From Candidatus Iainarchaeum sp. (GTDB lineage Archaea > Iainarchaeota > Iainarchaeia > Iainarchaeales > JAAZKV01): a DNA stretch of 64,000 bases. Location: NCBI GenBank assembly GCA_026397015.1, contig JAPLVR010000004.1, forward strand, positions 6,126 through 70,125, read 5' to 3'. A program made the translations under genes and the position numbers. Positions within the stretch are counted from its first letter, which is position 1. Each line of letters opens with the position of its first letter. A model generated the notes under the pieces. The model did not search any database. It was not told where the DNA came from and saw nothing but the letters and a program-made list of their open reading frames with translations. Below are positions 1 to 64,000 of this stretch, in pieces.

Positions 1-746
1 AAATTTTTGTTGAACAGCAATTGTTTCAAATAACTTACCCTGTTTCGCGGCTTGACATTCATTGCCTTGTGAAGCCTTTTTTTCTTCAGAAAGTGATTGT
101 AATAGTCCACAACTTCCCTAAGTTCTTTGCCGGCCTCTTCCCGATAAAATGCATCCGCTATCGACATTTCTCCTATTTTTCTTTCCTTTATTTTTTTTAA
201 TGCCCTTGCACGTCTGGCAGGCGGCAGGTGCCTTAAAACTTTTTCCAAAATAAAGTTTCTTCCGTCTATGAGTTCTTTCTGTATTTTTGGCGGAAGCTCA
301 TTAACGCCGATTTTGCTACCATAAATTCTTTGCCTCCTTTCCGCCAAACCCGTTCTTCTCCTGATTTCTTTGACTTTTTGTGCATATTCTTCTTTTGATA
401 AAGGCATTTTCGCTTGCTCTTCAAACCGTTGAACTTCAACTTTTGTTCTTTCTTCAAGCCGTTTTCTCCACAAAGGGGATTCTCTAAAAAGAATGTAACT
501 CAAAAATCTTTGTCCGCGGTTTCTAACGGTTTTTGCGGTTGTGCCCGACTGCAAACTTCCTGTTCTAAAACTTAGTTCGGTCGGAGAAATCGTTTTTTTC
601 TTCACTCTTGTCAGAATTGCCCTTCTTTTTTCAGGGCGCACTCTGAATCTCTTTAATTCCCTGTCAAGTTCGGCCCAGTTTCCGAGGATTTTTGCTTGTG
701 CCGCCGGTCCCATTCTCTGTACAGGCTCCCTTCTTTTAACCGCCAT
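1..746 (-). CDS. Hypothetical basic protein, partial (runs off the left edge; absent from the ORF track)
   Basis: Hand translation from ATG at 746 (MAVKRREPVQRMGP...) stays open to position 1; TATA-like TTAATAAA ~30 nt upstream. Confidence 0.75.
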   Translation of the reverse strand, partial: MAVKRREPVQRMGPAAQAKILGNWAELDRELKRFRVRPEKRRAILTRVKKKTISPTELSFRTGSLQSGTTAKTVRNRGQRFLSYILFRESPLWRKRLEERTKVEVQRFEEQAKMPLSKEEYAQKVKEIRRRTGLAERRQRIYGSKIGVNELPPKIQKELIDGRNFILEKVLRHLPPARRARALKKIKERKIGEMSIADAFYREEAGKELREVVDYYNHFLKKKRLHKAMNVKPRNRVSYLKQLLFNKN

Positions 747-820
747 AGATAGATTACCTTGTTAGCCATTTATTAAGTTTTTCATTCGGGAATTCATTAC
801 GGGTCTTTGGCGATGGTTAC

Positions 821-1717
821 ATGAATTGGGTTTTCTTCGCATTGGCTGCGCCGATGGCATATGCTTTCAGCGAAATTTTGGCAAAATTTTTTCTAGAAAA
901 AAAAGTTAAAAACGGCGCCACACTCCTTTCGGCGATTTCAATTTTCCGCATAATAATGGCGGTTGCAATCCTTTTAATTGTCCCAATTTCTTTTTTTGAA
1001 ATTTCCATTTCGAGCTGGCTATTGGTAATTCTTCTTGGGTTTGCGGCATTTGCCCATTACCTGTTCCTGCTCCGCGGCATGGAAAAAGAAGACGCTTCAA
1101 CTGTTGTTGCACTTGTTTTTGTTTTCCCAGTTTTTGTCGCGCTTTTAGCAACTATTTTTTTGGGGGAGCAGCTTTCGCCGCTTAAATGGTTCGGGATGGT
1201 CGCAATTGTTGTCGGCGTCATTTTGGCATCAATAAAAAAGTTTGATAAAAAAATAATTTTTTCAAGCGTTCTCGGATTAATAATTCTCTCAGCCTTTTTT
1301 GAGGGAATAGTTGAAATTCTTGACAAGGTTTTACTTTCAGAAATGAATTTTTGGCACGTTTCGGCATTCACTTATATTTTCCTATCCCTGTTTTCATTTT
1401 CCTTTCTTTTGAAAAAAAAGAATTTCGGGGACTTCAAAAAATTTGTCGGGGATAAAAAAATTTTGGCATTTGTCGGGTTGAAAGAGCTTATTGCGATGGG
1501 CGGTTTTTTCGCATTCCTCATTGCCGCCTCGACGACTGACGTTTCAGTTGTTTCGGCGCTATTTGCCACGCAGCCATTCTTTGTTCTGGTTTTTGCAATT
1601 ATTAGCACAATATTTTTTCCCAAGTTTTTGAAGGAGTCGGTTGAAAAGAAAACGCTTTTGGTCAAAATCGTTGCAATAATTTTTATAGTAGTTGGGGCGA
1701 TAATTATTTCAGCATAG
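821..1717 (+). CDS. EamA/DMT family transporter
   Basis: 298 aa, ~10 hydrophobic segments in two repeats, DMT-like motifs (FLGEQLSPLKWFG; VSVVSALFATQPFFV). Confidence 0.85.
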   Translation: MNWVFFALAAPMAYAFSEILAKFFLEKKVKNGATLLSAISIFRIIMAVAILLIVPISFFEISISSWLLVILLGFAAFAHYLFLLRGMEKEDASTVVALVFVFPVFVALLATIFLGEQLSPLKWFGMVAIVVGVILASIKKFDKKIIFSSVLGLIILSAFFEGIVEILDKVLLSEMNFWHVSAFTYIFLSLFSFSFLLKKKNFGDFKKFVGDKKILAFVGLKELIAMGGFFAFLIAASTTDVSVVSALFATQPFFVLVFAIISTIFFPKFLKESVEKKTLLVKIVAIIFIVVGAIIISA

Positions 1718-1725
1718 GTGATGAT

Positions 1726-3012
1726 GTGCCGGCACCAAGAAAAAAGGGAAAGCTTCCAAGAAATTATATTTTAGTTGCGGCAAAAAAAGTTTTTCCGGAA
1801 ATGGTGCGGTTGAGACGCAATATTCACAGCCAGCCGGAGCTTAGTTTCAGGGAATTTAAAACAACAAGGCTTGTTTTGGGCGAATTGAAAAAATTAGGGA
1901 TAGTTGGCAGGGTGACGAAGGCAAAAACAGGAGTAATTGCAACAATAAATGGTTCTGGAAAAGGCAGAACAATTGCAATAAGGGCAGATATGGATGCGCT
2001 TCCAATTCAGGAAACTACAGGGCTTTCATTCGCCTCAAAAAGAAAAGGCGTAATGCATGCATGCGGCCATGATTCGCATATCGCAGTTTTGCTTGGTTTG
2101 GCTAAAATTTTGACGGAATATAACAGGCGACACGGTCTCCCCGGAAATATACGCCTGATATTTCAGCCAGGCGAGGAATCGGGAAGCAGAACTTATGGGC
2201 CCGGTTCTTCATTTATGGTCAATGAGGGCGCTATGAAAGGAGTTAGTGCAGTTCTTGGATTTCACTTTATATCAGAATACAAACTTGGAAGGGTTCATGT
2301 ACGAAAAGGGATAAGGGACCAAGCAATTTCCTTCATAAAATTTTCGATTTCTTCCGATGGCGGGCATGGAGCGTCAAATAGCGAAATTCCGGACATAGTT
2401 GCAATAAGTGCAAAGATTAGGGCAGATATTGATAGAATTTATAACCCGCAGAAACCCTCCAAATTAAGGGCGGTTTCGTTGCGTTGCGACCACGGCCAAG
2501 TTTCTGGCACAGACAGATTTAATGTGATGCCGACGGGCATAACACACACGCTTGCATTTAGAGCATCGGTTCCGGAAAAAGAAAGAACCAGGATTTTCAA
2601 AAAATTGCTGACAAATATCAGGGGGGCGTATTTGAAAAATGGAAAACCCTGGAAGCAAAAAGGGCTTCGTTTCAGAATAACCTCTATCGAATATGGGTTG
2701 CCCGCGACTGAAAACGACCCAAAATTAGCAGAACTTGCAAAAGAAGTTGCAAAGGAGCACCCTGATGTGAATGCAATTTATTCACGTCAAACAGTCGGCA
2801 GCGAAGATTTTTCAGGTTACACTCACAGCAAGCTTGGAAGGATTCCGGGGCTTTACATTTCAATCGGCACAAGTTCGAAGGAATTAATTAAAAGGCATGG
2901 CGGCAGAAAGCCGGACCATCATGAGTCGTCATTCGATATTGATGAGAGGGCGATGCGCATAGCCGTGTCGCTGCTTGCGGAAACATGCATAAGATATTTG
3001 AACAAAAGATAA
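1726..3012 (+). CDS. M20/M25/M40 family amidohydrolase with a basic N-terminal leader
   Basis: Motifs RRNIHSQPELS, RADMDALP, MHACGHD, FQPGEE, GSEDF, HH; GGTGA RBS. Confidence 0.9.
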   Translation: MPAPRKKGKLPRNYILVAAKKVFPEMVRLRRNIHSQPELSFREFKTTRLVLGELKKLGIVGRVTKAKTGVIATINGSGKGRTIAIRADMDALPIQETTGLSFASKRKGVMHACGHDSHIAVLLGLAKILTEYNRRHGLPGNIRLIFQPGEESGSRTYGPGSSFMVNEGAMKGVSAVLGFHFISEYKLGRVHVRKGIRDQAISFIKFSISSDGGHGASNSEIPDIVAISAKIRADIDRIYNPQKPSKLRAVSLRCDHGQVSGTDRFNVMPTGITHTLAFRASVPEKERTRIFKKLLTNIRGAYLKNGKPWKQKGLRFRITSIEYGLPATENDPKLAELAKEVAKEHPDVNAIYSRQTVGSEDFSGYTHSKLGRIPGLYISIGTSSKELIKRHGGRKPDHHESSFDIDERAMRIAVSLLAETCIRYLNKR

Positions 3013-3064
3013 TTTACGGCAAAAATTAATTTATGGTAAAAAGTCATTTGGAGTAAAAAATAAT

Positions 3065-6000
3065 TTAGTCCTCATCCCAGCTTTTGATTATTATTTTTTT
3101 GCTTTCATCCAGTCGTTTTTCCCTTTTTCCAAGTTTTTGCTTCAAAATGGCGGCAACGATGATCACCGCAATTATCGGGATAAATCCGGCAAAAGGGATG
3201 TTTTCGAATGCGCCGAGCCCCATAAGCCCCGTTCCGCCAGAAAGCGCGATTATTGCGCCGGTATATTGATTCGAATCAATCAGTTCCCTGCCCCTTAGGA
3301 GTATTTCTTTTTCATATCCGGAATCAATTCCGGTGTTGTACGCCTTCACCGCCTGCCTTTTTAACGAATCAATAGCGTCGTTCAATTCCACAGATATTTC
3401 CTGTAAAGTTCTTTCTTTTTCTTCAGTTGTTTCGCCTGAAGAATTCAAGTCAATAAGAGTTAATTCGATTTTTTTCAGCCTGCTGATTGTTATCGGCTGG
3501 ATGAATTTTGCCCTGATTAGGCTTTTCTCGTCGGCTGAAAGTTCGCCGGTAAGAAAATCGATTTTCTTTTTGCATTCTTTTATCAGTGCGACCATTTCTT
3601 TCGTAATTGTGCCAGAGTTTTTTTTGCTTTCAAGCGACGCTTTTTCAAGCATTATTTCATCATATGTTTTTTTCATTTCAATAAACTGTTTTTTTCCTTC
3701 AGAAGGGTTGATTGAAATCTTTTCGTCAAATATTTCTTTCTCCGCAAAAAACTCTTCCTTTAGAGAGTCAATTTTTGATGAAGCAACATTAATGTCTTGG
3801 ATTTCCTTCCAATATTTTTCGGCTTCAGTGGAAAGCTCTTTGTCGATTGAAAAACTTTTTTCGTTAATTATTGCCTGTGCCTTCGAAAGTTCCGCCAAGG
3901 AGTTCGAGTCCATCTTCTCTTTTGCGCTTTTAATTATGGCATTCATTTCTTCCGCCTGCTTTTTCAGCCCGAGCTGCGCCATTTCGGCGGCGGTTTCTTT
4001 CATTTCCTTCAACTGCGAATTTATCTTTTCCTTTGAAAAATAAATCAGATTGAGCTCTTCTTTTTGCTTGTTGAGTTCCGCCAACCTGGCGGTCGCCCTT
4101 TTTATCAATTCTTCGGCCTTCGGAGCAATTTCTTCGCCAAAATCAAGTTCTAAAAATTTATTGATTTCATTTGCAATTTCCTGTTCGCCGAAAAAATAAA
4201 GCTCTTCTCTGAGTTTTGCCAGCGCTTCGGAATAATAATTAAAAATATTGTTTACAATTAGGAAAACGCCGTACTCGCGCGACTCCCGCGATAAAAATTT
4301 CTGTTCCTTCAGCACAATCTTTTCGTTTATCACCTCATGATTTTTTCTTACCTTTTCTTCATCATACACTCTTGCTTCTTCAATGAAATTGTTCAGCGGA
4401 AAGGACAAAATAATCGTTCCGTTTAACTCGCCATCGAAATTGTTCGATGCCTTCACGGCATAAACAAGCTCTTCCTTTTCGTAATCTACTTTTCTTTTTT
4501 CCAGGAAAACAGTCTCAATGGAAATTATGTTGTCTGCATAAAAAAAGGCGCTTATTTTTGATTCTTTTGAAACGGTTTCAGCCGCAAAGGAAATGCTCCC
4601 CCCCGAATCCGAAAATGGAACTTCATTTTCATTTACGAGAACAATCGTTTTCGATGTGTTGACCGGCTTTTTGGTTTGTATTATTATTTTTGGAAATGTT
4701 TTTTCCGTTCGAAGTGAAATCTTTTTCTGAAAAAGGCTTTTTTCGTTTGATGCAAAAACCACTTTTATTTCTTCATCAATTTCGGTGGTTTCGGTGGAAT
4801 AAAAATCGATTTTCACGCCCCCGTTCGGAAGCAAACTGAAAAAAGCTGTGCATTCGTCATTTTCACAGGAAACGCTTTCGACACATCCGTCTTTTGAAAC
4901 AAGAGAAAAATTTTTCGCCTTGAACTTTACCTGAAATTTTTTGTTTACTGCAGAGAACGGATTTGAGATTATGAGCCTGCTGAGCGAATTGAAATCGCTG
5001 TTTGTTCTGGGCAGTTCTCCGCTGAGCACAACCAATTTCGTACTTTTTTGGGCATATTGGATAATTGAGTCTTCCAGGCGTTCGCTTTCTTCCGCAAGCG
5101 TTCTCTTGATTGACTCATTTAGCGTGTCTTTCACTGGCAGTACCTCCGTCATTTTCAATTCTCCGGCAGAAAAATATTTTTCGAGCCCCAGAACTTTTCC
5201 CTTGAGAGATTCTATGCTCTTTTCAAGTTCTTTTTCGCCTAGCAATCCCTGAACATCTTGAAGCCCTGAAAGGGTTTCCTTTAATTTGGAATAATTTTGG
5301 CCCAGTTCGCGGAGCACATAATCCCCTTTCAGGTCGTTTTCAACTTGTCTTTTTATGTTTTGGCACGCTTCATCAAAGTAAAGGATATTTTCTTTCGTGA
5401 CCTCTTCGGATTTCAGCTCGTCAAAAAGATTTTCAAGTTCCCTAAGTTCGGTTTGCTTGAATATTGCTTCGAGGTATGAGAAGCATTCGCCGGTTGAGTC
5501 AATTTTTTTTGCTTCGAGTTTTTTGTAATCGCGAAGCCCCTCATGCAGAAGTTCATAATTTTCAACCGCTTTCTTGCAGTAACCGAGTTTTTCAATTCCT
5601 TCTGTGCCGATTGTTTTTGAACAGAAGAACAAAACGTCCTTATGAAGATTTAGAAGCGAAGTGTTATTTGTTTCTACTTTTTCCTCTTTTATTTGTTTCA
5701 TCTTTTTATCGCAGGCGACGGAAAGATTTTCGGCAAATTCGGATTTTTGGAATTCCAGTTCCTGTTTTATGCCGATGAAGTTGTTTAATATTTTTTTCAT
5801 TGAGGAGGCTTCTTCTCCGAGCCGTAACGAACCAGCCGCCTTTTTTTCCCTAAGCTTAAAAAAATTCTGGTCATTTTTTTCAAAATTTTCCCTGATGCTC
5901 GCCTTGGTGCTTACCGTTCCGGAAAGAAGCTTTGAATAAAGCTCGGAATATTTTGTGATTTCTTCCAATTCCTCTAAAAGTTTTTTGCAATTTGTGCGTT

Positions 6001-6961
6001 CATTTTCCGTTTCCTTCCAAAGGTTTGCGGAAACTTTTTCAGAGTTTTCTAAATTTTTGCTAATCCTGTTCATCAGGTCGGCGAATCTTTTAAATGCCGA
6101 ATTTTCGGTTCCGCCTAAATCGGAATAAAGTTTCATGAATTCATACGCGGGGAATTGTTGGAGCGCCGAAATACTTTGTGTTGCATAAAGCCTGCTTTCG
6201 ATATAGCCAATGCCTGTTTTGTAGGTTTCGTAAATGAACGGGAACCAGGCGGTATTGCCGAGCCCCAAGTTTTTCAACAGCGTGCCCTCGGCATAATCGT
6301 ATGCGCTCAAAAAGAAGGGCTTTTTTTCCGCCAAGTTCTGGAGCCCGTTTCTTGCTCCGGAATCGTTGAAATTTTTTGCCCGTGCGAGATAATATGAAAC
6401 ATACGTGTCGCTGTTTGTTGTGCCGCCCTCTCCGTTTGCAAGTTCTGAAATTATTTGCCGCAATTCTACGAGCGACCCGAATAAGGCCTCCTCTTTTATC
6501 AATTCGATTTTTTCCTCTGAAAGAATTTTTTCTTCCTGTGCAACTATTTCAAAGCTTTTCTTCATTCCCTGGTCGAGTTCAAAGAAGGCGTTATCGAAAT
6601 AGAAGCGGAGCTGGTTTATTGAACCCGGCAAAGCGCCTGCATCACCCACGGAGCACAGGCCCGAAATATTGCTTAATTCCTCATTCGCTTTGTTGAAGTA
6701 AAACCAGCTGCGCGCAACACTGTTTTTCGTTTCATAGAGGGTTGCCTCCTGAGCGTAACCAAGGTCCGTGCTGAAAAGCGCATTCACTTTTCCATAGCAT
6801 TCCTGTTCGGTTTTGCACTTTGGCACATAAGAGTAGCTTTTGCTCGCCATCGAATAGCAAAGATTTTTTTCATTTCTTGACATTTCGTCGCAGCCGCTTA
6901 TCAGAAGGAGGGAAAAAAGCATGGCTGCGACGATTGCGAAGGTTGGTCGCGTTATTCGCAT
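3065..6961 (-). CDS. Large (1298 aa) surface/membrane coiled-coil protein with a lipobox-like N-terminus and C-terminal TM helix
   Basis: Signal-like N-terminus ending LLISGC, long E/K-rich helical body, C-terminal hydrophobic helix FIPIIAVIIVAAIL followed by a basic tail. Confidence 0.7.
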   Translation of the reverse strand: MRITRPTFAIVAAMLFSLLLISGCDEMSRNEKNLCYSMASKSYSYVPKCKTEQECYGKVNALFSTDLGYAQEATLYETKNSVARSWFYFNKANEELSNISGLCSVGDAGALPGSINQLRFYFDNAFFELDQGMKKSFEIVAQEEKILSEEKIELIKEEALFGSLVELRQIISELANGEGGTTNSDTYVSYYLARAKNFNDSGARNGLQNLAEKKPFFLSAYDYAEGTLLKNLGLGNTAWFPFIYETYKTGIGYIESRLYATQSISALQQFPAYEFMKLYSDLGGTENSAFKRFADLMNRISKNLENSEKVSANLWKETENERTNCKKLLEELEEITKYSELYSKLLSGTVSTKASIRENFEKNDQNFFKLREKKAAGSLRLGEEASSMKKILNNFIGIKQELEFQKSEFAENLSVACDKKMKQIKEEKVETNNTSLLNLHKDVLFFCSKTIGTEGIEKLGYCKKAVENYELLHEGLRDYKKLEAKKIDSTGECFSYLEAIFKQTELRELENLFDELKSEEVTKENILYFDEACQNIKRQVENDLKGDYVLRELGQNYSKLKETLSGLQDVQGLLGEKELEKSIESLKGKVLGLEKYFSAGELKMTEVLPVKDTLNESIKRTLAEESERLEDSIIQYAQKSTKLVVLSGELPRTNSDFNSLSRLIISNPFSAVNKKFQVKFKAKNFSLVSKDGCVESVSCENDECTAFFSLLPNGGVKIDFYSTETTEIDEEIKVVFASNEKSLFQKKISLRTEKTFPKIIIQTKKPVNTSKTIVLVNENEVPFSDSGGSISFAAETVSKESKISAFFYADNIISIETVFLEKRKVDYEKEELVYAVKASNNFDGELNGTIILSFPLNNFIEEARVYDEEKVRKNHEVINEKIVLKEQKFLSRESREYGVFLIVNNIFNYYSEALAKLREELYFFGEQEIANEINKFLELDFGEEIAPKAEELIKRATARLAELNKQKEELNLIYFSKEKINSQLKEMKETAAEMAQLGLKKQAEEMNAIIKSAKEKMDSNSLAELSKAQAIINEKSFSIDKELSTEAEKYWKEIQDINVASSKIDSLKEEFFAEKEIFDEKISINPSEGKKQFIEMKKTYDEIMLEKASLESKKNSGTITKEMVALIKECKKKIDFLTGELSADEKSLIRAKFIQPITISRLKKIELTLIDLNSSGETTEEKERTLQEISVELNDAIDSLKRQAVKAYNTGIDSGYEKEILLRGRELIDSNQYTGAIIALSGGTGLMGLGAFENIPFAGFIPIIAVIIVAAILKQKLGKREKRLDESKKIIIKSWDED

Positions 6962-7027
6962 AACGAAGCCTCTGCTTCCGCGGTTTAAAAAGATTTACAA
7001 AAATTCGGCGATTGACAATAAAATTAT

Positions 7028-7360
7028 TTAGCTTTTCGAGCAAATGTCAAGGAGTTCCTGTGAAGAAACATATTTATGTAAGCACTGGTTTTCGCTGCCC
7101 AGAATTTTTTTCGCGGAGAGGCAGTCTATACATATCTTCGGCTGGACTGTGCAATAATTTTCATCTAATCCACACATGAATGGAGTGACAAAATAATGCC
7201 CGATTAAAATCCCTCCTGCAAGAACTATTATTAGGAGGATAATCTTGAATGGGTTTCCAACCGCCCCTTTTGAAAGCCCCTTTGAAATTCCGCCGCCCCG
7301 CTTTCTCGAAACAGCGACGTAATCATCGTCTTCCATATCTGCCAATGACATGAGCAACAT
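7028..7360 (-). CDS. Small membrane protein, single TM with a Cys-rich extracellular part
   Basis: Hydrophobic stretch IILLIIVLAGGILIG followed by several Cys residues. Confidence 0.6.
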   Translation of the reverse strand: MLLMSLADMEDDDYVAVSRKRGGGISKGLSKGAVGNPFKIILLIIVLAGGILIGHYFVTPFMCGLDENYCTVQPKICIDCLSAKKILGSENQCLHKYVSSQELLDICSKS

Positions 7361-7653
7361 AAGGGTTTTTGTTCCTTAAAAACATTTGCGAGCAGAAATT
7401 TTTTTTAAAATTCAAATTTTTTTAAACTTTATTTTCGAATTTAAAAATTTTTTTTTAGCGGAGCAAAAGATTTCGGAAAAAAACAACAGTTATACATAAC
7501 TAATTTTTTTGGGTTTTTTTTGTTTTTTTGAACGATTGGGATAAACCGGAGGTCTACATAAGGGTTTTTGTCCGAAAGGGGGTTAGAAAAGCGCTGGGGA
7601 AATATTTATAAGCAAGTTAGACATTTTTATTATTGTTAGATTTTTAACGAGGG

Positions 7654-7938
7654 GTGCAAATGTACAAATACACAATCGCGAGGCAGCTTGCGACTAAGCG
7701 AGTAATAACCAACAGAGGGGATGAAGTTGGAAAACTTTCCGATTTCATAGTTAACGAGACCACTGGGGACATAGAGTCTTTGGTTGTCGAAGTTGACAGG
7801 AACTCCAAGGTTATAGCGAGGCTTGGAACAAAGGACAAGGTAATGGAAATCCCATACTCTGCAGTCACAGCAGTAAGCGATGTTTTTATTGTTGACGAGA
7901 GAGAAATCATAGATTCGGGAAGCGGCCCAGCTGAATAA
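7654..7938 (+). CDS. PRC-barrel domain protein
   Basis: KRVITNRGDEVGKL.DFIVNETTGDIESLVV ... IPYSAVTAVSDVFIV is the archaeal PRC-barrel pattern; GGGGTG RBS. Confidence 0.85.
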   Translation: MQMYKYTIARQLATKRVITNRGDEVGKLSDFIVNETTGDIESLVVEVDRNSKVIARLGTKDKVMEIPYSAVTAVSDVFIVDEREIIDSGSGPAE

Positions 7939-9051
7939 TTATTTTAGTTTCAGCAGCAGTTTTCCGTTCTTGAGGTCGATTTCCTCAAGAACGTCGTCTA
8001 TGGCGTTGATTTTTTCCTTTATCTCCTTTGCCACCAAGTTCTTTGCCTTAGCCTTTTGAACCGCAGAAATTATTTCGCTTATTTTTTTGTAGTTCAAGTA
8101 AATTTTTTCTCCCTTCTTCTGGAGTTCTTTTTCTTCTTCGATTAACCTTTCAATCTCATTTTTTTTCGCTTCAATCGCCTTCTCCGCAGGCATCGGGTTG
8201 AATTCCTTTTCCTTCTGTTCACCCTTCTTTTGTGCTTCCCCAAAAAGACTTTTCACCAGCAGGCTATTGAGCGCGGAATTAATGCTTTCAAAGACTATTT
8301 CCTTTTCCAGCCCGATTTCAGCCGAATAAATCACTTTTTTGTTCAGGAACGCCCCGCATTCTTTTTCCGAATAAATTTTTTTCACCTCTTCAAGCACTTT
8401 TTTTGTTTCCTTTTCTTCCGCTTCGGCCGCATTTTTCTTTTTATCAAACCCGTTTTTTTCGAAAACGAATTCGATTATTGCCGGCGCGGCATTTAGCAAA
8501 TCGACTGTTGCCCCGAAAAAAGTTTTCCTGTTTGACTTTAATTTTTCGAAGAAATCCTTTTCATTTTCCTCCAAAGGGTTTGCTCCGCGCGAGCTTGGCG
8601 GCCTGTAAATCTCGTCCTTCTCAAGCTTCCTGTCCTTCCACTCTTCCTTCCACCTCGCCTTTATTATTTTCATTTCCCTGTCGCACAAAATAATATTCCC
8701 CTTTGCAAACAGTTCTAGGACAAGAAAATGTTCCGGAAACTCGAGCACGACAATCCTGTCAACCCCTTTCTGCGTTATTGAAACAACTCTTTGGTTGAAG
8801 AGATATTTTTTCAAAAGAGAAGGGTAGCCGGAAGGTTGCATCCTTGCTGGAATCGAATACTCTGAAATGAAAAACGAATTCGGGGAAATGACCAGGTCTT
8901 TGCCCCCGTTTTTCGTGTGAACCTTCATTTTTATCCAGTGGTTTTCCAGCACCTGAACCTTGTTCACAAAACCATTGACCAGAACCTGAAGCTCTTCAAC
9001 AAGATGCTTCAGAGCAAGGTTGCTCAGCGAAATTTCTTCCATAACATTCAA
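7939..9051 (-). CDS. NFACT-N / Rqc2 (RqcH)-like protein, N-terminal module only
   Basis: SLLKKYLFNQRVVSITQKGVDRIVVLEF, LVLELFAKGNIILCD, RKLEKDEIYRPP; 370 aa with no NFACT-R domain. Confidence 0.8.
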   Translation of the reverse strand: MNVMEEISLSNLALKHLVEELQVLVNGFVNKVQVLENHWIKMKVHTKNGGKDLVISPNSFFISEYSIPARMQPSGYPSLLKKYLFNQRVVSITQKGVDRIVVLEFPEHFLVLELFAKGNIILCDREMKIIKARWKEEWKDRKLEKDEIYRPPSSRGANPLEENEKDFFEKLKSNRKTFFGATVDLLNAAPAIIEFVFEKNGFDKKKNAAEAEEKETKKVLEEVKKIYSEKECGAFLNKKVIYSAEIGLEKEIVFESINSALNSLLVKSLFGEAQKKGEQKEKEFNPMPAEKAIEAKKNEIERLIEEEKELQKKGEKIYLNYKKISEIISAVQKAKAKNLVAKEIKEKINAIDDVLEEIDLKNGKLLLKLK

Positions 9052-9140
9052 CTTTAAAAAAGAATTAGGTTAAGCGGGAATAAAAGAGTATTGATTTTTC
9101 GGAAGAAACATTTATTAACCTAAGAAAAGAAGAATTTGTA

Positions 9141-9950
9141 ATGGCGGAAAAGATGGGTGCGCGCAAAGAAATCAAAAAAAAGTCGAAAGAAATTTTTTCG
9201 AGCAGGTGGTATCCTGAGGGATTCAAGTCGCTTGCAAAAGAGGCAGGCGTTGTCGAAAGTTATTCGAAAAAAATTTCAAAATATCAGGGGGTGCCGGTCG
9301 TGGTTGTCGGCAATGAAAGAACGGGCGTCCCTTACACTTGGACTATTGACGACTGGCAGGAGCAGGCGAAAAAGCAGCTTTCGAACGAGCAATTTCAAAA
9401 GTTTATGGTTGATTTCAGGAAAGAAAGAATGCGGTTGAAGGAAGATTTGGCGGCGGCTCACAGCGCATCCCAAAAATGGATGGATGCCGGATTATTGAAG
9501 AGCATGGTTCTTGTCGTATCGCGCCGCTTTCCATCATCGGGCGACAGCGAAATAACAGGTTTGGAGTGGCGCAATTTTGAGCGCGAAAGAAAAGCTTTGT
9601 TTAAGCGGAACCCTACTTTCATAATCGTTGACGCATCGCACATGAAAAGTAAATCTGACCCCAGGGCATTTAGATATCTTTCCCGGAACTTTGAGGCATT
9701 GAAAAAAGAATTTCACTATCTGTATCCCAGGCGTTTTATCAGGACTAGGACAAAAAAAAGGATGATACTTCTTAATCCGACTTCAAGGCGGAACAAGTTG
9801 CCGGCGTGGCATGACGATGATGAGTTAATTGTCGGCATCAGTCCGTGGATTAAAAAAAGCAGAAACAAATTGGATGGGTCAATTGAGTTGCACAATCAGC
9901 GCGCCAGAAGGATTGTAAGGAGAGAGGCGCGCAGAATGAGGGGCGCATGA
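9141..9950 (+). CDS. Hypothetical basic protein
   Basis: 269 aa ORF, own TATA (TTTATTAA ~9113), K/R-rich ends; no family recognised. Confidence 0.65.
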   Translation: MAEKMGARKEIKKKSKEIFSSRWYPEGFKSLAKEAGVVESYSKKISKYQGVPVVVVGNERTGVPYTWTIDDWQEQAKKQLSNEQFQKFMVDFRKERMRLKEDLAAAHSASQKWMDAGLLKSMVLVVSRRFPSSGDSEITGLEWRNFERERKALFKRNPTFIIVDASHMKSKSDPRAFRYLSRNFEALKKEFHYLYPRRFIRTRTKKRMILLNPTSRRNKLPAWHDDDELIVGISPWIKKSRNKLDGSIELHNQRARRIVRREARRMRGA

Positions 9951-9954
9951 AACG

Positions 9955-9984
9955 GTGCGGCGCAACTGCACACCACTTTTTTTT
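9955..9984 (+). terminator. GC hairpin plus U-tract between convergent genes
   Basis: GTGCGG-CGCAA-CTGCAC stem-loop followed by ACCAC and 8 T, 4 nt after the stop of 9141..9950. Confidence 0.5.
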
Positions 9985-9994
9985 GTCCAAATAA

Positions 9995-11260
9995 TTAGTC
10001 CTTCAAATATTTTTTCATTATTTCAATGAGTTTCGGCCGTGTAAAAAGCTTTTTGGCAAAAAGTTTCCCCTGCTCAACTTTTGTCATGTTCCCCTCGCCG
10101 ATCATTATCGCTTCCTCAACAGTAATGCTTTCAGCCAAATAGTTGAAATCATCGTCTGTAAGTTTTTCGAGCAGGTGCCTTCCCTTCAACCGCCTTTTCA
10201 GATGGTTTCCCCTTAACTCAAACCATTCCTTCGTGTATTGTTTCAAAAACTTTTTGGAAAAATTATTTGCTTTCAGCGCTTTCAGGGCAATTTTTCCCGC
10301 AAGGATTCCGCCTTCCATCGCTATTCCTATGCCGCCGCCATGAACGGGGTCAACCATATGCCCCGCGTCTCCCGCAACCAGTAAATTGTCTGCCTGCATT
10401 TCTTCCAGGAAACCGCCGACTGGAATTACGCCTGCATTAACTTCAATTATTGAGCCGTCTTTGAGCCCCGACTGGGTTTTGATCCACTTATCCAAATAAT
10501 ACTTAGCAGTTTTTTCCTCGAATGCGCCGATTCCTATTCCGACATTTGCTGTTCCTTTTCGCTTGGGAAAAATCCAACAATAACCACGCGGGGCCACACC
10601 TGTTCCGAAGTAAAGGTGCAGTAAATTCTCATCGTAGCCGCTTATGCCAGTCATTTCATACTGATAACCGGAATCGGTTTCGCGCAGATCAAGTTTTGTG
10701 TTCAAGTCAAGCATTTTTGCAGTCAATGAATCAACGCCGTCGCATGCGATAACTAATTTTGTCCTGAACTTTTTTATTTCATCGTTAGCTTCAACCAAAA
10801 GTTCGACTTCACCCGTTCCTTTTTCATCCCCTTCGCTTTCCCTTTTCAAATCTTCCTTTCTTTTTGCGCCGACCACTTGATGTTTCATCAAAATTTTTGC
10901 GCCCATCCTCACCGCTTCGATTGCCAACTCTTTTTCAAAAATTTTTCTTTCTAAAACATATCCTAAAACTTTTTTGTTTTTCATTTTTATGCTTTTTCCG
11001 TTCGGAGAGTAAAGCTGCGCCCCCTTGATTTCCTGAACAGCCCATTCTTTGTTCGGTTTCAAATTCGAGCGCTTAAATTCTTTCAAACCCAGCCCTTCGG
11101 CGCATCTCTTCGGGCACCCGATTTCCTGTTTCCTGTCTAAAACCAAAACTTTTGCTTTCCCATTTGCAAGTTCGGTTGCGGCTTTCAGGCCCGCAGGGCC
11201 AGCGCCGACAACAATAACGTCCCAAACTTCTGGATTCGCTTCCTCGTTCATAGTTTCCAC
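9995..11260 (-). CDS. Geranylgeranyl reductase family (digeranylgeranylglycerophospholipid reductase-like)
   Basis: DVIVVGAGPAG FAD motif, CAEG, APRGYCWIFPK, AGDAGHMVDPVHGGGI. Confidence 0.9.
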   Translation of the reverse strand: METMNEEANPEVWDVIVVGAGPAGLKAATELANGKAKVLVLDRKQEIGCPKRCAEGLGLKEFKRSNLKPNKEWAVQEIKGAQLYSPNGKSIKMKNKKVLGYVLERKIFEKELAIEAVRMGAKILMKHQVVGAKRKEDLKRESEGDEKGTGEVELLVEANDEIKKFRTKLVIACDGVDSLTAKMLDLNTKLDLRETDSGYQYEMTGISGYDENLLHLYFGTGVAPRGYCWIFPKRKGTANVGIGIGAFEEKTAKYYLDKWIKTQSGLKDGSIIEVNAGVIPVGGFLEEMQADNLLVAGDAGHMVDPVHGGGIGIAMEGGILAGKIALKALKANNFSKKFLKQYTKEWFELRGNHLKRRLKGRHLLEKLTDDDFNYLAESITVEEAIMIGEGNMTKVEQGKLFAKKLFTRPKLIEIMKKYLKD

Positions 11261-11353
11261 AATTTTTATTTTTAGTTTTTTTTGTGTTTTTTGCCATTTG
11301 TTTTTTTTCCACGATTTTTATTTTTTGTGTTTTTGCTATTTGATTTTTTCTTT

Positions 11354-11533
11354 TCATTTCTTTTCCAGGCTCATTGCGCCCACGGGGCAGATTTTTACGC
11401 AGCTGCCGCACGAAGTGCACTTCTTTTCATCGATTACGATGCGCGTGTCCTTCAAAAGAATCGCCTGAACGGGGCAGACGCCGACACAGCCCCCGCAATA
11501 CAGACACTTGTTCGAATTGTTTTTTGCAACCAA
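11354..11533 (-). CDS. 2[4Fe-4S] ferredoxin, 59 aa (below the ORF-track cutoff)
   Basis: Hand translation MVAKNNSNKCLYCGGCVGVCPVQAILLKDTRIVIDEKKCTSCGSCVKICPVGAMSLEKK; two CxxCxxCxxxCP motifs; TTG start with GGTGA RBS. Confidence 0.9.
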   Translation of the reverse strand: MVAKNNSNKCLYCGGCVGVCPVQAILLKDTRIVIDEKKCTSCGSCVKICPVGAMSLEKK

Positions 11534-11657
11534 TCAATCACCAGACTTCGCTCCAGTAATTGGCTAATGTAAGCTTTAAAATAATAATCGGGGCAAGGCT
11601 TTTTGGAGATTTGGGGTTTGAGTTTTCGTATGTTTTCTTGATACACTGAATTAATTT

Positions 11658-11897
11658 TTAACGGCGGGAAGCATTAGTTTTTTTCCGAAGCATGCGTTTG
11701 GCAAGAAGAAACTTCGCCCTGAGTGTTCTCGCAGCGATTCCAATGGCGCTAGCCTGTTCTTTCGTGTTTTCGAGGGTTTTGTATGAAACTTTTTCACGAA
11801 GATTCCTTGCAATGGCTTCTTCCGAGGCCTTTTTTTTCCAGTCGGGTTTTCCTTTCCCAGTCAGGAAATGCCTTTGCCCAATTGCCGCAATTTTCAT
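11658..11897 (-). CDS. Small basic hypothetical protein
   Basis: 79 aa ORF filling an intergenic gap, co-oriented with neighbours. Confidence 0.5.
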   Translation of the reverse strand: MKIAAIGQRHFLTGKGKPDWKKKASEEAIARNLREKVSYKTLENTKEQASAIGIAARTLRAKFLLAKRMLRKKTNASRR

Positions 11898-11940
11898 AAA
11901 TACAATTTATTTTTTAAAGTATAAAAAGGTTTTGCGGATT

Positions 11941-12468
11941 TCATCTGCCCAATCTGCGGTTCTTTAGTGCGTCGGCAATTAACAATGCGGCTGCAACTGT
12001 CAACCCGGTGATAATCCCATCCTTAGTACTATCCTGGTTCCACGTTTTTTGCAACTTTTTATTTATCAAATTTCTTTCTTCAGGTTCCAATATTCTATTT
12101 GCGGTTACAACCGCCGTTTCCAATCCCCCATATTTATACGCCTGTATTATTTGTGCTTTTTTGTTCTGAGGTAGCAGATTTGCTATTTCATTTTTTGTTT
12201 TTTGAGGAATCTTTTCCATTATTCTTTTCATTCCCCGCGAACTTATTTTCTCTCCATTGCGTATTTCCTGTGCTTCCATTTGTGCCTTTCTCAGAATCGC
12301 CCCTGATTTCTTTTGTAAGCCCACACTTTCTGCAGCTAATTCATATTGTGCTTCAATTGTTTGTGCCGGCACTTTTACTATGCCCAAACCAAGCGTTGCC
12401 GCAGCAGTTCCGATCAAAATTTTTCTACCCGCCCTTTTTATGAATCCTGGTCTTTTTGTTGGTTTCAA
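11941..12468 (-). CDS. Hypothetical secreted/membrane protein
   Basis: Basic n-region plus hydrophobic h-region (ILIGTAAATLGLGIV), C-terminal TM helix; GGTG RBS. Confidence 0.65.
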   Translation of the reverse strand: MKPTKRPGFIKRAGRKILIGTAAATLGLGIVKVPAQTIEAQYELAAESVGLQKKSGAILRKAQMEAQEIRNGEKISSRGMKRIMEKIPQKTKNEIANLLPQNKKAQIIQAYKYGGLETAVVTANRILEPEERNLINKKLQKTWNQDSTKDGIITGLTVAAALLIADALKNRRLGR

Positions 12469-12566
12469 TCAAACACCTTATTTATTTTTCATCCTTTGAA
12501 CTTAATAAATATACCTTTTTGAATTAATAAACTTTTTTTTCAAAGCGAGCTTTTTTGCTGGGCGCC

Positions 12567-13157
12567 TTACGGGCTCGGCCCGTCGAGGAACTGCTCGTAC
12601 TTATCCGAGTTGAATCTGTAAAGGAAATTTTTTATTTTTTGCCCGTTGAAGGAATATTTTTCCAAAACACTTTTTTTCTGCCCCAAAAATTTTTCGAAGT
12701 CGTGCTTCTGCGCAGGATCAAGAAGAATAAATTTTTCGCCGATTTTGGTGGTTACAAAAGCGTGCGTTCTAAGGCTTTCCAGCTCCGCGATTATGACTTC
12801 CGCTTTGCCGTCTCCCATGGCTTTCATTATTGAACAAATGAAAACAGCCAAATCCTCATCGTCCGCGACCTTTTGTTCGAGAACCTCTTTAGGGCTCATC
12901 CAATAGTTGAGGTTCAGTTCCGCGTCAACGAAAGTGATTTCTTCCCTTACAAAATTAAAAGCCGCTTTAAGTGCGCCTTCATATTTTTCCTCAAACAGGT
13001 AGCCTGCGCCCATGAAGTCCTGTGCCAGGCTTTGGATACTCAGGTCTGTGCCGTCAACCAGCGCCTTTATTTCGCCGATAGTGCGTTTTTCCCTCTCGTT
13101 TATGATGTCGCTGTACTTTTGAAGAAGAAATCTGCACAATTTGAGTTGGTTTTCCAT
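12567..13157 (-). CDS. Transglutaminase-like domain protein, catalytic Cys apparently replaced
   Basis: YWMSPKEVL...ADDEDLAVFICS...HAFV...LLDP matches GDCEDxA/H/D triad spacing but has Asp in place of Cys. Confidence 0.65.
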   Translation of the reverse strand: MENQLKLCRFLLQKYSDIINEREKRTIGEIKALVDGTDLSIQSLAQDFMGAGYLFEEKYEGALKAAFNFVREEITFVDAELNLNYWMSPKEVLEQKVADDEDLAVFICSIMKAMGDGKAEVIIAELESLRTHAFVTTKIGEKFILLDPAQKHDFEKFLGQKKSVLEKYSFNGQKIKNFLYRFNSDKYEQFLDGPSP

Positions 13158-13500
13158 CTTTCAAAATCCTCTTTTCCCAAATTTCTGTTCAAAAACGCCG
13201 TTAACTGTCCAAATGAAAAAATTTAGTATATACATAACTATTTGTTTGGTAAGGCTTAAAAATTGCTTTATTTCGGTCTTTTGGGGGCTTCCAAGCAACA
13301 TTCTATACCATTCTTTTATACCGTTGTGCAATCCTCTTCCCTTCCACCCGCACTCCCAAAATTCCTACACATGCCCCCCTTGCCCTTCCCATCATGAAAT
13401 TTCCAGAAACAGCGTCTCAGGCGTTTAAACCCGCTAAACGGTTTCATTTTCTAGCGCCCTTTACAGTTTTTCGGGCTAAAAATAGGCGCTTTTCCGGCTT

Positions 13501-14796
13501 TTACTCAACGAGAATAACCTGCCTTTTCATTGCGGTTGAACCAAATTCTTCCAGTGCCTTTAGCTGCTGTGAGATGCCCTGATTTGTCTTCTCAATTTCC
13601 TTTTCAATTCCGGAAATTCTTTCCCTTATGCCGTTTATTTCTTTTTCAATCTCCTTGAGCCTTTCCTTTTCATTTTCAACCGCTTTTTGCGCCGGATTTT
13701 TCTCAATTTCCTTTTCAATTTCTATCTGCCGCTTTTGCGCCTCGTTTATTTTCCAGAAAACGTTTTCAAAGAAATCAAAGGCGAGAAGCTCTTCAAGCGC
13801 GGCAAGCCTTTTTTCCTTTTCCTTGTCCTTCAGAACTATTTCTCCCCCCTCAATCGCCTTCTTTATTTCCTTCAAAACTTTTTTGAATTTTTCGGCCTTC
13901 GGATCCTTTTTCATGGCAAGCAGCGGGTTTACAATGAAGGCGTCCATTATTTCTTCCTCTTCTTTTGGAATGCGCCACCTTCCGGAACCTACCAATGACT
14001 TAAACCTTTGAAGCGGCCGGTCGATTGAATTTATGAGCGAAGAAACTTCCGAACGCAAATCCTGTTTTTTCGCCAAAAGCTCGTTTTTTTCCCCTTCAAT
14101 CACCTTTAGCTCCCTCATCCCCTGGCTGTTTAGTGAGACCTCTATCCTGGTTTCCTGATTTTTCAGCGCCTCGTTTTGTTCCTCCATTTTTTTCTTCAGA
14201 GCCTTCTTTTCCTCTTCCTTCTCCTTGATTATTTTTCTTTCTTCCCCTATTTTTTCCACCATCGCGCAGAATTTTTCAAATTCGAAAACACTTTTGCATT
14301 CGCCGAATTTCTGGTTCATCTCATGGAAAGAGTCAAGCATTTCCTGCAGAATATTTCCAAGTTCTTTCATCTCTTCCTTGATGAAAACGCTGGTATAAAC
14401 AATGTTTTTTCTGAAAGCGTTGATTTCGTTTATCATCAAAGCGAAGCCTTCGCCCGAGTATGCCCGCGCATCGCTCAGCGTCTTTCCCCTTTCTTTCGGG
14501 CCGAGCTTTTCCAACAGCTGCATAAGCTGCCTCTCGACCTGCTTTTTCGCCGTTACTGCCGCTTTGTTGAAGCGGGCGCCGCCCCTTTCCTCCCCGATTT
14601 CTTTTTTTTGGATGTCAACGAGCAATTTTACGGATTTGCCGTTTAAGTGCTTTATTTCCGCCATCTTTTTGGCGACGAAGTTCTCAAGCTCTTTTTCCCT
14701 GAGCTTGAAATCCTTTTCAATCATTCCGCGAAGAAGTTCCGGTGTCGTTCTTACCGGCCCGCTGTTTCCGCCGAAAAGTTTTTGCAGCAATCCCAT
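13501..14796 (-). CDS. Coiled-coil hypothetical protein
   Basis: 431 aa E/K-rich heptads, divergent from recJ. Confidence 0.65.
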   Translation of the reverse strand: MGLLQKLFGGNSGPVRTTPELLRGMIEKDFKLREKELENFVAKKMAEIKHLNGKSVKLLVDIQKKEIGEERGGARFNKAAVTAKKQVERQLMQLLEKLGPKERGKTLSDARAYSGEGFALMINEINAFRKNIVYTSVFIKEEMKELGNILQEMLDSFHEMNQKFGECKSVFEFEKFCAMVEKIGEERKIIKEKEEEKKALKKKMEEQNEALKNQETRIEVSLNSQGMRELKVIEGEKNELLAKKQDLRSEVSSLINSIDRPLQRFKSLVGSGRWRIPKEEEEIMDAFIVNPLLAMKKDPKAEKFKKVLKEIKKAIEGGEIVLKDKEKEKRLAALEELLAFDFFENVFWKINEAQKRQIEIEKEIEKNPAQKAVENEKERLKEIEKEINGIRERISGIEKEIEKTNQGISQQLKALEEFGSTAMKRQVILVE

Positions 14797-14886
14797 GCGA
14801 ATTCAACAGAATATAATGTGCTGATTGGTTAAAATTGTTTTGGTCAAATAACTGCCCACTTAACCGCAAACCAAAATCGAGTGTTT

Positions 14887-14918
14887 TACCGGCACAAGAG
14901 CCGCGCTTGTTTTATAAA
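14887..14918 (-). promoter_or_regulatory. Bidirectional TATA (TTTATAAA 14911-14918) with a CTTGTGCCGGTA motif copy on the minus side
   Basis: TATA lies ~23 nt before the recJ ATG (14941); the motif at 14887-14898 is shared with 16378, 18518 and 59694. Confidence 0.6.
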
Positions 14919-14940
14919 AACAACTTTCCAAAATCATTTT

Positions 14941-16365
14941 ATGGAACAAATGCTGAGAGATGAAAAGGGCTTTTTTTCCAAACTCGAAAAAATCGCTTCA
15001 GAAATAAAAAAGCGGGATGAGTTTGTTGTTGTATATCATTACGATGCGGACGGCTGTTCCGCCGGAGCCATAGTGGTAAAGGCGCTTGAAAGGGCAGGAA
15101 AAAAAGTTTCTACAATCTGCCTGAAACAGCTGTACAAGGAAAATATTTCGGAAATAAAGGCAATGGGAAAAAACTTTTTGTTTGTTGATTTCGGTTCCGG
15201 GCAATTAGAACACTTGATTGAAGGGTTTGGAAAAGATTTTTTTGTTTTGGACCACCACCAGCCCGCGCACCGCGGAGAAAAAATAATTGAGCATGAATGG
15301 CACGCGAACCCGATTTTGTTTGGGATGGATGGCGGGCATGAAATTTCAGGCGCAGGGGTCTCCTTTCTTTTCGCAACCACTTTGAACAAAAAAAACAAGG
15401 ACTTGGCTTACCTGGCAATAGTGGGCGCGATGGGCGACATGCAGGACTTTGGCGGCGCAGTAATAGGAAAAAATATGGAAATTTTAAAAATTGCGGAGCA
15501 GGAAAAACAAATTGAAATGAAAATTGATTTGCGCCTTTATGGAAGAATTTCCCGCCCGCTTATTTCATACCTGATGTTTTCCTCCAGCCCGATACTTCCG
15601 GGCTTGACAGCCAACCAGGAGAATTGCATTGCTTTTCTGAAGGAAAATGAAATTCCGCTGAAGAGAGAAGGGAGGGGTGAATGGCTGAGTTACGAGGACT
15701 TAAAGGAGGTGGAGAAAAAGAGGCTCTCCTCCGCCCTGATAAATTTGCTTTTTGATGCGAAGGTTCCGGAATGGAAAATAAAGGAATTAATCGGAGAAGT
15801 TTATACTCTTCTTAATGAGGAAAGAAAAAGCCCGCTCCGCGACGCGAAAGAATTTGCAACACTTCTGAATGCATGCGGGCGGCACGCAAAACCGGAAGTT
15901 GCCCTCGCCGTTTGCCTTGGCGACAGGGGCGAGGAATATGATAAAGCTCTTTTGCTGATGAGGGAGCACAGCACCGCGCTCCGCAAAGGAATTGAATTCG
16001 TTCATGAGCACGGAATTCAAGAAAGAAAATCGTATTATTTTTTTGATGCGGGAACAGAAATACAGGATTCTCTTGTCGGAATAGTCGCGGGAATGCTTTA
16101 CGGTTCTTTCATTCAGGAAAATAAACCGATAATCGCGCTGGCGCGCAACGGCGATGGAACGGTAAAGGTTTCGGGCAGAGGCACGAGTTATCTCGTTAGG
16201 CGCGGGCTGAACATCGGGCAGGCATTGAAAGATATTGAAAAAGAGATTCCGGGCGTTGAGGGCGGCGGGCACAGGATTGCAGCAGGCGCGAAAGTTCCCG
16301 AGGAAAAGCTGGGAGAATTTCTGCAAAAATTGGAAGAAAAATTTGAGAAGCAACTTCAAATCTAA
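14941..16365 (+). CDS. recJ: Archaeal RecJ/GAN-like DHH phosphoesterase
   Basis: HYDADG, DFGSG, DHH, GDMQ and C-terminal DHHA1 GGGHRIAAGA; in-frame ATG at 14941. Confidence 0.85.
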   Translation: MEQMLRDEKGFFSKLEKIASEIKKRDEFVVVYHYDADGCSAGAIVVKALERAGKKVSTICLKQLYKENISEIKAMGKNFLFVDFGSGQLEHLIEGFGKDFFVLDHHQPAHRGEKIIEHEWHANPILFGMDGGHEISGAGVSFLFATTLNKKNKDLAYLAIVGAMGDMQDFGGAVIGKNMEILKIAEQEKQIEMKIDLRLYGRISRPLISYLMFSSSPILPGLTANQENCIAFLKENEIPLKREGRGEWLSYEDLKEVEKKRLSSALINLLFDAKVPEWKIKELIGEVYTLLNEERKSPLRDAKEFATLLNACGRHAKPEVALAVCLGDRGEEYDKALLLMREHSTALRKGIEFVHEHGIQERKSYYFFDAGTEIQDSLVGIVAGMLYGSFIQENKPIIALARNGDGTVKVSGRGTSYLVRRGLNIGQALKDIEKEIPGVEGGGHRIAAGAKVPEEKLGEFLQKLEEKFEKQLQI

Positions 16366-16377
16366 TATTTATTTCTT

Positions 16378-16390
16378 TCACCGGCACGGG
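16378..16390 (-). repeat. 13-bp inverted repeat, left copy (TCACCGGCACGGG on +)
   Basis: Exact reverse complement of 18518-18530. Confidence 0.8.
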
Positions 16391-16394
16391 GCTT

Positions 16395-16790
16395 GTGTAA
16401 GAAGTCAATTCTGTGTAAATAGTCGGAATCTTGTTCAATATTGATAAGTGTGATGAAACTGTGTGCCTCATTCCAGCCAATTCTTGTATTTCCTTTGCAG
16501 TTTTTACATATCTCGGCTTTGGCTGAAGGCTATTTCTCCCTTCCCACGCCCAGAACGCCACCAATCAGCCCAGAATCCGATGCCGCCGTTAAAACAGAAA
16601 TCACCGAGCCAGAATATGACCCTTCACATTTCCCTTTTGTCAGAATCAGGCTTGCATAATGCCCTGACAGTTTTTTGTTCCTTTTGACAGGTTTTATTCG
16701 CGGGCATATTTTCGTTAAATCATCGGGTTCGTAGTTATTGCACAGGCCGCATGAAGAACAATATTCTGCCTTTTTGTTCACGTTATTCAC
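16395..16790 (-). pseudogene. FrhB/FdhB (F420 hydrogenase beta-like) N-terminal fragment, frameshifted and truncated
   Basis: CSSCGLC...CPR...SGSVISVL...LIGGVLGVG stops at 16530; homology continues in another frame (QPKPRYVKTAKEIQELAGMRHTVSSHLSIL) and ends near the repeat; GTG start overlaps the rSAM stop. Confidence 0.65.
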
Positions 16791-17910
16791 TTTCAAACTC
16801 GCCTGCTTTGGGGCATATCGGGTCTGGAGCATTTATTTTTCCATAATGGCCAAATGCTGCGCACCTGCAGCCGCCCTTGCACACCCCTCCGTACTTGCAC
16901 GAATTGCAGACGCTTAATGATTTAACATTCCTGAAGCAATTAAATATGGGGGATTTTTCCAACACTTCAAGTAAGTCGTCTTTTCTTATGTCGCCTGCGA
17001 TAAACTCGGAATAATTTCCGATTATGCAAGGGATTATTTTCCCGTCGGCTGTCAAGGAGCATGTTGCTTCGCCCTGAAGGCAGCTTCGGTAATAAATGTA
17101 TTTTTCCGCCTTTGTTCCGATTAAGTTCTCGATAAGATAATATGGTTCTTCCACATCTATTAAAACCGGTTTTTTCAGGCGCATATACCGGCGGGTTAAG
17201 GTTTCAAATAATTTTTGGTATTCAAAGTATGTTATGGATATTTCTTCGTACTTTTCATGCGCCATTCCGCATGGCATAAGCCGCATTAACCTAAATTCAT
17301 CCGCTCCCAAATTAAATGCGAGATTGAAGATGCCGGGGATTTCTTTGTAGTTTTTTCTCATAATTGTTGTGCAGATGCTCGTTCTTATCCCGAGTTTTAT
17401 TGCGAGATTAATGCTTTGAATGGCTTTGTCAAAAGCTCTTGTGCCCTTTATTTTGTCGTGTTTTTTCATATTGTCGGATTCCAGATTTATTTGAATCCTT
17501 TTCACGCCGGCATTTGCCAGAGCTTCAATTTTTTCCGGGAATAGCCCGTTTGATATGATTGAAGTGTGAATCTTTTTTTGGAGGGCATAGCTTAATATTT
17601 CAAAAATATCCTTCCGTTCTAATGGATCCCCCCCAGTGAATGTTATTGCGAGTATATTGTTTGCGGCAAGATAGTCAATAACCTTTTTTATCTCTGCGGT
17701 ATCCAGTTCTTTGCTTAGCGGTCTCGAAGGCTTCGCGTAGCAATACTCGCAATTGAGTTTGCATTTGTATGTAATGTCCCAGTAGATATGCCTAATTTTT
17801 GGCAGTTTGGAGCTTCGCTTCTTTTTTGAGTACGCTTTCGGTTCCCTTCTGAACAAAAATTTTATTCGAACCATTAATATTTTTTTGTTCAATCTACTTT
17901 TTAATACCAA
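16783..17910 (-). CDS. Radical SAM / SPASM-domain protein
   Basis: CKLNCEYC, FTGGDPL, SPASM Cys set (CLQG..C..PC ... CNSCKYGGVCKGGCRC ... DPIC); true start may be nearer 17877. Confidence 0.9.
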   Translation of the reverse strand: MVLKSRLNKKILMVRIKFLFRREPKAYSKKKRSSKLPKIRHIYWDITYKCKLNCEYCYAKPSRPLSKELDTAEIKKVIDYLAANNILAITFTGGDPLERKDIFEILSYALQKKIHTSIISNGLFPEKIEALANAGVKRIQINLESDNMKKHDKIKGTRAFDKAIQSINLAIKLGIRTSICTTIMRKNYKEIPGIFNLAFNLGADEFRLMRLMPCGMAHEKYEEISITYFEYQKLFETLTRRYMRLKKPVLIDVEEPYYLIENLIGTKAEKYIYYRSCLQGEATCSLTADGKIIPCIIGNYSEFIAGDIRKDDLLEVLEKSPIFNCFRNVKSLSVCNSCKYGGVCKGGCRCAAFGHYGKINAPDPICPKAGEFESE

Positions 17911-17985
17911 AATATTGTCCCTGATTGGTCATGCCCCCCAGAGAATCAATTTCCTTCTGAACCGGAGGGCGGTTCGGAAAACATT

Positions 17986-18141
17986 CAGGAAGAAGGGTTT
18001 TCGCAAGTTCCTTTTAATGACGCAATTCACGCAATACTGGCAAGGGACAACAAGGCGGTTGTGGTTACGAGGGGTGCGCATTTCGAAAAGCTCTTTGACA
18101 TTGCCGACGCAAAAAAGCCCGAAGAAGTAGTTTTTGATTAG
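17986..18141 (+). pseudogene. PIN-domain (VapC-like) C-terminal remnant
   Basis: Frame reads VPFNDAIHAILARDNKAVVVTRGAHFEKLFDIADAKKPEEVVFD*; no start codon; the conserved TRD reads TRG. Confidence 0.6.
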
Positions 18142-18167
18142 GTTGATGGCACAGTGTGGCGTATTGA

Positions 18168-18482
18168 TTAAACATATTTTTTTCCGGATGCAAACTGTTT
18201 CTTTGCATATTCCATGAATTCTTCGCCAGCCTTTTCCCGCAACTCTTGCCATTCCTCTTCGGTTTGCGCCTTCCCAAGCCCCTTAAATTTTCCCCTCATT
18301 GCAAATAATGCTTCCCACGCTTTCTGCTCGGCTTTCTCCTTTTCAAGCTTCTTCAATTTCTCGCGCACCGCATCCCTCAAAAAATCGGATTTTGTGCTGT
18401 AATGCGATTCCTTCATTCCCCTGTCAATCTGCCTGAGCACATTTTTTTCCAGCCTGAAACTCACATATTCCATGTAACACAA
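18168..18482 (-). CDS. Ribbon-helix-helix (CopG/VapB-like) regulator or antitoxin
   Basis: VSFRLEKNVLRQID...YSTKSDFLRDAVREKL RHH pattern. Confidence 0.8.
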   Translation of the reverse strand: MCYMEYVSFRLEKNVLRQIDRGMKESHYSTKSDFLRDAVREKLKKLEKEKAEQKAWEALFAMRGKFKGLGKAQTEEEWQELREKAGEEFMEYAKKQFASGKKYV

Positions 18483-18498
18483 TGTGGTACAAAAACTA

Positions 18499-18530
18499 TT
18501 TAAATACAGTTAGAACTCCCGTGCCGGTGA
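18499..18530 (+). promoter_or_regulatory. TATA box TTTAAATA plus CCCGTGCCGGTGA (right copy of the 13-bp inverted repeat)
   Basis: Upstream of the prenyltransferase gene; motif starts 11 nt after the TATA. Confidence 0.65.
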
Positions 18531-18609
18531 GATGGTCATTTCCAAATGCTTTTTAACGAATTAGTTTCTATTCTATTGCGGTTATTGCAGTTTTTTTACG
18601 GGCGGTTAA

Positions 18610-19695
18610 ATGATTTCAAAAAAAGAGGCGGGAATGCCGATAAGAGAATTTCTTGCGTCGAAAGGAAAAATAATTGACAAAGAAATGGAAAAATATATTC
18701 CGAGAAAAGCGACTAAGAAATGGGTAGAGGGTGCGCTTGGAAAAACTGGGTTTGAGTGGGATTTGGAGGCATACACAAAAGTGGTAAATGAGCCGATTTG
18801 GGATCTGCTTGACCGCGGAGGGAAAAGATGGCGCCCAGTGTTGGCGTGTATTTGTTGTGAGGCTGTTGGGGGAAAATGGGGGGCCGGCTTGAAAGTCGCG
18901 CCAATAGTTGAATTAATACATAACGGCACTTTGATGATTGATGATATAGAAGATGATTCTGTGGCAAGAAGGGGGAAACTATGCACTCACAAACTTTTTG
19001 GTATTGATGTTGCAATTGATGCCGGAAACTTGATGTACTACTGGCCAATGGCCCCAATTTATGCCAATCGGTTTAAGCTTTCTGAAAAGCAACAAAAGCA
19101 GATATACGAACTTTATTTGCAGGAAATGCTTCGGGTTAACTCTGGCCAGGCCCTTGACATAATGTGGCACAGGGGCAATTTTTTGCCTTCAGAAAAGCAA
19201 TATTTGCAAATGTGCCTTGGAAAGACAGGGGTGCTTGCAGGAGTCGCTGCGCAACTGGGTGCGATAATGGGCAATGCGCCAAAAAAACAATCAGATGCGC
19301 TTAGAAAATATGGACAAATAATCGGTGTCGGCTTTCAGATACAGGACGATATTTTGGAATTGATTGGGCAGGAATTCAAGAAAAAGAAAGGTTCAATCGG
19401 CGGCGACATTTACGAGGGAAAAAGAACGTTGATTGTGATAAGGACTCTTGAAAAAGCTTCAAAGGAAGACAGAGAAAGGTTGATAAAAATTCTTGATTCC
19501 CACACAATTCACGAATCCGAAATACAGGAAGCGCTTGACATAATCAATAAATATGATGGAATCCAATATTCAAAGAAGGTGGCTGAAAAATTGGTTCTCG
19601 GCGCATGGAAGGACGCAGACAAGGTGCTGAAAGAAAGCAACGCAAAAACAGTTCTGAAAAAGTTTGCCGAATATTTGATTGAAAGAAAAATTTAA
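18610..19695 (+). CDS. Polyprenyl diphosphate synthase (GGPP synthase family)
   Basis: GGKRWRP, FARM DDIEDDS..RRG, GQALDI, KTG, FQIQDD; alternative start at 18634. Confidence 0.9.
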   Translation: MISKKEAGMPIREFLASKGKIIDKEMEKYIPRKATKKWVEGALGKTGFEWDLEAYTKVVNEPIWDLLDRGGKRWRPVLACICCEAVGGKWGAGLKVAPIVELIHNGTLMIDDIEDDSVARRGKLCTHKLFGIDVAIDAGNLMYYWPMAPIYANRFKLSEKQQKQIYELYLQEMLRVNSGQALDIMWHRGNFLPSEKQYLQMCLGKTGVLAGVAAQLGAIMGNAPKKQSDALRKYGQIIGVGFQIQDDILELIGQEFKKKKGSIGGDIYEGKRTLIVIRTLEKASKEDRERLIKILDSHTIHESEIQEALDIINKYDGIQYSKKVAEKLVLGAWKDADKVLKESNAKTVLKKFAEYLIERKI

Positions 19696-19771
19696 TGGTT
19701 CAATAGCGTAAAGAAAAATTAAAGTGAAATGGTTTGTTTGTTGAAATTTTTGATTTGAAAAGGTGTTTTTG

Positions 19772-20818
19772 ATGGCTTCAGTAACTTCGAAAAGGAAATT
19801 AGATCATTTGAAGATATGCGCTTCAAAGGACGTTTCCTTCAAAGAGAAAACCACTTTGCTCGAATGCGTCGAATTGGGTTACAAAGCGCTGCCGGAAATT
19901 TCTTTGGACAATGTAAATCTTTCAACGCAGTTTTTGGGGAAAAACTTTTCTTTTCCAATAGTGGTTTCAGCCATTACAGGCGGAGCGTCAGCTTCAAAAA
20001 AAATCAACCGAGATATTGCAGTTGCGTGCCAGTCGCTTGGAATCGGAATGGGTTTGGGAAGCATGCGCGCGATGCTTGAGCATCCGAGCGTGGCGGAAAC
20101 TTATTTTGTAAGGGATTGCGCGCCGGACATTTTTTTGGCGGGAAATATCGGCGCGGTTCAATTGAAGGAATTTTCTGTCGAGCAAATCGGAGAAGCTCTT
20201 GATGCAATTGAAGCCGATGCTTTGGCAATTCATGTCAATGCCGCGCAGGAAGCCGTTCAGCCCGAAGGAAATGTGGATTTTTCGGGGCTGGTTTCAAAAA
20301 TTGATGAAATCTCGGCGCGTTTGGGAAAGCCGGTTTATGTTAAGGAAGTCGGGCACGGAATCAGTTTTGAAGTCGCATCAATGCTGAAAGAAACAAAAAT
20401 TTCTGCAATCGATGTGCAGGGCGCGGGCGGCACTTCATGGACAACAGTCGATTCGCTGAGGCACAAGAAAGGCTTCGGCTCGGCGTTTGGCGAATTTGGA
20501 ATTCCAACAGCGGTTTCAATAATCGAAACGCGAAATGCTTTGCAATCTTCGGGCAAAAAAATAATCGGTTCTGGCGGAATTAGAAACGGAATTGATGCAG
20601 CGAAGGCGATTGTTCTCGGCGCCGACATGGCTGGATTGGCGCTTCCCGCTTTGAAAGCGCAGCAGGACGGCGGCGCGAAAGGAGTTGAAGCCTTGCTTTC
20701 AAATTTAATTAATGAACTGGAAATAACTTCATTCCTTTTGGGCGCGAAAAGTATTTCTGAATTAAAAGCGTTGCCGTATGTTGTTACGGGAAAATTGCAC
20801 GATTGGTTGAAGCAATAA
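19772..20818 (+). CDS. fni: Type 2 isopentenyl-diphosphate isomerase (FMN-dependent)
   Basis: RKLDHL, SAITGG, GLGSMR, HVNAAQEAVQPEG, VKEVGHG, GAGGTSW. Confidence 0.95.
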   Translation: MASVTSKRKLDHLKICASKDVSFKEKTTLLECVELGYKALPEISLDNVNLSTQFLGKNFSFPIVVSAITGGASASKKINRDIAVACQSLGIGMGLGSMRAMLEHPSVAETYFVRDCAPDIFLAGNIGAVQLKEFSVEQIGEALDAIEADALAIHVNAAQEAVQPEGNVDFSGLVSKIDEISARLGKPVYVKEVGHGISFEVASMLKETKISAIDVQGAGGTSWTTVDSLRHKKGFGSAFGEFGIPTAVSIIETRNALQSSGKKIIGSGGIRNGIDAAKAIVLGADMAGLALPALKAQQDGGAKGVEALLSNLINELEITSFLLGAKSISELKALPYVVTGKLHDWLKQ

Positions 20819-20862
20819 ATTTAAGAAGTTCAACTGCCCAGATTATATTATTCCAAGCGGTG

Positions 20863-21093
20863 ATGAGATTGAAAATAAAAGTTGGTGTTGGTCAGAAACG
20901 AAAAACGAATCGCCCTACAGTAAAAGCGAGCAGGTTGAAGCAAAGCGCCGTTAATCCTCAGTTTCAAAAGCACCTCAGATTTGTAAGAAGAAGATTTAGG
21001 AATGCGCCTGAGTACGAACGCGACTTCAGAAGACTCTGGAAGAAAAATCCGAAAGAGGCAGTTGCAGCATTAGATTCATGGGTTGAATATTAA
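20863..21093 (+). CDS. Small basic hypothetical protein
   Basis: ATG with GGTG RBS; MRLKIKVGVGQKRKTNRP... Confidence 0.55.
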   Translation: MRLKIKVGVGQKRKTNRPTVKASRLKQSAVNPQFQKHLRFVRRRFRNAPEYERDFRRLWKKNPKEAVAALDSWVEY

Positions 21094-21117
21094 TGCATCT
21101 AATTAAGCCAAATTAAC

Positions 21118-21162
21118 TCGTCAATCAACGAAGTCGGGTTCGTTTGTTGGAAAGGTTTTTAT
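21118..21162 (+). promoter_or_regulatory. Conserved upstream motif plus BRE/TATA
   Basis: TCGTCAATCAACG-N8-TTCGTTT-N4-GAAAGGTTTTTAT, identical in sequence and spacing to 35707-35751. Confidence 0.75.
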
Positions 21163-21212
21163 AGTTCACTCTTCCCATTAGTTAGAGTTGGCTTTTTTGC
21201 TAAAAAAACTGT

Positions 21213-22649
21213 GTGGGTTTCATGAAGGTACCGTTGCTTCCGCTTGAGGAAAGAAAAACAACTTTTAATGAAGTTGAAATAGGTTACAATGAAGCGCAGG
21301 CGCTCGAAGAAGCATCAAGATGCTTGCAATGCAAAAAACCTTCCTGCGTTGAAGGGTGCCCGGCAAGAGTGAATATTCCGGGGTTCATAAGAGAATTCAG
21401 GGAAGGAAGAATGGGCGATTCGGCCAAAATAATAAGAGAAAGAAATTTTTTCCCGAGCATTTGCGGGAGGATATGCCAGCACGAAAAGCAGTGCGAGGCA
21501 GCGTGCGTTCTGGCAAAAAAAGATGGCCCCGTTTGCATAGGCGGGATTGAGCGATACATAGGAGACAACGCGCCGAAACCGAAACACAAAAAGGCGAACG
21601 GAAAAAGAGTTGCAATAATAGGTTCCGGGCCGAGCGGTCTTACCGCCGCCGCACATGTAGCGCTCGCAGGATTGAACGCAACTGTTTTCGAAAGCACCCA
21701 CGCGATGGGCGGAATAATAAAATACGGCGTTCCCGAATTCAGGCTGCCGAAAGTGGTTGTTACAAGCGAATTAAAATATTTGCAGGAACTCGGCGTCGAC
21801 TTTGAGCCAAATTCAAAAATCAGCGAAAAATCTTTGGAAGAAATTTCAAAAAAATATGATGCAATATTCATCGGAACGGGGGTAGGAAAATCGAGGGAGT
21901 TAAAAGTTCCGGGTTCGGATTTAAAAGGAATCTTTTCAGCAATGAAATTTTTGGTTAATTTGAACCAGAGCGAAATCGCGCCCGTAAAAAAGGGAGACAA
22001 AATTGTCGTGGTTGGTGCGGGCTATGTTGGAATTGATGCTGCAAGAAGCGCAATCAGAATCGGCGGGGAGGTAACGTGCATCACAAAGGAATCAAAAGAA
22101 GAATCAATTGGAAGGGTTGCGGAAAAAGATTATATTGAAGCTGGGGAAGAAGGGGTAAAATTTATTTTTGGGGCAGGGATATTAAGGTTTGAGGGTGCAA
22201 ATGGAAGTGGCGGCGGAAATGGGGGCGGCAGTGGAAATAGCGGCGGAAACGGAAACACAGAAGGGAGAGCAGTGAAAAAAGTTTGGTATTCGACCGGGCA
22301 GGGGGAATGTGCGCTTGATGCGAATTTAGTTATTGTCGCAGTTGGCCAGGAGCACGATACGGATTCATTTAAGCAATCATTAAGAACGCGCGCCGATGGC
22401 TGCATAAAGGTAAATGAAACTTATCAAACGGCAATCCCGAATGTTTTTGCCGCGGGTGACTGCATTCACGGGCCGAAAACAGTAATAGAAGCCGTTGCAA
22501 CAGGAACGGGCGCGGCGAAAGCGATAATCGAATATTTGGAGAAAAATCCAAAAAATAAAGAAGAGAAGCGGACAGAGGAACAGAAAAAGAAGTTTGATGA
22601 AATAGCGAGAACGATTCAAGAAATAGACCAGTCGAATGCGGACATATGA
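21213..22649 (+). CDS. GltD/SudA/NfnB-like NAD(P)-dependent Fe-S flavoprotein
   Basis: EASRCLQCKKPSCVEGCP, CGRICQHEKQCE, IIGSGPSGL, GAGYVGID, FAAGD. Confidence 0.9.
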   Translation: MGFMKVPLLPLEERKTTFNEVEIGYNEAQALEEASRCLQCKKPSCVEGCPARVNIPGFIREFREGRMGDSAKIIRERNFFPSICGRICQHEKQCEAACVLAKKDGPVCIGGIERYIGDNAPKPKHKKANGKRVAIIGSGPSGLTAAAHVALAGLNATVFESTHAMGGIIKYGVPEFRLPKVVVTSELKYLQELGVDFEPNSKISEKSLEEISKKYDAIFIGTGVGKSRELKVPGSDLKGIFSAMKFLVNLNQSEIAPVKKGDKIVVVGAGYVGIDAARSAIRIGGEVTCITKESKEESIGRVAEKDYIEAGEEGVKFIFGAGILRFEGANGSGGGNGGGSGNSGGNGNTEGRAVKKVWYSTGQGECALDANLVIVAVGQEHDTDSFKQSLRTRADGCIKVNETYQTAIPNVFAAGDCIHGPKTVIEAVATGTGAAKAIIEYLEKNPKNKEEKRTEEQKKKFDEIARTIQEIDQSNADI

Positions 22650-22755
22650 TCTATAAATAAGTTAAGGGTTTTGCATTTTGTAATTTAAAAGTTAAAATTT
22701 TTATAATTTGATTTATAATTTAAAATTTTTGCACGAAAATTTTGAAATGATTTTT

Positions 22756-24042
22756 ATGAACAAGGAAAAGTTCAGGGAATTTTACAAGAAAAGCGTTGCG
22801 GAAAGGCAGCAAATAGTTACGGAAGAATTTTCGCTTTCGCCTGAAGAAAAAGCGCTGCTTCAAAAAGAAGGTTCACTTTCACTTGAAATCGCAAACAGAA
22901 TGATAGAGAATGTTGTCGGAACTTTTCCCTTCCCCTACGGAGTTGCAACCAATTTTGTAATTGACGGAAAAGAAATAATTATTCCTTTTGCGATTGAAGA
23001 GCCGAGCGTTGTCGCCGCGGCAAGCAACGCCGCAAGGCTCTCTTCAGGCTTTGAAACTTCCGCGGACGAGCCGATAATGATCGGGCAGATACAAATAGTG
23101 AAATGCAAAAACCCGAATGCGGCTGTAAAAAAAATACTTGCAAAAAAGAAGGAACTTCTCGAAATCGCACGAGGCGCAGATGTAACGCTCCTCAACTCAG
23201 GCGGCGGACCGAGAAAATTGTTGGGCGTTGTTTTGCCGACCGAAAGGGGAAAAATGGTTGCGCTACAACTGCTCGTTGATGTAAGAGATGCGATGGGGGC
23301 AAATGCGGTTAACACAATGCTTGAAAAGATGGCTCCGCGAATTGAAGAAATTTCCGGCGGACAGGTAAGATTGAGAATAATTTCAAACCTCGCGCTCCAC
23401 AGGAAGGCGAGAGCAAAAGCAGTTTGGGCAAAAAAAATGCTCGAAGAAAGCACGAAAGGGCAGATGAAAGGGGAAGAAGTTGTTGAAGCGATTCTTGACG
23501 CGCATGAGTTCGCGAAGGCGAGCCAGCTGAGGGCAACGACCAGCAACAAGGGAATAATGAATGGCATAGATGCGGTTGTAATTGCGACGGGAAATGATTT
23601 CAGGGCAATTGAATCCGGCGCGCATTCTTTTGCCGCATACAAAAAAGAATACGGTCCGCTCACAAAATTTTATAAAAACAAAAACGGGGACTTGGTCGGC
23701 GAAATAGAATTGCCTATCGCAACAGGATTGATCGGCGGCGCAACAAAAACGCATCCAATGGCTCAGCTTTCGCTCAAAATTTTGGGCGTGAAAACGGCGC
23801 AAGAGCTGGCGCGCATCATTGCGGCAGTTGGATTGGCGCAAAACTTTGCCGCGCTCAGAGCGCTTGCAACGGAAGGAATCCAGCGCGGGCACATGCGATT
23901 GCACTCAAAAAATGTTGCAATAATGGCCGGGGCGAAAGGAAAAGAAATTGAAGTTGTTTCTGAGAAAATGGTTGAAGCAAAGGAAGTTAATTCGGCGAAA
24001 GCAAGTCAAATACTTAAAGAATTGAGGGAAAGAAAAAAGTAG
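22756..24042 (+). CDS. mvaA: Class II HMG-CoA reductase
   Basis: MIENVVG, EEPSVVAAAS, DAMGANAVNTMLE, NKGIMNGIDAV, GIQRGHMRLH. Confidence 0.95.
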   Translation: MNKEKFREFYKKSVAERQQIVTEEFSLSPEEKALLQKEGSLSLEIANRMIENVVGTFPFPYGVATNFVIDGKEIIIPFAIEEPSVVAAASNAARLSSGFETSADEPIMIGQIQIVKCKNPNAAVKKILAKKKELLEIARGADVTLLNSGGGPRKLLGVVLPTERGKMVALQLLVDVRDAMGANAVNTMLEKMAPRIEEISGGQVRLRIISNLALHRKARAKAVWAKKMLEESTKGQMKGEEVVEAILDAHEFAKASQLRATTSNKGIMNGIDAVVIATGNDFRAIESGAHSFAAYKKEYGPLTKFYKNKNGDLVGEIELPIATGLIGGATKTHPMAQLSLKILGVKTAQELARIIAAVGLAQNFAALRALATEGIQRGHMRLHSKNVAIMAGAKGKEIEVVSEKMVEAKEVNSAKASQILKELRERKK

Positions 24043-24155
24043 TTAAAAAATTAAGGAAAGGGAAAAAGTAATTTAATTGTTGAAAATTGAAGAGGAGAAA
24101 ATTAATTGCAAAAGTAATTAAATATTTGCAGATTAAGTTTGTTAAAGGTTTTTTT

Positions 24156-25196
24156 ATGGCGGGAATAGTTGGTTGGGGTTCGTACATTCCGAAGTACAGA
24201 ATAACTGTTGAAGAAATCGCGGCGGTTCAGGGGCAGAACCTGAAAGCGATAATCGACGGCTTGGGGCTTACGGAGAAAAGCGTTCCAGGGAAAGACGAAG
24301 ATGCGGCAACAATTGCCGTTCATGCGTCGCGCGACGCGTTGAAACGCGCAGGAATAAACCCAAAAGAAATAGGGGCGGTTTATGTCGGCTCGGAAAGCCA
24401 CCCTTATGCCGTTAAGCCGACAGCGTCAATTGTGGGCGAAGCACTTGACATTGGAAACGAATACACTGCGCTTGACACAGAATTCGCATGCAAGGCGGGA
24501 AGCGGCACAATACAAATCAACGCCGGAATGGTTGATTCGGGAATGATAAAATACGGATTAGGCGTTGGCGCGGATACTTCACAAGCGGAACCGGGAAATG
24601 CTTTGGAATACTCGGCGGCAGCAGGCGGAGCGGCTTTCATAATCGGGCCGAAAAATGGTTCAGTGGCAACGCTCGATTTTACGGCTTCTTTCACTTCGGA
24701 CACGCCCGATTTTTGGAGAAGGGCATTACAACCCTATCCGGCGCACGCAGGCAGATTTACCGGAGAACCGGCTTACTTCAAACACGTTCTTGGCGCAACA
24801 AATCTTATCCTAAAAAAGAGCGGAGCAAAGATTTCTGATTTTGACCATATAGTTTTGCACATGCCGAACGCAAAATTTCCTGAACGCGCGGCAAAGATTT
24901 TGGGCGCAACGCCAAAGCAGATAGAAGTAGGTCTCGTGGTAAAAAAAATAGGCAACACATATTCTGGAAGCTCGTTGTTGGGATTAGCAGCGGTGCTTGA
25001 TGTTGCAAAACCCGAGCAAAAAATATTGGTGACAAGCTACGGTTCGGGTGCAGGAAGCGACTCATTCATTTTCACAACGACAAACAAGATTTTGCTGGTA
25101 CAGAAAGAAGCGAGAAAAGTGAGCGAATACATTGCGAGAAAAGAATATTTGGGTTACGCACAATATTTGAAGCACATGGAGGAAATCCACAAGTAA
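24156..25196 (+). CDS. mvaS: HMG-CoA synthase, archaeal type
   Basis: GSESHPYAVKP, EFACKAG, SDTPDFWRR, HMPN, IGNTYSG. Confidence 0.95.
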   Translation: MAGIVGWGSYIPKYRITVEEIAAVQGQNLKAIIDGLGLTEKSVPGKDEDAATIAVHASRDALKRAGINPKEIGAVYVGSESHPYAVKPTASIVGEALDIGNEYTALDTEFACKAGSGTIQINAGMVDSGMIKYGLGVGADTSQAEPGNALEYSAAAGGAAFIIGPKNGSVATLDFTASFTSDTPDFWRRALQPYPAHAGRFTGEPAYFKHVLGATNLILKKSGAKISDFDHIVLHMPNAKFPERAAKILGATPKQIEVGLVVKKIGNTYSGSSLLGLAAVLDVAKPEQKILVTSYGSGAGSDSFIFTTTNKILLVQKEARKVSEYIARKEYLGYAQYLKHMEEIHK

Positions 25197-25511
25197 GTGA
25201 TTTTTATGGACTTTAAGAAATTCCTTAGGCCTACAAAGAATAAAATTCTTCTTTCTTTGGCGCTACCAATAATTTTTGCAATTATCGACTTTTTTACAAT
25301 ATGCATGTGTGACAACAGTCTTTTTGGCGTGTGTAATCCAGAAAATAATTATGCCTTTTTATTGCTGAATCCAAGTTGTCATTGTTGGTGTGCCACGTTT
25401 TTCAATGTCATACAGTATTATTCATTTTACATTATTTTGTTCTCAATTGTTTATGCATTAATTTCAGTCGTAAATTTTTCAAAAACTAAAGGCCAAAGTG
25501 ATAAAAAATGA
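25197..25511 (+). CDS. Small Cys-rich membrane protein between HMG-CoA synthase and thiolase
   Basis: Two hydrophobic segments flanking CMC...C...CHCWC; stop overlaps the thiolase ATG; AT-rich. Confidence 0.6.
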   Translation: MIFMDFKKFLRPTKNKILLSLALPIIFAIIDFFTICMCDNSLFGVCNPENNYAFLLLNPSCHCWCATFFNVIQYYSFYIILFSIVYALISVVNFSKTKGQSDKK

Positions 25512-26662
25512 AAGTAGGCGTTTTGGGAATAGGAATTACGAAATTCGGCGAGCGCTGGGACCAGGGCCTGCGCGAATTGCTGCTTGATGCACAACTGCGC
25601 GCGCTCAACGATGCGAAAATTGATGCGAAACAAATTGACACGCTTTTCACGGGAAACATGTGCGGCGATTCGCTTTCAGGGCAACTGCACATCGGGGCGA
25701 TGGCTGCGGAAAATCTGAATCTTGACAAGCCGAGCATTCGAGTTGAGGGAGCATGCGCTTCAGGTTCGCTTGCATTGAGACAGGGGGTTCACGCAATCAC
25801 TTCAGGCGAAGCAAGAGTTGCGATGGTTTCGGGCGTAGAAAAAATGACCGACGTTTCAACAGAACAAGTTACAACTGCATTGATGGGCGCGGGGGACGAA
25901 GAATTAGAAGGATTTAACGGACTGACTTTTCCCGGGCTTTACGCTCTGCTTGCGAACGCTTACATGCACAAATACAAATTGAAAAGAGAAACGCTCGCAA
26001 AGGTTTCAGTGAAAAGCCACTTCCACGGCGCGCGAAATCCATACGCACAGTACCAAAACGAAATTACAGTTGACACGGTGATTAATTCGCCGATGGTGGC
26101 GGACCCGCTCACATTGTTTGATTGTTCTCCGATAACAGACGGCGCAGCATCGGTGATTCTTGTTTCGGAAGAAATCGCAAAAAAAGCAGGGGTGGAAGTT
26201 TACATTACAGGCTCGGGATTGGCGAACGATTCACTTTCATTGGCACGCAGAAAATCGCTCACGAGGATTGACGCTTCATTTGTTGCAAGAGAAAAGGCTT
26301 TCAATCAGGCGGGAATAACCCCAAAAGAAGTTGATTTTGCGGAAGTGCACGATTGCTTTTCAATCGCGGAAATTTTGGCGGTTGAAGGATTGGGTTTGGC
26401 AAAAGAAGGAGAAGCGGGAAAACTTTACGATTCAAAGCAGACTTACTTCGACGGAGATATGCCGATAAACACTTCGGGCGGATTAAAAGCATGCGGTCAT
26501 CCTATCGGCGCAACAGGTGTGAAGCAGGCTGTTGAAGCAGTTCAACAATTGAGAGGCGAAGCGAAGGAAAGGCAAGTAAAAGGAGCGGGGATAGGGGTTA
26601 CGCACAATGTCGGCGGAAGCGGTGCGACTGTTTGTGTTCATGTTTTCAAAAAGGTGAAATAA
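25508..26662 (+). CDS. Acetyl-CoA acetyltransferase (archaeal thiolase)
   Basis: EGACASGSLA, CSPITDGA, EVHDCFS, GGLKACGHPIGATG, HNVGG. Confidence 0.95.
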   Translation: MKVGVLGIGITKFGERWDQGLRELLLDAQLRALNDAKIDAKQIDTLFTGNMCGDSLSGQLHIGAMAAENLNLDKPSIRVEGACASGSLALRQGVHAITSGEARVAMVSGVEKMTDVSTEQVTTALMGAGDEELEGFNGLTFPGLYALLANAYMHKYKLKRETLAKVSVKSHFHGARNPYAQYQNEITVDTVINSPMVADPLTLFDCSPITDGAASVILVSEEIAKKAGVEVYITGSGLANDSLSLARRKSLTRIDASFVAREKAFNQAGITPKEVDFAEVHDCFSIAEILAVEGLGLAKEGEAGKLYDSKQTYFDGDMPINTSGGLKACGHPIGATGVKQAVEAVQQLRGEAKERQVKGAGIGVTHNVGGSGATVCVHVFKKVK

Positions 26663-26664
26663 AA

Positions 26665-27063
26665 ATGTTCAGAGAAAGCCCAATATTGAGATGGCGCGGA
26701 TACAATGACAGGTACAAGCTGAAGGGATACAAATGCAGGGTGTGCAAAAAAGTTTACTTTGAAAAGAAAGGGTTGTGCCCGTGCGGCAGCATTGAATTTG
26801 ATGAAATTGAACTTTCAGGAAAAGGAAAAATAGCTGCGTTCACGCAAATTCACGGAGCGCCAGAAGCATTCGAATCAAAGGCGCCTTATTGTGTCGCAGT
26901 AATCGATTTGGCGGAGGGGGCGAGGATTGAGGCGCAAGTAGTTGACTGCAAATACTCAGATTTGAAAATCGGAACGGATGTTGAAGCGGTTTTCAGGAAA
27001 TTCTATTCAAGCGGAGAGAAGGGAGCAATACATTACGGAACGAAGTTTGTGCCGAAGTTTTAG
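26665..27063 (+). CDS. DUF35 Zn-ribbon/OB-fold scaffold protein
   Basis: CRVC...CPC zinc ribbon, OB-fold, HYGTKFVP; follows the thiolase. Confidence 0.9.
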   Translation: MFRESPILRWRGYNDRYKLKGYKCRVCKKVYFEKKGLCPCGSIEFDEIELSGKGKIAAFTQIHGAPEAFESKAPYCVAVIDLAEGARIEAQVVDCKYSDLKIGTDVEAVFRKFYSSGEKGAIHYGTKFVPKF

Positions 27064-27079
27064 TTTTTGAGGTGCTAAT

Positions 27080-27514
27080 TTGGAAAAATACAATACTGCC
27101 TTTTTTACTTTGTACACAAATTTGTTCAAAATTTTAAAGGAAGAATTCGGAGAAGAAAAAGCCTTGGAGGTTTTTACACAAATAATGGAACGCGGCTTAA
27201 AGTCCGCGTATGACTCAATGGGATTTGAAAAAGGAAGCACAAAAGACTTTGCAAAAGTTTTGAAAGCCCGGGATGAAAGCGTCGGGCTAAAAGTAAGCTT
27301 TCCAATGGTAACAAAAAACAAAGTGGTTTATCGGTTCCACACAAATGCTTTTCCAAACCTTAAAGGGGAAGTGAGTCCGGAAAAGCTCGATGCAACCTTT
27401 ATGCGTTTTAAGGTAAATTACTTGCTTGGAGATGACTGGGGATACAAAACAACAAATCACATCTGGCGCGGTGGCAGGTTCACCGACCATATCATAGAAA
27501 GACGCAAAAAATGA
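27080..27514 (+). CDS. Hypothetical protein (weak resemblance to the ATC-hydrolase/V4R-like family)
   Basis: LFKILKEEFGEEKALEV N-terminal pattern; TTG start with GAGGTG RBS. Confidence 0.45.
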   Translation: MEKYNTAFFTLYTNLFKILKEEFGEEKALEVFTQIMERGLKSAYDSMGFEKGSTKDFAKVLKARDESVGLKVSFPMVTKNKVVYRFHTNAFPNLKGEVSPEKLDATFMRFKVNYLLGDDWGYKTTNHIWRGGRFTDHIIERRKK

Positions 27515-27617
27515 ATTAAAAAGTGTTCCAAAATTTTAGTGCCATGGAAATTTAGAATTTAGAGAATTTCAAATCTGAACAGAAAGAAATAAATACGCGC
27601 AGTGCGCAATCCTTATT

Positions 27618-28952
27618 ATGAGGATTAATGCCAGAACAAGGGCAAAATTTCGCGGCGCGGTTGTTGGCGCACTGGGTGCTCGAACAAAAAAGCCTCTTTC
27701 TCGTGAAACTCCTAAATCAATTCAACAAATTTTTCACCCCCATTCAAGGGGCGGCCCGATGGCAGCATATCCTCAATATCAGATGTTTCATGAATTATCC
27801 AAACTTCCGGCTGAGAGAGTATTTAGATTTGTAAAAATGGATCAAATTAAAGCAGAGGTTCTAAAACAACCAGGGGTTGCGAAGCTTGTTGCAAAAAATC
27901 CTGAATTAGCTAAGGAGTTGGAGCAGGCAGTAAAAGCAGCGGTAAGAGAAAGAGGAATAAAAGGCGGCAAATTTTGGATAAAAGCTCCAAAGAATTATAT
28001 TGATAAAATTGTGCGTTCAGGCAAGGGAAAACCAAACGCAATGAATGACAAAACAGGAGAAATAATTGCGTCAATATTTGGCAAAGCAATAAAACCAAGA
28101 ACTATTCTTGACATAGGCACCTTCTCAGGAGGCACTGTGAATGCGGTTGTGAACAAGCTCCCTATGGAACAAAGGCAATTATTGAATGTGGTGTTGGTTG
28201 ATGTCGCAGGAAAAACAGTGCGCGAACATGCAATCCCGGCGCTGGTAGCGCTCGGGGTCCCAAGACAAAACATCAAACTTATTCCTGCAAGTTTTTACAG
28301 TGCGGCAGTTTCATTAGGCGAAATGAAGAGGCCATTGCACGAGTCAAAGCAAAAACTTTTTTTAAATCAATTTAAACAACTTGTCGGCAATGTTGATGCG
28401 ATAACAGCCGGGGCAGCAACAATAAATTTTGCGACCGATTTGAAACCCTATTTGAGAAGTATAAAATCACTGCTAAAGAAAGACGGGGTGTTTGTTAATT
28501 GGGATTGGGGGAGCGCAGAATCAATGCGGCCGACAGTAAGATCTGCAGCATTAAAAAAAGTGCCCATAGGTTTCTCTCCGGAAGGAAGGATGGTATCACA
28601 TTACGACGCTTATGTTTCATTCATGAATTTTTGGCTGACAAATGCTTTCGGGTACCCGGAAACAGTAATTAACAAATTTATTAAAGATGTAAATGTATCA
28701 AGAAAATTTAATTCATTCAAGTGGCTTGAAGAAAACACTGCATGGGCGGAGAATGAACGAAGAAAAATTGGTAAAAGAAAAGTTGCCGGTCCGCTGGCAT
28801 TCCGAAACAGAGCTTATCGAACACCAAGCGCAATGTACCGTGCGGCGGTTGCACAAGGATTCGAAACAGAGCGCCCGGTATTTCCTCTTGCAAAACCGGG
28901 CGCCTTAGATACAGGCAATGTTAATTGGATGATAATAATGAAGAAAAAATGA
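27618..28952 (+). CDS. Class I SAM-dependent methyltransferase with a long basic N-terminal extension
   Basis: ILDIGTFSGG (motif I), VVLVDVA, LLKKDGVFVNWD; own TATA ~27588. Confidence 0.7.
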   Translation: MRINARTRAKFRGAVVGALGARTKKPLSRETPKSIQQIFHPHSRGGPMAAYPQYQMFHELSKLPAERVFRFVKMDQIKAEVLKQPGVAKLVAKNPELAKELEQAVKAAVRERGIKGGKFWIKAPKNYIDKIVRSGKGKPNAMNDKTGEIIASIFGKAIKPRTILDIGTFSGGTVNAVVNKLPMEQRQLLNVVLVDVAGKTVREHAIPALVALGVPRQNIKLIPASFYSAAVSLGEMKRPLHESKQKLFLNQFKQLVGNVDAITAGAATINFATDLKPYLRSIKSLLKKDGVFVNWDWGSAESMRPTVRSAALKKVPIGFSPEGRMVSHYDAYVSFMNFWLTNAFGYPETVINKFIKDVNVSRKFNSFKWLEENTAWAENERRKIGKRKVAGPLAFRNRAYRTPSAMYRAAVAQGFETERPVFPLAKPGALDTGNVNWMIIMKKK

Positions 28953-29005
28953 ACATTTTTATTGGTTTAAATTCTTTTCTAAATACAGTTTTTACAGGCG
29001 GTTTG

Positions 29006-29938
29006 ATGGTTGGCAAAGGCAAAGGTTTTGGGAAAACAATTCTGTTCGGAGAGCACTTTGTTGTATACGGTTTAGAAGGAATTCCGTGCGCTTTGGGTCA
29101 AATAACTACTGCGGAAGTAGAAATAATTTCCAGCGGGAAAGGGTATGAATTAATTGATAACCGCCCGGCAACTCCCGGATACAAGGAAGAAAAAACCGGG
29201 GAATATGTTGCGCTAATTTCAAGAGTTTTAGATTATATGCAAGTCAAAGACAAATTACAAATTACGCTTGGAGGCGATTTGTATTGCGCATCAGGTGTTG
29301 GAGCAAGCGCGGCATGCGCGGCTGCAATAGCAAGGGCAATTAATGAAGAATACAAACTCGGCTGGAACGATGAACAAATAAACAAAGCCGCTTTTGAAGG
29401 CGAAACGGCAGGAAGCGGAACGCCAAGCGGAATAGACAACACTGCGGCGGTTTACGGAGGATTTTTGTTATTTAAAAAAAATATAACCGGCGGAGCAAAC
29501 AAAATAGGGGTAGTGAAAATAAAAAAGCCCGTTGAAATTGTTTTGGGCAATTCGGGAAAAACCGCGCTCACAAAAGAAGTTGTCGGCGATGTTAAAAAAT
29601 TAAAGGATTCAAATCCAAGCGAAGTGCAAAAAATATTTGACGAATATGTTGCGCTGGAAGAAGAAGCGAAAAAAGCTTTGCAAAATTACGATTTAAAGAA
29701 ACTCGGCGAACTGATGAACAAAAACCACGAGTTATTGCAAAAAATAACCGTTTCGTGCAAAGAACTTGACGAATTGGTTGAGGCCGCACGAAGCGCGGGA
29801 GCGCTTGGGGCAAAGTTAACCGGCACTGGGAGAGGCGGGATGATGATAGCGCTTACGCCCGGAAAAGAACTTCAGGAAAAAGTTGCAAAAGCAATTGAAG
29901 CGAAGGGATATGCTGCGACAAAAACAGTGATCGGATAG
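29006..29938 (+). CDS. mvk: Mevalonate kinase
   Basis: GKTILFGEHFVVYG, SGVGASAA, PSGIDN, GAKLTGTGRGG. Confidence 0.9.
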   Translation: MVGKGKGFGKTILFGEHFVVYGLEGIPCALGQITTAEVEIISSGKGYELIDNRPATPGYKEEKTGEYVALISRVLDYMQVKDKLQITLGGDLYCASGVGASAACAAAIARAINEEYKLGWNDEQINKAAFEGETAGSGTPSGIDNTAAVYGGFLLFKKNITGGANKIGVVKIKKPVEIVLGNSGKTALTKEVVGDVKKLKDSNPSEVQKIFDEYVALEEEAKKALQNYDLKKLGELMNKNHELLQKITVSCKELDELVEAARSAGALGAKLTGTGRGGMMIALTPGKELQEKVAKAIEAKGYAATKTVIG

Positions 29939-29969
29939 GGTTTGTGAAATTATTTTTAAAGGTGATTAA

Positions 29970-30968
29970 ATGAAAGTAACAGTAAAAGCAAATGCAAATA
30001 TTGCACTAACAAAATACTGGGGGAAAAAGGACGCTGCGCTCAAAACACCCTGGAACAGCAGTACAAGCGTGACATTAGAAGGGCTTGAAACTACGACCAC
30101 CGTAGATTTTGACAAACAATACAAAAAGGACATCTTTATTTTAGACGGAAAAGAATGCGCCGAAGAAACCGATGAATACAAAGAAGTAAAGGAGCAGTTG
30201 GATATTATAAGAAAAAAAGCAAAAATGAACTTGAAAGCAAAAGTTGTTTCAAAAAATGATTTTCCAACGGCAGCGGGATTTGCTTCGTCCGCTTCCGGCT
30301 TGGCAGCATTAACTTTTGGGGCGGCAAAAGCGGCAGGGCTAAATTTAAGTGTTGAAGAATTAAGTAAAATCTCCAGAATGGGATCGGGAAGCGCAAGCAG
30401 AAGCCTGATAGACGGATTTGCGATATGGCATAAAGGAGAAAGAGCCGACGGGGAAGATTCTTTCGCCGAGCAAATCGCGCCAAAAGAATTCTGGCCGGAA
30501 TTCAGGATACTCGGGTGTGTTATTTCAAAAAAAGCTAAAAAAATTAAAAGCAGGGCGGGAATGGCTCAAAGCGTAAAGACTTCGCCAATTTTCAAGCAAT
30601 GGTACGAGCACGCTGAAATAGACGCGCAAAAAATGGTGGAACTAATTAAGAAAAAAGATTTTGTAGCGCTCGGAGAGCTGGCGCAGCACAACTGCATATT
30701 AATGCATGCATGCGCAATGACAACTTTGCCCCCGATAATTTATTGGGCGCCCGGGTCATTGGAAGTAATGCACAGAGTTCTTGAACTGCAGGACGAAGGG
30801 GTAAAATGTTATTTTACTCTCGACGGCGGGCCGCAGGTAAAAATAATTTGCCTCGAAAAAGACGTGCCTAAAATAAAAGAAGAAATCAAGAAATTGGAAG
30901 GCGTGCATGAAATAATTGAATGCAAACCTGGATTGGGGCCGAGAGAAGTAAAAGGGCATTTGTTCTAA
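29970..30968 (+). CDS. mvaD: Diphosphomevalonate decarboxylase
   Basis: ANANIALTKYWGK, FPTAAGFASSASG, GSGSASRS, TLDGGPQV. Confidence 0.9.
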   Translation: MKVTVKANANIALTKYWGKKDAALKTPWNSSTSVTLEGLETTTTVDFDKQYKKDIFILDGKECAEETDEYKEVKEQLDIIRKKAKMNLKAKVVSKNDFPTAAGFASSASGLAALTFGAAKAAGLNLSVEELSKISRMGSGSASRSLIDGFAIWHKGERADGEDSFAEQIAPKEFWPEFRILGCVISKKAKKIKSRAGMAQSVKTSPIFKQWYEHAEIDAQKMVELIKKKDFVALGELAQHNCILMHACAMTTLPPIIYWAPGSLEVMHRVLELQDEGVKCYFTLDGGPQVKIICLEKDVPKIKEEIKKLEGVHEIIECKPGLGPREVKGHLF

Positions 30969-31066
30969 AAAAGATTGGGCGGGAAAAAACTTTGCCCAAT
31001 TAATTAAATTTTTAATTTTTCTCGGGTGGATTTCTGGTCAAAGCAATTATTTTTGATTTAGAAGGA

Positions 31067-31708
31067 GTGCTTATTCTCCACAAGAAAAGGCAAGCCGCCC
31101 TTTTCGAAAAAGCTTTCGAAAAGCATGGCATAAAACTGAAGTATAAAATAGAGCCAAAGTATCATTTGCGTTCACGTCCGGAATACCATTCTGGCAAAAA
31201 TTTTGTGAGAAAACTATTCGAGCTGAACAAAACCCCTTACAAAGAAGAACTTGCTGAAAATGTTTTGCAGGCTTACAAAGAAATGCGCAGAAATCCAGCA
31301 TATTTAGCAAATATGCAAAAGCTTGTTCCGGGGGTGGAAGTTCTTTTGCGGCGTGCAAGAAAAAAAGGAATCAAACTTGCGATTGTTTCAAACGCAAATC
31401 CTGTGCAGGCAAATTACCTTCTTGAGAAATATAGTTTGAAAAAATATTTTGATATTATTGTTGATGATTCGTGCGGGCTTCCGGAAAAGCCTTCACCGGC
31501 AAAATTACAGTTTGTCATAGAAAAATTTGGTGTATTACCGAAGGATGTAATTATGATAGAGGATAGCGTGGCCGGAATCGGGGCGGCGCTTACAGCAGGC
31601 ATTGTCCCAATAGGAGTTCTTACAGGAGTCGCTTCAAAGTCAAACCTAAAAAAAGCGAAAGCACGGCATGTTTTTGATTCTGTTACGGAAATAAAAAAGT
31701 TGATATGA
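31067..31708 (+). CDS. HAD family phosphatase
   Basis: SNA, KPSP and MIEDS motifs; the first HAD motif IIFDLEGVL lies just 5' of the called start, so the true start is near 31034 (GTG). Confidence 0.85.
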   Translation: MLILHKKRQAALFEKAFEKHGIKLKYKIEPKYHLRSRPEYHSGKNFVRKLFELNKTPYKEELAENVLQAYKEMRRNPAYLANMQKLVPGVEVLLRRARKKGIKLAIVSNANPVQANYLLEKYSLKKYFDIIVDDSCGLPEKPSPAKLQFVIEKFGVLPKDVIMIEDSVAGIGAALTAGIVPIGVLTGVASKSNLKKAKARHVFDSVTEIKKLI

Positions 31709-32686
31709 ATGGATAGGCCGATCTGTTTTGGGGACCATTTCGTTTATGCGGGCAATTACTGTGTTTGCTTTGGGGATTTTTCCAACAAAGAAATAATTGG
31801 ATTTCCAAGGTATATCAAGTCTGCTAAGGGAGATAGGTTGATTTACGGGAAAAAATATGAAAAATTAAAAATAAATCTCGGGTCCGTTGAAAAGGCGCTT
31901 TCCAACCAAGATTTGGCAAAAAGTTATTTTTTTTATGAAGGATTCGGGCAAGATATTTTTCAATTCAAGAAATCAAATTATTCTTTCTTTGAGCCTGATG
32001 AGTCTTTCAACAAAATTATTGAGAAAAAAAAGAAGAGTGATTTTGAGAATCGGGCGGTCGATTTTTCAAAATTGGTGCGCGACAAAACATCAAAAGAGGT
32101 AGTTTTTGGTTTTGGAGGGTCAATTTCTCTCGGTTGTCTAAATTCGGAATCAGATATCGATTTGTATTTGTATGAAGAAAAGAGGAATCATTTGTATTCT
32201 AAAAAAATTTGGGGGCTGTTTGAAGAGAATATTATTAAAAAAATTTCTTTTGAGAAAGAAACGCCCGCGAGAAAAAAGAGCTGGGAGAACCTTTTATCAG
32301 GGGCTGGGGTGTCATCAAAAGTTTGGGCAAATTTTTATGATGAAGGGCGGTGGATATTTGAAGGAAGTTACCTGAACATGCCGATTAGTTTCGAATTCAT
32401 CCCCGGCCACCTAAAAAAACCAATAAGACAAAAATTTTCTTCTTTCGAAAAAATAGTCACAGAAGCAAAAATAACGAATGATGGGGGAATATTGCAAAGG
32501 CCCGCCTCGTTTGAAATTTACAGCAAAGATTTTGGGAAAATAAAGGTGCTTAGTTTTGTGAGAACTCATTCGATTTTACGAAAGGGGGATAGAATAAGCG
32601 TGCAGGGGATTTTGCAAACGGAAGAAAAATCAAGACAAATTACTGCGTTGTTTCCCGAAACAACCAAAATAAAACTTTTGGAGTAA
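31709..32686 (+). CDS. Pol-beta-superfamily nucleotidyltransferase-like protein
   Basis: GFGGSISLG...SDIDLYLY (GS plus DxD); architecture resembles archaeal uncharacterised NTases. Confidence 0.65.
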   Translation: MDRPICFGDHFVYAGNYCVCFGDFSNKEIIGFPRYIKSAKGDRLIYGKKYEKLKINLGSVEKALSNQDLAKSYFFYEGFGQDIFQFKKSNYSFFEPDESFNKIIEKKKKSDFENRAVDFSKLVRDKTSKEVVFGFGGSISLGCLNSESDIDLYLYEEKRNHLYSKKIWGLFEENIIKKISFEKETPARKKSWENLLSGAGVSSKVWANFYDEGRWIFEGSYLNMPISFEFIPGHLKKPIRQKFSSFEKIVTEAKITNDGGILQRPASFEIYSKDFGKIKVLSFVRTHSILRKGDRISVQGILQTEEKSRQITALFPETTKIKLLE

Positions 32687-32696
32687 CCATTTTTAT

Positions 32697-33572
32697 TTAT
32701 TTCAATCCGCGCGTGTATGAAAAGCGATAAGTCTCATTCGCATGCTCAAATTTTCCGAGTTTTTTCGGCGCGAGCGAAACTATGCAGTCTCCTCCACCAG
32801 CACCGCTTATTTTTGTCCCAATCGCGCCCTCTTTTTGACTTTCATAAATCAAATTAGATATGTGTTCATTTGAGACGCCGATATTTTCAAGCAAACATTG
32901 GTATTCGCCCATGAGTTCTCCAAGGGCGCGATAATTGTTTTTGTTCCTCCATGCGGATTTTGTTATTGAATCCATTGTGGAAACTATTTTTTTGTAAGAT
33001 TTGTTTTTTTCATACCTTTGCATAAACGGTTCGATCATCCCCTTTGATTTTTTTCGCGTATAAGTGAATAAAAAATCTGTTGGCTTATTCAGTTTTTCAA
33101 CTGCTGCGCACTTATTTTTGTTAACTCTAACTAACCCCCCATAAATCGTCGCGGCAAGCGCCCCCGCACTGCAAAGTTTTTCCCTTCTTTTTAATGCGAA
33201 CAATATTTTCAGCAATTTTTTATTTGACAATTTGGCGGAATATAGTTTGGAAAGGGCGGCAAAGGTTGAAACCATACAGGCATCGGATGACCCGAAGCCT
33301 TTTCCCGCAGGTATTTTTGAATCGATTAAAATTGAAACATTGTTTTCATATCCGTATAATTCTCTAAAACTTTTCAAAGCAAATTCCGCAGGAGGCGATT
33401 TTTTGAACTCTTTTGAAAGGATTTCGTCTTTTTTTGAAAAAGAAGCATGCGCCGTTAAAGGTCCGGAAAGCCCAAGAACTATTGCGTTTTTCCCTAGCAA
33501 GACGGCATATTCCCCGAAAAGAAAGGCATTTCCGCAACAGGACGCCCACACAGCATACGGCTTTTTGTCCAT
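32697..33572 (-). CDS. Additional GHMP kinase (mevalonate/phosphomevalonate kinase-like)
   Basis: GNAFLFGEYAVL, IPAGKGFGSSDA, TIYGG, TKISGAGGGDC. Confidence 0.85.
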   Translation of the reverse strand: MDKKPYAVWASCCGNAFLFGEYAVLLGKNAIVLGLSGPLTAHASFSKKDEILSKEFKKSPPAEFALKSFRELYGYENNVSILIDSKIPAGKGFGSSDACMVSTFAALSKLYSAKLSNKKLLKILFALKRREKLCSAGALAATIYGGLVRVNKNKCAAVEKLNKPTDFLFTYTRKKSKGMIEPFMQRYEKNKSYKKIVSTMDSITKSAWRNKNNYRALGELMGEYQCLLENIGVSNEHISNLIYESQKEGAIGTKISGAGGGDCIVSLAPKKLGKFEHANETYRFSYTRGLK

Positions 33573-33631
33573 ACGAATATTGCCTGCGTTTATTTAAAAT
33601 ACTTATTCGGGGTAATTACATAGGTGATTTT

Positions 33632-34747
33632 GTGAAAATAACTGCGCCAGGAAAATTAATGCTCAGCGGAGAATGGAGCGTTTTGGAGGACGGAGTTCCA
33701 TGCCTAGTGATGGCGATTGACAGAAAGGTTTTTGCGGAAATGAAAGAAAGCGAAGAGATTTGTTTTACTGCAAAAGGTTTTGGGATAGAAAAAGTCAAAG
33801 CTACTTTTGGCGATGCTCTTAAACTTGAAGCCGCGCCCGAACAGAAAGAAAAATTGCTTTTTGTTACGAAAGCGGTTGAAGCCGCGTTGAAATATTTACG
33901 CGACTCTGGAAAAAAGCTAAAAATGTTCGAACTTGAAACTAATTCTGAAGATGCGATAATAACTCTTTCTGACGGAAAGAAAGCGAAAGTAGGCTTTGGA
34001 AGCAGCGCGGCAATAGTTGCCGCAACAGTTGCGGCAGTGTTCGCTTATCACGGTGAAGAAATCGAATCAAAAAAAGCGAAAGAAAAAATATTCAAGTTGG
34101 GATGCATTGCGCACTTTTTGGCGCAGGGAAAAATAGGAAGCAGCTTTGATGTCGCAGCCTCAACTTATGGCGGCGTGCTTGTTTACCAAAAGCCAGACAT
34201 GAAATGGGTCACAGGCGAATTGGGCAAAGGCGCATCGATAAAGAAAGTTGTCGATTCGGCTTGGCCGCTTTTTTTAGGCGAGCCGATAGCTCTTCCAAAA
34301 AACTTTTTGCTTAGCATCGGCTTTGTCGGATATAGCGCTTCAACAAAAGAATTGATTTTGAAACTCAATGATTTCAAGAAGGAAAGGAAAGAGGAGTATG
34401 ACAAAATAATTTCTGGAATAAAAGGAATTACTGTTAATTTGATTAAAGCAATAAAAGAATCGAACGAAAAAGAAATAATTTCTCTTTTGAAGAAAAACAG
34501 GGTGTTGTTGAAAGAGCTTAGTGATAAAAGCAACAACAATCTTGAAACAAAGGAGCTTGCGTTGCTTGCAGATTTGGCCGACCAAAATGGGGCGGCTGGA
34601 AAATTCTCTGGAGCGGGCGGCGGCGACTGCGGCATAGCAATAAGTTTTGACAAGAAAATTAAGAAAAAAGTTGAAGCGGCTTGGAAAGCAAAAAGTTTAT
34701 ACCCGATAGGCGCAGGAATATCTATGGAAGGGGTTTCAAGTGAATAA
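33632..34747 (+). CDS. mvaK2: Phosphomevalonate kinase (bacterial/ERG8-like)
   Basis: TAPGKLMLSGEWSVL, KVGFGSSAA, GSSFDVAASTYGG, KFSGAGGGDCGIA; GTG start with AGGTGA RBS. Confidence 0.9.
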   Translation: MKITAPGKLMLSGEWSVLEDGVPCLVMAIDRKVFAEMKESEEICFTAKGFGIEKVKATFGDALKLEAAPEQKEKLLFVTKAVEAALKYLRDSGKKLKMFELETNSEDAIITLSDGKKAKVGFGSSAAIVAATVAAVFAYHGEEIESKKAKEKIFKLGCIAHFLAQGKIGSSFDVAASTYGGVLVYQKPDMKWVTGELGKGASIKKVVDSAWPLFLGEPIALPKNFLLSIGFVGYSASTKELILKLNDFKKERKEEYDKIISGIKGITVNLIKAIKESNEKEIISLLKKNRVLLKELSDKSNNNLETKELALLADLADQNGAAGKFSGAGGGDCGIAISFDKKIKKKVEAAWKAKSLYPIGAGISMEGVSSE

Positions 34748-35690
34748 AATCAAAGCTATTAAGGCAACTAAAAGAAAGGGCGCGCATGGGCAGAGATTTT
34801 CGAGCTGGTCCAAAAGGGCGAGCGTGATGGAAAGATATATGCGCGCCGCCTTCGGGCAGATGGCGAAACGCGGAGAACTTACAAGCGCGCACAACTTGGG
34901 GCATGTGCAAAGGGTTTCTTTATACTCTGCAATTTATGTTAAGGCAATGGGCGGCGGAAAGAAAAAACAGGCTTATGCAAAAATAACAGGCTGGGCGCAC
35001 GATAGGTTAAGGGACCCGCAGGATTCAATGGCGCAGGCAGCTGCCGGAGGAAAAACACACGAAGTTCTTGCAGCGGAACACATGAAACCTTTATTTGAAA
35101 AGAGATACAAAAGAAGCGCTTCAAAGACGATACTTGAAGCGATGGGAACTCACGGCTCCCTTCCAAAACTTAATAGGGTTGGAAAAAATGTTGTGAAAGA
35201 TGCGGTTGTTTTTGCAGACAAATTTTTTGAGGCGAATGGGGCGTACATTGGTTTTAGACGAGCAATGTTCATGGGCGAAAGAGCAGATTTGAGAAAAAAA
35301 ATAATTGAAGAAGGATTGGATATGAAAAATCCGGCTGATTTGAAGAAAACTGCTGTTAGGTTTACTTTGGCGGAATCCGAAAAAAGAATTAAGGCTTTTT
35401 CAGATTTGAGTTCAATACCAAGCCACATGCATGATTTGGTAAAATATCAGGTTCAGTGGCAGGCCAAGCTTGTTGACGGATTGAAGAGAAACGACCCAGG
35501 CACGGTAAATTTGGTTACGCAATTGTTCGCCGAAGGGCTGAAAGAAAGGCCGAGAGATTTGGGCGAAATGATAAGGACTTACAAACCGGTAGCAGAAACG
35601 GATGCAGCTTTCAAAAAAGAGGCAAGCGATTATTTGAGCGGAAAGCTTGCTGAGAAATTTGTTAAACTGATAAAAACTTCAAAAAAATGA
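34740..35690 (+). CDS. HD-domain phosphohydrolase with a basic leader
   Basis: HNLGHVQRV...AHD...THE...H...FADK; start overlaps the PMK stop. Confidence 0.75.
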   Translation: MNKIKAIKATKRKGAHGQRFSSWSKRASVMERYMRAAFGQMAKRGELTSAHNLGHVQRVSLYSAIYVKAMGGGKKKQAYAKITGWAHDRLRDPQDSMAQAAAGGKTHEVLAAEHMKPLFEKRYKRSASKTILEAMGTHGSLPKLNRVGKNVVKDAVVFADKFFEANGAYIGFRRAMFMGERADLRKKIIEEGLDMKNPADLKKTAVRFTLAESEKRIKAFSDLSSIPSHMHDLVKYQVQWQAKLVDGLKRNDPGTVNLVTQLFAEGLKERPRDLGEMIRTYKPVAETDAAFKKEASDYLSGKLAEKFVKLIKTSKK

Positions 35691-35706
35691 AAAAAAACAA
35701 ACAGTT

Positions 35707-35751
35707 TCGTCAATCAACGTCGATTATTTCGTTTCCCAGAAAGGTTTTTAT
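35707..35751 (+). promoter_or_regulatory. Conserved upstream motif plus BRE/TATA of the POR operon
   Basis: Same three blocks and spacing as 21118-21162. Confidence 0.75.
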
Positions 35752-35793
35752 TTGCCCCCTTATTCTAATTATGAAAAAGGGCGATTGATTCGG

Positions 35794-36330
35794 ATGAAGC
35801 AAATAGTTATTCTCGGCCGCGGAGGGCAGGGCGCTGTTACAAGCTCGCAGGTTCTTGCAGTGGCTGCGTTTGAGAACGGCAAGCACTCACAGGCATTTCC
35901 AAACTTCGGAGTTGAAAGGATGGGCGCGCCGGTAAAAAGCTACTGCAGAATAGATGAGAAACCGATTAATTTGCGCTCGCACGTTTACGAAGCCGATTAC
36001 GCAATAATATTAGACCAGACTCTGGCGGAATGCTTCGACGAAAAAGTAAAAGATGGCGGACTGATTATTGTTAATTCAAATAGGCTTCCGAAGGAAATTC
36101 CGATAAGTTCAAAGGCAAAAATTGTTTGCGTCGACATCACAAAAATAGCGCTTGGAATTATAGGAAAGCCGTTCGTAAACATAATCGCATTGGGCGCGTT
36201 TTCTGCGCTCACAAAAGAAATTTCCCTTCAGGCGCTTGAAAAGGCCGTGCAAAAACAAATAGGAAGCAAAGGAAGCATTGCGGAAAAAAATATTGCCGCA
36301 CTAAAGAAAGTTTACGAGGCGAGCAAATAG
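35794..36330 (+). CDS. porG: Pyruvate/2-oxoacid:ferredoxin oxidoreductase gamma subunit
   Basis: GRGGQGAVT, FGVERMGAPV. Confidence 0.9.
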   Translation: MKQIVILGRGGQGAVTSSQVLAVAAFENGKHSQAFPNFGVERMGAPVKSYCRIDEKPINLRSHVYEADYAIILDQTLAECFDEKVKDGGLIIVNSNRLPKEIPISSKAKIVCVDITKIALGIIGKPFVNIIALGAFSALTKEISLQALEKAVQKQIGSKGSIAEKNIAALKKVYEASK

Positions 36331-36374
36331 AGGGGCAAAGAACAAGAAACAAAATCAAAAAAAGTGAAAATGAA

Positions 36375-36701
36375 ATGAAAAAACAAAAGACAAAAGAGCA
36401 AGCCCAAAGCGGGATTTCAAAAACATGCCCTGGCCCGATGGTTTTTTCAAAGGGTGCAGTGATTTCCGAGCCGGGCTCGACAATGAAATACAAAACCGGA
36501 AACTGGAGAACATACAAGCCGGTTATAGAAAGGGCGAAGTGCATAAAGTGCGGCATCTGCTGGGCGAACTGCCCCGATGCGGCGATAAAAAAAGATTCGG
36601 ACGGAACATTCATAGTGGATTACGATTACTGCAAAGGCTGCCTTATCTGCGACAAGCTCTGCCCAGTGAAAGCGATAAGCCACGGGGTAGAACAAAAGTA
36701 A
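36375..36701 (+). CDS. porD: POR delta subunit (ferredoxin-like)
   Basis: TGNWR..KPVI, CIKCGICWANCP, DYCKGCLICDKLCP. Confidence 0.9.
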   Translation: MKKQKTKEQAQSGISKTCPGPMVFSKGAVISEPGSTMKYKTGNWRTYKPVIERAKCIKCGICWANCPDAAIKKDSDGTFIVDYDYCKGCLICDKLCPVKAISHGVEQK

Positions 36702-36729
36702 AAATTAATTTTTTTTTATGGGTTTTTAA

Positions 36730-37899
36730 GTGATTGTGATGGCTGAAAAGGAAAAAGCAGAAAAGGTCGTGATTTCAGGCGCAGATGCGATTGCATGCGC
36801 GGTAAAATTGTGCAGACCGAAAGTCCTGCCAATGTATCCGATAACTCCGAGCACATTGGTTCCAGAAAGGCTGAGCGAGTTCGTTTTCAACGGGGAAATG
36901 AAGGCTGAAATGATTCATGTGGAAAGCGAGCACAGCGCGGCAAGCGCGCTCTATGGAGCATATGCGACAGGGGTAAGGGGATTTACCGCAACGGCTTCCC
37001 AAGGGTTGGCGTTGATGCACGAAATTTTGCCAATAATTTCCGCAAGCAGGTTTCCAGCAGTTATGGCGGTTGCAAATAGAACCCTTTCGGGTCCGCTGAA
37101 TATTTGGAACGACCACTCGGATGCGGTAAGCGAGAGGGACCAGGGATGGATACAGTTGTATTGCGAAAGCGCGCAGGAAGCATTCGATACCACGATAATG
37201 GCTTACAAAATAGCGGAAACGGAAAGGGTTTCGCTGCCGGTAATGGTTTGCATTGACGGGTTCGCGCTGAGCCATGTTTACGAGCCGGTTCAAATAGAGG
37301 GCCAATCAAAAGTTGACGCTTTTTTGCCGCCTTACAAACCGCACAATTTCCTGGACACTTCCGATCCGAAAACATTTGGCGCAGTTGCTTTTCCCAACAG
37401 TTTTTTCGAGTTTCATGAAGCTGAAGAGATGGCGATGCAAGAAGCGCTGAAAGTTATTCCGAAAGTGAATGAAGAATTTGGAAAAGCGTTCGGCAGGAAA
37501 TATGGAGATGGGCTGGTTGAACTGGTTGAAATGAAAAACGCGGAGTACGCTTTAATCGGAATGGGAACCCTTGTAGGAACCTCACGGGTTGTTGTTGAAG
37601 AAATGAGAAAGCAAGGGGAGAAGGTCGGATTAATAAAATTGAAATGTCTCAGGCCCTTTCCGAAAGACGAAATTTTGCAAGCGTGCAAGAAATTGAAGGG
37701 TTTGGCGGTGATTGACAGGCACGCATCCCTTGGTTACGAGGGAGCACTCACAATTGATTTGAAAGCGGCGCTGAAAGATGAGAAAGTAAAAGTAGAAGGG
37801 TTTGTTGCAGGATTGGGCGGAAGGGACATTGATGTGAAAAGATTAAGAGCAGCGGTTGAAACAATAATGAAAGGAGAGAAAGGTTATTGGTTGAAGTAA
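36730..37899 (+). CDS. porA: POR alpha subunit
   Basis: YPITPS, ESEHSA, TATASQGL, WNDHSD, GLGGRD. Confidence 0.95.
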   Translation: MIVMAEKEKAEKVVISGADAIACAVKLCRPKVLPMYPITPSTLVPERLSEFVFNGEMKAEMIHVESEHSAASALYGAYATGVRGFTATASQGLALMHEILPIISASRFPAVMAVANRTLSGPLNIWNDHSDAVSERDQGWIQLYCESAQEAFDTTIMAYKIAETERVSLPVMVCIDGFALSHVYEPVQIEGQSKVDAFLPPYKPHNFLDTSDPKTFGAVAFPNSFFEFHEAEEMAMQEALKVIPKVNEEFGKAFGRKYGDGLVELVEMKNAEYALIGMGTLVGTSRVVVEEMRKQGEKVGLIKLKCLRPFPKDEILQACKKLKGLAVIDRHASLGYEGALTIDLKAALKDEKVKVEGFVAGLGGRDIDVKRLRAAVETIMKGEKGYWLK

Positions 37900-37959
37900 A
37901 AGTAAAAATAATAGGTAAAAAAGAAAAAATGAAAATTTGAAAATGTTTGAGTTGATTTT

Positions 37960-38868
37960 ATGGCAATAATTGGATTTGAAGAGAAAGAGTTTTTCGCTTC
38001 CGGACACAGGGCGTGCGCTGGCTGTGGGGAAGCGCTTGCATTGAGGCACATAATGAAAGCGGCTGGAGAAAAAACAATTGTGGCGATGGCTACCGGCTGC
38101 ATGGAAGTTGTTTCAACGCCTTATCCAGAAACCGCATGGAAAGTTCCATGGGTGCACTGCGCGTTTGAAAACGCGGCGGCGGTTGCTTCGGGAGTAAGGG
38201 CAGCACTTAATATGAAGGGAGATAAGGAAACAAACGTGATTGCAATAGGCGGGGATGGAGCAAGCTTTGATATTGGATTTGGCGCGCTAAGCGGAGCGAT
38301 AGAAAGGGGAACAAAATTTTTGTACATAGCAACTGACAATGAAGCTTACATGAACACCGGAATTCAAAGGAGCGGAGCAACCTTTCCTTATGCCGCTACA
38401 ACTACCAGCCCTGCGGGGAAAATTATTCCCGGAAAGCAGCAGCCGAAAAAACCGTTGCCTTTTATTGTAGCTTCTCACGGAGTAAAATATGTCGCTTCCG
38501 CTTCGGTTGCGAATCTTCCTGATTTGAAGGCAAAAGTCCAAAAAGCTTTGAAGGTTAATGGTCCGACATTTTTGCATGTCTATGTCCCATGCATTCCGGG
38601 ATGGAAAATTGATTCCTCTACAACGATAGAAATAGCAAGGAAAGCAGTTGAAACAAATGTTTTCCCTTTGTATGAAATCGAAGACGGCGTTTTGAAGTTC
38701 ACCCAAAAGCCTGCGGAGAAAAAACAGGTTGAAAGCTATTTGATAATGCAGGGCCGCTTTAAGCATCTGACTCCTGAATTAGTAAAAAAGATTCAGGGGT
38801 ATGTTGATGCGCGCTTTGCTTTCCTTGAAGGAATTGAAGGCAAGAAATGTTTTGACGTGCTTTACTAA
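37960..38868 (+). CDS. porB: POR beta subunit (TPP-binding)
   Basis: GHRACAGCG, TGCMEV, GGDG, DNEAYMNTGIQRSG, PCIPGW. Confidence 0.95.
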   Translation: MAIIGFEEKEFFASGHRACAGCGEALALRHIMKAAGEKTIVAMATGCMEVVSTPYPETAWKVPWVHCAFENAAAVASGVRAALNMKGDKETNVIAIGGDGASFDIGFGALSGAIERGTKFLYIATDNEAYMNTGIQRSGATFPYAATTTSPAGKIIPGKQQPKKPLPFIVASHGVKYVASASVANLPDLKAKVQKALKVNGPTFLHVYVPCIPGWKIDSSTTIEIARKAVETNVFPLYEIEDGVLKFTQKPAEKKQVESYLIMQGRFKHLTPELVKKIQGYVDARFAFLEGIEGKKCFDVLY

Positions 38869-38871
38869 TTT

Positions 38872-39675
38872 TTATTTTTTAAGCAAATCCTGTACGCGCT
38901 TCACAGGCAGGTCGCTTTTGCTGCAAACTTCAAAAACGCCCTGCTTGTGGCTCTTCAAGCCCCTCCAGTCCAAAACAACTTCTTCCGCACCGCTTTTCTC
39001 AACCATCTGCTTCAGCATCTCCTCATTCAATTCCTGAAGATAATGCGATGGGCAGATGTGGCCGAGGGAATAATTTTTTCTTAATACGAGTTTTGTGAAA
39101 TCGGGCGCGTAATGCGTTCCGCCCAAACCAATTGCAATTTTATCAGAATTTTTGTTTTCGCCCTCTGAAAAAGTCTGTGTTGCAATCGTTTCCGCAACAA
39201 TTTTAACCGCCTTTTCATTCGACCACTCCTTTTCGGTGCTTCCGACTTCGATAAAAACGCTCGGCTTCTCCAAGTAGGGCCCGTGATGGGTAACCTCAAT
39301 TGAAACCTCGAAACCAAGCCCCCTTTCTTCATTCAATCTTTGCATGCCCCGCAAGTAATTGGCCAAAACCCTCGCATTCGTGGGAACAAGCAAACCGCCC
39401 CTGCCGCCATACTCCGCTTTTCCAAAGTTTCCAATCGCGTGGCAGCAGAGCGTCGGCGTTCCGGATTCGGATTTGTGCTTTGAAGCAAAAACAACCAAAT
39501 CGATTCCCCCAAGCTCTTTTTCGCCGAGTTTTGCAAAAATTATTTCATCACTTACTTCTAAAAATTTGAAATTTTTTTCAATTAACTCGCCTCGGAAATT
39601 GTCTTTCATCTTTTTAACGATATTTTTTCCGGCAATGTCAAGCGAAGAATTCACAACCAAACAATTCATGGCCAA
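38872..39675 (-). CDS. dtdA: Archaeal D-aminoacyl-tRNA deacylase
   Basis: FASKHKS, CHAIGN, EVTHHGP, FIEVGS, GGTHY. Confidence 0.9.
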   Translation of the reverse strand: MAMNCLVVNSSLDIAGKNIVKKMKDNFRGELIEKNFKFLEVSDEIIFAKLGEKELGGIDLVVFASKHKSESGTPTLCCHAIGNFGKAEYGGRGGLLVPTNARVLANYLRGMQRLNEERGLGFEVSIEVTHHGPYLEKPSVFIEVGSTEKEWSNEKAVKIVAETIATQTFSEGENKNSDKIAIGLGGTHYAPDFTKLVLRKNYSLGHICPSHYLQELNEEMLKQMVEKSGAEEVVLDWRGLKSHKQGVFEVCSKSDLPVKRVQDLLKK

Positions 39676-39798
39676 ATTAGAAAAAGAACTAATTAAAAAT
39701 TGGACAATAAAAAATTGAAGCGGAAGACAAAATTTCTCTTCACCAAAAATATTTAAACTGAAAAGAGCTTATTGTTGGTTGAAAAAGGCAGTGAAAAA

Positions 39799-41838
39799 AT
39801 GGATTTGAACAAATTATTTTGCCCGAAGAGCGTTGCGATTGTGGGCGCCTCCAATAAGCCTGGAAAGGTCGGTTACGCACTGATAAAGAATCTTTGCGAA
39901 GCGAACTTTAATGGAAAAATTTATCCGATAAATTTGGAAGACAAAAAGGTACAAGGATTGAAATCATATTCATCGGTTTTAAAAGTCAAGGGATCTATTG
40001 ATGCAGCAATAATTTCCATTCCCGCACAGTTCGTTCCAAAGGTGATTGAGGAGTGCGCGAAAAAGGGAACAAAGAACGTTGTGATAATTTCTGCCGGTTT
40101 CAGCGAGGTCGGCGAAGCGGGAAAGAAACTCGAAGATGCGATAAGAAAAACGGCGCAGGAAAACAGGATGTGCATTGTCGGACCGAACACACTAGGGGTA
40201 ATAAACACTGAAAACGGATTTAACGGCTCTTTCTCGGCAAACTTTCCGAAGGAAGGGCCGATTGCGTTGGTTTCACAAAGCGGCGCGCTCTGCACCGCAA
40301 TACTAGACTGGGCAAGGCAGGAAAAAATCGGCTTCTCAAAATTCATTTCAACCGGAAACAAATCGTTCCTTGAAGAATCGCAGTATTTTTCTTACCTTGA
40401 AAAAGACAAAAAAACAAAAGCCGTTTTTGTTTACATGGAGTCTGTTAAAAACCATGAGGCATTCATCCGCGCTGCGGCAAGGCTGGCGAGAAAGAAGCCG
40501 GTCGTTTTGCTGAAAGCGGGAAGGACAAAAGCGGGGCAGGCTGCAGCAAGCTCCCACACCGGCGCAATATCCGGAGACGACGATATTTTTTCGGTGATGT
40601 GCAGAAAAACAAACATGATAAGGATAAATTCAATCGAAGGATTTTTCGACATGGCAAAGCTGCTTTCAAGGCTTACATCAATAAAAAAATTCAGATTAGC
40701 GGTTGTGACGAACGCGGGCGGCCCAGGAGTGATTGTTGCGGATTCAGCGGGCAAGCACAATTTTCCCCTTCCGGAATTTTCGCAGGAAACACTCAAAGTT
40801 GTAAAGCAAATCAATCCAAGCGCGCGCAATCCCCTCGACCTTATAGGGGATGCGAAGCCGATTGACTATGGAACAGCGTTAAGAGTCCTGCAGAAAGACA
40901 GAAACATAGATGTGATTTACGTTTTGCTTACTCCCCAAAGCATGACGAATCCGGAAAGGGTTGCGGACATTGTTGTCGAACTTAATAATCACAAACCGTT
41001 GATTTGTTCTTTCCTCGGCGGGACAGTGGTGAATCATCCGCGGAATTATTTGAAGCAGCACGGCATAGTCGAGTTTGAAACGCCCGAAAGGGGAATAAAG
41101 GCGCTGTCAAGGTTTGAGGATTACACGGAAAACAAAAAAAAGAAAAGAATTTTTTCCCTGAAAGTGAAGGGAAAGGCGGAAATAAGAAAAATGCTTTCGG
41201 GAAAGAAGGAGCTCACGATGCAGGAATCCTACGAGCTGCTTAAAGAATTCGGGATACCTTACCCAAAAAGCGTTTTCTTTTCCGGCAAAAAAGAATTTGA
41301 AAAACAGAAGGCGAAAATTAAGTACCCTGTTGTTCTGAAGAGCGATATCGCAAGCATTTCGCACAGCACTGACCTTGATCTCGTAAAATTAAACATCAAA
41401 AGCAAGGAAGAATTATTCGAAGAAATAACCGCAATGGAAGAAAAAATGCGAAAATTAAAAAAAGCACCGCGCTTCGTTGTACAGGAAATGGTCAAAGACG
41501 GAGAAGAAGTCATAATTTCTTCTATGACAAAGGAATTCGGAAAAGTAATTACATACGGATTAGGCGGGATATTTGTCGAAATAATGAAAGATATCTCCCA
41601 AAAAATAGCGCCGTTGACCGACGATGATGTTGAAGAAATGCTTTCGGAAGTAAAGGGGACGCAAATACTCTGCGGAGCAAGGACGAAAAAGAAATATGAT
41701 GTTGAGGCGTTGAAGAAAACAATTAAGTGTCTGTCACTGCTTGCGCTGGCGCACCCTGAAATAAAAGAAATCGAAATCAATCCATTGATTGTAACCAAAA
41801 GGGGCTGTTATGCGGTAGATGTGATGGTTGCTCTTTGA
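39799..41838 (+). CDS. acdAB: ADP-forming acetate--CoA ligase, fused alpha-beta
   Basis: SVAIVGAS, ISAGFSE, VGPNTLG, SQSGA, ASSHTGA, TNAGGPG, C-terminal ATP-grasp EIEINPL. Confidence 0.9.
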   Translation: MDLNKLFCPKSVAIVGASNKPGKVGYALIKNLCEANFNGKIYPINLEDKKVQGLKSYSSVLKVKGSIDAAIISIPAQFVPKVIEECAKKGTKNVVIISAGFSEVGEAGKKLEDAIRKTAQENRMCIVGPNTLGVINTENGFNGSFSANFPKEGPIALVSQSGALCTAILDWARQEKIGFSKFISTGNKSFLEESQYFSYLEKDKKTKAVFVYMESVKNHEAFIRAAARLARKKPVVLLKAGRTKAGQAAASSHTGAISGDDDIFSVMCRKTNMIRINSIEGFFDMAKLLSRLTSIKKFRLAVVTNAGGPGVIVADSAGKHNFPLPEFSQETLKVVKQINPSARNPLDLIGDAKPIDYGTALRVLQKDRNIDVIYVLLTPQSMTNPERVADIVVELNNHKPLICSFLGGTVVNHPRNYLKQHGIVEFETPERGIKALSRFEDYTENKKKKRIFSLKVKGKAEIRKMLSGKKELTMQESYELLKEFGIPYPKSVFFSGKKEFEKQKAKIKYPVVLKSDIASISHSTDLDLVKLNIKSKEELFEEITAMEEKMRKLKKAPRFVVQEMVKDGEEVIISSMTKEFGKVITYGLGGIFVEIMKDISQKIAPLTDDDVEEMLSEVKGTQILCGARTKKKYDVEALKKTIKCLSLLALAHPEIKEIEINPLIVTKRGCYAVDVMVAL

Positions 41839-41893
41839 AGCGGCAATTTTTCAAATAAGCCCTCTTTTAATTTTTCTGCACCAAATTTCACTT

Positions 41894-42868
41894 ATGAAAA
41901 GAATCGGTTCGTTGAAATTGGGCGGGGAAGTTTTCCTCGCGCCGATGGCTGACTACACGAACATCGCGTTCAGAACGCTTTGCAGGGAATACGGCGCGGC
42001 GATGGTTTACACCGAACTGATTTCGGCCAAGGCAATTGCGGTGAAAAGCGGTAAAACGTTCAAAATGATGGAAACCAATTCGAAGGAGAGGCCGATCGCG
42101 CTGCAACTTTTCGGAAATAATCCGGATGATTTTGGAAAGGCGGTAAAAATTGCTGAGAAAATGGGGGAAAGAAAAAAAAGCGATGAACCAAATTTTACTT
42201 TTGACGCTTACGATTTAAACTGCGGCTGCTCGGTTCCAAAAGCGCTAAAGGGAAAGTATGGGGTTGCGCTAATGGAAAAGCCGAAGCTTGTGGGGGAAAT
42301 AATTTCCGAAATGCGCTCAAAAACAAAAAAGCCGGTGATGCTCAAAATGCGCTTAGGATACAAAACAGAAACCTTTCTTGAAGTGGCAGAAGAGGCGGAA
42401 AAGGCAGGAGCGTTAGCAATCGCCCTGCATCCGCGCCTCGGCACGGAAGATTACTCGGAAAAGGCAAAGTGGGAAAAAATAAAGGAACTTAAAAAAAGCA
42501 CGAAGATGCCCGTAATCGGCAACGGAAACATAGCAATTCCCGCAGATGTCCTTGAAATGAAAAAAGAAACGGGCTGCGACTTCGAAATGATAGGCAGGGC
42601 GGCAGTCGGAAACGCGTTCCTATTCAGACAGGCCAGCGCCCTGCTGAAAGGGGCAAATGTTCTGGTAAAATATAGGAAAGAAACTTTTGTCGAAGGAAAA
42701 AGATTTTTGGAACTGATAAATGGGTTCAAATTGGGCGTGAATGATGCGAAGCCGTATTTCATCGGCACTGCAAGAGGTTTTGAGGGTGCGGCCGAAGCAA
42801 GAAACGCCTTTGCGCTGGCAAAAAGCCTCGAAAAGATCGAAGAAATTTTTAATAAAAATTTTGGCTGA
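41894..42868 (+). CDS. dus: tRNA-dihydrouridine synthase family protein
   Basis: LAPMADYT, DLNCGC, LHPR, IGNG, MIGRAA. Confidence 0.9.
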   Translation: MKRIGSLKLGGEVFLAPMADYTNIAFRTLCREYGAAMVYTELISAKAIAVKSGKTFKMMETNSKERPIALQLFGNNPDDFGKAVKIAEKMGERKKSDEPNFTFDAYDLNCGCSVPKALKGKYGVALMEKPKLVGEIISEMRSKTKKPVMLKMRLGYKTETFLEVAEEAEKAGALAIALHPRLGTEDYSEKAKWEKIKELKKSTKMPVIGNGNIAIPADVLEMKKETGCDFEMIGRAAVGNAFLFRQASALLKGANVLVKYRKETFVEGKRFLELINGFKLGVNDAKPYFIGTARGFEGAAEARNAFALAKSLEKIEEIFNKNFG

Positions 42869-42874
42869 GAAAGC

Positions 42875-43501
42875 ATGGAGAAAACGCAGAGGATTTTCTG
42901 GAACGAATACTACAGAAAGCACGGCGAGGTTTGGAGAGGCGTCGCAGAAATCGGCGAAAAACTTGAGGGAAAAAGGGTTTTGGAGTTGGGCTGCGGGACC
43001 GGAAAAACCCTGAAGGCAATCCTTGCAAGGAAGCCGAAAAAAGTCGTTGCTGTTGATTTTTCGGAAATTGCAATTAGGATTGCGGCGGAAAAATTTTTGA
43101 AAGAAAAAAATTTAAGCATCGTGCATGCGGATTGCACCGATTTGCCCTTTGAAAGCAAAAGTTTCGACATAATTTTTTGTCATCATGTGCTTGGGGCGAT
43201 GAAACTGAAAGAAAGAAAAAAATGCGTCAGCGAAATGAGAAGAATTCTCGTTGATAATGGAATTGTTATTTTTGAGGATTTTTCATCCGGCGATTTGAGG
43301 GAAAGCGGGAAAGAAATTGAAGAAAAAACGCCCCAGAAGAAGAACGGAATAATCCAGCATTTCTTTATAAAAAAAGAGGTCAAAGGGCTGTTTTCCGGCG
43401 CCGGTTTTAGGCGGGTTTCAGTAAGAAAGAAATTAAAGAGGCTGAGGCTTGGAAAGGAAACGGTTGTGAGGTCTGAAATCACGGCAAGGGCGGTGAAATA
43501 A
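42875..43501 (+). CDS. Class I SAM-dependent methyltransferase
   Basis: VLELGCGTG, AVDFS, ADCTDLPF..FD. Confidence 0.9.
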   Translation: MEKTQRIFWNEYYRKHGEVWRGVAEIGEKLEGKRVLELGCGTGKTLKAILARKPKKVVAVDFSEIAIRIAAEKFLKEKNLSIVHADCTDLPFESKSFDIIFCHHVLGAMKLKERKKCVSEMRRILVDNGIVIFEDFSSGDLRESGKEIEEKTPQKKNGIIQHFFIKKEVKGLFSGAGFRRVSVRKKLKRLRLGKETVVRSEITARAVK

Positions 43502-43568
43502 CAAAAGCATTGCCAATTTGTGCACGCGCAGGCAAAGTAAATAATGTCAAAAAAGGGTTCGATAAAAA

Positions 43569-43588
43569 ACACAATTTCTTGGACATTT
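43569..43588 (+). repeat. 20-bp intergenic element ACACAATTTCTTGGACATTT, copy 1
   Basis: Exact match to 58124-58143 and 61984-62003. Confidence 0.85.
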
Positions 43589-43646
43589 GCGTCGGAGTTT
43601 TCCTGCACAGCATATAAAAACGTTTTCCACACTAATTTGCTTTTAT

Positions 43647-43949
43647 ATGAAAAGTGCGAAAAATGCAAAGAAGGGAAAGGAACTCCTGTTCATAAGCGTC
43701 ATCGGAAAGGACAAGAAGGGAATAGTTGCGACCATCTCGAATCACCTGTACAAAAACGGCATAAATATCGAGGACATAAACCAAAAGGTTATGGAAGGCT
43801 ACTTTGTAATGACGATGGTGGTTGATGCTAAGGATTCAAAGAAAAGCCTTGAAAAAATAAGGGAAGAGCTTGAAGAGGTCGGCAAAAAAATGAATGTGAT
43901 GGTGAGCATAAGGCACGAAAACATATTCAAAATGATGCATCGCATTTGA
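43647..43949 (+). CDS. ACT-domain protein
   Basis: ISVIGKDKKGIVATIS...INIEDINQ...FVMTMVVD...HENIFKMMHRI; typical partner of DUF711. Confidence 0.9.
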   Translation: MKSAKNAKKGKELLFISVIGKDKKGIVATISNHLYKNGINIEDINQKVMEGYFVMTMVVDAKDSKKSLEKIREELEEVGKKMNVMVSIRHENIFKMMHRI

Positions 43950-44076
43950 AGCAATAATTTTTTGCAGAATTTTTTTGGGATTTTTTGTAGGGTTTTTTTT
44001 ATTGGTTTATTGGTTGTTTTTTATTTTTTGGAGTTTGATTTTTGAATTTATTTTTTGTTTTTTGAGGTGTTAAGGA

Positions 44077-45435
44077 TTGACCATTTCACTGGAAGAGGTT
44101 TATGAAACTTCAAGCATGTTTCTGCACGACAACCTTGACATAAGAACGGTAACGCTCGGAATAAATCTGAAGGGCTGTATAGATTCGGATTTCCAAAAGT
44201 TCAGGAATAAAGTTTATAAAAAAATATTTTTGAACGGCAGAAAGTTAATAGCCGAGGCAAAAAAAGTCGAGGTTAAATACGGCGTTCCGATAGTGAATAA
44301 GCGCATTTCGGTAACGCCCATAAGCCTGATAATGGAAACCCATTGCACAAAGCAGAAATATTTGCAGATGGCGTTGACGCTCGACAGGGCGGCGAAAGAT
44401 TCCGGAATTGATTTTATCGGCGGCTTCGGAGCGTTCGTTCAAAAAGGAATGACAGAATCGGATGCTGTTTTGGTCGAGGCGTTGCCGGAAGTGCTTTCAA
44501 GAACCGACAGGATTTGTTCTTTCATAAATGCGGGTTCTAACGTTTCCGGGCTTAATCTCGATGCGGTCAACCTGATTGCCGAAATGCTAAAGAAAACTTC
44601 GAAGAAAACGAAGAACGGAATCGGTTGCGCAAAATTTGTTGTTTTTGTTAACGCGCCGGAAGACAATCCTTTTATGGCGGGCGCCTTCCATGGAATCGGC
44701 GAACCGGATTTTTCCCTCAACATAGGAATAAGCGGACCCGGCGTTGTAAGAAGCGTTATTGAAAAAAATAAGGATTGTGATTTGACAGGGCTTTCGGAAC
44801 TCGTGAAAAGGACTGTTTTCAAAATAACACGTGCCGGAGAACTGGTCGGAAGGGAGCTTGCCGAAAATATTAATGTGCCTTTTGGAGTTACCGATATTTC
44901 GCTGGCGCCGACAACAAGACCGGGAGATTCCGTTGCAAAAACGATTGAAGCATTTGGAATTGAAAGAATCGGGGCGCATGGTTCGACGCTTGCCCTTGCT
45001 CTTTTAATTGATGCCGTAAAAAAAGGCGGAGCGATGGCGAGCAGCAGTGTCGGCGGCTTAAGCGGAACATTCATTCCGATAAGCGAAGATTTGGGAATGA
45101 TTGAGGCTGTTCAAAAAGGCGCGCTGAGCCTGGACAAGCTTGAGGCATTTACAGCGGTGTGTTCGGTCGGCTTGGACATGTTTGCCGTTCCTGGAAGCAC
45201 CTCGGCGGAAACAATCGCCGCGATAATAGGCGATGAGCTTTCAATCGGAATAATGAACAACAAAACTACGGCGGTAAGAATAATTCCGGTTAACGGAAAA
45301 AAACCGGGGCAATTGGTTGAATTTGGCGGCCTCCTTGGAACGGCGCCCGTAATGAAAGTAAGCAAATTTTCTTCGGCAAAGTTCATGAGGCGCGGAGGAA
45401 GAATGCCCGCGCCGATAACTAGCATGCGCAACTGA
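44077..45435 (+). CDS. DUF711 / UPF0210 PFL-like-fold protein
   Basis: LDIRTVTLGINL, VNKRISVTP, EDNPFMAGAFHG, GGLSGTFIP.SED, CSVGLDM, GGLLG.AP. Confidence 0.9.
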   Translation: MTISLEEVYETSSMFLHDNLDIRTVTLGINLKGCIDSDFQKFRNKVYKKIFLNGRKLIAEAKKVEVKYGVPIVNKRISVTPISLIMETHCTKQKYLQMALTLDRAAKDSGIDFIGGFGAFVQKGMTESDAVLVEALPEVLSRTDRICSFINAGSNVSGLNLDAVNLIAEMLKKTSKKTKNGIGCAKFVVFVNAPEDNPFMAGAFHGIGEPDFSLNIGISGPGVVRSVIEKNKDCDLTGLSELVKRTVFKITRAGELVGRELAENINVPFGVTDISLAPTTRPGDSVAKTIEAFGIERIGAHGSTLALALLIDAVKKGGAMASSSVGGLSGTFIPISEDLGMIEAVQKGALSLDKLEAFTAVCSVGLDMFAVPGSTSAETIAAIIGDELSIGIMNNKTTAVRIIPVNGKKPGQLVEFGGLLGTAPVMKVSKFSSAKFMRRGGRMPAPITSMRN

Positions 45436-45497
45436 TTTGTTTGGTTTCTGGCGCATTGGTTAGTTTCTGACATTTAATTTGAAGCTTATCTTTTTCT

Positions 45498-46352
45498 TTA
45501 CCTTTTTCTAAACGCTTCATCAACAAAATCAATTGTTTTTTTCAGGCGACTAATTTGCCCGAGGATATTGTTCACTTCCGCATTAGTAAAATGTTCCCTG
45601 TTTTTTGAAACAAAATTTAGGAAGCTTTTCTGGAGCCCCATTTCCTGTTTCATTAGGGCGATTTCTTTTGCAACATCGAGTCTTCCGAATTTTGAGAGCG
45701 CCCTCCTCCCCATGGCGACTTTTTTTATTCCATCGAGGTGTTCGTCTTTTTGAACTTCAATATTTATGCCTTCAACTTCTTTTTCGGCGGCCGCAATATT
45801 TTTTGCCAGTCGTTTTGTTTTGAATGTCTGGCCTTCCTCAAGTTTTGTGACCTCGAGTTGCAGTTTCTGCAATTCGATATATTTCTCAAATAACGCTTTT
45901 CCAAGCCGATGGCGTACAACGCTGTTTTTAGGATTGACTTTAAGCCATTTGTTGTATTCGGAGATAGCAATCGAATATGCCTTGTCGGCTCTGAGCGCCC
46001 TCTTAACAAGCGAGTTAATGCTTATCACATTTTTTATCTGCGCGATTACAACTTCGGTAAACACCTCTTTTGGGCTAACCCCTTTTTCTCGCATTTCACG
46101 CATCCTTTCTCCCGCTTTTTGTGAAACATTAATGTCGTCAAGCAGGCGGTCTATTTCTTTATCGCCCATTTTTGACGCATTCTGCTTGAGGATGGAAAGT
46201 TTAAGTTTTCTGTCCCGATTAAGAAAAAGCCTTTGGCTTTTGTAGTCAGCCCTTCTGCTCAGTTCGGAGAGTTTTTTGCGCAGTTCGGCGGCCTTTTCCA
46301 GGGAATAGGGCGCACTATTTTTTTTCGGCGCGCGCTTTCGTTGGGGTTTCAT
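45498..46352 (-). CDS. Basic helical hypothetical protein, paralog of 55654..56535
   Basis: Start MKPQRKRAP; shares DYxxQRLFL and C-terminal motifs with the paralog. Confidence 0.7.
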   Translation of the reverse strand: MKPQRKRAPKKNSAPYSLEKAAELRKKLSELSRRADYKSQRLFLNRDRKLKLSILKQNASKMGDKEIDRLLDDINVSQKAGERMREMREKGVSPKEVFTEVVIAQIKNVISINSLVKRALRADKAYSIAISEYNKWLKVNPKNSVVRHRLGKALFEKYIELQKLQLEVTKLEEGQTFKTKRLAKNIAAAEKEVEGINIEVQKDEHLDGIKKVAMGRRALSKFGRLDVAKEIALMKQEMGLQKSFLNFVSKNREHFTNAEVNNILGQISRLKKTIDFVDEAFRKR

Positions 46353-46459
46353 CAGCAACTTGCATTGTTCAAAGTATATATAAATATCTTTCAAAAAATT
46401 TGGCAGATTTTTTTCAAAAAAAACAGAAGAAATAAAAACTCGGCGGGCTTATCTATGTC

Positions 46460-47305
46460 ATGCGATTTTTTGACGGAAAATTTGTAAAGGAGGGCTCTAT
46501 AGGCCAGTTGCTCGACAGGCTTACCTTCCTACACATTTTTTTGGTGTGGGTCGCAATCATTGTCACATTCGGCCTCGCATATTATTTTTTGGCCGGGTCT
46601 GGAAACTATCTTTCTTTCACAGCGGTAACGCAGCACCAGCCAACAATTTTTGAAACACTTTATTTTAGTTTCATCACGGCAACCACAACAGGTTTCGGCG
46701 ACATAATCCCGATAGGAACATTGTTCAGAATAATAGTCATAATGGAAGTCATTTCAGGACTGCTCCTTCTCGCAGTCGTAACTTCGAAGCTGGTTTCAAT
46801 AAGGCAGGGAATAATACTCAGCGAAATATACGAAATTTCTTTCAACGAACGCCTCAACAGGTTAAGGTCCTCGCTTTTGGTTTTCAGGCAGAACCTGAAC
46901 AGATTGGTTTTAAAGGCGGAAGAAGGAACGGTCAGGGACGGCGACCTCTATGATTTTTTCACCTACCTGGTTTCTTTTGAAGACCACTTGCGCGACATCA
47001 CTGATTTGTTCAGCGATTCAAATGAGAACAACCTGAAAAAATCAGTTGACGAAGTCGGAGCTGAACTTATTTTCAACAGCATTGTAAGGGCGCTTGAGCG
47101 GCTGAATGAAACGATACTTCTGCTCAACAAGGAAAAGAAAGGGTGGAAGAAGGAGCTCGTTTCCGACAGGATAAAACGCTGCCTCGATTTGAGCGGAATT
47201 ATTTGCAGCAAACTCCAGGCGTCGAAAAAAATTGACCCTAAGACTGTTGAAAAACTCTTGAAAGAAAAAGCGATTATTGTAGGCGCGATAGAGAAGGCGG
47301 TTTAA
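46460..47305 (+). CDS. Two-TM potassium-channel-like ion channel
   Basis: LYFSFITATTTGFGDIIP pore/filter flanked by TM helices. Confidence 0.85.
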   Translation: MRFFDGKFVKEGSIGQLLDRLTFLHIFLVWVAIIVTFGLAYYFLAGSGNYLSFTAVTQHQPTIFETLYFSFITATTTGFGDIIPIGTLFRIIVIMEVISGLLLLAVVTSKLVSIRQGIILSEIYEISFNERLNRLRSSLLVFRQNLNRLVLKAEEGTVRDGDLYDFFTYLVSFEDHLRDITDLFSDSNENNLKKSVDEVGAELIFNSIVRALERLNETILLLNKEKKGWKKELVSDRIKRCLDLSGIICSKLQASKKIDPKTVEKLLKEKAIIVGAIEKAV

Positions 47306-47399
47306 AAACTTTTATTTTCATACTTATTTGTTTCTGAGGTTCGCGATAGAACCGTCGGAATAGTTTTTTTTGGATTTTTTGAAAAGAGGTGTTAAAGAA

Positions 47400-47609
47400 A
47401 TGGTTTCGAAGAATGAACATTGGCATATGGGGGGCTTTTCAACCGGAGGATTGCTTTTCGGATTATTTCTCGTCGCTTGGGGAACAATCTGGATGGGGAA
47501 TGACCTCGGCTGGTGGAGTATTTCATTTCCCGTAGCGCCCGCAGCAATACTTTTCATCGGATTGATGGTCGTTATCGGCGCGATAAGAAAATTCTTTTGG
47601 TGCTGCTAA
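47400..47609 (+). CDS. Small two-TM membrane protein
   Basis: GLLFGLFLVAWG...ILFIGLMVVI; GAGGTG RBS. Confidence 0.6.
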   Translation: MVSKNEHWHMGGFSTGGLLFGLFLVAWGTIWMGNDLGWWSISFPVAPAAILFIGLMVVIGAIRKFFWCC

Positions 47610-47655
47610 ATTCCTGGAACGGTTTTTTTCCGGCGGTGTTTTTTAACAGCCATTT

Positions 47656-48843
47656 TTATCCGTCAAGGGGGATGGCGCTCCATTTTTTTGCACCGGCTTT
47701 TTTCCAAACTTCGCTTGCCAAAAGTTTTGCCTTGTCGGTTTTTTCCCAGGGAAGTCCTTCTTTTCCGAAATGGCCGTAAGAACATGTTTTGTGGTAAATC
47801 GGCTTTCTTAAATCAAGTTCCCTCAAAATGTCGGCCGGTTTTACCGGAAAGTATTTCTTAATCAATTCAACAAGTCTTTCCTCCGGAACACAGTTGGTGC
47901 CGAAGCAGTTTACAGAGATGTTCAACGGGTCGGCAACGCCGATACAGTATGCCAGCTGAATCTCGCATTTATCCGCCAGTTTTGAAGCAACAATATTTTT
48001 CGCAATATAACGCGCGGCGTATGCGGCGCTTCTATCAACCTTTGTAGGGTCCTTTCCGGAAAAACAGCCGCCGCCGTGGCTTCCGTGGCCGCCATAACTG
48101 TCAACAATTATTTTTCTTCCCGTTAATCCCGTGTCGCCTGCCGGCCCGCCAATAACAAACCTCCCGGTCGCATTGATAAAATATTTCGTTTTTTTGTCTA
48201 CCCATTTTCCGCAAACAGGAAGAACAATTTTTTCCTTTATTTGTTTTCTCAGTTCGCCCATATTCATTTCCTTATGGTGCGCAGCGATGACAACATTTTC
48301 AACCCTCATCGGCTTTCCATTTTCATATTCAACAGTAACTTCGGTTTTTCCGTCCGGAAGAAGGAACGGAAGCTCGCCGCTTTTCCTCGCTTCGCTCAAT
48401 CTTTTTGCAAGCCTATGCGCCAGGCTTATTGGCAGTGGCATTAATTCAGGGGTATCATTTACTGCATAGCCAAACATCAAGCCCTGGTCGCCCGCACCCT
48501 GTTCCTTAAAATCGCCCTTTCCTTCTGTTACCCCCTGCGAGATATCCGGGCTTTGTTCATGAATCTTAATAATTATTTCCGATTTGTCCGAGAATCCCAA
48601 GCTCTTGTCAGTGTAGCCTATTTCGGCAATTTTTTTTCTTACGACTTTTTCAAAATCGACTTTGGCCAGCGTTGTTATCTCTCCGGCGATGCAGCAGAAA
48701 TTTGTTGTTACTAAAGTTTCAACCGCAACCCTGCTTTGAGAATCCTGTTCAAGGCACGCATCCAGTATCGCGTCGCTTACGCCATCACATATTTTGTCCG
48801 GATGCCCCTCTGTTACGCTTTCGGATGAAAAAAAATGCTTCAA
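47656..48843 (-). CDS. metK: S-adenosylmethionine synthetase, bacterial/eukaryotic type
   Basis: [49 protein letters not shown]. Confidence 0.97.
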
Positions 48844-48909
48844 ACAAATTACCCCCCCAAAAATTGAAATTATTCTTAACAGCCTTCGTTCTTGACGTTT
48901 TTAAAAGGA

Positions 48910-49052
48910 TTGGTGCAAAAAAGGCGGCGCGTGCGCGCAAAAAGTGTGGAGGAGACAAAAGGACACAAGGCCGCATTTGCTCCGCCCCACACCACGTGAT
49001 GCAGGCGAGAACCCGCGAGATTAAACCCGCAAAAGCCTAAACCCGCACCGCT
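48910..49052 (-). ncRNA. Candidate structured 5' leader of metK
   Basis: TATA at 49073-49080; GGUGCGGG/CCUGCAUC helix, three GCGGGUU repeats, 49-nt hairpin 48944-48992 followed by U5. Confidence 0.45.
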
Positions 49053-49144
49053 AAATTTGGGCACTAACTTGTATTTAATAATTCTGTTACAAATGATGTG
49101 CTAATTCGGGTTATTTTGTTTATTATCCGATTTCTGTGGTTCGA

Positions 49145-49447
49145 TTATTTTTGAAGTCTGATTATTGATTTTATGAGCGCCTCGACTATTGCAACTATGC
49201 CGGCGCTCGCAAGGAAAGTGTAGATTATCTCATCCCCTATGCTGGTGAACGCCAGGGCGCCACCCGCAAATGCCCCTATTGCAACGGTGGTGAAGAATTT
49301 GTCTATTGAAAATTTTTCCCTCGTTCCGTCCTCCGATTTTTTTGTGCACGCTTGAAAGTACCCGGCGGTCGCGACCGAGAGCCCACCGAGAATCCCGAGC
49401 TCGATTTCTATCGGCAATCCCATCAAAGCCATAAGCATCAATTCCAA
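49145..49447 (-). CDS. Small multi-TM membrane protein (holin-like size and topology)
   Basis: Three hydrophobic segments in 100 aa. Confidence 0.6.
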   Translation of the reverse strand: MELMLMALMGLPIEIELGILGGLSVATAGYFQACTKKSEDGTREKFSIDKFFTTVAIGAFAGGALAFTSIGDEIIYTFLASAGIVAIVEALIKSIIRLQK

Positions 49448-49504
49448 GTAACATTGAATCGTTCAGTGTTTTTATTGTTATTTGTCTCGCCAGTTTGTCC
49501 TATT

Positions 49505-49915
49505 TCACAGGGAACTGAGAAGTAACAGGGTTCCAAATGAAATGAGCGCTGAAAAAACCCATATGGAAAAAGCCTTTGACAGGTCGATACGGTAAATAAA
49601 TTTGATAAGAATGAGCCTTATGAAGATTGCAAGCAGGCCTGCAAGGAAAAAAAATTCCAGAGAAACCAAAAAGAGCCCCGCGACAACAGGGCCCAAAATA
49701 TGGCCGAGCGCCAGCGCAGAAATCGTTACAATCGTTGCATTGAGCAGCGTCGCGCCCTTCACCCGCGCAAAGCCTGTGCTGTAATAAAGCACAATGGTGT
49801 CGATTATGAAATTTATTACTGGCCCAAATTCTGCCATAACCATATTATTTCTTTGCTGTTTAAATAGCTGACGCTTTTCAATAAAATTAATTGATGAAGA
49901 TTTGTTGGGCGCCAT
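49505..49915 (-). CDS. Membrane hypothetical protein
   Basis: Four hydrophobic segments; GGAGG RBS. Confidence 0.6.
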   Translation of the reverse strand: MAPNKSSSINFIEKRQLFKQQRNNMVMAEFGPVINFIIDTIVLYYSTGFARVKGATLLNATIVTISALALGHILGPVVAGLFLVSLEFFFLAGLLAIFIRLILIKFIYRIDLSKAFSIWVFSALISFGTLLLLSSL

Positions 49916-49945
49916 ATCCTCCGGCGAAGTGCTTATTCTGGGAAA

Positions 49946-50088
49946 GGAATTTGTCGGTCTTTACGAGTAGGGAGTTGTTTGAGAGGCAGCTCTATTTCGT
50001 GCAGATACTAAAATTCCGCGGCGACATAACCTCCACTTTGAAGTGGCTTGGCTAGCAGTAGGAAATGACCCACATCGGAAGGCCGATG
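49946..50088. ncRNA. Candidate structured intergenic element
   Basis: Several complementary segments (GGAATTT/AAATTCC, long bulged hairpin 49963-50000, CCACT/AGTGG, CATCGG/CCGATG). Confidence 0.3.
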
Positions 50089-50150
50089 GAATACGCTTCA
50101 GGGCATGAAAACAGATAAAATTTCCGATGAATTTATTTTTTGCAAGGTTT

Positions 50151-50522
50151 TTACGAGTATTTTTCGTAGAATTTTTTGTAGTCCCTCTTAATATTCTCCA
50201 CAAATTTTGGGAGTTTCGCATCAGGCACTTTGCGTTTTTTTCCAACCATTTTCAGAAGAAGGTCAATTCTCGCGTTGTCGGGTTCCATTCCAGTTTCAAA
50301 AATTGTTAGGCATATGCTTTTTAGTTTCTTTTTTACAAACCTCTTTTTTGTGGGCATTTTTCCCTTCCGCTTGGCCCTTATACCCTTGAAAATGGCCCGC
50401 AGGTTTGATTCGGGGGGACTCAGAGCGCTTTCTCCCAAGACCGTTCCCAGAAAGAGCCCCTTTCGGGCCATAATTATTTTGTGGCGGCGTATTCTTTCAG
50501 CATGAGGAGCCATATCAACCAA
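50151..50522 (-). CDS. Basic hypothetical protein
   Basis: 123 aa, K/R-rich, own TATA upstream. Confidence 0.55.
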   Translation of the reverse strand: MVDMAPHAERIRRHKIIMARKGLFLGTVLGESALSPPESNLRAIFKGIRAKRKGKMPTKKRFVKKKLKSICLTIFETGMEPDNARIDLLLKMVGKKRKVPDAKLPKFVENIKRDYKKFYEKYS

Positions 50523-50572
50523 TAAATATGTTCGGAAAAATTCATATTTATATGTTCCCGCCCGGTGCGATG

Positions 50573-51220
50573 CTATTTTGCCATCTGCGGTTCTTTTAAC
50601 ATATCCATGACACGCGTTTTAAAACCGACTTTTTCGGCAATCTTCAGCACCCTTCTATCGTATTCCCTTTGTATCTTCGCCCTTTCAGTTTCCGGAGCTG
50701 ACTTGTATTTTTCTATCAGCGGATTAAGGGTCATCCACATTACAACGAGCCTCATTTTGCCCATCTCAACATCAAGAGGTTTTTTCCTTTTGATGTTGAA
50801 AAAAAATCTTTTGGTTTCACTGCCTTCCCCCATCCGGGTCACAACAAAATTTTCAATTCCATAATGCTTCTGCAGGTTGAAGAAAAAAGCAGGGTCTTCG
50901 GTTCCCAAAGGGTTCATGGGGAATGTTTTGCCCTTGCGCGGATGCGTGTGGATGTAGATTGTCTTTTTCGCGCCTCCCACGATTTTGGCAATTTTTTTTA
51001 TGTCCGCGCCCGAAGCGTAAGGAAGGCGTGCCCTTGATACCATTATCGGTGCCTTTCCCCGCGGTTTTAAAAATGCGATTTCATAGTCAAAATTTTTTTT
51101 GTCCGGCCACACCACGTGCAAATGCCTTCCAATGCCAGTGTTGCTTTTCGCCGCCCCCTCAATGTAAGAACGCACTGGCTTTTTCGGCTTCCGCCCCGCC
51201 CTTGTTGCAACTGCCCGCAT
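50573..51220 (-). CDS. JAB/MPN-like domain protein with a basic leader
   Basis: YEIAF...YIHTHP...GTED resembles JAMM E...HxH...SxxD with Ser replaced. Confidence 0.55.
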   Translation of the reverse strand: MRAVATRAGRKPKKPVRSYIEGAAKSNTGIGRHLHVVWPDKKNFDYEIAFLKPRGKAPIMVSRARLPYASGADIKKIAKIVGGAKKTIYIHTHPRKGKTFPMNPLGTEDPAFFFNLQKHYGIENFVVTRMGEGSETKRFFFNIKRKKPLDVEMGKMRLVVMWMTLNPLIEKYKSAPETERAKIQREYDRRVLKIAEKVGFKTRVMDMLKEPQMAK

Positions 51221-51322
51221 AAACAATTATGCCATCCGGCTGTTTTTATTCCTTTGCCTATGGGTTGGGGCGGAAAAAGAGGCATAGTTAAGTTTATTAA
51301 TTTCGGCAAACCCAACTTTCAA

Positions 51323-51925
51323 ATGCCGATAAGAATCATTGCGGGAAGAACAAAATTCGGGAGGAAAAAAGAGTGCACCATACCGGTTTTGCTTTACGGG
51401 CCGAGAGGCGAACACATTCCAGAATATGCGCTGGAAAACAGTTACCGCGATTTGATGAGAGCTAAGCTTTTCAGCGCGTCGGGGAAGGAAATCGGCGGCA
51501 GAAATGCAGGGGCAACAATTCTTGCGCCCAACGGAAAACCTGTTAATCAGTTAATTTTGGAAAGGTATTCCAGGGCGGAGCTGGCGAAAGCGCTTGCAAA
51601 AATGAAAAGAGAAACCAGGGGCATGAAAAGGGAAACACTCAAAATTGCCGGCAGAGCCCTTTCAGGGCTCTTAAGGCTTGGAAAAGGAGAGGAAGAGAAA
51701 GCAATCAAAATTCTGGTGAATAATTCTTTTTTTAGAACTGCAATGCTTGAAGGCAAACTCGATATTCCGTTCAATTCGCGAATTTCGGTAATAAAAAGTT
51801 TTGCAGAAGACTATTTTTTCGATGTTGTGAAAAAAGATTCGGCTGAAAGGAAAATTTTGTTAAAAATCGGCGGCAGCGAGCTGCTGAGGAAGAAAAGCGA
51901 TTTGATCATCCCTGGAAAAAAATGA
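51323..51925 (+). CDS. Basic hypothetical protein
   Basis: In-frame ATG ~30 nt after TTTATTAA; MPIRIIAGRTKFGRKK. Confidence 0.6.
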   Translation: MPIRIIAGRTKFGRKKECTIPVLLYGPRGEHIPEYALENSYRDLMRAKLFSASGKEIGGRNAGATILAPNGKPVNQLILERYSRAELAKALAKMKRETRGMKRETLKIAGRALSGLLRLGKGEEEKAIKILVNNSFFRTAMLEGKLDIPFNSRISVIKSFAEDYFFDVVKKDSAERKILLKIGGSELLRKKSDLIIPGKK

Positions 51926-51988
51926 TTAGGCTCGATGAAATGAAAAAAAATCTCTTCACCTCGCAAACAAAGCAGCTGTAAAAAAGCA

Positions 51989-52795
51989 TTAGAAATCCAT
52001 GCATTGCGAAATATTGTTCCTGTACTTCAGCGGCGCGTTGAATTTTTCGCCAAGCGCAAGATATTCTTTTTTGATTTCACCGATTGGAGGGACATTTTTT
52101 CCCTTCAATGAATCAAAAATGGCGGGATTTTTTATGGCAGCCCTTCCAATCATTACCCCGCCGACGCCAATTTTCCTCATCAACTCAATTTTTTCAGCCG
52201 AATCGATGTTCCCGTTCGCAATTATTGTTTTTCCAGTTTCAACGCATTCGGGCAGAACCGAGTAATCTGGTTCGTTTTCATTTGTCTGTTCCCCCGTTCT
52301 AACATGGACGACAAAAAAATCCGGCTCAACGGATTTTATCAGGTTGAGATAAACTTTGTGCCGTTTTTCAAATTCGTTCGTTCCCAGCCTTATTTTTACC
52401 GAAACAGGGTGGCCGAATTTTTGAACGATTGAAATGAGTCTTGCCGTTTTTGAAATTCTTTTAATCATTGCACAGCCCCGGCCCTGTCTTATCACATTCG
52501 GGCTTGAGCAGCTCAAATTTAAATTAAATCCCTTGAACCCTTCGAACGGCTTGAATTTTCCCAAAAACTTTTCGAGCTGGTCTTCCCTGCCCGCAAGAAG
52601 CTGAACCTGAACGGGCGTCGCATCTTTTATTTCAATTTTTGCCCATGTCGCCTTGTTGTTTCTGGCCAGCCCTTCGACGCGCCCCATTTCAGTAAAGGTC
52701 AGGTCCGCGCCGTGGCAATGGCAAAGAGTTCTGAAAGCATTATCGGAGTAGTCCTCCAAAGGCGCGAGCATGAATTGGAATTCTTTTTGATTCAT
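51989..52795 (-). CDS. dus: Second, compact tRNA-dihydrouridine synthase family protein
   Basis: LAPLEDYS, NLNLSC, SVKIRLG, VHVR, IANG, MIGRAA. Confidence 0.85.
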   Translation of the reverse strand: MNQKEFQFMLAPLEDYSDNAFRTLCHCHGADLTFTEMGRVEGLARNNKATWAKIEIKDATPVQVQLLAGREDQLEKFLGKFKPFEGFKGFNLNLSCSSPNVIRQGRGCAMIKRISKTARLISIVQKFGHPVSVKIRLGTNEFEKRHKVYLNLIKSVEPDFFVVHVRTGEQTNENEPDYSVLPECVETGKTIIANGNIDSAEKIELMRKIGVGGVMIGRAAIKNPAIFDSLKGKNVPPIGEIKKEYLALGEKFNAPLKYRNNISQCMDF

Positions 52796-52848
52796 AAATA
52801 GAGTGCGGGCTGCAAACCTTTAAATAGCTGTTAGGCAGAAATTCATTC

Positions 52849-53400
52849 ATGGGAGTTCCAAAAATTTTTGGCAAATCGGCCGGAAGAATGACGAGGGTGA
52901 AGCGCCGTGAAATTGCAGAGAAAGTTTCACAGGGCATCGCGCTGCAGGAATCAAGAAAGCTTCTCGCCGAAAAAGGAAAATATTCGTTGAATGAAATTAG
53001 AAAGGCATTTGTTGAAAAAGAACTTCCTGTTCGTGTAAGAATCGCGACAAAAATCGCTTTGGACAGGCTCGGAGTAAAATGGGGCATGGGAAAAAAAGGG
53101 GACATGGGAAAAAGGCAGCGTATATACGAAATAATGGATTGTTCGCTGAAACGGGAAGAGGCGAGAGAATTTTGGGGAAAGGAAGCGTACGGAGACCCTG
53201 CACAGGAAGAACTCGCACGCCAGTTGTTGAAAGAACTCGGCAGTTCTAGTGCGTTAAGAAAATTTAACAAGTATCAAGGAAGGGAATTGAGAAAATTTTT
53301 GCCGCTCACCAGCAGGTACATGGAAGTCGGCATAAAAAGGGCCAGCATCGAAAATTACATTCGCGCAATGAGGCTGCTTGGCTCAAAAGTGAAAAAATAA
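52849..53400 (+). CDS. Basic hypothetical protein
   Basis: 183 aa, TATA TTTAAATA ~30 nt upstream. Confidence 0.6.
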   Translation: MGVPKIFGKSAGRMTRVKRREIAEKVSQGIALQESRKLLAEKGKYSLNEIRKAFVEKELPVRVRIATKIALDRLGVKWGMGKKGDMGKRQRIYEIMDCSLKREEAREFWGKEAYGDPAQEELARQLLKELGSSSALRKFNKYQGRELRKFLPLTSRYMEVGIKRASIENYIRAMRLLGSKVKK

Positions 53401-53534
53401 AAAACGAAAAGATGAAAAAAATAAAAAGTGAAAATACGAGAAAAATAAAAGATGAAAAAAAGAAAAAACGAAAAAGGCAAAAAACAGGAAAAACAAAAAC
53501 GGCGCTTATTTTGTCAATTATTTTTTTGGTGCGA

Positions 53535-54452
53535 ATGATGGAAAAAATGGAATCACGGACGAAAGCAATTGATGTTGTTACATTCATGCTTAACACTCCG
53601 CTCGAAAGAAAAGGAATCTTTGAAGAACTGTCAAGGCTTGAAATACTAAAAGCAATAAGGGCGGAACTCAAGAGTCGTCCGAACGGACCGGTAATACTGA
53701 TTTTTCCGGAAGCGGCCCTCGGAATGAAGGCGATTTCAAGAATTGAAAGCAAGCGGTTTGTTTCGCGGATAAACAGGGTTCTTTCTGCACACGGGAACGC
53801 GTTTGTGTTTTTTTCAGTAATTGAAAAAATAAGCAGGGGAGGAAAGGCGCGACCCCGTGCCCTGGTAAATTATTCGATATCAAACACAGGTTACATAATA
53901 ACGCCTTCGAAAACAAAAAAATGGTTTGCATACCCGAAGCTCACGCAAAGGAAAAATTTTTCCTTAAAAAATATTTCAGGGTATGATTATAATGTGCTTC
54001 TTAGAAACGCCAGGCTGCCCTTGGGAGGGGGTGGGAAAGAAGAGATTTCAGAAATCATAAAAAAATGGGAAAGAAGGGCGCGCAGCATAAAGGGTTTTCC
54101 ACAGCTGAGAATAGGCGGCAAAGATGTTCAGTTGAGAGTCTGCTGTGATCTTACGCTCGCAGGCGATTCGCCCTCGCACAAGGCAGTGAATTCGAAAAGA
54201 AAAGCAGACCTCATAATCGTTCCTGCAAGAGGGTACATTGATGGATTGGTGCCCAGCAATGCCGCGCAAAAGTTTTCAGGCGCACTCAAAAAAAGGGGGG
54301 CAGTATTCATTTCCGATGAATCTTTTAGAAAAATTTCATACTATAAAAAGCCAGAAGGCAGCCCCCTGGGCCTGCTGAAAGGATTCAGGTTCGCAAAGAA
54401 GGGCCATGACCCTTTTACAAATCCGATTAGAAAGTTGCCAAGAAGAAGATAA
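53535..54452 (+). CDS. Carbon-nitrogen hydrolase (nitrilase superfamily)-like protein
   Basis: IFPE, YPK and VCCD give an E-K-C triad; GGTG RBS before ATG at 53535. Confidence 0.6.
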   Translation: MMEKMESRTKAIDVVTFMLNTPLERKGIFEELSRLEILKAIRAELKSRPNGPVILIFPEAALGMKAISRIESKRFVSRINRVLSAHGNAFVFFSVIEKISRGGKARPRALVNYSISNTGYIITPSKTKKWFAYPKLTQRKNFSLKNISGYDYNVLLRNARLPLGGGGKEEISEIIKKWERRARSIKGFPQLRIGGKDVQLRVCCDLTLAGDSPSHKAVNSKRKADLIIVPARGYIDGLVPSNAAQKFSGALKKRGAVFISDESFRKISYYKKPEGSPLGLLKGFRFAKKGHDPFTNPIRKLPRRR

Positions 54453-54475
54453 TTTTTTTGAATTCAAGCCTGTTT

Positions 54476-54509
54476 TTTTAAACGAAATGAAATTTTAAAC
54501 GAAATGAAA
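54476..54509 (+). repeat. 17-bp perfect tandem duplication
   Basis: TTTTAAACGAAATGAAA x2, including the stop of 54495..54755. Confidence 0.8.
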
Positions 54510-54755
54510 CCGTCTCGGCTTGGCTGCCAGGTAAGCGATCACAATTGGAACGCAGATTATTTTGAGCGCAAAAATCAGCGGCGCCTCAAATAAATCGGAA
54601 GTCGTTGGGAAAAGGAGCAGAATTATTCCCTCCAAAGGAAAGTCGAAGGATTGTGCCAGCGCACCGATGGCTGCGCCGGCGAGCCCGTAAACAACAGCGA
54701 TTATCAAAAAAAGTTCGAATACATCGTCCTCTTCTTCGCTTTCATTTTTTCCCAT
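54495..54755 (-). CDS. Small membrane protein
   Basis: Acidic N-terminus plus 2-3 hydrophobic helices. Confidence 0.6.
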   Translation of the reverse strand: MGKNESEEEDDVFELFLIIAVVYGLAGAAIGALAQSFDFPLEGIILLLFPTTSDLFEAPLIFALKIICVPIVIAYLAAKPRRFHFV

Positions 54756-54827
54756 AATGTAATTATGCGCGGAAGGAAAATAAAAAGCTTCTTATGCAAA
54801 AAACACTTATCTGCTACATAATTAATT

Positions 54828-55628
54828 CTATCTGCTTAAATCGAAAAGAAGGATTGTTTTTGATTTCGGGTGGTAATAGATGTTCTGCCCCGGAAAATCC
54901 TGTATTCCTTCCTTCATCAAATCGATGCGGATTCTCGCAGTCGCGGAAAAAAGCCTTTCCATTTCTTCCGCCGAACGGACTTTCCTCTTTAGCTTTTTTA
55001 GGTTGCTTAGCTGTATTACCTCACCTTCCCTGTAAAAGTCGGTGACGATATAGACACGCGGCTTTGCCTTTGATTTGTCCCCATTCGGGCGGTCGGTGGT
55101 GTATTTGAGCGAATCTTTCAGCATGGTTTCCCTGCTGTAAATCAGGTGGGGTTTTATCACCCTTACGGAAAATTTTCCGGCGCGGTGCTTTATTGTTTTC
55201 AGGTATTTTTCCGCAGTCTGGAAGCCGCGCAAAGTGTCCAGGCCGTTTTCAAAGTCGGTTATCTTTACGAAAAGTTCCTTCCCTCTCGCGCTCACCTTCA
55301 GCGTCAGCGCGAGCGAACCGCCTCTGTCCCTCCCGGTTGCGGCCCTTTTGACGGTTATGCCTTTTCTTGTTTTCTGCCTGCCGAACAAAAGCTCGTCGAA
55401 ATTCTTTTCAATCAGTTCCTTGGCGGTAAGCAAAATTCCCCTGTTCTTGCTGACAAATTTTTTCATTTCCGGCGAATAGGCGAGGAACCTTCCCCCCCTG
55501 TAAAAATCCTTTTTGCTAATTTTTAGCTCAAGCCCGTGCCTTCTTGTTATCCCAGATTTTGCCCTTCCGCTTCCCTTGAACATTTCGCTGAAAGCGCTGA
55601 AAAACCTGTTGACCCTTCTTGCAGCCAT
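54828..55628 (-). CDS. Atypical protein-kinase-like fold protein with a basic leader
   Basis: LFVKI, YIVTDF, QDFPGQN (DxxxxN), LLFDL in kinase order. Confidence 0.55.
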   Translation of the reverse strand: MAARRVNRFFSAFSEMFKGSGRAKSGITRRHGLELKISKKDFYRGGRFLAYSPEMKKFVSKNRGILLTAKELIEKNFDELLFGRQKTRKGITVKRAATGRDRGGSLALTLKVSARGKELFVKITDFENGLDTLRGFQTAEKYLKTIKHRAGKFSVRVIKPHLIYSRETMLKDSLKYTTDRPNGDKSKAKPRVYIVTDFYREGEVIQLSNLKKLKRKVRSAEEMERLFSATARIRIDLMKEGIQDFPGQNIYYHPKSKTILLFDLSR

Positions 55629-55653
55629 AACAAACCACTATGCGCACATGTAT

Positions 55654-56535
55654 TTATTGTTTTTCCTTTTCCGCCCGCCTTATCATTTCTTCATTTTTGC
55701 TCAGCTCGCCCAGAAGAAAGTCCAGATACCCTTCGTCGTAGTATTTCCTGTTATTCCCCACATATTTAATCAGAACAAGCCTCGCCGATTTCTCCCGCTT
55801 CAACGCATCAACCAGTTTTGCCGGCGCGGTTATTGTGACCCGCCTTCTTTCGTATGTAATTTTGTCAACTATTTCCAAATACTTCGCGCCTTCCAATCTC
55901 GCACCCGCGCTCTTAAGCTCGAACTCGTATTTCTCCCGTTCGGCTTCCAAAGCTTTTTTCAGTTCGTTTTTTTTGATTTTTAGTTCCCCCCTGTACCTCT
56001 GAATTAATCCCTTGAACATTCCTTCCGGTTCCCTTTCTTCCTTCATTTCAAATGCCTTGGCGGCAAGCTTTGAGCCGAGAAGCAGATGGGAGAGCATTTT
56101 CTTTTCCAACAGGATAAACCACTTTTCGTTTGAGTGTTTTCCCCGATCTTTTTGCAGGGCGTCATTCATGCGCCAGCCCTGGCGGTAGTGCTTGAGCGCC
56201 TTTTCACCCAGCCCTTCGGCCCTTCCAAAATTTTTTGCATCCGCAATCGCCAGCTGGATTGAAAGGAGCTCCGGAATGCCGCTCCTTTTTTTCAGTTCCT
56301 TAATTTTTTTCAGGGCCTTTTCTGCCGCATCAATTTGGCTCCGCAAACGGCTGACTTTTTCCAATGAAATTTTCGGATTGCCGTCCAGGTGCTCTCTTAA
56401 AAACAAAATATTCTTCTTTTTGTTCAGCAGCAGAAAAAGCCTCTGCTTATTATAATCAGGGGAATTATGGATTTTTCTCATCGCATCGTCGAGTTTTCTT
56501 ATTCTTTCGGCTCTGCTTGGAATTTTTCTCGGCAT
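55654..56535 (-). CDS. Basic helical hypothetical protein, paralog of 45498..46352
   Basis: Start MPRKIPSRAERIRK; shared motifs with the paralog. Confidence 0.7.
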   Translation of the reverse strand: MPRKIPSRAERIRKLDDAMRKIHNSPDYNKQRLFLLLNKKKNILFLREHLDGNPKISLEKVSRLRSQIDAAEKALKKIKELKKRSGIPELLSIQLAIADAKNFGRAEGLGEKALKHYRQGWRMNDALQKDRGKHSNEKWFILLEKKMLSHLLLGSKLAAKAFEMKEEREPEGMFKGLIQRYRGELKIKKNELKKALEAEREKYEFELKSAGARLEGAKYLEIVDKITYERRRVTITAPAKLVDALKREKSARLVLIKYVGNNRKYYDEGYLDFLLGELSKNEEMIRRAEKEKQ

Positions 56536-56673
56536 GCATAAATTAGCCTTGCCTTTCTTTATTAACTTTTGCCGCCGAAAGCATTCAAGAAATATCACAG
56601 TTTCTTGGACAGTTTTCAGAAGCGATATTGGTTGATGCGAGTGTATAAAAAGTTTTTGCGCGTGCTTATTTCC

Positions 56674-57171
56674 ATGGCGTTGCATTACGAGAAAAAGAAA
56701 ACTGATTTTGCCAGGCTGATTGGCTGCATAATTCTTTGTGAGATTGCCGGCGCCACCGGCTCGGTTTTTACCTTTCCGATGATAAATACGTGGTACTCAT
56801 CAATCAACAAGCCTTTCTTCAATCCGCCGAATTGGATTTTCGGCCCCGTCTGGACGGCGCTGTTTCTCCTGATGGGAATTTCGCTGTATCTGGTTTTGGA
56901 AAAAGGCCTGCAAAAAAAAGAGGTCAAGAAAGCGGCTTCTATTTTTGGAGTCCAGCTGCTGATGAACATTTTGTGGTCAGTGCTATTCTTCGGATTAATG
57001 AGTCCGTTTCTCGCATTCATCGAAATAATTTTTTTGTGGCTCGCAATCGCCTTCACGATAAAAAGCTTTTACCCGACTTCAAAAAAGGCCGCATGGCTTC
57101 TGGTTCCATACATCTGCTGGGTGTCTTTCGCACTGATTCTTAATTTTGCGGTATGGATGCTTAACCCTTAA
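56674..57171 (+). CDS. tspO: TspO/MBR tryptophan-rich sensory protein
   Basis: WYSSINKPFFNPPNWIFGPVWT, QLLMNILWS.LFFG, LLVPYICWVSFA..LN. Confidence 0.95.
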   Translation: MALHYEKKKTDFARLIGCIILCEIAGATGSVFTFPMINTWYSSINKPFFNPPNWIFGPVWTALFLLMGISLYLVLEKGLQKKEVKKAASIFGVQLLMNILWSVLFFGLMSPFLAFIEIIFLWLAIAFTIKSFYPTSKKAAWLLVPYICWVSFALILNFAVWMLNP

Positions 57172-57242
57172 GCCGAACAAGGCGGCATGATTTTTTTTGA
57201 GCATGAAAATTGATGCCCGCAAATGCCCCCCTTGCCCGCCTG

Positions 57243-57494
57243 TTAACTTGTGCCGCCGCCCTTTGCCAATACTTCCTTTTCCTTCCTGCTCAACTGCTTT
57301 ATTTGAAACTCTCTTTTCATCGCGCCGCTTTTTGTCCTGATTTTTTCAAAATAAATTATTTTCACCGGGAGCCTCGTCCGCGTGTACCTGCTCGCTTTTC
57401 CGCTGTTATGCGCCCGAAGCCGCTTTTTGAGGTTGCAGGTGTAACCGCAGTAGTAAGTGCGGTCGGCGCACCTCAAAAGATAAATCCAAAACAC
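57243..57494 (-). CDS. GIY-YIG nuclease family protein (YhbQ/UPF0213-like)
   Basis: IYLLRCADRTYYCGYT..L..RL..HN.GKASRYTR..LP, AMKRE.QIK. Confidence 0.9.
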   Translation of the reverse strand: MFWIYLLRCADRTYYCGYTCNLKKRLRAHNSGKASRYTRTRLPVKIIYFEKIRTKSGAMKREFQIKQLSRKEKEVLAKGGGTS

Positions 57495-57594
57495 AATCTA
57501 AGTAAGTCACCAGCATATTTATTATATTCGGTGAAACGGCGCCGCAATTAGCTTTATATATTTGAATTGAGTACTCACTAAATTGGCGGGCATT

Positions 57595-58104
57595 ATGGAT
57601 TATGAACCAAAATTTTCCCAATCTTCCTACATGATTCAAGACCTTAATCTGACCCCGCCTTCCGAAGAACCGGAAAAAATTTTTTTGCAGATAAAAAAGA
57701 TTCCTGCAGAAGACATAAACACCATTAAAAACGAGCTTATCGAACTGTTCAACATGGAAGTGAAAGCGAGAGACACATACTTTCAGGAACTGAGAAGGTT
57801 TGAAGGAATAATATTTGAAACAATAAAATGGCTATCTTACCAGGAAGCGAGGCATATACAAATAATTCAGGTGATTCTAAGCCGCGCTAACATAATGGTT
57901 AAGGAGCAAAAAACAATAGTGATCAAAATGAATCCCGACCAGAAGGAAATAATTAAGTATGACCTTGCGTTCGAAGACAACGCCGTAAATGCTTACAAAA
58001 ACGCTGCAGGCAAAACAAAAGGCGAACTAAAAAAAATACTTTCAATACTGATGGGTGAAGAAGTGGTTCATGTCGAAAGGCTGAAAGAGTACGCCAAAAA
58101 GTAA
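57595..58104 (+). CDS. Ferritin-like / rubrerythrin-family protein
   Basis: E..A...Y...EARH and ED.AV..Y...EEVVH di-iron motifs. Confidence 0.8.
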   Translation: MDYEPKFSQSSYMIQDLNLTPPSEEPEKIFLQIKKIPAEDINTIKNELIELFNMEVKARDTYFQELRRFEGIIFETIKWLSYQEARHIQIIQVILSRANIMVKEQKTIVIKMNPDQKEIIKYDLAFEDNAVNAYKNAAGKTKGELKKILSILMGEEVVHVERLKEYAKK

Positions 58105-58123
58105 AAGACGCGCTTGGGAAATA

Positions 58124-58143
58124 ACACAATTTCTTGGACATTT
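58124..58143 (+). repeat. 20-bp intergenic element, copy 2
   Basis: Exact copy, 19 nt after the ferritin-like stop. Confidence 0.85.
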
Positions 58144-58170
58144 CTTGCTGACATCATTATATTGACCAAA

Positions 58171-58260
58171 AAATAAAATTCCTTCAATCGAGGAACTGAA
58201 AAAAGAATACCTTGAACTGGCCCAAAAGTTTGATGCGCCAAAAAAGTGTGGGAAGAATTT
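58171..58260 (+). pseudogene. 3'-terminal remnant of a dus paralog
   Basis: KIPSIEELKKEYLELAQKFDAP vs Dus2 NVPPIGEIKKEYLALGEKFNAP; ~62/90 nt identical, ungapped, by hand. Confidence 0.7.

Positions 58261-64000: not shown

What the first reader, a model, noticed from the sequence alone, without database searches (positions are those of the whole stretch)
18610..41838. Pyruvate-to-isoprenoid supercluster using the classical mevalonate route in an archaeon
Seen: prenyl synthase, IDI-2, GltD-like, class II HMGR, HMGS, thiolase, DUF35, MVK, MVD, PMK, POR and ACD are almost all co-oriented in ~23 kb. Established: most archaea use modified MVA routes needing isopentenyl phosphate kinase and a class I HMGR; PMK plus MVD is the eukaryote/bacterial route, reported in Sulfolobales and some DPANN. 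Inference: a chimeric cluster (archaeal upper enzymes, bacterial-type HMGR/PMK/MVD) physically linking acetyl-CoA supply, NADPH supply and lipid precursor synthesis.
Basis: partly seen in the sequence, partly recalled or inferred. Interest (0 to 1): 0.65.

Follow-up and report, generated by a model that had tools for sequence, protein, structure and literature searches.

The report
Classical mevalonate gene cluster in DPANN archaeon
A tiny DPANN archaeon (Iainarchaeota) keeps nearly all its genes for making lipid building blocks from pyruvate in one 24-kb cluster and uses the "eukaryote-style" last steps, a choice already known in some DPANN; close relatives carry the standard archaeal last steps at exactly the same spot in the cluster.

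Summary
Profile searches confirm GGPP synthase, IDI-2, an NfnB/GltD-like flavoprotein, class II HMGR, archaeal HMGS-thiolase-DUF35, MVK, MVD, PMK, porGDAB and ACD at the stated coordinates, with 22 of 24 ORFs co-oriented. The genome is an 0.9-Mb Iainarchaeota MAG, 85% complete. It has no IPK, AcnX, UbiD or UbiX, and only one HMGR. The decarboxylase carries the residues typical of the diphosphate-specific enzyme (Lys19, Arg195, Met198). The classical MVK-PMK-MVD route is therefore the best reading.

The "chimeric, bacterial-type" interpretation is only partly right. Class II HMGR is lineage-wide, and the nearest PMK/MVD relatives in the sample I could draw are DPANN and Asgard archaea, not bacteria. 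Classical MVA in DPANN is already published, so this is a new member of a known kind.

One locus-level result was not found in the papers I could search. In same-family relatives, the slot between MVK and porG holds UbiX-UbiD-AcnX-AcnX-IPK instead of MVD-PMK. Across 151 genomes of the phylum, PMK (33 genomes) and IPK (68 genomes) never co-occur. A third type, an MVD homologue paired with IPK, lacks the Arg. The POR/ACD linkage is confined to one family, and the NADPH-supply role is inference.

The parts
18610..19695 (+). Short-chain (GGPP/FPP-type) polyprenyl diphosphate synthase
   Evidence: PF00348, 200 bits. Best NCBIfam matches are IdsA (249 bits) and GGPP synthase (184 bits), both below their equivalog cut-offs.
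19763..20818 (+). Type 2 (FMN) isopentenyl-diphosphate isomerase, IDI-2
   Evidence: TIGR02151, 379.8 bits against a cut-off of 281.
21213..22649 (+). Stand-alone NfnB/SudA/GltD-like Fe-S flavoprotein. Inferred role: ferredoxin-to-NAD(P)+ oxidoreductase.
   Evidence: Fer4_20 plus Pyr_redox_2 domains. Best solved relatives are P. furiosus Nfn large subunits and T. maritima NfnB, 303-312 bits. No NfnA-type small subunit in the genome. It sits between IDI-2 and HMGR in relatives with either cassette type.
22708..24042 (+). Class II HMG-CoA reductase, the only HMGR in the genome
   Evidence: TIGR00532 444 bits against 44 bits for class I TIGR00533. P. mevalonii HMGR scores 434 bits. A single PF00368 hit in the genome.
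24087..25196 (+). Archaeal-type HMG-CoA synthase
   Evidence: PRK04262 515 bits and TIGR00748 472 bits.
25197..25511 (+). AT-rich spacer (30% GC) containing a 104-aa ORF that is probably not a gene
   Evidence: No family match. GC is 0.298. In L007, HMGS and thiolase are about 34 bp apart.
25508..26662 (+). Archaeal acetoacetyl-CoA thiolase
   Evidence: PRK06064 526 bits; NF053570 477 bits.
26632..27063 (+). DUF35 (OB-fold/zinc-ribbon) scaffold partner of thiolase and HMGS
   Evidence: PF01796 69 bits and PF12172. The gene order HMGS-thiolase-DUF35 is conserved.
27080..27514 (+). orf144, unknown
   Evidence: No family below E 0.01. No match in relatives.
27618..28952 (+). orf444: methyltransferase-like protein with a K/R-rich N-terminal leader, function unknown
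   Evidence: Only weak methyltransferase and spermine-synthase hits. The sequence has an ILDIGTFSGG motif. Conserved at 69-74% in L007 and Forterrea, absent from the IPK-type relatives.
28925..29938 (+). Mevalonate kinase, clade A. The true start is probably the Met at about 29006.
   Evidence: TIGR00549 215 bits against a cut-off of 163. Best solved relative is Leishmania MVK, 251 bits. In the tree it falls in the MVK clade that travels with PMK cassettes. Alignments to relatives begin at residues 23-38.
29970..30968 (+). Diphosphomevalonate decarboxylase (MVD/DMD)
   Evidence: TIGR01240 309 bits against a cut-off of 171; the PMD model NF040704 gives 177 bits against a cut-off of 475. E. faecalis MDD scores 258 bits. 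Lys19, Ser194-Arg195 and Met198 match the DMD pattern.
31067..31708 (+). HAD-IA phosphatase, accessory, substrate unknown
   Evidence: PF00702 and PF13419. Recurs between MVD and PMK in L008 and L009 at 42-45% identity.
31709..32686 (+). orf325, unknown. Possible nucleotidyltransferase fold. Found only in this genome among those compared.
   Evidence: Only NTP_transf_2 at E 0.1. GC is 0.361. Absent from relatives.
32697..33572 (-). Orphan MVK-like GHMP paralogue lacking the catalytic Lys and Asp
   Evidence: MVK models below cut-off. Best solved relative is M. mazei MVK, 85 bits. One 49% relative among 5.8 billion clusters. PGK is replaced by CGN, and the Asp of the SGxD motif by Ala, in both proteins.
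33632..34747 (+). GHMP-type phosphomevalonate kinase
   Evidence: TIGR01220 233.7 bits against a cut-off of 165.7. GTG start behind GGTGA. Listeria Lin0012 scores 152 bits and S. pneumoniae PMK 59 bits. Always co-occurs with MVD and never with IPK.
34740..35690 (+). orf316: possible HD-domain protein with a K/R-rich leader, accessory
   Evidence: HD domain at E 0.17 only. Conserved at 57-64% after PMK in L008 and Forterrea.
35752..38868 (+). Four-subunit pyruvate:ferredoxin oxidoreductase, porG-porD-porA-porB
   Evidence: PF01558, the Fer4 families, and POR_N plus PFOR_II. PorB PRK11865 scores 398 bits, just under its 405 cut-off. Conserved downstream of the cassette in L007-L012.
38872..39675 (-). 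Archaeal D-aminoacyl-tRNA deacylase, unrelated to the pathway. It breaks the co-orientation.
   Evidence: PRK03995 family, 220 bits, below cut-off.
39772..41838 (+). ADP-forming acetyl-CoA synthetase (fused alpha-beta ACD)
   Evidence: TIGR02717 517 bits, below its 567 cut-off; related acyl-CoA ligase models score 460-488 bits.
41828..42868 (+). tRNA dihydrouridine synthase, overlapping the end of ACD. Not part of the pathway.
   Evidence: TIGR00737 236 bits, below cut-off.

Best explanation
The window is from an Iainarchaeota (DPANN) genome. It encodes a complete, tightly packed isoprenoid-precursor cluster that runs the classical (eukaryote-type) mevalonate pathway.

The proposed sequence of steps:
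1. Thiolase, HMGS and DUF35 condense three acetyl-CoA to HMG-CoA.
2. The single class II HMGR reduces it to mevalonate.
3. MVK and then a GHMP-type PMK make mevalonate 5-diphosphate.
4. MVD decarboxylates it to IPP.
5. IDI-2 makes DMAPP.
6. The prenyl synthase makes GGPP or FPP. A GGGP synthase and UbiA prenyltransferases that could use these products are encoded elsewhere in the genome.

Shown: gene identities, gene order, absence of the alternative enzymes, and the residue signature.

Inferred: enzyme activities, and the following coupling. The adjacent POR would supply acetyl-CoA and reduced ferredoxin. The stand-alone NfnB-like flavoprotein between IDI-2 and HMGR would pass those electrons to NAD(P)+ for HMGR and for IDI-2's flavin. 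ACD would turn surplus acetyl-CoA into the ATP the three kinase-type steps consume.

Evolution: the MVK-MVD-PMK segment is one of at least three interchangeable lower-pathway cassettes in this phylum. Same-family relatives carry UbiX-UbiD(AMPD)-AcnX-AcnX-IPK in the same slot between DUF35/MVK and porG.
For: - Gene identities come from curated models.
- PMK and MVD are above their equivalog cut-offs.
- The only two AA-kinase genes are ProB and archaeal PyrH, so there is no IPK.
- tblastn with a same-family relative's UbiX, UbiD, AcnX large, AcnX small and IPK finds nothing in the genome.
- All four GHMP genes of the genome lie in this cluster.
- There is one HMGR, class II.
- The MVD Arg195 position is Arg in 20 of 20 PMK-partnered Iainarchaeota homologues (window included) and in two solved MDDs. 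It is not Arg in 6 of 6 IPK-partnered homologues or in Anaerolinea PMD. Lys19 and Met198 match the residues introduced in the engineered PMD variant 6n0z relative to 6n0x.
- Of 151 genomes in the phylum, 33 have PMK, all 33 also have MVD, 68 have IPK, and none has both PMK and IPK. Hypergeometric P = 7e-11, not corrected for phylogeny.
- L010, L011 and L012 share GGPPS-IDI2-NfnB-HMGR-HMGS-thiolase-DUF35-MVK and porGDAB with the window. Annotation of L010 and L011 shows UbiX-UbiD-AcnX-AcnX-IPK in between; L012 has a slot of similar size and an IPK hit but was not annotated.
- GGGPS and three UbiA-family genes are present.
Against: - The genome is only 85% complete, so absence of IPK/AcnX is not absolute. 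However, the slot that holds them in relatives is occupied here by MVD-PMK.
- No enzyme has been assayed. HMM scores do not separate MVD from PMD: IPK-partnered homologues score 329-340 bits on the MVD model.
- No G1P dehydrogenase was found, so complete autonomous lipid synthesis is not shown.
- The NfnB-like protein lacks its usual partner and its substrate is unknown.
- DTD on the opposite strand separates por from ACD, so they are not one operon.
- The one same-genus genome held (G036) lacks the whole cluster. Whether this is binning loss or real absence cannot be told.
Confidence: 0.85

Rival explanations
1. The decarboxylase is really a phosphomevalonate decarboxylase (haloarchaeal-type route), and an IPK sits in the missing 15% of the genome. 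PMK would then be redundant or act on another substrate.
For: IPK-partnered homologues in the same phylum score as high as true MVDs on TIGR01240. The Anaerolinea PMD scores 222 bits against this protein. The genome is 85% complete.
Against: Arg195 is present, and it is absent from all six IPK-partnered homologues and from Anaerolinea PMD. PMK is adjacent, intact and above its cut-off. PMK and IPK never co-occur in 151 genomes. In relatives IPK lies inside this same cluster, not elsewhere.
Confidence: 0.05
2. The cluster is a recent bacterial import: a chimeric operon whose HMGR, PMK and MVD came together from bacteria.
For: The best-scoring curated models and solved structures are bacterial: TIGR01220 'Gram-positive' PMK, E. 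faecalis MDD and P. mevalonii HMGR. MVK-MVD-PMK order matches, as I recall it, the mvaK1-mvaD-mvaK2 operon of Gram-positive cocci; in the window itself MVD and PMK are separated by HAD, orf325 and the GHMP paralogue, whereas in L007 the three genes are contiguous.
Against: The closest homologues found are Iainarchaeota, other DPANN and Asgard at 36-70% identity. Bacterial ones (Uabimicrobium, TM6, an unnamed MAG) are nested among them, and Listeria PMK is on a long outgroup branch. HMGR is shared at 64-70% with relatives that lack PMK/MVD. The bacterial loci carry archaeal-style HMGS-thiolase-DUF35, which suggests transfer from archaea to bacteria. Caveat: the sample of relatives was drawn with query-derived peptide patterns and under-represents Firmicutes.
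Confidence: 0.1
3. The adjacency of MVA genes with POR and ACD is only conserved synteny of housekeeping genes in a streamlined genome, with no functional or regulatory coupling.
For: The POR linkage is seen only in the window's family and close relatives, and was not seen in AR10, I. andersonii or other Iainarchaeota PMK loci, as far as their 6-kb flanks reach. DTD and Dus, which are unrelated genes, are interspersed. The linkage is independent of which lower cassette is present.
Against: The order is kept across genera at 55-84% identity. The gap from orf316 to porG is 61 bp and on the same strand. The stoichiometric logic fits: acetyl-CoA, reduced ferredoxin, a Fd-NAD(P)+ oxidoreductase-like gene and an NAD(P)H-consuming HMGR.
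Confidence: 0.4

Closest known systems
Classical (eukaryote-type) MVA pathway of Sulfolobales and of some DPANN (Micrarchaeota) and Asgard archaea (PMC6107057, PMC11052028, PMC12892359)
   Same: MVK, a GHMP-type PMK and MVD as the sole lower route. No IPK.
   Different: The PMK matches the 'Gram-positive' model (234 bits), not the Sulfolobales-type model NF040957 (94 bits against a cut-off of 500). The lineage is Iainarchaeota, which Hoshino & Gaucher 2018 described as mostly MVK plus IPK. Here the genes are part of a 24-kb cluster that also holds POR and ACD.
mvaK1-mvaD-mvaK2 operon of Gram-positive cocci
   Same: Same three enzymes. In L007 they are contiguous in the same order (MVK, MVD, PMK). 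In the window the order is the same, but HAD, orf325 and the GHMP paralogue lie between MVD and PMK. Class II HMGR. E. faecalis MDD is the best solved match.
   Different: The upper enzymes are the archaeal HMGS-thiolase-DUF35 trio rather than MvaS/MvaE. IDI-2, a prenyl synthase and accessory HAD, HD-like and methyltransferase-like genes are embedded. Sequence identity to bacterial PMK is low (Listeria 152 bits).
Archaeal-type MVA pathway (phosphomevalonate dehydratase AcnX, UbiD-type anhydromevalonate-phosphate decarboxylase with UbiX, IPK)
   Same: Same upper pathway, same MVK step and, in same-family relatives, the same chromosomal slot and flanking genes.
   Different: None of AcnX, UbiD, UbiX or IPK is present in this genome. 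From established knowledge of the pathways, the classical route costs one more ATP per IPP but needs no Fe-S dehydratase or prenylated flavin.
Archaeal thiolase/HMGS/DUF35 channelling complex
   Same: Three adjacent genes of the right families in the usual order.
   Different: Complex formation has not been tested. A 311-bp AT-rich spacer separates HMGS from thiolase here.
NfnAB / SudAB ferredoxin:NADP+ oxidoreductases
   Same: The 478-aa protein matches the large (NfnB/SudA) subunit over its full length, 303-312 bits.
   Different: No small subunit (NfnA/SudB) anywhere in the genome, so electron bifurcation of the Nfn type is unlikely.

Membership tests
Classical (eukaryote-type) mevalonate pathway | Mevalonate kinase present | tested here: met
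   TIGR00549, 215 bits against a cut-off of 163.
Classical (eukaryote-type) mevalonate pathway | Phosphomevalonate kinase present | tested here: met
   TIGR01220 equivalog, 233.7 bits against a cut-off of 165.7. Motif Lys8, the GFGSSAA loop and GAGGGDCG are intact.
Classical (eukaryote-type) mevalonate pathway | Decarboxylase specific for mevalonate 5-diphosphate | tested here: inconclusive
   The sequence signature (Lys19, Arg195, Met198) and the partner gene point to DMD. Substrate preference cannot be measured with these tools.
Classical (eukaryote-type) mevalonate pathway | No isopentenyl phosphate kinase | tested here: met
   The only AA-kinase genes are ProB and PyrH. tblastn with a same-family relative's IPK is negative. 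The genome is 85% complete.
Archaeal-type mevalonate pathway | AcnX-type phosphomevalonate dehydratase, UbiD-type decarboxylase with UbiX, and IPK | tested here: not met
   No tblastn hit at E <= 1e-3 with the same-family proteins from L010.
Haloarchaeal-type mevalonate pathway | PMD (decarboxylase without the beta-phosphate Arg) plus IPK | tested here: not met
   Arg195 is present. No IPK.
Class II HMG-CoA reductase | Matches the class II rather than the class I model over its full length | tested here: met
   TIGR00532 444 bits against 44 bits for TIGR00533. P. mevalonii enzyme scores 434 bits.
Class II HMG-CoA reductase | Cofactor preference (NADH or NADPH) | not testable with these tools
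   Needs an assay. It bears on the NADPH-supply idea.
NfnAB-type ferredoxin:NADP+ oxidoreductase | Large subunit with FAD and two [4Fe-4S] clusters | tested here: met
   Fer4_20 plus Pyr_redox_2 domains. Nfn large subunits score 303-312 bits.
NfnAB-type ferredoxin:NADP+ oxidoreductase | Small subunit (NfnA/SudB, DHODB_Fe-S_bind) | tested here: not met
   No PF10418 match in the genome.
Archaeal thiolase/HMGS/DUF35 complex | Three adjacent genes of these families | tested here: met
   The order is conserved in relatives.

The most novel reading that the evidence does not exclude
The slot between DUF35/MVK and porG in Iainarchaeota may be an exchange point. Three alternative lower-mevalonate cassettes would be swapped there between close relatives by recombination on the conserved flanks: the archaeal UbiX-UbiD-AcnX-IPK cassette, PMD-like plus IPK, and MVK-MVD-PMK. 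Each cassette would bring its own MVK clade, and hybrids such as G031 and G100 would be left behind. Within one family of the phylum, a diphosphate-specific MVD would have reverted to an IPK-partnered, Arg-less enzyme. If so, the phylum is a living record of the transitions between mevalonate-pathway variants, transitions that so far have been inferred only from deep phylogenies.
Probability: 0.4. Interest if true: 0.65.

Novelty: new member of a known kind. Interest (0 to 1): 0.45.

Why it matters
How the mevalonate pathway variants (archaeal, haloarchaeal, Thermoplasma-type and eukaryote-type) arose from one another is an open question tied to the origin of archaeal and eukaryotic membranes.

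This window on its own adds another DPANN lineage with the eukaryote-type route, which is ordinary. Its comparative context is more useful:
- Closely related genomes share the same flanks but carry different lower cassettes.
- PMK and IPK are strictly mutually exclusive.
- A single Arg tracks the partner enzyme.

Together these give a concrete, testable system for what determines MVD versus PMD specificity, and for why a cell would trade a cheaper, Fe-S- and prFMN-dependent route for a costlier, cofactor-free one.

The conserved NfnB-like gene between IDI-2 and HMGR is a candidate missing link between ferredoxin-based fermentation and the NAD(P)H demand of lipid synthesis in these small-genome archaea.

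Tried and rejected
- Rfam scan of the whole window: no RNA family.
- Pfam at E up to 0.5 for orf144, orf444, orf325, orf316, orf104 and the 96-aa ORF in the IDI-2/NfnB gap: only weak, sub-threshold hits. These stay unknown.
- I considered that orf325 plus the GHMP paralogue are a recent insertion, because they are absent from relatives and lower in GC. A repeat search of 30900-33750 found no convincing flanking direct or inverted repeats, so no mechanism can be named.
- I considered that the GHMP paralogue is the leftover native archaeal MVK. It is only 24-27% identical to either MVK clade of the family and sits on a very long branch, so this is not supported. Loss of the catalytic Lys and Asp is shared with its one 49% relative, which argues for a diverged non-catalytic function rather than fresh decay.
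- I checked the same-genus genome G036 for the cluster. It has no GHMP, IPK, MVD or thiolase match. This cannot be interpreted, because it could be a missing contig or a real loss.
- I searched for a G1P dehydrogenase (PF13685) and an NfnA partner (PF10418). Both are absent.
- I did not use structure prediction, the large representative-protein search or read mapping. Sequence evidence was sufficient for the identities, and no RNA data are expected for this MAG.

Full report
**What is there**

| Coordinates | Strand | Gene | Key evidence |
|---|---|---|---|
| 18610-19695 | + | Short-chain prenyl diphosphate synthase | |
| 19763-20818 | + | IDI-2 | TIGR02151, 380 bits |
| 21213-22649 | + | NfnB/GltD-like Fe-S flavoprotein | |
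| 22708-24042 | + | Class II HMGR | TIGR00532 444 bits; class I TIGR00533 44 bits |
| 24087-25196 | + | Archaeal HMGS | |
| 25508-26662 | + | Thiolase | |
| 26632-27063 | + | DUF35 | |
| 28925-29938 | + | MVK | |
| 29970-30968 | + | MVD | TIGR01240, 309 bits (cut-off 171) |
| 33632-34747 | + | GHMP-type PMK | TIGR01220, 234 bits (cut-off 166); GTG start behind GGTGA |
| 35752-38868 | + | porGDAB | |
| 39772-41838 | + | Fused ADP-forming acetyl-CoA synthetase | |

- orf144.
- orf444, a methyltransferase-like protein with a K/R-rich leader.
- A HAD phosphatase.
- orf325.
- A minus-strand GHMP paralogue.
- orf316, a possible HD-domain protein.
- An archaeal D-aminoacyl-tRNA deacylase on the minus strand.
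- A dihydrouridine synthase.

22 of 24 ORFs are co-oriented, and most gaps are under 100 bp.

**Whose genome it is**

The window is C4:6126-70125 of an 898,628-bp, six-contig genome that is 85% complete. The closest loci are titled Candidatus Iainarchaeum or unnamed archaeal MAGs. It is therefore an Iainarchaeota (formerly Diapherotrites) DPANN genome.

**Is the route classical?**

- The genome has only two amino-acid-kinase-fold genes, and they are glutamate 5-kinase and archaeal UMP kinase, not IPK.
- tblastn with UbiX, UbiD, both AcnX subunits and IPK taken from a same-family relative finds nothing.
- All four GHMP genes of the genome lie in this cluster.
- There is a single HMGR.

HMM scores alone cannot separate MVD from phosphomevalonate decarboxylase. 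In the same phylum, homologues that sit next to IPK and lack PMK score 329-340 bits on the MVD model. I therefore compared residues.

The two Anaerolinea PMD entries 6n0x and 6n0z differ at an Asn/Lys in the KYWG(N/K) motif and at a His/Met in the G(H/M) motif. A 2024 survey cites the Lys as DMD-typical and the His as PMD-typical (PMC11052028). The window's enzyme has Lys19 and Met198.

The residue after the conserved Ser (window Arg195) separates the two groups more cleanly:
- It is Arg in all 20 PMK-partnered Iainarchaeota homologues examined (window included) and in the E. faecalis and S. aureus MDDs.
- It is Thr, Asn, Ser, Glu, Thr or Trp in the six IPK-partnered homologues, and Thr in Anaerolinea PMD.

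From my recollection of the S. epidermidis MDD structures, this Arg contacts the distal phosphate of the substrate. Together with the adjacent PMK, this makes the classical route the best reading (confidence 0.85). Activity remains untested.

**Synteny and the cassette swap**

Three relatives (L007, L008, L009) keep the order HMGS-thiolase-DUF35-(orf444)-MVK-MVD-(HAD)-PMK-(orf316)-porGDAB-DTD-ACD-Dus at 55-84% identity.

I searched 151 genomes of the phylum.

| Feature | Genomes |
|---|---|
| PMK above cut-off | 33 |
| PMK genomes that also have MVD | 33 of 33 |
| IPK | 68 |
| Both PMK and IPK | 0 |

The hypergeometric P for zero overlap is 7e-11, not corrected for phylogeny. The split runs through single genera.

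I fetched the locus from three IPK-type genomes of the window's own family (L010, L011, L012). They share GGPPS-IDI2-NfnB-like-HMGR-HMGS-thiolase-DUF35-MVK upstream and porGDAB downstream with the window. In L010 and L011, whose slots I annotated, the genes between MVK and porG are UbiX, a UbiD-family decarboxylase, the AcnX large and small subunits, and IPK. That is the archaeal-type lower pathway. L012 has a slot of similar size and an IPK hit inside it, but I did not annotate it. The lower pathway is thus a replaceable cassette in a conserved frame.

An MVK tree shows two clades.
- Clade A contains the window's MVK. It travels with PMK cassettes, including those of Heimdall/Hodarchaeota and of a TM6 bacterium.
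- Clade B travels with the archaeal cassette.
- Some genomes carry both. G031 has B, A and then the archaeal cassette. G100 has A, a long-branch B, and then MVD and PMK. These look like recombination intermediates.

A decarboxylase tree places the four IPK-partnered, Arg-less enzymes of family f5 inside a clade of PMK-partnered MVDs (quick search, SH-aLRT support 88-95). This suggests a derived MVD-to-PMD-like switch.

**Origin of the "bacterial-type" parts**

Class II HMGR is present at 64-70% identity in relatives with either cassette. It is reported as common in DPANN, Asgard and TACK archaea (PMC6107057). It therefore did not arrive together with PMK and MVD.

The nearest PMK relatives found are Iainarchaeota (including AR10 and I. 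andersonii), other DPANN, Hod/Heimdallarchaeota, two Uabimicrobium planctomycetes, a TM6 bacterium and an unnamed bacterium.
- In a tree, the bacterial and Asgard sequences are nested within the DPANN diversity, and Listeria PMK is a distant outgroup.
- The TM6 locus and the unnamed bacterial locus carry archaeal-style HMGS-thiolase-DUF35 next to MVK/MVD/PMK. This hints at transfer from archaea to bacteria.
- The sample was drawn with query-derived peptide patterns, so Firmicutes are under-represented and the direction of transfer is not settled.

**The link to POR, ACD and NADPH**

porGDAB follows the cassette in every relative of the window's own family that was examined, plus two unclassified MAG loci (L016, L028), whichever cassette they carry. 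It was not found beside PMK in the other Iainarchaeota loci examined, as far as their 6-kb flanks reach. The supercluster is thus a family trait. It is not specific to the classical route.

DTD on the opposite strand separates por from ACD.

The GltD-like protein is most similar to Nfn large subunits, but no NfnA/SudB small subunit exists in the genome. Its conserved place between IDI-2 and HMGR fits a role passing POR-derived ferredoxin electrons to NAD(P)+. That role is inference.

ACD typically conserves energy from acetyl-CoA rather than supplying acetyl-CoA.

Downstream, a GGGP synthase and three UbiA-family prenyltransferases are present, but no G1P dehydrogenase. This matches the published loss of G1PDH in this lineage (PMC12892359).

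**Novelty**

Classical MVA in DPANN is published:
- A few Micrarchaeota (PMC6107057).
- "Several DPANN MAGs" and Asgard (PMC11052028).
- Several Micrarchaeota orders (PMC12892359).

PMC6107057 described Diapherotrites as mostly MVK plus IPK. Here 33 of 151 genomes have PMK plus MVD, and the PMK loci include I. andersonii (the named reference species) and AR10.

The finding as stated is a new member of a known kind. The same-slot cassette polymorphism, the strict PMK/IPK exclusivity, the IPK-partnered MVD homologues in DPANN and the Arg signature did not turn up in the literature I could search. They are worth a targeted study.

**Limits**

- No biochemistry was done.
- The MAG is 85% complete.
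- The trees were made with a quick search on modest, biased samples.
- Co-occurrence statistics ignore shared ancestry.
- The same-genus genome G036 lacks the whole cluster for unknown reasons.

Noticed in passing
window 32697-33572 (-): An MVK-like GHMP protein whose catalytic Lys (PGK replaced by CGN) and catalytic Asp (SGxD replaced by SAGA) are both substituted. It has a single 49%-identical relative among 5.8 billion protein clusters, and that relative shares the substitutions. It may be a non-catalytic mevalonate- or ATP-binding paralogue.
   Followed up: partly
G005:C1:134369-137416; also G034, G089, G142 (family f5), G143, G017: Iainarchaeota genomes with MVK, an MVD homologue and IPK contiguous, and no PMK. 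This is a haloarchaeal-like lower pathway, which I did not find reported for DPANN. Their decarboxylases lack the Arg at window position 195, and four of them nest inside a clade of PMK-partnered MVDs.
   Followed up: partly
L011 (G031:C1:420000-439900) and L009 (G100): Hybrid loci. G031 has two MVKs of different clades followed by the archaeal cassette. G100 has a clade-A MVK, a long-branch clade-B MVK, then MVD and PMK. They are possible recombination intermediates.
   Followed up: partly
L039 (bacterium MEGAHIT-group-1.1042) and L047 (TM6/Dependentiae): Bacterial MAG contigs carry archaeal-style HMGS-thiolase-DUF35 plus class II HMGR, MVK, MVD and PMK in one block. This suggests transfer of the whole cluster between DPANN-like archaea and bacteria.
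   Followed up: no
window 27618-28952 and 34740-35690: Two accessory proteins inside the cluster begin with lysine/arginine-rich N-terminal leaders: a methyltransferase-like protein and a possible HD-domain protein. Another first-stage note reported such leaders across the window.
   Followed up: no
window 25197-25511: A 311-bp spacer of 30% GC lies between HMGS and thiolase. In a relative the two genes are about 34 bp apart. It may be an inserted element or a regulatory region.
   Followed up: no
window 28925-29938: The window's MVK matches Leishmania major MVK (251 bits) far better than archaeal MVKs (116 bits) or Gram-positive MVKs (76-96 bits).
   Followed up: no
G036 (same genus as the window's genome): There is no match for any GHMP kinase, IPK, MVD or thiolase. 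The whole cluster is missing from this 88%-complete MAG. About 50 of the 151 genomes in the phylum have neither PMK nor IPK.
   Followed up: partly
window 16783-17910 (-) and 44077-45435 (+): A radical-SAM/SPASM protein lies just upstream of the cluster, and a DUF711 protein (569 bits) lies downstream. Neither was examined further.
   Followed up: no
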